Assembly: GCA_043799545.1 (NCBI GenBank)
Contig: JAZDNO010000011.1
Location: 1-36,808 of the forward strand
DNA length: 36,808 bases
Direction: 5' to 3'
From: Methanobacteriota archaeon
GTDB taxonomy: Archaea > Thermoplasmatota > Thermoplasmata > SG8-5 > DAIRED01
Shown here: positions 1 through 36,808 of the stretch, piece by piece
How positions within the stretch are numbered: the stretch's first letter is position 1
Layout: each line of letters opens with the position of its first letter
Made by a program: the position numbers and the translations under genes
The notes under the pieces: generated by a model
What the model was told of the DNA's origin: nothing
The model's database searches: none
What the model saw: only the letters and a program-made list of their open reading frames with translations

Positions 1-1
1 C

Positions 2-421
2 GAAAATCTTCGCCCCTGGACCTATGTAGACGTTGTCTCCTATGACCGGGGCTTCGGACGTTGTGCCAGCTCGCACACCGATGTGGGCGCCGGCATGTAT
101 CCTGCAATTCTTTCCTATCCTCGCGCAATCGTTTACGATGATCGTCCCGCAATGAGCGATGCTCAGACCGGGTCCGAAGACGTTCGGGGGTATCGTGAAT
201 CCAAGCCTGAGGCCGAGCTCGCTCAGCTTGTACGCGTTGTACTTTGCCATCGGAGACGACATGGATGGCTTCGGGCGGTTGAGGCGGAACTCCCGCTCTC
301 TTAGCAGGCGCTCGAACTTCCAAATCCAGTCGCCGTAGAGCGCGGGCTTCGCGGTTTGAAAACCCAGGGACAATCTATCGGCTTCCAGATAATGCATCAA
401 ATCCTGTTTGCTCTTAATCAT
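2..421 (-). CDS. Serine O-acetyltransferase-like (CysE/WcaB-type hexapeptide) acetyltransferase, 3' end outside window
   Basis: Not in the ORF track; translated by hand from ATG at 421: MIKSKQDLMHYLEADRLSLG...LGFTIPPNVFGPGLSIAHCGTIIVNDCARIGKNCRIHAGAHIG...APVIGDNVYIGPGAKIF. These are typical left-handed beta-helix repeats of polysaccharide-cluster serine-acetyltransferase homologues. Confidence 0.85.
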   Translation of the reverse strand, partial: MIKSKQDLMHYLEADRLSLGFQTAKPALYGDWIWKFERLLREREFRLNRPKPSMSSPMAKYNAYKLSELGLRLGFTIPPNVFGPGLSIAHCGTIIVNDCARIGKNCRIHAGAHIGVRAGTTSEAPVIGDNVYIGPGAKIF

Positions 422-470
422 GGGACTACGACCGCAGGCTCCCCTATCGAATCACCAAGTATTAAAATAA

Positions 471-1607
471 TCACTTTGCCCGCTTTAGGACGACATCCTG
501 GAGGAACTCAAGTCTTCGGGCTTCTTTCACATCGGCGTCGATGCACCGCATGTCTTCGCGAGCCACCCTCCTTCCCTTCCATTCGGAGACGAATTTCTTT
601 ATCGCCTCGAGATTATCCTCGACGTTGGATTCCGTGTTCGGGAGCCGGAGGATGAACGGAGCGCCGTCAGGAAAATCCGTGTCCTTGTAACCGATTATCG
701 TCGGAATGCCGTGCGCCAGGTATTCCCTCACCTTCAGCGGGCTGGCCTCGTCCACGCCGTTCCTGTGCACCGCGATGGACCCAACCGCAATGTCGGCTCC
801 GCGGATTATCCTTGAGTATTCCTCTTTGTCCAGGCGCCCATGGTACTTGATGTTCGCAGGGACTCCCGCAACCCCGCGCGGAGCCTCCGACCCGATTATG
901 TCGAAATCCCATCCCGGCATCTTTCTCGCCAGCAATTCGATTTTGTCAACGCCGTGCCATCTTTGGTCCGGGGAGCCAATGAAAATAATCCTGGGCCTCT
1001 GGTTGCGCGGCGGCTCGTACACCTGGTACTCCGACAGGGCGATGCCATTTGATATCACAATCCCGGGTTTGCGGTACCTGGAAAACAGGACCCTGAACTC
1101 CTCGCTGAGGTAAATGTACCCAGTCAGCCTTCGGTAGAGCGACCTTCTCGTGAACAGATAAAAAATTAATTTCCCGTACTCCCTCCGCTTCTCGAGGTAC
1201 GGTCTGACCTCGACATAGTCGTTCGAGTTGATTTCCATCACCGAGGGGTACGTAGCGAAGATTTTTGCGACGTAAGGATGCAGCCAAACAAAGCGAAGAT
1301 ACAGGATGTCTGGCTTCCATGGCTCGATCTTCCGTTTCAGAAGGTCGAAATCCATCTTCTCCCGGAAATCCCTGACGACGGTGATGTCTATGTCGAATTC
1401 CCTCAGCCCGTCCCACACCTTCTCTCCGCTTGAAACCGCGAACAATTTTACGGCGTGCCCTTTTCCTTGCCAGATGCGCATCTGCATTGCTATCTTCTTC
1501 AACACCCCCGTCTCGATGTCCACGTCCTCGCATATGACGTATGCGATTCTCAGGCTCCGGGGCGCTGCTTGCGGCTCGTCCATCGAAAGCCGCAATGCCC
1601 GCTGCAT
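471..1607 (-). CDS. Glycosyltransferase family 4 (GT-B fold)
   Basis: 378 aa; C-terminal GT4 features (IIFIGS, FDIIG, YHGRL, SPLKVREYLAHGIPTI). The true start may be the downstream MDEPQ Met. Confidence 0.85.
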   Translation of the reverse strand: MQRALRLSMDEPQAAPRSLRIAYVICEDVDIETGVLKKIAMQMRIWQGKGHAVKLFAVSSGEKVWDGLREFDIDITVVRDFREKMDFDLLKRKIEPWKPDILYLRFVWLHPYVAKIFATYPSVMEINSNDYVEVRPYLEKRREYGKLIFYLFTRRSLYRRLTGYIYLSEEFRVLFSRYRKPGIVISNGIALSEYQVYEPPRNQRPRIIFIGSPDQRWHGVDKIELLARKMPGWDFDIIGSEAPRGVAGVPANIKYHGRLDKEEYSRIIRGADIAVGSIAVHRNGVDEASPLKVREYLAHGIPTIIGYKDTDFPDGAPFILRLPNTESNVEDNLEAIKKFVSEWKGRRVAREDMRCIDADVKEARRLEFLQDVVLKRAK

Positions 1608-1704
1608 TTATATGGGTTGCTGAGTCGATGCGCGCGTCTCGCAAGCCGTTCGGGAATGGCTGGCGGTCCCTGTTGTCGCTTTAAGAAACATGGCCGAAGC
1701 CTGG

Positions 1705-2778
1705 TCATTTTTCAAAGTACTTCTCGATTTCCGCCAGGATTTTCACCGAGGCGTTGCCGTCTCCGTATTCCTTCTTCCTGCCTCCCCGCGGATGGAACGT
1801 TTTTATGGCGCGCGTCAGAGATTGGACGTCCGCCCCAATCAATTTGTTCCAGCCAGCGGACACGGTCTCGGTCCAGGGCGTGCTGTCGAGCAGCGTGATG
1901 CACGGCGTCCCGACGATGTACGCCTCTTTCTGAATCCCACCTGAATCGGTAATCACCGCGCTGGCCCCTTCGAGGACGGATATCACGTCGAGGTATCCCA
2001 GCGGGTCAACCGCGAGGATTTCGCCCTCCGAAATGAGCTTTTTGATTGCCGGGTCTCCCATCATTTTTTGAGTCCTGGGGTGTACCGGGAAAACCGTTTG
2101 GATTCCGGCTTCGGACACGGCGGCCACAATCTTGCGCAGGCGGCGCACGTCGTCGGCGTTGTCAGGCCTGTGAATGGTCAGAAGCAGGTAGGATTTCCTG
2201 GCGAGGCCGAATCTCTTTAACGCCACCGCGCGCTTCCTGGCGCGCCCCAGGTTTTGCATCAGGCAATCCATCATCACGTCGCCAGTACGCTTCGCCGTAT
2301 CGGCAAGCCCCTCGCGCCTGAGGTTCGCCATCGCCTGGGCGGTCGGCGCAAAATTCAAAACCGCAAGGCGGTCCGCCACTATCCGGTTGACCTCCTCGGG
2401 GAAGTGCGTATCCCAGTTCCGCAGGCCAGCCTCCACATGAGCCGACGGAACCGCGACCTTTGAAGCCACCAAGGACGCGGCCAGCGTCGAGTTCGTGTCC
2501 CCGAAGGCGACCAGCATGTCCGGCCTCTCCTTGAGCACGACCTTTTCAAACTCCATCATGATGCTGCCGGTTTGAAAGGCGTGGGTTCCCGAGCCCACGC
2601 TCAGGTTATAATCCGGGGTCGGTATTTCCAAATCCTTGAAGAACACGCTGGACATCTCGTAGTCATAATGCTGGCCCGTGTGGACGACAATCTCGTCGTG
2701 CCGCCTGCGCAGGACCTTCGAGAGGGGGGCCAATTTGATGAATTGGGGCCGGGCTCCCACGACGGTCATGATTTTCAT
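1705..2778 (-). CDS. wecB: Non-hydrolysing UDP-N-acetylglucosamine 2-epimerase family (WbpI-like subtype)
   Basis: MKIMTVVGARPQFIK, HTGQHYD, GDTNSTLA, HVEAGLR, PEEVNR, TDSGGIQKEA motifs. Confidence 0.93.
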   Translation of the reverse strand: MKIMTVVGARPQFIKLAPLSKVLRRRHDEIVVHTGQHYDYEMSSVFFKDLEIPTPDYNLSVGSGTHAFQTGSIMMEFEKVVLKERPDMLVAFGDTNSTLAASLVASKVAVPSAHVEAGLRNWDTHFPEEVNRIVADRLAVLNFAPTAQAMANLRREGLADTAKRTGDVMMDCLMQNLGRARKRAVALKRFGLARKSYLLLTIHRPDNADDVRRLRKIVAAVSEAGIQTVFPVHPRTQKMMGDPAIKKLISEGEILAVDPLGYLDVISVLEGASAVITDSGGIQKEAYIVGTPCITLLDSTPWTETVSAGWNKLIGADVQSLTRAIKTFHPRGGRKKEYGDGNASVKILAEIEKYFEK

Positions 2779-2860
2779 GATTGTGGGTATTCTAGCTCAC
2801 TATTAAAGGTTTTATAGCGCGTTATCAAAAGTATTATATTCGATGGGAACCTTTTGACGG

Positions 2861-3514
2861 ATGTTGACTAAAAAAACGGTGCTGACCATATCCGCCCACG
2901 CCGACGACGCGCACGTCGCCCTGGGAGGGACCATGAGGAGGCTTTTGGAAAGCGGCGATTATGACATCCATTACGTGGCATTCTCAATCGCCGAGGATTC
3001 TGTTCCGAAAGGGTTTCCGGCGGGCATCGTGGAGAAGGAGTGCCTCGCGGGTCTAGCGTTGCTGGGAGTGAACCGGAATAAAACCAAGATTTACAAGTAT
3101 CCAGTCCGCAAACTCCCGGAGTACAGACAGGAAATCCTGGAGATACTAGTGAAGATGCGCAAGGAGCTGGATCCATCAATCGTTTTCATTCCCTCCACGG
3201 AGGACATACATCAGGACCATATCGTCGTGTCCCAGGAGGGCATAAGGGCGTTCAGGCGCACGAGCTCGATTTTCGGCTACGATTTCCCATGGAATGTGCT
3301 TTACGGGGAGCGGCTGAACCTCTTCTACGAGATTTCCAAATCCCAGCTGGACCGCAAGGTGAAATCGCTGCAGTGCTACAAGTCGCAGATAGCAAAGATG
3401 AACAATTGCCTGTCTCCGAATTACGTCAGGAGCCTGGCCGTCGAGCGCGGGCAGCGCATAGGCGTGGATTACGCCGAGGGATTCGAAATAGTGCGAGAAG
3501 TCAGATACCTATGA
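2861..3514 (+). CDS. PIG-L/LmbE family N-acetylhexosamine deacetylase
   Basis: SAHADDAHVALGGT (HxDD metal motif variant), DIHQDH motif, C-terminal YAEGFE. Confidence 0.85.
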   Translation: MLTKKTVLTISAHADDAHVALGGTMRRLLESGDYDIHYVAFSIAEDSVPKGFPAGIVEKECLAGLALLGVNRNKTKIYKYPVRKLPEYRQEILEILVKMRKELDPSIVFIPSTEDIHQDHIVVSQEGIRAFRRTSSIFGYDFPWNVLYGERLNLFYEISKSQLDRKVKSLQCYKSQIAKMNNCLSPNYVRSLAVERGQRIGVDYAEGFEIVREVRYL

Positions 3515-4065
3515 CAAATGACGAGCGGTTGGCATTCGCGAAGGCTCAGAGGAAAAAGTATCCTAAGCTGATAAGGCCGTTCATTCACCCATCGGTGAAA
3601 ATAGAATCCTGGGTGAAAATAGGCAAGAACGTGACCATCCACGAGGGTTGCACCATTGGCACGGAAGGTTTCGGCTTTGTTAAGGAGCGCGGGAAATGGC
3701 TGCACATCCCCCACGTTGGCGGGGTCGTCATCGGGGACGACGTGGAGATATTCCCCCATTCCAACGTGGACCGGGGGACCGTGAACGACACCGTGATTGG
3801 CAAAGGAACGAAGATCGACCACTACTGCCACATCGGCCACAACTCGAAGGTTGGCGAGAACTGCGTCATCACGGCGCATGTGATCATCGGCGGCTCGGCG
3901 GTTATCGGGGATGACGTATGGATTGGTCCCAACAGCACCGTGTTGAACAAAGTGACGGTCGGCAGCAACGTCTACATCGGTTCGCAGACGAACGTCATCA
4001 AGTCCGTGCCGGATAACAAGGTCGTGGTAGGCAATCCAGCGAGATTCATAAACCGCAAGAAGTGA
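3511..4065 (+). CDS. LpxD-like hexapeptide-repeat N-acyltransferase (beta-helix only, 184 aa)
   Basis: Start placed at ATG 3511 (ATGA overlap with the PIG-L stop). IGTEGFGF, IPHVGGVVIGDDVEI, VDRGTVNDTVIGKGTKID, HIGHN match the LpxD catalytic beta-helix pattern. Confidence 0.8.
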   Translation: MTNDERLAFAKAQRKKYPKLIRPFIHPSVKIESWVKIGKNVTIHEGCTIGTEGFGFVKERGKWLHIPHVGGVVIGDDVEIFPHSNVDRGTVNDTVIGKGTKIDHYCHIGHNSKVGENCVITAHVIIGGSAVIGDDVWIGPNSTVLNKVTVGSNVYIGSQTNVIKSVPDNKVVVGNPARFINRKK

Positions 4066-4074
4066 TTTTAAATC

Positions 4075-5163
4075 ATGAACGTCCTCTTCAACCTCCCGTC
4101 GGTACCGCAATATTCGGCGATGTTCCAGATGTGCAAGTCGCTCGCTGGAATGTTGGACTCGCTTACCGTGGTCACGAACGAATCCGACCCCATACGCCTC
4201 GGGGAAACGCCTTCAAACCTGCATGTGCTGGAACTGCCGAGGTCGAAGCCGCGGTTCCTGTCGGGCCTGCTTTCCGAAACCGGATGCCGAAAGGCGGACA
4301 TCATCCACGACACGTTCGGATATTTCATTCCGCTGGGCGCGCTCGCAAAGCTCTCCAGCTCAAAGAAGTACGTTACCTCCGTCTGGGGCTCCTCCGCGGG
4401 CTGGTGTCGCAAGGCGGTGGAAATCGGATTCGGCGACGAGGCCGAGATCAGCCTGAATCGCGGCCTGGCGCGCAGGGAGCAGATAAATTCCATGCTCTGC
4501 GACGCGATAATGGTCAACAGCCAGGCTTTTGTCGAGGATTATGTGGAGTATTTCAACTTCCCACGTTCGAAGGTCTTCGAGGTCCCGGAATGCGTCACCG
4601 TCGACCCGAAGCTGGGATACTCTGGCCGACCCGACGGACCGTTTCGTATCCTGTATGTGGGCCACATATCCAAGATGAAAGGCATCCATCTGCTGCTGGA
4701 AGCGTTCCAAAAACTGGTCGCCGAAGGGCGCGAGGCAAGGCTGACAGCGGTTGGGCGCTTCGTCCCGCACGATAGAAAAATCATTGAGGCCAAAGATTGG
4801 GAGGGCGTCGAGTTCGTGGGGCCGCTCCCGCAGCCCGAGCTGGCGCCATATTTCAGGCAAGCCGATTTGTTCGTGCTCCCATCGTACATGGAAGGCATGC
4901 CGCGCGTAGTGATGGAGGCGCTGTCTTGGGGTGTTCCCGTCATAGCTTCGGACTTGCCAGGAATCAGAAGGCTCGACGACTCCGGGCGGCTCATCCGAAT
5001 CATGCCAGATTTCAACGCCAGCAACTTGAAGGATATATTGGCCGAGGAAATGTCCAGGCGCAGAAAGACCGAGCAATTTTTCCTATCGGCGAGGAATGCG
5101 ATGGCCTCATTCTCTCCAGAAAACACGGCAAATAAAATATTCGAAGTTTATAATTCATTATAA
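4075..5163 (+). CDS. Glycosyltransferase family 4
   Basis: ILYVGHISKMKGIHLLLEAF, ADLFVLPSYMEGMPRVVMEALSWGVPVIASD (ExxE motif). Confidence 0.92.
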   Translation: MNVLFNLPSVPQYSAMFQMCKSLAGMLDSLTVVTNESDPIRLGETPSNLHVLELPRSKPRFLSGLLSETGCRKADIIHDTFGYFIPLGALAKLSSSKKYVTSVWGSSAGWCRKAVEIGFGDEAEISLNRGLARREQINSMLCDAIMVNSQAFVEDYVEYFNFPRSKVFEVPECVTVDPKLGYSGRPDGPFRILYVGHISKMKGIHLLLEAFQKLVAEGREARLTAVGRFVPHDRKIIEAKDWEGVEFVGPLPQPELAPYFRQADLFVLPSYMEGMPRVVMEALSWGVPVIASDLPGIRRLDDSGRLIRIMPDFNASNLKDILAEEMSRRRKTEQFFLSARNAMASFSPENTANKIFEVYNSL

Positions 5164-6963
5164 TAAAATATAATATACAACGTTCCCCGGGGAGCAATAC
5201 ACCAAATCGCAGTTGGTTTCGCAATAATTTTGAATTGCCTGGTAGTCGTCGGGCCTTTCCTCCCACGTATAATGCCAGAGGCTCGAATCGGTGAATACGA
5301 AGTATGTGCCAGCCTGGTTCAATCTCGGGCTTTGCGGGTCGAAGTCGACAAGGCTCAGCAAGTACATTTCACCCACACCCAGCTCGATAAAAGGCCGCTT
5401 GCTGAACATTATTCCGTGGTTGTCCCCGTATGAGTAGACGGAGCCCGCGTTCGCGTGCCAGATGGTGTACAGATATCTGTCGCGATTCTGCGGGGGCGTG
5501 AAATAACTGCCTTGGTTGTAATGGTACGCGATGGCGCCGATGGCCGGGGACAGCATGAGCAATGCTAGGACCAAGGTGACCAGCGCCTTCCTTTTGTCCG
5601 CTCCCGGCGTCCACCTGACCTTTGGAAACCCCTCCCGAAGGAGGTAAATCACCATGATGACGCTTCCCAAAGAAAGGTACAGGAACGAGCGGTCCCCCAT
5701 GTTCATGGATGGGAACAGGATGTTGCCGATAGAGAAAATCCCCGTCGCGGCGAAGCTCCCCATCGCCAACAGGTTGGTCCCGCGGAAATCTCCATTCTTG
5801 AACATCTTGAATGTACCAAAAACGGAGAGCGCGAAGAACGCCCCCAGCACGCACAACCTGATCAATTCCGGGATGAGGAAATGCCCCCCGACGCGCTCGA
5901 GGCCCGGCAGCCCGACCTGCCCCGGAGAGAACGGGCCCGCGCCGCCTGCAGACACGCCGATGGCGTTTGCCAAGACCGACAGAGAGTTACCGCCGTTGAA
6001 GGTTACCGACGCGAGGTGGGATATCATCGGGTTTGTCAAAACCATTCCCACGAGAAAGTACGCCGCCACAGGCGCGCTGACATTCAGCTCGCTCGGCGAT
6101 TTCTTTGCGAATATCAGCAACCGGTGCATGAATACGATGAATGCGTAGGTCAGGGCGAAGTAAATCGCCGTCGGGCCGTGCGTGAATATCAGGAGCGTGA
6201 AAAGGAGCACCTGGATGGCCAGGCACTTCTTCCGGTTGTCGCTCGGGACCGCGACGGTGTATAATAAAATAGGCAGCAAAATCAGCCCGAACGCGTGCGG
6301 CGACCAATGGAACTGGAAGTACGGGATTCCCAGTATCATGACGATGCTGATTCCCCTAGCCCTCCTGAGCGTGGTCAGCTTCGTGAAGAGGTAGTACATG
6401 CAACCGAAGAACCAGAGCGGCACCAGGAACCTGAAAACGGACAGGACGAACACGACATCGCCGTTTCCCAGGCCCATCGTTTCGGCCACCACCTTCGTGA
6501 ACATGAAGGAGCCGAAATAGCCGTTGGGGTACGCCCCGAGGTCGAATGAAAAGAATGTGTTGCCAGAGTCAGCCAGGGCGGCGCCCTTGACGAAGTGCAG
6601 GTAGGCGTCCGTGCTGCCCACCGGCTCCGCAAGGAAGAACGATTCTATGTTCACGAACAGCACGACGAAGATCAGGATGGAGAGCGGAAAATAACCCCGT
6701 TTCTTGTTGAAGACGTTGGCCACCATGAGCGAAAAAGACATCGCGATGGCCAGCCAGTATTCCCAAGGGATGACGTTCAAAATCCCGAACTGGGAATCGG
6801 GCGACAGGCGCATCAGCGGTCTTGTGTTTAGCGATGCCACAATGGCCAGGACTAGCGAGAGGAGGGTAAGTGCCGTGAAGCCGACGGGGGACTGCAACCA
6901 TCGCGCCACCCGGCTTCCAACGTCGGCGATAGCCCTATTCATAAATCTGATAAAACCCCTCAA
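5158..6963 (-). CDS. Polytopic membrane protein, putative GT-C-fold glycosyltransferase or glycan polymerase
   Basis: 601 aa with about 12-13 hydrophobic segments; early extracytoplasmic loop STDAYLH...AYPNG; short soluble C-terminal domain; sits among glycosyltransferases. Function is inferred. Confidence 0.6.
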   Translation of the reverse strand: MRGFIRFMNRAIADVGSRVARWLQSPVGFTALTLLSLVLAIVASLNTRPLMRLSPDSQFGILNVIPWEYWLAIAMSFSLMVANVFNKKRGYFPLSILIFVVLFVNIESFFLAEPVGSTDAYLHFVKGAALADSGNTFFSFDLGAYPNGYFGSFMFTKVVAETMGLGNGDVVFVLSVFRFLVPLWFFGCMYYLFTKLTTLRRARGISIVMILGIPYFQFHWSPHAFGLILLPILLYTVAVPSDNRKKCLAIQVLLFTLLIFTHGPTAIYFALTYAFIVFMHRLLIFAKKSPSELNVSAPVAAYFLVGMVLTNPMISHLASVTFNGGNSLSVLANAIGVSAGGAGPFSPGQVGLPGLERVGGHFLIPELIRLCVLGAFFALSVFGTFKMFKNGDFRGTNLLAMGSFAATGIFSIGNILFPSMNMGDRSFLYLSLGSVIMVIYLLREGFPKVRWTPGADKRKALVTLVLALLMLSPAIGAIAYHYNQGSYFTPPQNRDRYLYTIWHANAGSVYSYGDNHGIMFSKRPFIELGVGEMYLLSLVDFDPQSPRLNQAGTYFVFTDSSLWHYTWEERPDDYQAIQNYCETNCDLVYCSPGNVVYYILL

Positions 6964-6969
6964 TCTATA

Positions 6970-8145
6970 TTAACGTGTCCCTTCGCTAGTTCCCCTCGCG
7001 AGTTTTTCATATTCCGTCAGGTAGCTTGCCGGTGAGAAGTTCGCTAGGTATGTTTTTAGAATCTCCTCCCGGGAAAGGTCCGGCAACCTGATGTCTTTGA
7101 GCCCGGCCTCCAAACCATCCGCGGGTATCACCAGTTTCTCCGAGAGCATGCCGGCAATCTCCTTCGTGCCGCCCATGTCGGAGCATACTGTGGGCGTTCC
7201 GACGGACATGGCTTCCAGCGCTGTGACGGGGTGGTTCTCAGGGCCGATGGATGGGATCAGGAGCGCCTTCGCCTTCTTCAGGTACGGCCAGCGCCCGTCC
7301 GACATCCAGCCGAGATATTTCACGCGCGGTGCCAGCCCGAGATTCCCGATGGTCTCCTCGACCAACCCAGCCAGCGGCCCGTCGCCTATCAAAATCAAAC
7401 TCTGATCGGACTTGGAAAACGCCTCCAGCAGCACCCTGACCCCTTTGTGCTCTTCAAGGACTCCAAGATAGAGGAAGAAATCGTTGTCCGGTACGTCTGG
7501 TATCTCAATTGGCGGCTCGGGCGCGAAGTTCGGCAGGACTTTGATTTTCAGCCCGAGCCCTGAGAGCTTTCCGGCCATGTATCTGGACGGCGCGATTGCG
7601 CAATCGATGTCCTCCAGCCTCAGCCTGCCCCTCCAGAGCTGGGGCGGCCTTCCGCTGGCAACTGCGCACCAGATGCAGCCAGTCCCGTCGCAGACGCCCC
7701 CGCCCCGCATGAGGTTGTTCTTCTGGCAGATGAGCCAGTAGTCGTGCGCCGTGTAGAGCTGCCTGTAAGCCCCGGTCTTCTCCAGCAGGCTCGCCCCGAG
7801 GAGTGAGATGTTGTGGTGGTGGACGACGTCTGGTGCTATTTCCTTGAGGAGCGCCCGGTAGCGCCCGTCGAAATAGCCGGAGCGTCCGAACAGATAACCC
7901 TTGTACGTGCTGGCGAGCCCCGAACCGGACTTGAGCGGATGCATGTGGACGCCGTTTTCTTCGCTCACCGGAGCTTTCTCGGACTTGCCGCGCTTCAGCC
8001 TGTGCGCGTCCAAGCTGTGCATCACGTGGACCTCGTGCCCGCGCTTCGCCAGCTCCTCCGATAGATACTTGACGTGGACGGCGTCGCCGCCTATATGGAA
8101 CGGTGGGTAGAATGTCGTCGTCATAAGGAACTTTAACGTTTCCAT
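6970..8145 (-). CDS. Glycosyltransferase family 4
   Basis: FYPPFHIGG, PDVVHHHN, TAHDYWLIC, FLYLGVLEEHKGV, PENHPVTALEAMSVGTP. Confidence 0.92.
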   Translation of the reverse strand: METLKFLMTTTFYPPFHIGGDAVHVKYLSEELAKRGHEVHVMHSLDAHRLKRGKSEKAPVSEENGVHMHPLKSGSGLASTYKGYLFGRSGYFDGRYRALLKEIAPDVVHHHNISLLGASLLEKTGAYRQLYTAHDYWLICQKNNLMRGGGVCDGTGCIWCAVASGRPPQLWRGRLRLEDIDCAIAPSRYMAGKLSGLGLKIKVLPNFAPEPPIEIPDVPDNDFFLYLGVLEEHKGVRVLLEAFSKSDQSLILIGDGPLAGLVEETIGNLGLAPRVKYLGWMSDGRWPYLKKAKALLIPSIGPENHPVTALEAMSVGTPTVCSDMGGTKEIAGMLSEKLVIPADGLEAGLKDIRLPDLSREEILKTYLANFSPASYLTEYEKLARGTSEGTR

Positions 8146-8155
8146 GTAGCCCCGC

Positions 8156-9583
8156 CTAGTGCGCGTCCTGCATCCCGTGAAACGCCATGTTGTTTATTAT
8201 CTTGATGGAGTACCTCGCGGCCAGCTCGAAATCCTCCGGATTCCTGAGCACGTGCCTTACGTTCTCCAGCACCCACGCCGGGTTGGTGTAGACCGAGCGG
8301 TAGGCCATGATGCGCGCCTTGTCCAGCTCGGCGGGGGTCATCTCCTCCGTGCCGACCACGGAGGCGTGCTGGTACAGCTTCCTCCAGTCGGTTTCCTTGA
8401 GCAAACCTTTCGAAACCGCCCAATCGTGCAGCTTCGTCCCGGGGTACGGCACCGCCACGTTGAACTGCACGCCGGTCGGCAGGGTCTCCCTCACGAACGC
8501 GATGGTCTCCTCCACGGTCCGCCAGTTCTCCCCCGGCAGGCCGAAGATGAAGCTGCATAGGACCTTGATTCCCTGCCGCTTGGCCATTTTAATCGCCTCC
8601 TTGGCTTCCTCCACGGATATCCTTTTCGATGCAGTGTCGAGTATCTTCTGGCTGCCGGACTCGACGCCGAGGGACATTCCCCTGCATCCGGCTTCCCTCA
8701 TCGTCTTCAGCAGCTCTTCGTCCACGAGGTTCGCCCGGGTGTTGCAGTACCATTTTATTTGCATCTTCTCGGCGATCATCGCCTTGCAAATGGCCATGAC
8801 GCGCTCCCTGTCTATCGTGAACGTCTCGTCGAAGAAGGACACCAGTTTGACTCCGTAGTTTTTTTTCAGATACCTCAGCTCCTCCATGACGCTCTCCGCT
8901 GTGCGCGGCTTCCAAGGTGTGCCAGCCACGGTGCAATATATACAGCGGTACGGGCAGCCCCTGCTGGTGTACATTATCGTGAACGCGTCGCTCGTCGGGG
9001 TGTTGATGAAGTAGGGCTCCAGCGACGGAAGCAGGTCGTAAGCCGGGATTGGCAAGCCAGACAGGTCCGGTATGAGCTCGCGTGCGACATCGTTGACTCG
9101 GACGGCCGCGCCGCTTCTCCATGCCACCCCCCCTGTTTTGATTTCGCCGTTCCCCATCTCCTTGACGAGCGATGGCACGACCGCCTCGTAATCCCCGAGG
9201 ACCAGATGGTCCAGCTCCGGGACCGCGCCCATGACCTCCTCCGGTATCCGCGACATCGTCCAGCAGAGCCCGACCGTCTTCGCCCCGGCTTTCTTCGCGA
9301 GCCTGGCCACCGCCATGTCTCCGTCGAAGGTCGTCGGGGTGAATCTGAAGACAAGGGCGTCGGGTTTGAAATCCATAAGCCGCCTCTCCACCTCGTCCAG
9401 CTTCAAATCGAACCCGTTGGCGTCGATTAGCGAGACTTCGTGCCCATCCTTGCGGAGGATTGCAGCCAGCTGCAGCAGGCTGTAGGGCGGCAGGACCGAG
9501 TATCTCTCAGTTATCTCGCAGCGCTCCTCCCTGATGACGGGCAGACCGTTGTATCGGGGTGGATTGGCTAGCAGTATCCTCAT
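8156..9583 (-). CDS. Cobalamin-binding (class B) radical SAM protein
   Basis: N-terminal B12-binding-like domain (PPYSLLQLAAIL), SRGCPYRCIYC (CxxxCxxC), FFDETFT, GVESGSQ, FIFGLPGE. Confidence 0.9.
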   Translation of the reverse strand: MRILLANPPRYNGLPVIREERCEITERYSVLPPYSLLQLAAILRKDGHEVSLIDANGFDLKLDEVERRLMDFKPDALVFRFTPTTFDGDMAVARLAKKAGAKTVGLCWTMSRIPEEVMGAVPELDHLVLGDYEAVVPSLVKEMGNGEIKTGGVAWRSGAAVRVNDVARELIPDLSGLPIPAYDLLPSLEPYFINTPTSDAFTIMYTSRGCPYRCIYCTVAGTPWKPRTAESVMEELRYLKKNYGVKLVSFFDETFTIDRERVMAICKAMIAEKMQIKWYCNTRANLVDEELLKTMREAGCRGMSLGVESGSQKILDTASKRISVEEAKEAIKMAKRQGIKVLCSFIFGLPGENWRTVEETIAFVRETLPTGVQFNVAVPYPGTKLHDWAVSKGLLKETDWRKLYQHASVVGTEEMTPAELDKARIMAYRSVYTNPAWVLENVRHVLRNPEDFELAARYSIKIINNMAFHGMQDAH

Positions 9584-9606
9584 CGGTCGGGCATAAAGTC
9601 GGGAGC

Positions 9607-10845
9607 TTACATAAGCTTGTTGTACGCTTCCCGCGTCTGCTGGGCGATTTTTCCCCAGGTGAACCTTTCGAGAACGGTTTCACGCGCCCGGGCTCCCAAC
9701 TCCCTGCGCTTCTTTTCGTCACCAAGCAACGAAATGATGCCATCTGCCAGCAGTTCGGGGTTTCGCGGCTCCGCGAGCACCCCGCTCTTGCCGTTCTCGA
9801 TGGCCTCCGGGATGCCGCAGATGCCGCTCCCGACTACGGGCACGCCGGAACTCATCGCCTCCAGCATCCTGAACGGGAAGTTCTCGTACAAGGTCGGCAT
9901 GGCGTAAACGGAAGCCCGGGCGTAGAGCGCGGGAAGCTGGTCGTAGGGAATGTATCCCAGGAAACTGTACTTGTCCTTTCCGACGCCCGCATCATTGAGC
10001 ATCTTTATCCAGCCTTCGTTGTCCTTGGAGCCGGCGAATGCGAAGTGCGCGCCCTTGTGCTCCCGCAGGACCTTCGGTATTGCCTGGATGAGCGTGTCGG
10101 CTCCCTTGACCTTCGTCATCCTCGAGGTGTAGAGAACGACTGGCGACGCGACATCCGGCAGCAGCTCGGCGTCCTTCGCCTTCTCTGGCGAATACCTTTT
10201 CGGGTCGACGCCGTTGTATATCACATCTACAGGATTTTTCAGCCATGGAAGCTCGGAGGCTATCTCCTTCTTCATCCATTCCGAAACCGTGATGCAGCGG
10301 TCCGCGCCCTTCAGCGACCTCCTCTCCGCGAACCTGAGGAACGGGTAGAGCGCGACCTGCCATTTCTCCGAAGGGTGCAGAGAGCCGAATCCGGAGCCGC
10401 ACATCTCTATGCCCCGCCTCTGGCCCGCGATGGTAGTGTGTATCGTCGTGATTATCGGCATCCTCCAAGCCTTAGGCTTGAGGGTTTTGTAGAGCACGTC
10501 CGACATGTGCGCGTGCTGGGAATGGACGAGCGCCTCGCCGTGCTCCCTTCGGAACCGCGGCAACGCCGTCAGCAGCTTGGCCTGGAACCTCGCGTTGTAG
10601 ACGAAGCTGTCCTTCGCAGTCATCAGCGCGTGGACGCGGACTTTGTTCGAAAAGTATTGCTCCATCTCCGCCTGTGTGAATTCCTTGCCCTTGCCGACCT
10701 CGGTCTGCCTCCGGACCGTGAAGACGTGCAGGTCGACACCGTCCATCTTCGACAGGTGCCGCGCGAGTTCGATGCAGTACGTGCCCACCCCGCCCCAGTT
10801 TGGCAGGAACTCCGGCGCGAGCATCGCGATTCGCAATCGGTCCAT
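9607..10845 (-). CDS. Glycosyltransferase family 4
   Basis: APEFLPNWGGVG, VIYNGVD, YENFPFRMLEAMSSGVPVVGS, GIPEAI. Confidence 0.93.
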   Translation of the reverse strand: MDRLRIAMLAPEFLPNWGGVGTYCIELARHLSKMDGVDLHVFTVRRQTEVGKGKEFTQAEMEQYFSNKVRVHALMTAKDSFVYNARFQAKLLTALPRFRREHGEALVHSQHAHMSDVLYKTLKPKAWRMPIITTIHTTIAGQRRGIEMCGSGFGSLHPSEKWQVALYPFLRFAERRSLKGADRCITVSEWMKKEIASELPWLKNPVDVIYNGVDPKRYSPEKAKDAELLPDVASPVVLYTSRMTKVKGADTLIQAIPKVLREHKGAHFAFAGSKDNEGWIKMLNDAGVGKDKYSFLGYIPYDQLPALYARASVYAMPTLYENFPFRMLEAMSSGVPVVGSGICGIPEAIENGKSGVLAEPRNPELLADGIISLLGDEKKRRELGARARETVLERFTWGKIAQQTREAYNKLM

Positions 10846-10931
10846 CGGCTTTGGGAGGGCGCGAGGATATTAAATGGTTTCCGGACGCTCCTCAGAAAAG
10901 AATAAATACGCTCGCGCTGTAGGCCGACTTC

Positions 10932-11870
10932 ATGCGTTACCTCGTCACGGGCGGAGCCGGTTTTATCGGGAGCCACCTCGCTGAGGCGCTCTCGAAGGGG
11001 AACGAAGTCGTGGTCCTGGACAACCTCAGCTCCGGAAAGCGGGAATTCATCAAGCCGCTGGAGAAGGGGAAGGGCTTCGAGTTCGTCAAGGGCGACCTGC
11101 TCAAGCCCAAGGATGTGGAGAAGGCCCTGGAAGGCGTCGATTTCGTGTACCACATCGCCGCGAACCCGGACATCCGGTACGGCATTTCCGTGACGGACAC
11201 CGACCTGAAGCAGGGCACGGTGGCGACCTACAACCTACTCGAAGCCATGAGGAAGGCGGGGGTGGGGAAGATTGCGTTCTCCTCCAGCTCCACGGTCTAC
11301 GGCGAGCCGTCTGTCGTTCCGGTGCCGGAGGACTACGGGCCGCTGATGCCGATATCGCTCTACGGCGCCTCGAAGCTCGGGGCCGAAGGCCTCATCACGT
11401 CATTCTCGCACACCTTCGACATGCAGGCGTGGATATTCCGCTTCGCGAACGTCATCGGCCCGCGAGGGACGCACGGTGTGATTTTCGACTTCATCCAGAA
11501 GCTCAAGGGAGACCCGAAGAACCTCGAGATACTCGGCGACGGCACGCAGAGCAAGTCTTACCTCATGGTCGACGACGTCGTTGACGCGATGAGGTTCGGC
11601 GTGGCCAAGTCTAGGGCGCAGACGAACATCTACAACCTCGGCGCGATGAACTGGGTCACGGTGGCCCGAATCGGGGAGATTGTCGTGGAGGAGTGCGGCC
11701 TGAAGAAAGTCAAGATAAACTACACCGGCGGGAAGCGCGGGTGGAAGGGCGACGTTCCGAAGATAATGCTCGACCCGGCGAAGATGGCGAAGCTGGGATG
11801 GAAGGCCAGCAGAACCTCCGAAGCCTCCGTGAGGCTCGCCACGAAATCGCTCGTCAAGGAGCTTTGGTGA
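10932..11870 (+). CDS. NAD-dependent NDP-sugar epimerase/dehydratase (extended SDR, GalE-like)
   Basis: LVTGGAGFIGSH Rossmann motif, FSSSSTVYG, YGASK catalytic motif. Confidence 0.93.
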   Translation: MRYLVTGGAGFIGSHLAEALSKGNEVVVLDNLSSGKREFIKPLEKGKGFEFVKGDLLKPKDVEKALEGVDFVYHIAANPDIRYGISVTDTDLKQGTVATYNLLEAMRKAGVGKIAFSSSSTVYGEPSVVPVPEDYGPLMPISLYGASKLGAEGLITSFSHTFDMQAWIFRFANVIGPRGTHGVIFDFIQKLKGDPKNLEILGDGTQSKSYLMVDDVVDAMRFGVAKSRAQTNIYNLGAMNWVTVARIGEIVVEECGLKKVKINYTGGKRGWKGDVPKIMLDPAKMAKLGWKASRTSEASVRLATKSLVKELW

Positions 11871-11874
11871 CCGG

Positions 11875-12270
11875 ATGGCCTCGGTGAGAATCTCCGCGCC
11901 AGTCCACCCGACAGAGAACCCGTCTGCCATCGACCAGGCAATCCGCTCCATCTTCCCCGATGCCGTGCTGTCATTCGAGCATCGTTGCATCTCCGGGACC
12001 GCCTCGTCCCTCTCCCGCCTCGCGGAGGTCATATCGAACCACCGCATACGAGACTCGGCGCGCGCGGTCTTGCTCCGTAACGTAAAAGGCAACTCGTGCC
12101 GCTTCCACCTTTCCAAGCAGGCCGCCACCGTCGGCAAGGCCAGTTTCACAGACGGGGACTCGGTCCTCGGGGACATCGAGGTGACGATGGAGTCGGAGGA
12201 CATCCTCGCCGCGATAGACTCCGTGGCCCGGTCGACCCGCCTTTTCAAATCCTCGGAGGCGCGGGAATGA
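11875..12270 (+). CDS. UPF0201/DUF54 archaeal putative RNA-binding protein
   Basis: 131 aa; ISAPVHPTEN...AIRSIFP...IRDSARAVL...LSKQAATVGKASF...LGDIEV pattern of this archaeal family. Confidence 0.8.
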   Translation: MASVRISAPVHPTENPSAIDQAIRSIFPDAVLSFEHRCISGTASSLSRLAEVISNHRIRDSARAVLLRNVKGNSCRFHLSKQAATVGKASFTDGDSVLGDIEVTMESEDILAAIDSVARSTRLFKSSEARE

Positions 12271-13013
12271 TTGGCGTTTCGCTCCCGCGCGAATGCTTCC
12301 GTCCGTTCGGAGAGGTCCTTTCCGAGATTCGCGGCAAGTTCGGACTCTGGGAGGTCGTGTCCGAGATGGACCACGACGTGAGGCATGTCTCCGGCGCGAT
12401 GTCCTGCGTGCCTGAAATTGCGTTCCAGGTGCACGCGCCCTTCAGCGACATCAATCTCGCAAGCCTCAACATCCGTCACAGGGAGCAGGCAATCACCGCA
12501 ATCTCCGAGACCATCCAGCGCTCCGCAGACGCAGGTGCTAAAGTCGTCACGGTCCACCCGGGCATAGTCTCGCCCATGGGCTCGTACCATCCCGAAAAAG
12601 CGTTTGAAGCCTCGGCGAGGAGCCTCAAGTCCCTCGCCCCGATAGCCGAGGATTCCGGAATCGTTCTCGCAGTCGAAAACATGCCGCATGCAGGCTGGGC
12701 GTTCATGACAACCGCCGAAGAAGCCCGAAAGGTCTGCGAGGGGACGGGGCTCGGGCTGTGCTTCGACATCGGGCACGCGCACATCGCGGGGACGGAGGCG
12801 GAGTTCTTCGAGCTGGCGGACCTCTTCGCAAACGTCCACCTCCATGACAACAACGGGGGCCGCGACGAGCACCTCACTGTCGGCGACGGGGGGGCGGACT
12901 TCGCGGGGCTGCGGAAGGTTCTCGGGCGATACCGGGGGAACGTCGTAATCGAGGGTCGGAGCCTCGAAAGCGCGGTCGAGAGCAAGAAACGTCTCGAGGC
13001 TATGGGATTCTGA
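12267..13013 (+). CDS. Sugar-phosphate isomerase/epimerase (xylose isomerase-like / AP endonuclease 2 TIM barrel)
   Basis: Start placed at ATG 12267 (ATGA overlap). VHAPFSDINLAS, VTVHPG, AVENMP, FDIGHAH, VHLHDNNGGRDEHL, VVIEG metal motifs. Confidence 0.85.
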   Translation: MIGVSLPRECFRPFGEVLSEIRGKFGLWEVVSEMDHDVRHVSGAMSCVPEIAFQVHAPFSDINLASLNIRHREQAITAISETIQRSADAGAKVVTVHPGIVSPMGSYHPEKAFEASARSLKSLAPIAEDSGIVLAVENMPHAGWAFMTTAEEARKVCEGTGLGLCFDIGHAHIAGTEAEFFELADLFANVHLHDNNGGRDEHLTVGDGGADFAGLRKVLGRYRGNVVIEGRSLESAVESKKRLEAMGF

Positions 13014-13093
13014 GGACGCTGGCTCGTGCCAATTCTGATTCTCACGAGCGATAATTATAAATGCCAGCAGAGAAAATCTTATATGTTTTGCGT

Positions 13094-13110
13094 GGGAAAC
13101 CCTTTTATAC
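13094..13110 (+). promoter_or_regulatory. Putative archaeal BRE + TATA box for array gene P1
   Basis: GGGAAAC-CC-TTTTATAC about 60 nt upstream of ATG 13167, with RBS-like GTGAGGGG before the start. The same TTTATA core precedes P2 and P3. Confidence 0.5.
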
Positions 13111-13166
13111 GGCGAAGAACATAACTTCCGTTAGAGCCTAGATTTGGGCAAAGTGAGGGGTATAAA

Positions 13167-14360
13167 ATGAAGATTTTGAAGAACGCGGCGGCATTGGCGA
13201 TAACCGTGAGCATGATGCTGGCGGCCTTCGCGGCTGTGCCAGTCGTGGGAATCGATGTGCCGAGCCCGCAGACGGACACGGGAACGATAACTGTGAACAC
13301 GGTGTATCCGCACATCTACGATTTCGATTTGACCGTGGGCAACGGGGGCGGGCTGAGCGCGATGAACTCCCAGATAGACGTGGACGATGGAACGATGGCG
13401 TCCGTATACACCCTGGAGGCGCAGGGCTGGTACGTGCCAGGCGGAAACCGCGTGGATGTGGTGAACGTGTGGATGTGGTTCGACGACGGTGCGACGCTCA
13501 CGGATGATTCCGGCTCAATCGGCGCACCGTGGGGACCGAACCGCGGCGTGCAGTTCACGTACGACGCAAATGCCGTGCCGACTTTCCAGATAACGAGCCT
13601 GGGATACACGGAGGAATGGCTCCTCGACGACGGGGTGGCGCTTTCCGACTTCGGCTCCAGCGGCCAGATGTGGTGGTGCAACTTCACGTTCATACCGATG
13701 GAGCAGGTCTGGGCAGCGAGCGGCGGGTTCACGCAGCTGCCGGGTAACATATACGGTGGCGGCAACGAGACGCAGAGGGACGCTGACAACGCCGACCCCC
13801 GCGACGCACTGGACGACGCCAACACATGGGATGTCAAGGTGATAGCCAGCGATTCGACGGTCTTGGCTGACAGCATGCCATCGTTCGACGAGTACGGCTA
13901 CTACATCTTCAGCGCCATCAACACCGTAGGCTGGATTGGCGGCGGCGACGTGACGGGAAACGGCCCGCCGAGCACGCCGGGCGTGGGGTTGAACCCGAGC
14001 GCCTACGACTGGGTCTGGTCCGCCAACATCCAGTACGATTTGATGGTCAGCATCGACGCCGACCTGGCAGGTGTGGCAGTCCCGGCAAACACGATCCCGG
14101 TGACGGCCATTTACATCGTGGGCGGCGAGCGGGCATTGGGCACATTCTCAGCTGCGGCCACCGACCAGTACATCTTGGGCGACCAATTGGCCAACACCGG
14201 CGAACAGCCCGTCGAATTCCTGAGGACCACGACGACGCAGTCGGGGGCGGGAGACGGCACGGGCGGCGGATTCCAGGTTTCCTGGCTTTGCGACATACCC
14301 GGAGTGCCGGAAGACACATACCAGGCGACGATAACGTACACTCTCGCAACGGACCCGTAA
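13167..14360 (+). CDS. Array P1: secreted protein, signal peptide plus shared C-terminal module only (397 aa)
   Basis: Sec-type signal (MKILKNAAALAITVSMMLAAFAAVPVVG), then directly VNTVYPHI, NSQIDVDDG, FDEYGYY and WLCDIPGVPEDTYQATITYTL, the motifs shared with P2-P8. Confidence 0.85.
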   Translation: MKILKNAAALAITVSMMLAAFAAVPVVGIDVPSPQTDTGTITVNTVYPHIYDFDLTVGNGGGLSAMNSQIDVDDGTMASVYTLEAQGWYVPGGNRVDVVNVWMWFDDGATLTDDSGSIGAPWGPNRGVQFTYDANAVPTFQITSLGYTEEWLLDDGVALSDFGSSGQMWWCNFTFIPMEQVWAASGGFTQLPGNIYGGGNETQRDADNADPRDALDDANTWDVKVIASDSTVLADSMPSFDEYGYYIFSAINTVGWIGGGDVTGNGPPSTPGVGLNPSAYDWVWSANIQYDLMVSIDADLAGVAVPANTIPVTAIYIVGGERALGTFSAAATDQYILGDQLANTGEQPVEFLRTTTTQSGAGDGTGGGFQVSWLCDIPGVPEDTYQATITYTLATDP

Positions 14361-14382
14361 GAGTCCGGTTGAAAGTGGCAAA

Positions 14383-14432
14383 ACCCTTTTCCCTTTACTT
14401 TTCATTTATTCAAAATTTAAATTTCATTTTCA
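14383..14432 (+). terminator. T-rich tract after P1, putative archaeal oligo-T terminator
   Basis: CCCTTTTCCCTTTACTTTTCATTTATT...TTTCATTTT directly after the P1 stop, in an otherwise GC-rich region. Confidence 0.45.
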
Positions 14433-14440
14433 CTCAGTAA

Positions 14441-14450
14441 TTATTTATAC
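14441..14450 (+). promoter_or_regulatory. Putative TATA box for P2
   Basis: TTATTTATAC about 35-40 nt upstream of ATG 14485; GAGGG RBS at 14474-14478. Confidence 0.45.
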
Positions 14451-14484
14451 GGGCACGTTCATTTAACGAGCAAGAGGGTTTCGC

Positions 14485-16669
14485 ATGAATTACGCAAGGT
14501 TGTTGGCGCTGTGCCTCACGGTCGCGATGGTTTTCTCCGGAGCGGTCTCGATGTCTCCATCGGTCAAGGCGGCCGACACCACCAGCCAGTGGTTCAGCGT
14601 GATACCCGGTGCGCCAGGCGTGGAATTCAGGGACGCGGAGTGGGCGCCAGGGGGGAGCCACGCGCTCTTCGTCGGCTACGATTCCGGGCCAGGACGCGGT
14701 AGCGCCTGGTGGTACAACCCTCTCGACGAATCATGGTACGACATCACGCTCACCAACGGCTCCTCGGACGGCCTCGAGCTGGAAACGGTGGAATTCTGGA
14801 ACGACTGCATGGTCGCCATGGGTGATTGCGGCCCGGCGGGGACGTGGTTCTACACGAACAAGACCAACAACCTGCTGGAGGCGAAGACGGATTTCGCCCT
14901 GGTCGGCGCCTACATCTACGATTTGATGTACATCGGCGGCACGATGTTCGCCTTCGGCCAGAACACCACGGCGGGGTATGCGATGTGCTGGTACAACAAC
15001 GGGACGGGCTGGCAGCACAGCTGGGGCGCTCCGAGCCACGCATCGAGCGTTTACTACGGGGCGGACTGGTACGCCTACGGACCGAACGTCAGCATATTCA
15101 TGGTCGGTTCGTGGGACGACGCCGGCACCACGCGCGGCCTATATCAGGAGTACAACGTCACCCCGATGAACATCACGACGATATCCGATACCTTCGAACT
15201 GGAGTTCACGGACATCGAGCTGGACGCCTCGAACGCGACTTATCCGAGGATGCTGATTACCGCAGGCGGGAGGGGGGCAGGAATGGCTGCGCTCTTCGTG
15301 GCCAAGTCCATTGGAGGATTGGCGTTCCATAACCTTGTTGGCATCGGCGACATACCCCTGATAACCAATCTGATGGGAATCGATGTGGACGAGCACGGGA
15401 CCGCGGTGGCCGTCGGGATCGAATCGGCCTACGGAGTCATTTACAGTATATATCGGGCCGGGGGCAGCACGGTCGTGATGAAGAGGAGCGACACCAGCAC
15501 GATGTTCTCGGGAAAGGTGTTCAGAGACGTCAGGATCCGTCCGTTCGGCGTCCAGATGGCGCTGACTGTCGGCTCGGCCTTCAAGTACTCGTACACGTCG
15601 ATACTCTCGCCGATCCGGGTGGACGCGTCGACGCCGCACATCAGCTACATAACGATGTGGCCGATAAGCGACCCTTCGAAGGAGGTCCTTAACCACCAGA
15701 TAGACGTCGACGACGGCTCGTCCGCGACCCAGTACACGCTCTCGGTCTGCATATGGGACAACCTCGGAATAGACCACGTCACTGCCATGAACATCTGGAT
15801 GTGGTACGACATGGGCCTCACGGGCGTTGACGCCCCGGCGGTCTTCGACGACGCGGACCTGGCGAACCAGCGCATCCGCTTTTCCATCAGCAACGGCGCG
15901 GGGGGCGGCGCTCCAATTCCCGCTCTCCGGCGAGACGACCCTGGTTGGCGGAGGGTGGGAGGAGTCCGGCACCTACGCCTGGGTGAACATCACATTCTCC
16001 CCGCACGAGCAGGTCCGGTGGGCCGACAGCGACATGGGAATCTGGAACCAGGACGTCACGACGGACTGGCGGTACGACGGCGACACGAGCGGCGGCTGGA
16101 ACCCCGAGGACCAGAGCGACAACTCCGGTTTCGCCCCGCTTGACGAGGACCTCACCTGGGACATCAAGGTCCAGATTGAGGACGACTCCCCCGTGACGAA
16201 CTACGCCCGCGCATACGACGAGTTCGGCTTCTTCAAGTACACCTACCTGGGCAACGCTGGTATTGTGAACGGAGGCAGCGTCTATGGCTCGGGGGCACCG
16301 AACACTAACGATGTCGCGCTCTCGCCATCGAACGTGAACATCACGTTCAGGGCCAATTGCCCCTACAGGCTCGGCGTGCAGCTCATGGGCGACCTTAACG
16401 GATTGGCGGTTCCGGCCAACACCATCGACGGCGACGCCGTCAGCATACAGGGCGGGGACGCGGCAAGGACTTACTTTGCCGCGGGAGGCAGCACGATATA
16501 CCTCATCGGACCCGCGCTGAACCAGGACCCGCTCGGGAGCGGCAGATTCACGACCACCAGCACTTACGACTCGGACCCGGATTGGGATCCGGTTTTCTGG
16601 TGGTGCGACATCCCTGGAGTGCCCGAAGACCAGTACAGCGACAGCCTGACGTACTCTCTATCGAGCTGA
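14485..16669 (+). pseudogene. Array P2: secreted propeller-head + shared-module protein, split by a +1 frameshift (real mutation or sequence error)
   Basis: ORF 14485-16143 has the signal peptide, head and first half of the module; the overlapping frame (15827-16669) holds the rest. Removing one G from the G6 run at 15900-15905 gives one 727-aa ORF colinear with the paralogs. Confidence 0.85.
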
Positions 16670-16713
16670 GGGGCTGTGCACTGGATCAAGGCGCTCGATG
16701 AGGGGCTGAGTTC

Positions 16714-16733
16714 TTCCGTCTCAACCGACGGAA
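16714..16733. repeat. Perfect 7-bp inverted repeat (TTCCGTC-N6-GACGGAA) between P2 and P3
   Basis: Seen directly; could be a hairpin or an operator. Confidence 0.5.
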
Positions 16734-16752
16734 TCGCAAACGGTCCTTCAGT

Positions 16753-16769
16753 CGAAGCTTATTTATAGA
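16753..16769 (+). promoter_or_regulatory. Putative BRE + TATA box for P3 (and the coupled P3-P6 block)
   Basis: CGAAGCTTATTTATAGA about 30-37 nt upstream of TTG 16799. Confidence 0.45.
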
Positions 16770-16798
16770 CACGCGAGTATAGCTATTCGAGGGGCTGC

Positions 16799-18979
16799 TT
16801 GCTGAGCGGTTTGAAGGCTTCGCTGGTCATTGTCATTTCTCTGATGGCGGTCACGTCCGCCTTGGTCATCCCGACCGGGACGAAAGCGGCGGACACTTCC
16901 GACGCGCCGGTGACTGAAATTTCGGGGGCGCCAGGAGACGCGAGCTTCTACGACGTGGCTTGGAGCCCGGACGGCAAGTTCGCCCTCTGGGTCGGTGCCG
17001 ACGGCGGCACCGGGAGGGGCTGCATTTACAGGTACGATCCGTCCGCGTCAGGAGCCGGAGCATGGCAGATGCTTTTCGTTTTCGGGGCAGACCCGTCCGC
17101 TGGCTTGATCAGGGCCATCGCTTACGTGCCGTGGGAGGGCGTATTCGTCGCACTCGCCTTCGGCGACCCATCCGGATTCTGGTATGAGGTCAACAGCGAC
17201 GGTTCGAACATATGGGAGTTCTCGGACGCGACGCTGGTGAATAACTACATTTACGACGTGGTTCTGGACAACGCCAACGGCAGGCTCCTCGCGGTGGGCC
17301 AGGATATGAACCCGGCGTACGGGGGCGTCTGCTATCAATTGTGGAGCGGTTCGTCGGACTGGACGATACTGTTCTACGACGGCAATCCGAACGCAGCCCT
17401 GGTCGGTGTGGCGTGGGATCCATATTACGGATACATTTACGCCGTGGGATACGACAGCGACGTGGGTTGCGGACTGTATTACCGCTACACGGGAACCCTC
17501 GATTGGGCGGGGATGGGGTCTTATCCGAGCGAATACATGGACATGATGTTCTCCGACATCGTGTATTCTCCAACGGCCAGCTCGATGGTGCTGTGCCTGT
17601 CACAGAGGACGTCCGGAATTGCTGGCATCTACTACGGTATCTCCCCTGGCTATGAAAACCTCCAGCCCGTCGGCAGCGAGTCTGACTGGTCGAACATCTA
17701 CATGCAAATGGACATAGACTCGTCCGGAACGATAATAGCGGTCGGTTACCTCGACGGCGTCGATTACGGTCGAATCCACAGGATTTGGCGCGACGCGTTC
17801 ACAAACGGTTGGCACGTATCGCAGGCGTCAACGGATGGGGCATCGATGATGGGCTACAACTTCCTCTCGGTCGCAATCCGCCCCGCGCGCATCCCGATGG
17901 CCCTCATCGCCGGGAGCGCCTTCGTCTACCACTACACCTCCGCCAACTCCGGCGTCCAGGTCAACGCCGCCTACCCGCACATAAACTACGTTGACATTTT
18001 CGCCGCTGGCACTTCCACGAGCTACGTCAACAGCCCCGTCGACGTCGACGACGGGTCGAACACCATCGGCTACGACGTGACAGTGAGCGTCTATCACTCT
18101 GCTGGCCAGGGCTACATTACGAACGCCGAGGTGAGCCTCTTCAGGGACGGCGGGACGAACGAGTCCATGCCCTGGTGGGGCGCGGGCGGGTACGCAGCCG
18201 TGGATTATGGGAACATGAGGGCGCGGTACGTCTGGAACAGAGGATCTCCCGACACCTGGTCGGTGATATGCCCGACCATTACGGGGAGCGAGGAGATAAC
18301 CCTCGTGCCATCCGAATGCTCGCGCGTGGACGAGCCCGACGGTCAGAACGTCACAATCAAGTTCCGGGTTTACTTCCACCAGCAGGCTCGGGCGGCGCTG
18401 GGGCCGTTCACCGAGGGCGCTGGCGTGCGCAACGCGAACCAGCATCTCATGTCTGCCTACAACGACTTCGACAGCTGGAACATTTGGTTCAGCGTCGTCG
18501 ATACGGGCGGCGGCATAGACTACGCATACGACGAGTTCGGGATTTACCAATACACCTACATCGGTTCTTCAGGGCTTCCAGGTGGCGGTGCGGTCTCCGG
18601 TTCCGGCGCCCCCGGATTGACGGTCATGCTCTCCCCGACCTCCGACGTCACATACTCCGCCAATTGCCCGTATCGCCTGAGCGCGTCCATCACTGATCTG
18701 ACTGGCGACAACCTCTTCGGGACGATACCGGCCACGTCATTCCAGACCCAGGGAGGAAACCTGCCCGCAAGCTGGATGCCTGGTGCGGACATGCCGATGT
18801 ACTACTACGGCTCGGCAGTGCCTGCGTACCAGAACCCGCTCGACGCGGGACGCACTACCACGTCCAGCACCGGCGACTTCAATCCAGATGCCGATCCGAT
18901 AATATGGTGGTGCGTGATACCGCCAGCCCTTGAAGACCGCTACAGGGGAACGATAACGTACGCGATAAGCCACGGATAG
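16799..18979 (+). CDS. Array P3: secreted propeller-head + shared-module protein (726 aa, TTG start)
   Basis: Signal peptide ending TKA|ADT; GAP...FYDVAWSPDGKFALWVG; AGSAFVY; YPHI; YDEFGIYQYTY; ANCPY; WWCVIPPALEDRYRGTITY. Confidence 0.88.
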   Translation: MLSGLKASLVIVISLMAVTSALVIPTGTKAADTSDAPVTEISGAPGDASFYDVAWSPDGKFALWVGADGGTGRGCIYRYDPSASGAGAWQMLFVFGADPSAGLIRAIAYVPWEGVFVALAFGDPSGFWYEVNSDGSNIWEFSDATLVNNYIYDVVLDNANGRLLAVGQDMNPAYGGVCYQLWSGSSDWTILFYDGNPNAALVGVAWDPYYGYIYAVGYDSDVGCGLYYRYTGTLDWAGMGSYPSEYMDMMFSDIVYSPTASSMVLCLSQRTSGIAGIYYGISPGYENLQPVGSESDWSNIYMQMDIDSSGTIIAVGYLDGVDYGRIHRIWRDAFTNGWHVSQASTDGASMMGYNFLSVAIRPARIPMALIAGSAFVYHYTSANSGVQVNAAYPHINYVDIFAAGTSTSYVNSPVDVDDGSNTIGYDVTVSVYHSAGQGYITNAEVSLFRDGGTNESMPWWGAGGYAAVDYGNMRARYVWNRGSPDTWSVICPTITGSEEITLVPSECSRVDEPDGQNVTIKFRVYFHQQARAALGPFTEGAGVRNANQHLMSAYNDFDSWNIWFSVVDTGGGIDYAYDEFGIYQYTYIGSSGLPGGGAVSGSGAPGLTVMLSPTSDVTYSANCPYRLSASITDLTGDNLFGTIPATSFQTQGGNLPASWMPGADMPMYYYGSAVPAYQNPLDAGRTTTSSTGDFNPDADPIIWWCVIPPALEDRYRGTITYAISHG

Positions 18980-18989
18980 GAGGGAAACG

Positions 18990-21900
18990 ATGACCGACTC
19001 TACGCCCGCGACATGGCGCCGGAACATCGGGGCGCTCATCCTAGTGGCAGCGATGGTCCTCTCCGGCATCCCGGCCATCAAGGTCACCGGCGTCGGCACC
19101 GGCACGGAGCCTTTCCTGCCGATCGATTCGGCTCCCGCATACACGTTCAGCGACTTCGCGTGGGCAGACAACGGCACGACGGGACTAGCCGTGGGGAACA
19201 CCTCCGGGGACGGTCGAGTGTACCGTTACACCCCTCGAAACGACGCCTGGACTCCAGTAATCACATCCGCAGTTGATGGGTACAACGGCGTCGACTACCT
19301 TCCGGCGTTCAGCTACGCCGAAGGCTTCGAGGCGGGGACGACCGGTTGGACATTCAAGAACTGGATGGGGACGCTGGCGTGGCACCGGGTCATACCCACG
19401 ACGCTCCCGACACCAGGCTCGTATTCGCACGCCCCAGCCCACGGCGGGTCCTACGACCTCTGGTTCGGCAAAGACGCGACGGGAAATTACGATGATTCCG
19501 GCGCGATCGTGAGGGGAAGCGCGGTATCTCCGAAGATGTTGCTTTCGAACGCCTTCTCGTCGTTCAGCCTCGACTTCTGGCACTGGTATGAGACCGAGAG
19601 CGGCACAAGCTTTGACAGGAGGCAACTTTACATCAAGGACACGATGTCATCCACCTGGGTCCTGTTACAGGATTGGACGACCGGTTATGCGCCATACTCG
19701 AAGGCCTCCATAGACCTGACCCCGTGGATGGGGAAGACAATCCAGCTCAACTTCACCTTCGATTCGGGCGGGGACGGCTCGGTCAACAACATGTGCGGCT
19801 GGCACGTGGACGACATATCCGTGACCTCCAATTCGGGCGTCTTCGTGTACGTCGGCACTACCAGCACAGGGAGTACGGTTTACACCACGGATGGCTATTC
19901 TGGCGTGATGTCGATGGGGCTGACCACCAGCTTCAGGGACGTCGCCTGCGGCGTCAGAGGGAAGTTCATGGCCGTCGGATCGATGGGGGCAGCGCGCTAT
20001 TTCAACGGCACGGCTTGGACGGCAATCACGGGCGCCCTCGCCACCGACACGCTCACGGCAATCGACCACAATGGCACCCACTACTTCGTCGTCGGTTTCA
20101 CCATGGCCGGAGCGGGAGTCTCATATTACATCGCCGACGATGAACTCGCCGCCGGGCGAACCACGTTCCACACAATACCCGACGCCCCGACGGCCAAGCT
20201 TTGGGGCGTCGACTGGAGTAACAACGCGATATCCGAGAGCGGAACCGGAGCCGCGGCGGCCGCCGCCACCGGCAATGTCTACGGATTCGGGAACCCGGAG
20301 CTTTGGAAGCCAATCGGCACGGTCAGCGTCCCGGATGCAAGGTACCGGCACGCGATGTGCTTCGACGATTCGAGCGATACTCTCGTCCTGTTCGGGGGCA
20401 ACGTCAACGGCGTTTACTCGAGCGACACGTGGGAGTACAGCCGATCGTCGGGAACGTGGGGTCTGATTACGCCCACGGGCTCGACCCCGCCCGCGAGGCA
20501 CAGCGCTGGCATGGTCTACGACACTTCCCTTCAAGCGTGCGTGCTCTTCGGAGGGACACAAGTCAGCGGTTATCGCTCCGACACATGGCTTTACTACTCG
20601 CGCAACAACACTTGGTTGAACGTGACCACTGGGGTCTACCCGACTGCGCGCAGCCAGCATTCGATGGCTTACGACCCCAGCTACCAGCGCGTTGTCATGT
20701 TCGGCGGCTACGATGGCTATGGCTACCGCACGGACACCTGGGTATGGCTCAGCGGCACGAAGTCGTGGTCGAACGTGACCTCGGGGCTTACCCCAACGAA
20801 GCGTGGCGGGGCGGCGATGACGTGGGACACTGCGCACGGCAGGGCCATCCTGTTCGGGGGGAGCAACGGCACCTCCAACGCCCAGACGTGGGCATTCGAC
20901 ACGGGTAGCAATACGTGGACCCTCAGGGGGACGGGCCCGATAACCCCTCGGGGCTATGCTGCGATGGCTTACGACCCTCTGAACGACATCCACGTTCTCT
21001 TCGGCGGTTCCTACGCCGGCTACTTGAAGGACACTTGGACGTACAACTACAACGCCAATCTGTGGACGCCCGTAGACACCCACGCCACCCCGCCCGAGCG
21101 TTACGCGTCCCCGATGGCTTACGATTCCGAATCGGGCAGGTTCCTGGTGTTTGGCGGATGGAATGCCGGCGGGTTCTTGAACGACATGTGGCAGTTCTCC
21201 CTCAGGAGCCCGTGGTTCGGCACCGCCGAGGGCACGAAACACGAGACGTTCTACGACGTTGAGTACGGCCCGGACGGCCAGGAAGCGCTGATGGTCGGCC
21301 ACAACACATCCACCAGCACCGCTGTGATATACAAGTGGTCATCCGCAGGAGGCCAGGGCGGCATATCCAAGCTCATACGACCGCTGGATGCTGAGCTCGA
21401 CGACCACATACTCTACGGCGTGGCGTACAATCCAAAGGACGCGGCGGGCAGCGCCATCGCTGTCGGGGCGTCGGCGTTCGCCATATGGCCCAGCAACATC
21501 CAGGCCAGCACTGTGACAGTGGACGTCATCTACTCACACATCGCCTACCTGGACATCTACGACCAGGGCACGATGGCAAGCAGGCTCAACTCGCAGGTCG
21601 ATGTCGACCCGGGCACGGGCACAGTCGCCTACGACCTCGTCGTGCGGGCGTGGAACGTCCTCGGTCAGTCGCAGATAACCCAGGTCGATGCGTACATGTG
21701 GTACTCGGGCGCGGCTGGTGCCGGAACCGAGCCGAGCCCGTTCGAAGTCGCCGGATACGAGAACCAGCGCATACACCTGAGGTGGGTGCGGGGCTCGCCC
21801 GATACATGGGCGCGGGTCTATCCCATGGTCGGCTCGGACGACGAGACGACGCTGATAGTCGGCAGCTGTGCGCGCGTGGACGACGTGGACGGACTGAACG

Positions 21901-22550
21901 TCACATTGAGCTTCCGTTTCTCCCCTCATCAGCAGGTCCGCGCTGCCAACTCGAACTTCGCGTGGAACCAGCCCTCGGGGACGCGCTACGGCGGTGGCGT
22001 GATAGAAGGTCAGTCGAACCCGGCGGCGCTGGACGACGATTTCTGCTGGAACATCAGGGTGGCGGCGACGGACGGGGGAGGCAACGAAGCCAACGCGTAC
22101 GACAACTACGGCTATTTCAAGTACACTTACGTCGGGACGGCTGGCTTGCCGGGCGGTGGCAACGTCTACGGTTCGGGTCCGCCGAGCACATCCATAGTAC
22201 TATCTCCCAGCGACCAGGACGTCACCTTCTGCTCCAACGAGTACTACAGGTTGATGGTGACTGTCACGAACCTCACCGGCCAGTCGACAGGCCAGAGGAT
22301 CCTTCGGACCTCGCTCTCGCTGCAGGGCGGGAACCTCGCCGTGAGCCCGTTCGACATCGTTGGAACGCCGTTGTACATGTTCGGGTCGGCCGTGGGAGTG
22401 ATGGGACCGCGCCCGGATAAACGGACGACGACTACCTCAACCGGCGATGGCCTGCCGGACCTCGATCCGGTCATATGGCGCTGCAACATCCCAAGCGTTC
22501 CCGAGGACAGATACATGGGTACGGCGGTGTACTCGGTGGTGCACTCATGA
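18990..22550 (+). CDS. Array P4: secreted 1186-aa member with an inserted jelly-roll (cleaved-adhesin/MAM-like) domain and six Kelch repeats
   Basis: Signal peptide; jelly-roll segment ~19308-19826 (EGFE...W...FWHWYETE...DLTPW...IQLNFTF...GWHVDDI); six R..H.M.(F/Y)D...LFGG...DTW repeats 20337-21215; shared module with YDNYGYFKYTY and WRCNIPSVPEDRYMGTAVY. Confidence 0.9.
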   Translation: MTDSTPATWRRNIGALILVAAMVLSGIPAIKVTGVGTGTEPFLPIDSAPAYTFSDFAWADNGTTGLAVGNTSGDGRVYRYTPRNDAWTPVITSAVDGYNGVDYLPAFSYAEGFEAGTTGWTFKNWMGTLAWHRVIPTTLPTPGSYSHAPAHGGSYDLWFGKDATGNYDDSGAIVRGSAVSPKMLLSNAFSSFSLDFWHWYETESGTSFDRRQLYIKDTMSSTWVLLQDWTTGYAPYSKASIDLTPWMGKTIQLNFTFDSGGDGSVNNMCGWHVDDISVTSNSGVFVYVGTTSTGSTVYTTDGYSGVMSMGLTTSFRDVACGVRGKFMAVGSMGAARYFNGTAWTAITGALATDTLTAIDHNGTHYFVVGFTMAGAGVSYYIADDELAAGRTTFHTIPDAPTAKLWGVDWSNNAISESGTGAAAAAATGNVYGFGNPELWKPIGTVSVPDARYRHAMCFDDSSDTLVLFGGNVNGVYSSDTWEYSRSSGTWGLITPTGSTPPARHSAGMVYDTSLQACVLFGGTQVSGYRSDTWLYYSRNNTWLNVTTGVYPTARSQHSMAYDPSYQRVVMFGGYDGYGYRTDTWVWLSGTKSWSNVTSGLTPTKRGGAAMTWDTAHGRAILFGGSNGTSNAQTWAFDTGSNTWTLRGTGPITPRGYAAMAYDPLNDIHVLFGGSYAGYLKDTWTYNYNANLWTPVDTHATPPERYASPMAYDSESGRFLVFGGWNAGGFLNDMWQFSLRSPWFGTAEGTKHETFYDVEYGPDGQEALMVGHNTSTSTAVIYKWSSAGGQGGISKLIRPLDAELDDHILYGVAYNPKDAAGSAIAVGASAFAIWPSNIQASTVTVDVIYSHIAYLDIYDQGTMASRLNSQVDVDPGTGTVAYDLVVRAWNVLGQSQITQVDAYMWYSGAAGAGTEPSPFEVAGYENQRIHLRWVRGSPDTWARVYPMVGSDDETTLIVGSCARVDDVDGLNVTLSFRFSPHQQVRAANSNFAWNQPSGTRYGGGVIEGQSNPAALDDDFCWNIRVAATDGGGNEANAYDNYGYFKYTYVGTAGLPGGGNVYGSGPPSTSIVLSPSDQDVTFCSNEYYRLMVTVTNLTGQSTGQRILRTSLSLQGGNLAVSPFDIVGTPLYMFGSAVGVMGPRPDKRTTTTSTGDGLPDLDPVIWRCNIPSVPEDRYMGTAVYSVVHS

Positions 22551-24754
22551 TCCCTCATCGTGGCAGCCTGTACAAGCTCGCGGCCCTGCTGGTCGCGCTG
22601 AGCGCGCTCGCAGCGACGCTCACGCTCGTACCGCCGCGGGCCAAGGCAGCGGACACGCCGAACGAGTGGTTCGACTTCATACCAGGCGCGCCGCCGAGCA
22701 CCGAATTCCACGACGTCGTCTGGACGCCCGACGGTAAAAACGCGTTGTGGGTCGGTATGGACATCTCACTCAGCGAGGCAATCGCATGGTGGTACACCCC
22801 GGACACGGGCACGTGGGTCCAGTCGATATGCGTAGATGACCCGGGATATGTGGTCGGGATGGAGTCGGGGTGCTTCTACACCGCCTGCTATATGGAAGGC
22901 CACCCCTCCTTTGGCAACTGCTTCCTGGTAATGGGCAACTGCGGGGCGGACGGCGTAATCTACATCGTGCAGACAGGGGCGCCAGCCCAGCTCGTCGAGC
23001 AGCACTGGCCAACGGTCGCGAACTTCTGGGCGCAGGGGTCGATTTACAATCCTACCGCGGCATCTCCGTGTATCGAGGTCGTAGGCTTCAAGACGGGCAT
23101 CGGCGCCTTCTGCTATGAATACAGCGTCTTTGCCGAGGACTTCGGTGCCGCGGCGAAGTGCTCGGCCACGGCCTTCGGGACGATGGTGTGGTACGACGTG
23201 GAGCTGGACACATCATTGACACCACCCGATGTCTACTTCGTCGGCAAGGACGGGCTGGGCGGAGGCCTGTACCAGTGCTGGGACACCTCTGCAAACGGAT
23301 GGGTAGCGCTGGGCATCCCCCCGTACTTCGTCCCGTACTGCATCGACTACGATGCGAAGACGGGCTTCATGGTGACCGCCGGTTACTCTCCCAACGCGGC
23401 ATACACATGTTTGTATTATATATTAAAAGGATCATATTTCGACAGCTGGTATTGGATATCGGAGTCGCTGTCGAGCACGGCGGCGTTGCGCGACATCGAT
23501 TTCGACGTTGACGGCAAGGGTGTCGCGGTCGGCGAGTGGTCGGCAAGCGAGGATTACGGTCTCGTCGTCGACATCTGGTGGGACGCCGGCACATACGTCG
23601 TGGTCCAGAGGAGTGACGAGTCCGCGATATATTATCAGAACTACCTCTACGGAGTGGCAATTGTGCCCTTTGGCAACCCCATGGCTTTGATAAGCGGCAC
23701 GGCCTTCAAGTACTACTACAACGCCGCCAGCTCGAACATCCAGGTCGACACGATATTCCCGCACATAGACTACGTAGATTTGTACGACGCCGGTACGACG
23801 ACGAGCCGCCTCAACTCGCAAATCGACGTCGACCCTGGCGACGACTCCACCTGGTACGACCTTGAGGTCCGCACGTGGCACAACTCCGGCAAGGGCAACA
23901 TAGTATCCGCGGACGTGTACATGTGGTACGACTGGGGGGCGGGGGAGAACATCCCGGCACCGTTCGACAATGGCGGATGGGAGAACACGAGGATACACCT
24001 GCGCTGGACTCGCGGAACCCCCGATTCATGGATTCTTATATACCCGTTCCCCGGAAACGACGAGACGACGATAGACAACGCTGCTTGCTCGCGGGTGGAC
24101 GATGGGGCGTCCGACAACGTCACCCTGCGGTTCCGCTTCTCGCCGCACCAGCAGGTGCGTTTCGCGCCGGGCGGATTCTCGGAGGGACCAGGCGTGAGGT
24201 ACGGCGCGGGTAATCCCGAGGACCAGTCGGACCCCCTGGCGCTGAACGACCTGGATTCATGGAACATCCAGGCTGACGTCTACGACGTGGGGGGTGCGCA
24301 GGCTTCGGCGTACGACGAGTTCGGCTTCTACAAATACACATACCTGGGCACGAGCGGGCTTCCAGGCGGCGGGAACGTAATCGGTTCCGGACCGCCGAAC
24401 ACCGTTGCGACGCTCTCGCCGACGGCCGAGGTCGTCTACTCCTCCAACTGCCCATACCAATTGGCCGTGTCGTCGACGGACCTGATCGGGCAGAACTTCG
24501 CAGGAACCATAGCGGCAACGCGGATAGGTGTGATGGGCGGGCAGATTGGCGGAACGGTTTATTTGACTGGCGCGGGAGTCCCTATGTACCTCTGGGGCAA
24601 CGCGGTGCCAACATACCAGGCGCCGAACAACTGGTACCGCACCACGACGATATCCTCGCCAGGCGGCTGGCAGGTGACGTGGTACTGCGACATCCCCGGA
24701 GTGGTGGAAGACTATTACAGGGGCACGATAACGTATTCGATTTGGCACGGGTGA
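22547..24754 (+). CDS. Array P5: secreted propeller-head + shared-module protein with Cys-rich head (735 aa)
   Basis: Start placed at ATG 22547 (ATGA overlap with the P4 stop); signal ending AKA|ADT; PGAP...FHDVVWTPDG; YDEFGFYKYTY; SNCPY; WYCDIPGVVEDYYRGTITY. Confidence 0.88.
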   Translation: MIPHRGSLYKLAALLVALSALAATLTLVPPRAKAADTPNEWFDFIPGAPPSTEFHDVVWTPDGKNALWVGMDISLSEAIAWWYTPDTGTWVQSICVDDPGYVVGMESGCFYTACYMEGHPSFGNCFLVMGNCGADGVIYIVQTGAPAQLVEQHWPTVANFWAQGSIYNPTAASPCIEVVGFKTGIGAFCYEYSVFAEDFGAAAKCSATAFGTMVWYDVELDTSLTPPDVYFVGKDGLGGGLYQCWDTSANGWVALGIPPYFVPYCIDYDAKTGFMVTAGYSPNAAYTCLYYILKGSYFDSWYWISESLSSTAALRDIDFDVDGKGVAVGEWSASEDYGLVVDIWWDAGTYVVVQRSDESAIYYQNYLYGVAIVPFGNPMALISGTAFKYYYNAASSNIQVDTIFPHIDYVDLYDAGTTTSRLNSQIDVDPGDDSTWYDLEVRTWHNSGKGNIVSADVYMWYDWGAGENIPAPFDNGGWENTRIHLRWTRGTPDSWILIYPFPGNDETTIDNAACSRVDDGASDNVTLRFRFSPHQQVRFAPGGFSEGPGVRYGAGNPEDQSDPLALNDLDSWNIQADVYDVGGAQASAYDEFGFYKYTYLGTSGLPGGGNVIGSGPPNTVATLSPTAEVVYSSNCPYQLAVSSTDLIGQNFAGTIAATRIGVMGGQIGGTVYLTGAGVPMYLWGNAVPTYQAPNNWYRTTTISSPGGWQVTWYCDIPGVVEDYYRGTITYSIWHG

Positions 24755-24757
24755 GAA

Positions 24758-26935
24758 ATGGAAAAAGCGAAGAAGCTGGCGGCATTCGCCCTCGCGGCGC
24801 TGATGCTAGCGTCGGCGCTTGCCTTCCCCGCTGAATCCTCGGACACGTCGAACACGTTCTTCGAGGACCTTGCACCCGGCGCACCCTACAACGGCTACAC
24901 CTTCCACGACGTTGCCTGGACTCCGGACGGCGCGTGGGCGCTGTTCGTCGGCACGGGCGGCGGGTTCGCGAGGGCGGCGTGGTACAATGCTAACACGAAC
25001 ACATGGTCAAGCGCGTACGCAGGAACCAGCACCGTGATACTGTCCTCGGTCTGCTACGACCCCAGCACGACTCGGTTCATCACGCTCGGGAACAACGCTG
25101 CATCGGGATCCATCTTCTACGTAACTGCCTTGGGCGGCACCTTGCAGGTAGGCTCAAACGCCCAGTTGGCATACGTCACCATAAACGATATGGTTTACTC
25201 GACGTACGCCGGCGGCATCATCGCCGTGGGCAAGAGGGTATCCCCGGGTACGCCGACCGGACCTGTAGCCTTCAGGATAGCCACCGCTGGGATGTCTGTG
25301 AACGCGTACATAGACGACACTACGGCACATCCGTCTGGTGAATGGTACGGAGTGGATGGGTACAGCAACGCATTCTACTTCGTCGGATACGGCGGCGACG
25401 GGTACAACCTATTCCACTACACCGTCGCCGGGACAAAGTATTCTGGCAACATGTCCGTTCAGGGATTCTTTCAGGACGTGGCCGTGGACACATCGACAAC
25501 TCCCATGAAGCTCTACATCGTTGCCGGGAGTCGCAACGCCAATGTCAAGGGTATATGGACGACCGCCCTCAGCGGATCTGTGCCGTCGACCACCTTGAAC
25601 GGCCACGGCTCAATCCCGCAGGCGAACCAGTTCTATGCGGTGTCCATGGACAAGAGCGGCGTCTCGCCCGGGCGGGCCGTCATCGTCGGATACAACGGCT
25701 CTTACGGTCTCGTGTACGACGCCTGGACCGACGTTTCGGGGAGCGTACGGGTGGCCCAGCGCAGCAGCAGCATCGCGCTCTTCGCGGCAAAGCAATTGAG
25801 GGGCGTAGCCACCCGGCCGTCCGGCATACCGTTCGCCCTCGTCGCCGGCTCGGCGTTCAAGTATTCATACATGTCCGCTCCGTCAAATATACAGGTGGAC
25901 ACGGTCGTCCCGCACATCGCCTACATTGAACTTTACAATGCGGGCACTCTCACGAGCAAGCTCAACACTCAGATTGATGTGGATTCCGGCAGCGGCGACC
26001 TCGAGTACGACCTCGTGGTGAAGGCGTGGTCCAACGCCGGCCAGGCCAACATCGCACAGGTCAACGCATACCTGTGGTACGACGGCGGCTCGAACGAAAC
26101 CTTCCCGTCTTGGGGCGGTTCGGGCTTCACCTCGCCAGGGTACGAGAACTTGCGCGCGACATTCCGCTGGCTCCGTGCAGGCAACGCCTTCTCTATCGAA
26201 TACCCCCTCACGGGCGAGACTACGCTGGACGTGGCCGCCTGCACTTTCACGGACGAGCCGGACCTGAAGAACGTCACGGTAAAATTCAGATTCTGCCCGC
26301 GCCAGCAGGTCCGTTTCGCGGACGGCCCATTCGGGCCCGAGGGACCGGGAATGCGTTACAGCTTCGTCCCCGAGGGACAGACCGGCTCGGCCCTGAACAA
26401 TTTCGACAGCTGGAACATCCAGATGACCGTGTGGGACATCGGGGCATCGCAGGCGAACGGCTTCGACGAGTTCGGGACGTTCCGGTACACCTACATTGGC
26501 AGCGCTGGCTTGCCCGGCGGAGGGAACCTGTACGGCGCGGGTCCGCCGAACACGCTCATCACGCTCTCCCCCGGCGACGAGAACGTGACCTTCAGCGCCA
26601 ACTGCCCGTACCAGCTCCTGCTCAGGATTACCGACATGCCCGGCCAGACCGGCCCCGACACGATTCCGGCGACCGCGCTTGATGCGATGGGCGGGGCGAA
26701 CATAACCTCTTACACGCCGTTCCCCGGAGCAGGACAGCCCCTGTGCCTCATAGGGGCAATCGCCCCGAATCCAGTTTGGTTTTACTATCCGCAGAACACT
26801 GGCCTGACGACTACGACTTCAAACGCGGACTTCAACGGTGCGTCCTGGGAGCCCGTGATGGTGCGATGCAACATCCCGAACGTGGTCGAGGACAGGTACC
26901 TCGGGATAGCGACATACTCGGTGGTGCATCCATGA
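24758..26935 (+). CDS. Array P6: secreted propeller-head + shared-module protein (725 aa)
   Basis: Signal peptide; PGAP...FHDVAWTPDGAWALFVG; GSAFKYSY; VDTVVPHI; FDEFG; ANCPY; RCNIPNVVEDRYLGIATY. Confidence 0.88.
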   Translation: MEKAKKLAAFALAALMLASALAFPAESSDTSNTFFEDLAPGAPYNGYTFHDVAWTPDGAWALFVGTGGGFARAAWYNANTNTWSSAYAGTSTVILSSVCYDPSTTRFITLGNNAASGSIFYVTALGGTLQVGSNAQLAYVTINDMVYSTYAGGIIAVGKRVSPGTPTGPVAFRIATAGMSVNAYIDDTTAHPSGEWYGVDGYSNAFYFVGYGGDGYNLFHYTVAGTKYSGNMSVQGFFQDVAVDTSTTPMKLYIVAGSRNANVKGIWTTALSGSVPSTTLNGHGSIPQANQFYAVSMDKSGVSPGRAVIVGYNGSYGLVYDAWTDVSGSVRVAQRSSSIALFAAKQLRGVATRPSGIPFALVAGSAFKYSYMSAPSNIQVDTVVPHIAYIELYNAGTLTSKLNTQIDVDSGSGDLEYDLVVKAWSNAGQANIAQVNAYLWYDGGSNETFPSWGGSGFTSPGYENLRATFRWLRAGNAFSIEYPLTGETTLDVAACTFTDEPDLKNVTVKFRFCPRQQVRFADGPFGPEGPGMRYSFVPEGQTGSALNNFDSWNIQMTVWDIGASQANGFDEFGTFRYTYIGSAGLPGGGNLYGAGPPNTLITLSPGDENVTFSANCPYQLLLRITDMPGQTGPDTIPATALDAMGGANITSYTPFPGAGQPLCLIGAIAPNPVWFYYPQNTGLTTTTSNADFNGASWEPVMVRCNIPNVVEDRYLGIATYSVVHP

Positions 26936-26955
26936 TGACATTTATTCATATCTGT

Positions 26956-27057
26956 GGGAGGGAACACTCATGAACAAAAGGGCGATGGTGGGTGAACATT
27001 CCTGGAGTGGTGGAAGACAGCTACGTCAGCCAGGTGACGTGGAGCTTGACGAATTGA
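26956..27057 (+). pseudogene. Deletion remnant of a ninth array gene (RBS + first codons fused out of frame to the last 23 codons)
   Basis: GGGAGGGA RBS, ATG 26970 (MNKRAM), then 26986-27057 encodes WWVNIPGVVEDSYVSQVTWSLTN* in another frame, matching the P7 and P8 C-termini. Confidence 0.8.
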
Positions 27058-27081
27058 GGTCAATAATATGAAAATGGAGGC

Positions 27082-29244
27082 ATGAAAATGGAAATTAAAA
27101 GAGCGGTGTTGGCGTGCGTGTTGTGCGCGGCGATGGTAGCTTCGGGGCTGTTCGTGGCGACCCCGGCGAAGGCGTTGGACACGAGCAACGTCTTGGTCGT
27201 GGACATACGCGGGGCGGTGAACCCGCCCGCCGGAATTAACTTCTTCGACGTGGCATGGACCTCCGACGGCAAGTACGCGCTTTTCGTTGGGACGGATGGA
27301 TTGAACGGCGTGGCCTGGTGGTACAACCCGACGAAGGTCAGCGATGCGGCGTGGACTCCGGCCGCGCTGAACGCCGGAAGCCCGGTCGCGACCCAGTTCA
27401 AGTCCGTGCTGTGGGACCCTGTGAATTCGATGTTCATCGTCGTAGGTGACGCGATATCCGGCCGCTGGTACCACGTCGCAGCGCCCGGCGAATTCCTCAT
27501 CGAATCCGCGCCGGATGCAGACCTACAGGCCGTAGGCCCATACATAGAGGACATGGTGTTCAATGGCGGGGTTATTTACGCGGCTGCGCGGATGGCCATT
27601 ATGGGATACATCTTCGCCTTCGACTGCGCGGGATGGGACTGGGCCCTCGTGAGCGGCTCGACGCTATCGAACGCCAACTGGTACGCATGCGAGTTTTACA
27701 GCAACAGGGTTTACTGCTGCGGCTCCGATGGTGGCACTAGCGGTCTTTACGCCTACTATGACCTGCCAGCCGGGCCATGGCACACCGCTGCGACGATAGG
27801 CTCGCTAATGTTCACAGACATGGCCCTCGACACGTTCGACTACGACCGGATGCTGCTGACAACCAAGGGACGCGTCGGGTTTCAATTCGGCGTGATGGAG
27901 GCGAGCGGCGCCGACCTCGACATGCTCGATGGCCTGGCAAATCTCCCCCTCGCATACGACCTCAACGCCATAACCGTAGACTCCGAAGGATTCGCCATTG
28001 CGGTGGGCCAGGACACGGGCTCGGGCAACGGCCTGGTCTACGACATCTGGTGGACCGGGTCCACGACATCGTATGTCAAGAGGAGCGCAGCAGCGCCCCC
28101 GTACAGCGGCCAGAACTTCAAGGGCGTCGCGATGCGCCCGACCGGCGTCCAGATGGCTTTAATTTCCGGCAGCTCCTTCAAGTATTCGTACACCTCGGTG
28201 CTCGCGCCGATACAGGTCGACACTGGCGTTCCCCACGTCGATTACCTTGACTTGTACCCGACGGGAACCGGCCTTGGCAGCAGCGTGCTGAACTCCCAGG
28301 TGGACGTCGATATCGGAGATTCGAGCACGATTTACACGCTCGAAATACGCATCTTCGACAACCTCGGCGTTGCGCGGATGACAAACCTCGAGGCTTGGCT
28401 CTGGTACGACGAGGGCAACACGGCCACGGACGTCGGCCCGCTGTTCAGCGTCCCCGGTTCCGAGAACAAGCGCATGCGCTTCAACATCACCTCCGGCAAC
28501 GTTGTCACGCAGGAGTACCCGGCGCCTGGCCCGGTCGAGGAGACATCGCTCATCTCCGGCAACTGGCAGGTAATGGATGCGACGAGCGCCATAGTCGTGC
28601 TCAATTTCTCGTCGCACCAGCAGGTTCGATGGGCGGCTAGCGCGGGAGGCTTCGTCGAGGGCCCGGGGACGCGTTACGGCGGAATGGTCTCCGAGGGCCA
28701 GTCCACAATCAACGCCCTGAACGCGGCCAACACGTGGGACATCAAGGTGAACGTCACGGACGACGCGCCGACGACGAACTACGCCTCCGCGTACGACGAG
28801 TTCGGCTTTTACAAATACACCTACCTCTCCACATCCGGGATACCGAACGGCGGGGCGGTCTACGGTTCGGGCGCTCCAGGAACTCCTAACGTCGTCATGA
28901 GCATCTCCGGCGAGAACGTCACGTTCGCGGCGAACTGCCCGTACACGCTCAACGCCCAACTGATGGGCAACCTAATCGGAGTCGCCTTCGCTGGGACAAT
29001 CAACGCGAACCAGATAAGCATCCAGGGCGGGGCGATAGGCGCGAGGACGGCATTCGCGCTCGGCGGCGGCACGCAGACCCTCATAGGCGCGGCGCAGCAA
29101 CCGCTCGACAGCTTGCGGACGACCACGACGAGCTCGTGGGACGGCAACTCCGCGACTTGGGAGCCGGTCCGCTGGTGGGTGAACATACCTGGGGTGGTGG
29201 AAGACCGCTACGTCAGCCAGGTGACGTGGAGCTTGACGAATTGA
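27082..29244 (+). CDS. Array P7: secreted propeller-head + shared-module protein (720 aa)
   Basis: GGAGG RBS; signal ending AKA|LDT; FFDVAWTSDGKYALFVG; VDTGVPHV; YDEFGFYKYTY; WWVNIPGVVEDRYVSQVTWSLTN. Confidence 0.9.
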   Translation: MKMEIKRAVLACVLCAAMVASGLFVATPAKALDTSNVLVVDIRGAVNPPAGINFFDVAWTSDGKYALFVGTDGLNGVAWWYNPTKVSDAAWTPAALNAGSPVATQFKSVLWDPVNSMFIVVGDAISGRWYHVAAPGEFLIESAPDADLQAVGPYIEDMVFNGGVIYAAARMAIMGYIFAFDCAGWDWALVSGSTLSNANWYACEFYSNRVYCCGSDGGTSGLYAYYDLPAGPWHTAATIGSLMFTDMALDTFDYDRMLLTTKGRVGFQFGVMEASGADLDMLDGLANLPLAYDLNAITVDSEGFAIAVGQDTGSGNGLVYDIWWTGSTTSYVKRSAAAPPYSGQNFKGVAMRPTGVQMALISGSSFKYSYTSVLAPIQVDTGVPHVDYLDLYPTGTGLGSSVLNSQVDVDIGDSSTIYTLEIRIFDNLGVARMTNLEAWLWYDEGNTATDVGPLFSVPGSENKRMRFNITSGNVVTQEYPAPGPVEETSLISGNWQVMDATSAIVVLNFSSHQQVRWAASAGGFVEGPGTRYGGMVSEGQSTINALNAANTWDIKVNVTDDAPTTNYASAYDEFGFYKYTYLSTSGIPNGGAVYGSGAPGTPNVVMSISGENVTFAANCPYTLNAQLMGNLIGVAFAGTINANQISIQGGAIGARTAFALGGGTQTLIGAAQQPLDSLRTTTTSSWDGNSATWEPVRWWVNIPGVVEDRYVSQVTWSLTN

Positions 29245-29249
29245 GGCAT

Positions 29250-31442
29250 ATGAAGACTGCGAAGTTGGTGGCATTGGCCGTCGCGGCGGCGATGGTAGCG
29301 GCGAGCCTGCTCGTCGCCACCCCGGCAAAGGCCGCGGACACCAACAACGACCTCTTCACGACGCTTCCCGGGGCGCCTGTTGGCGTGACCTTCTTCGATG
29401 TGGCTTGGAGCGACGACGGCAAGCTAGCTTTGTTCGTCGGTACGGACTGGGCGCACGGCAAGGCGTACTACTACCAGCCCGCAGGCGACATCTGGACGGA
29501 AGCGACGTTCGGAGGAGGCTTCCTGCCGTGCTACGTTTTGTACACGGTCACCTACTGCCCCAACTCATGGAACGGCCCGAAGTTCGCGGGCACAGGCCAG
29601 TGCGGCGGGCTCGGGTACCTCCTGTGGTTCGCTGGTCCAGGCCAGGACACGGATTATTCCAGCACGAGCTACCTTGCCAACTTCGAAGTCCACGACTTGG
29701 CCTACAATCCGGGCCTGGGCTCCATGGGCACGCTCTACCTATGCGCGAACGATGCGCCCGGCAACGAGGTCAAAATACTCGATATCGACCTGGCCAGCGG
29801 CGGGTTCAACGCCATAATGGACGAGGCGAAGACGTCGGCGACGCTGTACGGCGTCGAATTCGACCCCGCGACGAACGACGTATACGTCGTCGGCGTGCAG
29901 GGCTCCGGCGTGCTCTACGAGCAGTTCGATTACAGCATGGGCACAACGACGCCCCTCTCATTTCCATACGGCCAGGTCATCTCGGACATCGTTTTCGACT
30001 CGCACCACGCGCCTAACCGGATGATAATCACATTGCTGTACCAAGGGGTGGGCGACGTGACGAGCGTCTACGAGGCCAGGTTCTCGGTCTCGGGCTACAC
30101 TGCGGTGACGCCGATAGGCCAGTCTCCCGACTACACCTACTTCAACGCCATCGCGATGGACGGAGACGGGCGCGCCGTGCTCGTGGGGATGGACGACGAG
30201 ATAACCACCGAGGGCAGGATATACGACCTGTGGACGACCGGCTCCGGGACCACGCACCTCGCGAATAGGGTGGAGGGCTCCATAGCCTTGGAGGAGTACA
30301 GGGGCGTCGCCATCCGCCCGACGGGCGTGCAGATGGCGCTCGTCGCCGGTTCCGCTTTCAAATATTCCTACACCTCCGTCCTTGGGCCCATCCAGGTCGA
30401 TACGGGGGTGCCGCACTTCAACTACATCGACATCTACCCCTACGGCGACACGCTCGCAGAGAGCGTCATCAACAGCCAGGTCGACGTCGACATCGGCGAC
30501 TCGATGACGAACTACACCATCGAGGCCGAGGTGTACGACCCCCTAGGCGTGGCGAGGATGCAATTCCTCCAGGCGTACATCTGGCACGACGGCGGGGTGG
30601 AGAACCAGACTTTGCCGACCTGGGGGGGCGTCGGCTTCGACTCGCCCGGGTACGAGAACCTGAGGATGCACTTCGAAATCACGGCGGGCGGCGCCACGAC
30701 GCAGCATTTCCCAGGTGGCCCGGATGAGGAGACCACCCTCATGGGCGGCGGCTGGAGCCCAATCAACTCGACGAGCGCCAAGGTGTGGCTGAACTTCTCC
30801 GCGCACCAGCAGGTGAGGTGGGCGGCCGGGCCGTTCACGGAGCTTCCTGCGAACATGCGCTACGACCCCGACCTCGATGGGCCAGAGCCAGAGGAGCAGT
30901 CGACGATAAACGCCCTGAACGACGCGGGCACATGGAATATGAGGCTCTCCGTTTACGACGACGCCCCGACAACGAACTACGCCATGGCGTACGACGAGTT
31001 CGGGTTCTACAAGTACACGTACCTCTCCACGTCCGGCATACCGAACGGCGGGGCGGTCTACGGCTCCGGGGCGCCTGGAACGCCGGACGTCGTCATGAGC
31101 GTCTCCGGCCAGAACGTCACCTTTGCGGCGAACTGCCCGTACGGCTTGAACGCGCAGCTGATGGGGAACCTGGTCGGGGTCACGTACGCCGGGCTGATAA
31201 TGGGGAACCAGATAAGCATTAGCGGGGGGAACGTCGGCGCCAGGACCGCCTTTGGGGTGGGCGGCGGCACGGCGCAGCTCATCGGGCCCCTCCAAGCTCC
31301 GCTGGACAGCGAACGGACCACGACGACGAGCTCGTGGGACGGCAACTCCGCGACTTGGGAGCCGGTTCGCTGGTGGGTGAACATTCCTGGTGTGGTGGAA
31401 GACAGCTACGTCAGCCAGGTCACTTGGGCGATAATGAACTGA
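29250..31442 (+). CDS. Array P8: secreted propeller-head + shared-module protein (730 aa)
   Basis: Start placed at ATG 29250 (MKTAKLVALAVAAAMVAASLLVATPAKA|ADT), GAGG RBS upstream; same motif set; C-terminal 150 aa about 83% identical to P7 by hand count. Confidence 0.9.
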   Translation: MKTAKLVALAVAAAMVAASLLVATPAKAADTNNDLFTTLPGAPVGVTFFDVAWSDDGKLALFVGTDWAHGKAYYYQPAGDIWTEATFGGGFLPCYVLYTVTYCPNSWNGPKFAGTGQCGGLGYLLWFAGPGQDTDYSSTSYLANFEVHDLAYNPGLGSMGTLYLCANDAPGNEVKILDIDLASGGFNAIMDEAKTSATLYGVEFDPATNDVYVVGVQGSGVLYEQFDYSMGTTTPLSFPYGQVISDIVFDSHHAPNRMIITLLYQGVGDVTSVYEARFSVSGYTAVTPIGQSPDYTYFNAIAMDGDGRAVLVGMDDEITTEGRIYDLWTTGSGTTHLANRVEGSIALEEYRGVAIRPTGVQMALVAGSAFKYSYTSVLGPIQVDTGVPHFNYIDIYPYGDTLAESVINSQVDVDIGDSMTNYTIEAEVYDPLGVARMQFLQAYIWHDGGVENQTLPTWGGVGFDSPGYENLRMHFEITAGGATTQHFPGGPDEETTLMGGGWSPINSTSAKVWLNFSAHQQVRWAAGPFTELPANMRYDPDLDGPEPEEQSTINALNDAGTWNMRLSVYDDAPTTNYAMAYDEFGFYKYTYLSTSGIPNGGAVYGSGAPGTPDVVMSVSGQNVTFAANCPYGLNAQLMGNLVGVTYAGLIMGNQISISGGNVGARTAFGVGGGTAQLIGPLQAPLDSERTTTTSSWDGNSATWEPVRWWVNIPGVVEDSYVSQVTWAIMN

Positions 31443-31469
31443 TGAGTCGGGCTATGAAACCATCATCGA

Positions 31470-31793
31470 TTACAAATCGGCGAGTTTATTCTTTAACGTC
31501 GGTAAGTCTCTTTTGACCGTCTCCCAAACCGCGTCCAGGTCTACACCGAAGTAATCGTGAATGAGCTTGTCCCTCATACCAGACATCAGCCTCCACGGTA
31601 TATCAGGGTGCTTAGATTTCGTTTCCACCGAGACATTTTTTGCGGCTTCACCGATTATCTCCAGCTCCCGAATTACTGCCGATTGGATCAAACGGCTAGA
31701 CAAAAATCCTTCGTAATCGACTCCAGATATGTGGTCCTTGATTTTCGAGATTGAATCCATGATGTGCAGCAAATAAAAAGCATCGTCTTTCAT
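31470..31793 (-). CDS. hepT: HEPN/DUF86 (HepT-like) ribonuclease toxin
   Basis: 107 aa; AVIRELEIIGEA...IPWRLMSGMRDKLIHDYFGVD with an R-X4-H motif. Confidence 0.9.
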   Translation of the reverse strand: MKDDAFYLLHIMDSISKIKDHISGVDYEGFLSSRLIQSAVIRELEIIGEAAKNVSVETKSKHPDIPWRLMSGMRDKLIHDYFGVDLDAVWETVKRDLPTLKNKLADL

Positions 31794-32083
31794 GCCGGGT
31801 AAATCACCACGCGCTCTTTCATGACGCGCTCCCTGAGAAATGGGCTGAGGGACTTCTCGGTTACAAGGTCCACGTCCCTTCCGATGGATTCTGATAACTC
31901 CAGCTCGATTCCGACTAGGTCCAGGAGGCTCTTTCTGTCGCTGAACTCAACCATAAGGTCAATATCGCTGCCCTCATGCTCGTCCTCGCGCGCGTAGGAA
32001 CCGAACACGCTGACCCTGCTCGCCCCGCGTTTGGCAAGGAACTCGGCGATTCGGCCGAACAGAGCCTTCGATTTCCCATTCAT
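31790..32083 (-). CDS. mntA: Minimal nucleotidyltransferase (MNT) antitoxin
   Basis: 97 aa; FGSYAREDEHEGSDIDL (GS-X10-DxD), GRDVDLV; ATGA overlap with the HEPN gene. Confidence 0.9.
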   Translation of the reverse strand: MNGKSKALFGRIAEFLAKRGASRVSVFGSYAREDEHEGSDIDLMVEFSDRKSLLDLVGIELELSESIGRDVDLVTEKSLSPFLRERVMKERVVIYPA

Positions 32084-32171
32084 GAAGTGTCAATGTGGCT
32101 GATTCATATATATACTTTTGCGAATCGAAGCCTGATAAATTATATATACTCAGTTGCTCGTGGTTGGATAG

Positions 32172-33212
32172 ATGAAGGTCCTGACCGTCGTCGGCGCGCG
32201 CCCCCAGTTCATAAAGGCGTCCGTGGTCTCGCCAGCGCTCCGCAAGAGATGCACAGAGGTGCTCGTGCACACGGGGCAGCACTATGATTCGCGCATGTCC
32301 GAGATATTCTTCAAGGGGCTGGAGATTCCAGACCCGGACTACAACCTGGGATGCGGCTCCGGCTCACACGGGGCGCAGACAGGGAAGATTCTTTCTCGCC
32401 TCGAGAAGGTGGTGGTGTCCGAGAGGCCCGACTTCGTGCTGACCTACGGCGACACCAACTCAACGCTGGCGGGGGCGCTCTGCGCCGCGAAGCTGCACGT
32501 CCGGACCGGACACGTCGAGGCCGGGCTGCGCTCCTTCAACCGCACGATGCCGGAGGAGATCAACCGCATCACCGCCGACCACGTGTCCGACTTACTGTTC
32601 TGCCCCACGCCGCGCGCGGTGGCGCACCTGGCAGACGAGGGCGTGACCAAAGGAGTCCACCTTGTCGGGGACGTGATGTACGACTCCGCGCTGAAGTACG
32701 GGAAAGGGTTCGGAGCCCTGAAAAGGCTCGGCCTGAAGCCCAAGGGGTACCATCTGCTGACGGTGCACAGGCCCTCGAACGCGGACGTGCGCGAGAACCT
32801 TTCTTCGATACTTTCCTCGCTAGACGGCCGGGAGACGGTGTTTCCCGCGCACCCTAGGACCGTGAAGATGATGAGGCGGTTCAAATTGGCTGCGCCCAGC
32901 TCAGTGCGCATTATCGAGCCGCAGGGCTACGCGGAGATGCTGCAGCTCGTGCGCGGGGCTTCGATGGTGTTGACTGATTCCGGTGGCCTGCAGAAGGAGG
33001 CGTACTTCCTCGGCACGCCGTGTGTGACATTGCGCTCGGAGACCGAGTGGCTGGAGACGGTGGAGGCGGGCTGGAACGTTCTCGTGGGCGCTGACAAGCG
33101 GAAGATTTCTCGCGCGCTGGAGACGCTCAGGCCTACCGGCAAGCGCGGGCGCGAGTTCGGGGACGGGAAGGCGGCCGAGAAGATAGTGCGGCTGATATGC
33201 CGCCACGCTTAA
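32172..33212 (+). CDS. wecB: Second non-hydrolysing UDP-GlcNAc 2-epimerase family protein (WbpI-like)
   Basis: VVGARPQFIKASVVS, HTGQHYD, YGDTNSTLAGAL, HVEAGLRSFN, MPEEINR, TDSGGLQKEA. Confidence 0.93.
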   Translation: MKVLTVVGARPQFIKASVVSPALRKRCTEVLVHTGQHYDSRMSEIFFKGLEIPDPDYNLGCGSGSHGAQTGKILSRLEKVVVSERPDFVLTYGDTNSTLAGALCAAKLHVRTGHVEAGLRSFNRTMPEEINRITADHVSDLLFCPTPRAVAHLADEGVTKGVHLVGDVMYDSALKYGKGFGALKRLGLKPKGYHLLTVHRPSNADVRENLSSILSSLDGRETVFPAHPRTVKMMRRFKLAAPSSVRIIEPQGYAEMLQLVRGASMVLTDSGGLQKEAYFLGTPCVTLRSETEWLETVEAGWNVLVGADKRKISRALETLRPTGKRGREFGDGKAAEKIVRLICRHA

Positions 33213-33213
33213 A

Positions 33214-33354
33214 TCACCGAGCGGTCATTTTGTACTTCGCCCGTATGCGCTTCAGATCCTTTTCCTCGGCGCTCGGGTCCGCAGAATAACGTCTGCTGAG
33301 CCTGTCGCGGATGTCGCGCATCATTTTTACCGAGTCGAACTTCTTAGCCTTCAT
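33214..33354 (-). CDS. Small basic hypothetical protein (46 aa) downstream of hicA
   Basis: Below the ORF-track cutoff; translated by hand as MKAKKFDSVKMMRDIRDRLSRRYSADPSAEEKDLKRIRAKYKMTAR; GGGAG RBS about 7 nt upstream; fills the gap between hicA and the convergent epimerase exactly. Confidence 0.65.
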   Translation of the reverse strand: MKAKKFDSVKMMRDIRDRLSRRYSADPSAEEKDLKRIRAKYKMTAR

Positions 33355-33370
33355 TCAGCATCTCCCGCAA

Positions 33371-33601
33371 TCACTTCTGGAGCCTTAATATATCATCTAC
33401 TGTCAAACCCGCGTCCTTTATTATGTGCAGTAACAGTCCTGGCTTCAGTGTATCGTGCATTGGGACGGTCACCATCTGACGGGCGCCTGCCGACGTATCC
33501 TTCATGCGCACGTGGCTCCCGCGCTGCCTGATGACGATGTAACCTGTCTTGCTCAGAATCTTCACAAGTTCTTTACCAGATATTCGCGGCAACCTAGTCA
33601 T
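33371..33601 (-). CDS. hicA: HicA family toxin (mRNA interferase)
   Basis: 76 aa; LPRISGKELVKIL...RQRGSHVRM...VTVPMH...LKPGLL. Confidence 0.9.
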   Translation of the reverse strand: MTRLPRISGKELVKILSKTGYIVIRQRGSHVRMKDTSAGARQMVTVPMHDTLKPGLLLHIIKDAGLTVDDILRLQK

Positions 33602-33825
33602 ACCGTCACCATGACGGTGCCTACCAGGGAATGCGACGGATCGGGGATGACTTCGCCTTCCGCGACCATCTCGTCTATGCAGAGGAGGATGGCTTCCTTG
33701 ATGTTCTCCAGCGCCTCCTCGACGGTGTCCCCCTCACTGTAGCACCCTGGAAGCGACGGGCACACGACGACGTAACCGCCGGTGACGTCCGGCTCCAGCA
33801 GAACCTTGTAGTTGTAGGCTTTCAA
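33598..33825 (-). CDS. hicB: HicB family antitoxin, short form without a C-terminal DNA-binding domain
   Basis: 75 aa, TTG start; GGYVVVCPSLPGCYSEGDTVEEALENIKEAI; ATGA overlap with hicA. Confidence 0.9.
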   Translation of the reverse strand: MKAYNYKVLLEPDVTGGYVVVCPSLPGCYSEGDTVEEALENIKEAILLCIDEMVAEGEVIPDPSHSLVGTVMVTV

Positions 33826-33955
33826 TCGAATCGACCCTGTGTTATGCTAGCGTTTGGTCGCTTATTAAACTTGCGCCAAGGCGTACGCCGCGCTACGTTT
33901 ATATATATCCTAGCTCGTGGCACGAACGATGACTGCTACCCGGGGGCCGAGCTAG

Positions 33956-34750
33956 ATGACCAGGGACTTCACCCTGCAAACCTACGTTCGGCTCCTCGAG
34001 GCTACGAAGAAGTACTCCATCGTGACCGTGTCTGACTTTCTCTCTGGAAAGGCTGTCGAACCGTTCATAGTTCTTCGCCACGACGTGGACAAGTTTCCAG
34101 CTCGTGCCGCGCGGATGGCGAAGCTGGAGAACCGCCTCGGGGTTCATGCCACGTACTACTTCCGCTGGGACCCGAAATTGCTGCACGTCGACCGCGGCTA
34201 CCCGTCGGGGAAGGAGCCCGGCGGGTTTCCTGCCTCGTACGTCCTGGAGGCGAAGCTCTACGGGCACGAGGTCGGGTACCACTACGAGAACCTGTCTGAT
34301 TTCAAAGGGGATAAGGAGAAGGCGCTTCCCGATTTTGTTGAGAAGCTGGCGGCGCTGAGGAAGATAGCGCCGGTGACGACAGCCGCTATGCACGGGGCGC
34401 CGCGGTCTCGCGTGCGGAACGCGGACATGTTGCTCGGTGCGAACTTCAAGGCGCTGGGGCTGCTGGGGGAGCCGTACATTTCGAAAGAGTTCTCGGACCT
34501 CGTGTACGTCACGGACAGCGGGCGGCGCTGGAACTCCGGTGAGTCGTCCGTGCGCGACAGGCTCGGCAAGCCGGCGGAGGAAAGGGTAAAGAGCACGGAT
34601 GCGCTGATGGAGCTTGTGAAAGCTGTCAAGTACCCGCGCCTGATGGTGAGCGCGCACCCGCAGAGGTGGGGCGTCGGAAAGGTGGAGTGGATTGTTGAGC
34701 TTGTGGGCCAGAACGTGAAGAACGTGGGGAAGATGGTGTTGAGGGGGTAA
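33956..34750 (+). CDS. Polysaccharide deacetylase-like (NodB-type) protein
   Basis: LRHDVD, ATYYFR, GHEVGYHYE, AAMHG, YVTDSGRRW, AHPQRW motifs typical of CE4-like proteins in glycan clusters. Confidence 0.7.
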   Translation: MTRDFTLQTYVRLLEATKKYSIVTVSDFLSGKAVEPFIVLRHDVDKFPARAARMAKLENRLGVHATYYFRWDPKLLHVDRGYPSGKEPGGFPASYVLEAKLYGHEVGYHYENLSDFKGDKEKALPDFVEKLAALRKIAPVTTAAMHGAPRSRVRNADMLLGANFKALGLLGEPYISKEFSDLVYVTDSGRRWNSGESSVRDRLGKPAEERVKSTDALMELVKAVKYPRLMVSAHPQRWGVGKVEWIVELVGQNVKNVGKMVLRG

Positions 34751-34752
34751 AG

Positions 34753-35787
34753 ATGAGGATACTTTTCAACATCGGGCATCCGGCGCAAGTTCACTTCTTC
34801 AAGAACGCAATATGGGATCTGCAAAAACGAGGCCACATATGCAAAATAACCACCTCGGACAAGGATGTGGCGATACAACTTCTAAAAGCCTATAAATTCG
34901 AATACGAAATCATAGGTAAATCCCCATCTACACTGCTCGAAAAGGCAATCGAAATGGTCAAGAAAGATTGGAAGTTGCTCAGGATTGCCCACCGGTTCAA
35001 GCCAGACGTCCTAGTGGGCGGAGTGGGGAACTTATATGTAGCGCACGTGGGGAAAATAATCGGCAAGCCATCCATAGTCTTCGACGACACCGAACACTCG
35101 AAGTTCGAGCACATGCTGATGGACCCGTTCGTGACGAGGATATGCACGCCAGAGGCGTATACTTTAAACCTGGGTAGAAAGCAAGTTAGATATTCTGGTT
35201 TCAAGGAACTCGCTTACCTTCATGCTAAATATTTCAAACCGAGAACTGATGTTCTGAAAGAGCTTGGATTGAATAATCCCGACGAAAAGTTCGTCATAAT
35301 TAGGCTGGTTTCATGGAATGCTGCGCATGATGTGGGAATAAACGAGGTGGATGTCAAATCTTTCAAAGAACTGGTTGAAATTATTGTAAATAAAGTGAAG
35401 GTAATCATCACTGCTGAATCGCATATGGGTGCAGAGTTTGAGATGTACAAGATGAAACTCGCTCCTGAGAATCTGCATGATTTGTTATATTTCGCGACTA
35501 TGTATATAGGGGAAGGTGCGACAATGGCTACGGAGGCAGCATTGTTAGGAACGCCTAGCATATATGTGAATCCATTAAATACTGGCACCTTGGATGAATT
35601 GTCGAAGGCAAACCTTATCACACATTGCGAATCCTGGCGAGATGCGTTGTCTGTTGTAAAAAACAATGTAGCCTTCATTCAAAAAGGAGAGCGACAAACG
35701 GCTTTAACGGATTTCGACGTCACATCATTCATCGTTAATCAAATAGATGACATATTTTGCGCAACTCCGCATGGAACGGTGATGTAA
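34753..35787 (+). CDS. DUF354 family protein (GT-B-like, glycan cluster-associated)
   Basis: MRILFNIGHPAQVHFFK, KPSIVFDDTE, GFKELAYLH, IIRLVSWNAAHD, GEGATMATEAALLGTPSIY. Confidence 0.85.
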   Translation: MRILFNIGHPAQVHFFKNAIWDLQKRGHICKITTSDKDVAIQLLKAYKFEYEIIGKSPSTLLEKAIEMVKKDWKLLRIAHRFKPDVLVGGVGNLYVAHVGKIIGKPSIVFDDTEHSKFEHMLMDPFVTRICTPEAYTLNLGRKQVRYSGFKELAYLHAKYFKPRTDVLKELGLNNPDEKFVIIRLVSWNAAHDVGINEVDVKSFKELVEIIVNKVKVIITAESHMGAEFEMYKMKLAPENLHDLLYFATMYIGEGATMATEAALLGTPSIYVNPLNTGTLDELSKANLITHCESWRDALSVVKNNVAFIQKGERQTALTDFDVTSFIVNQIDDIFCATPHGTVM

Positions 35788-35789
35788 GA

Positions 35790-36683
35790 ATGGGGTTCAA
35801 AGAGATAAAAATTGAATGGCCAGACAATAAAAAATTCGGCCTCGTTCTAACTCACGACGTCGATCGGGTAAAAAAAACCTATCAGTACCTGACCCATTTC
35901 CTAAAGACTGGCAGATTCTATCACATCAAGTCGTTGGTCTCGGAACATAATCCATATTGGACTTTTGGCGAAATTATGAAGGTTGAAGAAGGGTTGGGGG
36001 TGAGATCAACCTTCTTCTTTTTAAACGAGTCGATAAAGTTCAATCCATTCTATCTATCGCAATACAAATTGTCTTTAGGTCGATATAAAATTAACGAAAA
36101 AGATGTTACAAAAATCATTAATGAGCTAGATTCGAAAGGTTGGGAAATAGGACTCCATGGTTCTTATAATTCATATCAATCGATAGACCTCCTAGAACGA
36201 GAAAAAAACATGTTGGAGAGCGTTCTGGGAAAGCCAGTATTCGGCATCCGTCAGCATTACTTAAACCTAGACGTGCCTCTGACATGGCAATATCACGAAA
36301 AATTGGGTTTTCAATACGATTCTAGCTTCGGATTCAAAAACCAGCTCGGGTTTCGAGATAACGTCCGATATCCATTTCAACCATTCAATTCCAAATTCAC
36401 AGTGATTCCTCTTTCAATAATGGACATGGTAATTTTCAATCAAAAGGGATTGACAGACGAACAAAGGTTTGAAACTTGTAGGGAAATAATAAACAGCGCG
36501 ATTGGTTCACGCGCAATGATATGTGTCGTTTGGCACACAGAGCGGTTTAACAACAAGGAGTTTCCTGGCCAGACGGATTTTTATATGCGATTGGTCAACG
36601 AATGTATTAATAAAGGCGCATATGTGTCTACTGCAAAGGAAGTGATAAAATTGATTTCCATTCAAAAGGGTGAACATGACTGA
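35790..36683 (+). CDS. Polysaccharide deacetylase family protein
   Basis: Start placed at ATG 35790; LTHDVDRV, RSTFFF, WEIGLHGSY, GIRQHYL, YDSSFG, IPLSIMD, VWH. Confidence 0.85.
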   Translation: MGFKEIKIEWPDNKKFGLVLTHDVDRVKKTYQYLTHFLKTGRFYHIKSLVSEHNPYWTFGEIMKVEEGLGVRSTFFFLNESIKFNPFYLSQYKLSLGRYKINEKDVTKIINELDSKGWEIGLHGSYNSYQSIDLLEREKNMLESVLGKPVFGIRQHYLNLDVPLTWQYHEKLGFQYDSSFGFKNQLGFRDNVRYPFQPFNSKFTVIPLSIMDMVIFNQKGLTDEQRFETCREIINSAIGSRAMICVVWHTERFNNKEFPGQTDFYMRLVNECINKGAYVSTAKEVIKLISIQKGEHD

Positions 36684-36808
36684 CGATTGCGTAGTCCGCG
36701 AATTAAAGGATTCTGAAATAAGTGAGGCCTCGGAGCTCCATGATAAATATTTTCAGGACAAACGACCATCCCAGGTTTGGTTGTGGGAGTACCGCGGTAT
36801 TCATCGAG
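36676..36808 (+). CDS. Probable GNAT-family N-acetyltransferase, 5' part only
   Basis: ATG 36676 overlaps the previous stop; MTDDCVVRELKDSEISEASELHDKYFQDKRPSQVWLWEYRG resembles GNAT N-termini; runs off the window. Confidence 0.5.
   Translation, partial: MTDDCVVRELKDSEISEASELHDKYFQDKRPSQVWLWEYRGIHR

Follow-up and report, generated by a model that had tools for sequence, protein, structure and literature searches.

Several described surface systems invite comparison with the locus analyzed here. The Sec-dependent Pam pili of CPR bacteria comprise the pilins PamA/B/E, PamT, the membrane-anchored chaperones PamC/D, and the anchor PamR; PamB is a two-domain protein of 38.7 kDa, and the donated linker and the CTD site are the most conserved parts (bioRxiv 10.64898/2026.03.03.709456). 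In Lactobacillales and Bacillales, small WxL, large WxL, DUF916/CscA, and CscD proteins have been proposed to form a Gram-positive surface complex, Csc/WxL (PF13731; Siezen 2006, PMC1534035; Hassan and Williamson 2022, PMC9772566). TLP-1a/b, known as an environmental fibril, assemble by donor-strand exchange, the protomer being a single domain that carries its donor strand at the N terminus (PDB 9IKJ/9IKK; PMC11494351). At the level of architecture, the ectodomain of integrin alpha chains (PDB 1JV2) combines a 7-bladed propeller head with the Ig-like “leg” domains that follow it.

We analyzed a window of 36,808 nucleotides (the whole stretch of DNA considered) from an uncultured Thermoplasmata archaeon, in which an array of eight co-oriented paralogs, P1 to P8, spans positions 13167-31442 of the plus strand (Table 1). 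Together with two membrane anchors encoded elsewhere in the genome, their products probably build an adhesive structure tethered to the cell surface, of a type new to archaea. A preliminary description of the sequence had presented the system as a candidate new archaeal fiber or adhesin system; it does have precedents, as both Pam pili and the Gram-positive Csc/WxL clusters parallel it part for part. The likeness to Pam, drawn from the published description, extends to Sec signals and the lack of a dedicated trans-envelope machine, predicted subunits of ~39-55 kDa in which a highly conserved linker joins two beta-rich domains, partners that have Ig-like domains and a TM helix at the C terminus, a small putative anchor carrying an additional N-terminal strand, and several paralogous subunits in one locus. 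However, the system described here is archaeal, most of its subunits bear large propeller heads N-terminal to a shared module, this module has up to 20 matches per genome, and the anchor genes lie apart from the array in this genome.

Table 1. Position and composition of the features in the window
Feature	Position	Strand	Description
Sugar-modification cluster	471-13013		upstream of array; Pfam
P1	13167-14360	+	signal peptide and bare two-domain module; 397 aa, pI 4.05; ORF and translation
P2	14485-16669	+	propeller head and module; two ORFs, 14485-16143 and 15827-16669
P3	16799-18979	+	signal peptide, 7-bladed propeller head, module; 726 aa, TTG start
P4	18990-22550	+	signal peptide, weak MAM-like match, Kelch propeller, propeller-like stretch, module; 1186 aa
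P5	22547-24754	+	head and module; likely ATG start at 22547 overlaps P4 stop
P6 (P0002)	24758-26935	+	head and module; 725 aa; modelled representative
Remnant of deleted paralog (ninth gene)	26986-27059	+	P6-P7 spacer; three-way DNA alignment
P7	27082-29244	+	head and module; 720 aa; C terminus ...YVSQVTWSLTN
P8	29250-31442	+	head and module; 730 aa from ATG 29250

The array and its surroundings

All eight proteins are acidic (pI 4.0 to 4.9) and, as first described, begin with a Sec-type signal, which is hydrophobic and has an AKA|ADT-type site. P2 is frameshifted, with one extra base in a G run at ~15898-15906 when judged against the intact ortholog in a relative (L001). The earlier statement that none ends in a TM helix or a PGF/PEF-CTERM-like tail also stands, as P1 to P8 are devoid of any C-terminal hydrophobic stretch; for lack of such a tail, an identity as PGF/PEF-CTERM sorting substrates was rejected. 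Type IV pilins and archaellins were discarded because the signals are of the Sec type and not class III; in addition, the mature proteins are all-beta and lack a helix at the N terminus. As for TasA-like fibers and archaeal bundling pili (TasA/camelysin, Peptidase_M73), Pfam gave no match, and no TasA or AbpA chain was among the fold matches listed. In agreement with the preliminary description, no named archaeal appendage family was matched in the Pfam, NCBIfam, and PDB-sequence searches.

Paralogy within the genome is far beyond chance (E values of 1e-23 to 1e-247), and contigs C1 and C24 carry two further members. An ortholog of P1 (P0055), 61% identical, keeps the upstream synteny. The longest ORFs of P5 and P8 start at 22475 and 29136, respectively; for P5, the position of the signal peptide suggests the ATG at 22547 as the likelier start. 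The remnant between P6 and P7 corresponds to the last ~23 codons and the stop of a P7/P8-type gene (91% mean column identity).

According to Pfam, the upstream cluster encodes four GT4 glycosyltransferases, a UDP-GlcNAc 2-epimerase, a PIG-L deacetylase, a hexapeptide transferase, a B12-radical SAM enzyme, an NAD epimerase, and a xylose-isomerase-like TIM barrel, and the synteny of its last three genes with P1 is preserved in another metagenome. The toxin-antitoxin genes downstream are missing in the syntenic relative, and for this reason the idea of a functional link with them was dropped.

The embedding of the array in a glycosylation gene cluster is what one might expect of an S-layer-type glycoprotein coat, in which module-only proteins would form a two-dimensional lattice on the two anchors (SlaA/SlaB-like) and the head-bearing paralogs would decorate it through their modules. 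An anchorless canopy with membrane-anchored partners matches the SlaA/SlaB pattern, the module-only proteins of family f22 have 3.6-5.2 sequons per 100 aa, and an Ig domain of the Haloferax S-layer protein (7ptp) is among the fold matches (Z 7.4). Nevertheless, sequon density in P1 to P8 is ordinary (0.1-1.7 per 100 aa), the anchors show no coiled-coil stalk, and as many as 20 diverse-headed module matches in a genome of ~2 Mb are unlike known S-layer gene sets, so that we consider such a coat improbable.

Propeller heads on a shared module

The heads of P2 to P8, described from the sequence as beta-propeller-like, were modelled as 7-bladed beta-propellers with high confidence (pLDDT 89; VIA Z up to 31, reached by the P6 head against 7-bladed propellers). 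Their estimated length of ~350-400 aa does not apply to P4, whose head of ~840 aa has a Kelch propeller (Pfam Kelch families, E 5.5e-57) and a MAM-like region with a weak match (E 3.6e-4, under the Pfam cut-off). In relatives, the heads contain Kelch, ConA-like lectin (Laminin_G_3), or DUF2341 domains, the first two being of types that typically serve in binding. Full-length P6 had integrin alpha chains as its top Foldseek matches (E 2e-14), a resemblance of architecture only (~9% identity, TM 0.3), and P6 differs from them in having no detected FG-GAP or Ca-binding repeats, TM helix, or beta-chain partner.

The module comprises ~350 aa and is always C-terminal in P2 to P8, while it stands alone in P1. 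The ordered motifs first noticed in it, (I/V)xV(D/N)xxxPHI, NxxxDVDxG, FxxHxQVR, (Y/F)D(E/N)(F/Y)GxxxY, GGxxxGxGxP, xNCPY, a TTT run, and (C/V)xIPxxxEDxYxxxxT(Y/W), are real and conserved in alignments of 5 and 40 sequences. It had been called constant, which is right insofar as all eight proteins share it but not as to sequence: identity between copies is 33-51%, compared to 23-37% for the heads, with the pair P7 and P8 reaching 70% in the module and 37% in the head. Apart from Kelch and the weak MAM-like match in P4, neither the module nor P1 to P8 matched anything in Pfam, NCBIfam, or the PDB sequences.

The AF2 model of P1 (pLDDT 84) consists of two beta-sandwich domains (residues ~47-246 and 247-396), giving a predicted mature protein of ~39 kDa with two domains, like PamB. 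That of P6 (pLDDT 89) shows the propeller (35-370), a low-confidence linker (375-380), and the module (385-725). An enzymatic role for the module was rejected in view of its all-beta fold and the absence of any match to a catalytic family. Its two best-conserved 12-mers are FDEFGxYxYTxI, between the domains, and the C-terminal IPGVPEDTYxxT, the same pattern as in the donated linker and CTD site of Pam. The FDEFGxYxYT segment, the most conserved of the family, joins the two domains, and a conserved IxVxT strand motif that precedes domain 1 is unpaired in both monomer models (P1 and P6). We read the module joined by this segment as a putative assembly domain; the predicted two-domain structure, with its conservation peak between domains, would be compatible with a Pam-type pilin with a linker strand.

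Fold comparisons were generic. In Foldseek searches against the PDB, P1 retrieved tandem-Ig adhesins and pilins at TM 0.2-0.3 (CfaB fusions, FimH, AgI/II, and SdrG), VIA-align gave the module Z values ≤8.9, the level usual for any Ig-like domain, and a viral structure library yielded generic Ig-like matches alone. The sole PDB match of domain 2 (P1 247-396) was the TLP-1b protomer, on which it superposes over 132 residues with an rmsd of 3.2 and a Z of 7.9, a level expected of unrelated Ig-like folds. The complex prediction for two copies of mature P1 (score 0.30, mark 0.42) is uninformative as to binding.

Domain 1 is similar to the Wzt carbohydrate-binding domain (Z 7.6-8.4), and two enzymes, virginiamycin B lyase and CylK, are among the best matches of the propeller heads (Z 30-31). 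These similarities, and the fact that no protein of the array has an anchor of its own, would suit soluble binders or enzymes that are released into the medium and do not assemble, with propellers acting as lectins or lyase-like enzymes and the module as a carbohydrate-binding or stabilizing tail. We find this very improbable: Pfam matches of the heads include no catalytic family, a headless bare-module protein such as P1 is kept across lineages, and the tight co-occurrence and adjacency of the anchor genes would be left unexplained.

Anchors and distribution of the module

Contig C22 of the same genome encodes two type-I membrane proteins. The larger, anchor A (483 aa), combines Ig-like domains with a TM helix at its C terminus; its weak Pfam matches, Cep192_D3 (E 4.7e-5) and Hydin (E 0.28), are Ig domains of the PapD-like clan, and profile comparison indicated no relation to the module (hhalign probability of 1.0-1.5%). 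Anchor B (221 aa) consists of a highly conserved mature N-terminal strand (AGVGVxNVPP, its best-conserved part), a sandwich similar to domain 1, and a C-terminal TM helix. It aligned to module domain 1 over 107 columns with an hhalign score of 32.4 (reversed, 18.5; shuffled, ≤16.7) and a probability of 21%.

The label “anchorless” given to the proteins is true of P1 to P8 themselves but misleads, because the module genes co-occur almost perfectly with these two membrane-anchored partners, which had been overlooked. In a sample of 301 genomes from the phylum, anchor A was present in 26 of the 28 module-positive genomes and had a single weak match outside them. Among 31 relatives, all 19 anchor-positive genomes were module positive, and none of the eight module-negative genomes had an anchor. 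Anchors lie directly 3' of module-only genes in f22, f34, L058, and three genomes of the window's own order (G306, G320, and G303). In L058, the order is module-only gene, anchor A (E 3e-40), anchor B (E 7e-18), and an AAA+ protein that shares 52% identity with the AAA+ protein next to the anchors on C22. In the genome under study and a close relative, however, the anchors are unlinked to the array.

The module system occurs in a subset of uncultured Thermoplasmatota. Within the window's own order, 21 of 22 genomes have the module, with up to 20 matches in genomes of ~2 Mb (G311) and a tandem array of ~50 kb in another (G307). Several of these genomes have module-only genes of ~370-410 aa, and in f22 a giant protein is followed by two module-only proteins. 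The small-plus-large logic noted in the array, one bare-module protein and many head-bearing ones, was recovered in at least three other lineages.

An analogous set of parts is described for Csc/WxL clusters: a small acidic protein of signal and domain only, large proteins with the domain at the C terminus and variable heads, ConA-like lectins among them, an Ig-like protein whose TM helix lies at the C terminus, and a small protein that is likewise anchored (PMC1534035, PMC9772566). The array might accordingly encode a surface complex with no filament, in which the module would dock proteins non-covalently to the anchors or to a surface glycan and the heads would serve to capture polysaccharide or other ligands. 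Of the named language-model clusters, the three closest to P1 are all WxL (score 0.82, no more than a lead); the structure TM to WxL clusters is 0.40-0.44. There is also a similar, distal-type terminal motif of the form YxxxhT(W/Y)xhxxxP: P1 ends in YQATITYTLATDP and P7 in YVSQVTWSLTN, while a small WxL protein of pXO1 ends in YESKLTYSIVTGP. For this motif hhalign gave a score of 27.0 (reversed, 18.4; shuffled, ≤13.9), with a probability of only 8-20% over ~25 columns. Against this, the Pfam WxL HMM, which recovers the pXO1 WxL genes, matched neither 34 module sequences (E ≤1) nor the six-frame genome (E ≤10). The module, with its two domains, is twice as long as the WxL domain (130-190 aa) and contains no clear case of the first, proximal WxL motif with its Asp-x-Arg-Gly context, and DUF916 (the CscA family) is not among the Pfam matches listed for anchor A. 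WxL domains, reported from bacteria only, are thought to bind peptidoglycan, which the host archaea are not known to have. Altogether, we hold a Csc/WxL-like complex to be rather unlikely.

A proposed membrane-tethered assembly

The reading we prefer, with a probability of roughly 45%, is that the array encodes subunits of a membrane-tethered surface assembly built by beta-strand complementation and similar to Pam pili. In this assembly, the bare module P1 would serve as the structural subunit, and P2 to P8 would be alternative subunits displaying different 7-bladed propellers (in P4 also a Kelch propeller) as ligand-binding adhesins. Complementation between subunits, as in Pam pili, is the likeliest mechanism, and the assembly would need both anchors: A as a chaperone or platform bound to the membrane, B to tether the assembly. 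The conserved inter-domain and C-terminal 12-mers, the unpaired IxVxT motif, the conserved mature N terminus of anchor B, and the alignment of this anchor to domain 1 are features one would expect of strand complementation. The analysis shows the secretion signals, the modular paralogy, the two-domain fold model, the co-occurrence and adjacency of the anchors, and the lineage-wide expansion; assembly, strand exchange, adhesion, and the anchor roles are what we infer.

Some observations go against an assembly. No sequence homology to a pilin or chaperone came to light. The divergence of the module is unusual for subunits that have to co-assemble, its fold matches stay at the generic Ig-like level, and the anchors are separated from the array in this genome and a close relative. 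The profile match between anchor B and domain 1 exceeds its controls yet is far from proof. Of the major pilin with tip adhesins put forward in the preliminary description, secretion and modularity hold; polymerization into a fiber is putative, and the fold matches to pilins and the TLP-1b fibril are at background (Z ~8). Besides, no strict tip subunit is apparent because every head-bearing copy retains both candidate donor strands.

More speculatively, the module, the WxL domain, and the CPR Pam pilins could be distant kin within a single ancient class of Sec-dependent, usher-free strand-complementation surface fibers of single-membrane cells. The version in Thermoplasmatota would then be the first archaeal member, in which a pilin turned into a universal C-terminal “plug” by which one cell mounts a dozen or more different heads, of the propeller, Kelch, and lectin types, on one membrane-tethered fiber. 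We regard this kinship as distinctly unlikely.

The cell surfaces of uncultured Thermoplasmatota are essentially uncharted, and the module family, which carries no annotation, is among their largest expansions of secreted proteins. P1, the head-bearing paralogs, anchor A, and anchor B are concrete, testable parts from which structural work and metaproteomics can start. If strand complementation is indeed how the module assembles, chaperone-assisted, usher-free fibers, so far described for CPR bacteria only, would exist in archaea as well, which would also hint at the way in which the WxL/Csc complexes of Gram-positive bacteria, long unexplained, are put together.

Composition and predicted folds of the array proteins

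The eight-gene array belongs to a 2.06-Mb genome with 94% completeness, of which the window is the entire 36.8-kb contig C3. As stated in the preliminary description, its genes (P1 to P8) are co-oriented paralogs encoding secreted proteins; every product starts with a hydrophobic signal sequence whose site is of the AKA|ADT type, and the pI values span 4.0 to 4.9. When 5 and when 40 full-length homologs were aligned, the motifs listed there for the shared C-terminal module came out as conserved positions. The description is confirmed, with corrections. The module, described as constant, is instead conserved, with 33 to 51% identity between array copies, reaching 70% for the P7/P8 pair; the heads of these two are only 37% identical. 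Furthermore, P2 is broken: a G run that is longer by a single base than in the intact ortholog on a related metagenome contig splits it into two overlapping ORFs. The additional base could stem from misassembly, mark P2 as a pseudogene, or sit at a site prone to slippage.

Features of the array, its surroundings, and the candidate anchor genes (positions refer to the window unless a contig or locus is named)
Feature	Position	Strand	Description	Basis
Eight-gene array	13167-31442	+		ORFs
P1			397 aa; signal peptide, then shared module alone	
P2, P3, P5-P8			about 720-730 aa each; ~340-aa head ahead of module	
P4			1186 aa; longer head with weak MAM-like match (E 3.6e-4, below cut-off) and Kelch propeller (E 5.5e-57)	Pfam
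Further paralog	contig C1		1034 aa, Kelch head	
Further paralog	contig C24		570 aa	
Radical SAM enzyme	8156-9583	-	B12-binding	
G run in P2	15898-15906			
P6-P7 spacer remnant	26986-27059			
Two toxin-antitoxin pairs	31470-32083, 33371-33825	-	directly downstream of array	
Low-GC block	34000-36808			
Anchor A and anchor B	contig C22, locus L051, 64360-70456, including adjoining ATPases		483 aa and 221 aa	
Second anchor A paralog	C18:139527-140330		partial	
Giant N-terminus (family f22)	L009:5677-6100 and others			
Genes after anchors (family f22)	L009:16632-19484, L010:3854-7755			

The AlphaFold2 model of P6, built with 40 homologs (mean pLDDT 89), has seven four-stranded blades at residues 35 to 370, then a short low-confidence linker and an all-beta module at 385 to 725. 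The predicted propeller superposes on generic seven-bladed propellers (virginiamycin B lyase, CylK, and WD40 proteins) with Z of about 28 to 31, a result that names the fold but assigns no function. With full-length P6, Foldseek preferred integrin alpha ectodomains and a sialidase, in which a propeller precedes Ig-like legs; the likeness is one of architecture only. The P1 model (pLDDT 84) comprises two beta-sandwich domains, at about 47 to 246 (domain 1) and 247 to 396 (domain 2). Domain 1 gave many matches to Ig-like domains, with Z at most 8.9, while domain 2 matched a single solved chain, TLP-1b (Z of 7.9 over 132 residues), a donor-strand fibril from pond water (PMC11494351). Since these Z values are within the range reached by unrelated Ig-like folds, we consider these matches leads rather than assignments. 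The module sequence had no match in Pfam, NCBIfam, or the PDB sequences.

Membrane-anchored partners

The array proteins had been characterized as anchorless, which holds for the proteins themselves, as a C-terminal hydrophobic segment was found in none of the eight, but not for the system, in which two type I membrane proteins, anchors A and B, co-occur with the module. A purely soluble role, compatible with the former observation and at odds with the latter, appears very improbable. In the Thermoplasmatota family f22, the locus consists of a giant module-ended protein, two module-only proteins, anchor A (about 461 aa), and anchor B (about 204 to 230 aa), in that order, both anchors combining a signal peptide with a C-terminal TM helix, and anchor A followed by anchor B was seen in 29 ORF sets of the examined loci. 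In a phylum sample of 301 genomes, anchor A was found in 26 of the 28 that were module positive, with one weak hit only outside these. Among 31 relatives, all 19 with an anchor also had the module and the eight without the module lacked the anchor, although such counts overstate independence because the genomes are kin. The pattern is repeated in four or more families that were sampled separately.

In the genome containing the window, the next gene after the anchors encodes a 953-aa protein, which combines zinc ribbons at its N terminus with TM segments, a long coiled coil, and a ChlI-like AAA+ domain; the gene for another ChlI-like ATPase comes after it. A locus in a distant genome (L058) has a module-only gene directly followed by homologs of anchor A (E 3e-40), anchor B (E 7e-18), and, in the equivalent position, the 953-aa protein (52% identity). 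Within the window's own order, three genomes (G306, G320, and G303) carry an anchor A paralog immediately after a module-only gene. The partial second paralog on C18 sits at the extreme end of its contig, and the assembly gap has removed its neighbors. The f22 giants have an N terminus homologous to the first ~125 residues of anchor A (E 1e-11 to 1e-15), so they share a domain with the anchor as well as with the small subunits. After the anchors, f22 loci encode a membrane PAS-domain protein and a secreted C25 (gingipain-type) peptidase.

Predicted strand complementation and alternative readings

Across the whole family, conservation over 12 residues peaks at FDEFGxYxYTxI, between the domains, and at the C-terminal IPGVPEDTYxxT. 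Just ahead of domain 1, a conserved alternating IxVxT strand motif is unpaired in both monomer models (P6 and P1). In anchor B, the most conserved part is the mature N terminus, AGVGVxNVPP, and its ectodomain aligned with domain 1 with an hhalign score of 32.4 over 107 columns (the reversed control scored 18.5, and none of 20 column-shuffled controls exceeded 16.7). Taken together, these features point to beta-strand complementation. The best explanation, to which we assign a probability of roughly 45%, is a membrane-tethered, Pam-like assembly in which module proteins would join by strand complementation, P1 would be the structural subunit, and the propeller-headed paralogs would act as alternative adhesins. 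The fibre or adhesin system proposed earlier is upheld in part, its assembly from interacting subunits being putative.

The module and anchors, known here from genes and models, match in these features the Pam pili newly reported from CPR bacteria, which have two-domain, Sec-secreted pilins of 39 to 55 kDa, a conserved inter-domain linker strand that fills the C-terminal domain of the neighboring subunit, PapD-like chaperones with a C-terminal TM helix, and a membrane anchor with an extra N-terminal strand (bioRxiv 10.64898/2026.03.03.709456). Anchor A gave weak matches to Cep192_D3 (E 4.7e-5) and Hydin (E 0.28). We take both to be Ig domains of the PapD clan, and these are only weak hints that anchor A carries one.

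The gene-set logic of array and anchors equally mirrors the Gram-positive Csc/WxL cell-surface clusters (PMC1534035, PMC9772566). The three named language-model clusters nearest to P1 all belong to WxL (a score of 0.82, too low to be more than a lead), structural comparison gave TM values of 0.40 to 0.44 to WxL-containing clusters, and the module terminus carries a distal-type WxL motif, YxxxIT(Y/W)xLxxxP; for comparison, plasmid pXO1 encodes a small WxL protein with the C-terminal end YESKLTYSIVTGP. In profile-profile comparison only this terminus aligned (probability 8 to 20%, score 27.0 versus at most 18.4 in controls), and the WxL HMM had no match in the module sequences or the genome. Family membership is therefore not established, the resemblance being one of motif and organization. 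As a rival reading, a Csc/WxL-like docking complex seems rather unlikely.

Genomic surroundings and expansion of the family

A sugar-modification cluster lies upstream of P1. The radical SAM enzyme is located amid glycosyltransferases, suggesting a local glycan with an unusual, perhaps methylated, sugar. The array proteins could plausibly be glycosylated at the cell surface, although their sequon density is ordinary; the f22 module-only proteins have 3.6 to 5.2 N-glycosylation sequons per 100 aa. That the proteins form a glycoprotein coat is improbable. The syntenic relative lacks the downstream toxin-antitoxin pairs (HepT-like RNase with MNT nucleotidyltransferase, and HicA with HicB), and a 1752-aa NosD/beta-helix protein follows its array instead. 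In the terminal block, the GC content drops from about 0.60 to 0.50; besides a DUF354 gene, the block has two ORFs for which Pfam gave no significant match, and transfer may have brought in its sugar genes.

The gene order of the window is kept in a close relative, and the upstream neighbors of P1 are kept beside its ortholog. In the P6-P7 spacer, the final ~23 codons of a P7/P8-type gene survive together with the stop codon (mean column identity of 91% to both). They are the scar of a deleted ninth member and show that the array is still recombining.

A profile search of 1.84 billion representatives retrieved 315 module relatives, in which the module stands alone (about 350 to 420 aa) or is C-terminal in proteins of up to about 1850 aa. 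Heads in six large relatives scanned against Pfam included Kelch, ConA-like lectin (Laminin_G_3), and DUF2341, and two of the six had no match. The 28 module-positive genomes of the phylum sample were confined to four families, and the module was present in 23 of the 31 relatives, including 21 of the 22 from the order to which the window belongs. The number of matches in a genome reached 14 to 20, several of these relatives had module-only genes of about 370 to 410 aa, and one genome (G307) had a tandem array of about 50 kb. Given this spread and the high copy numbers, the eight-gene array is a modest instance of a family that spans the lineage and is actively expanding.
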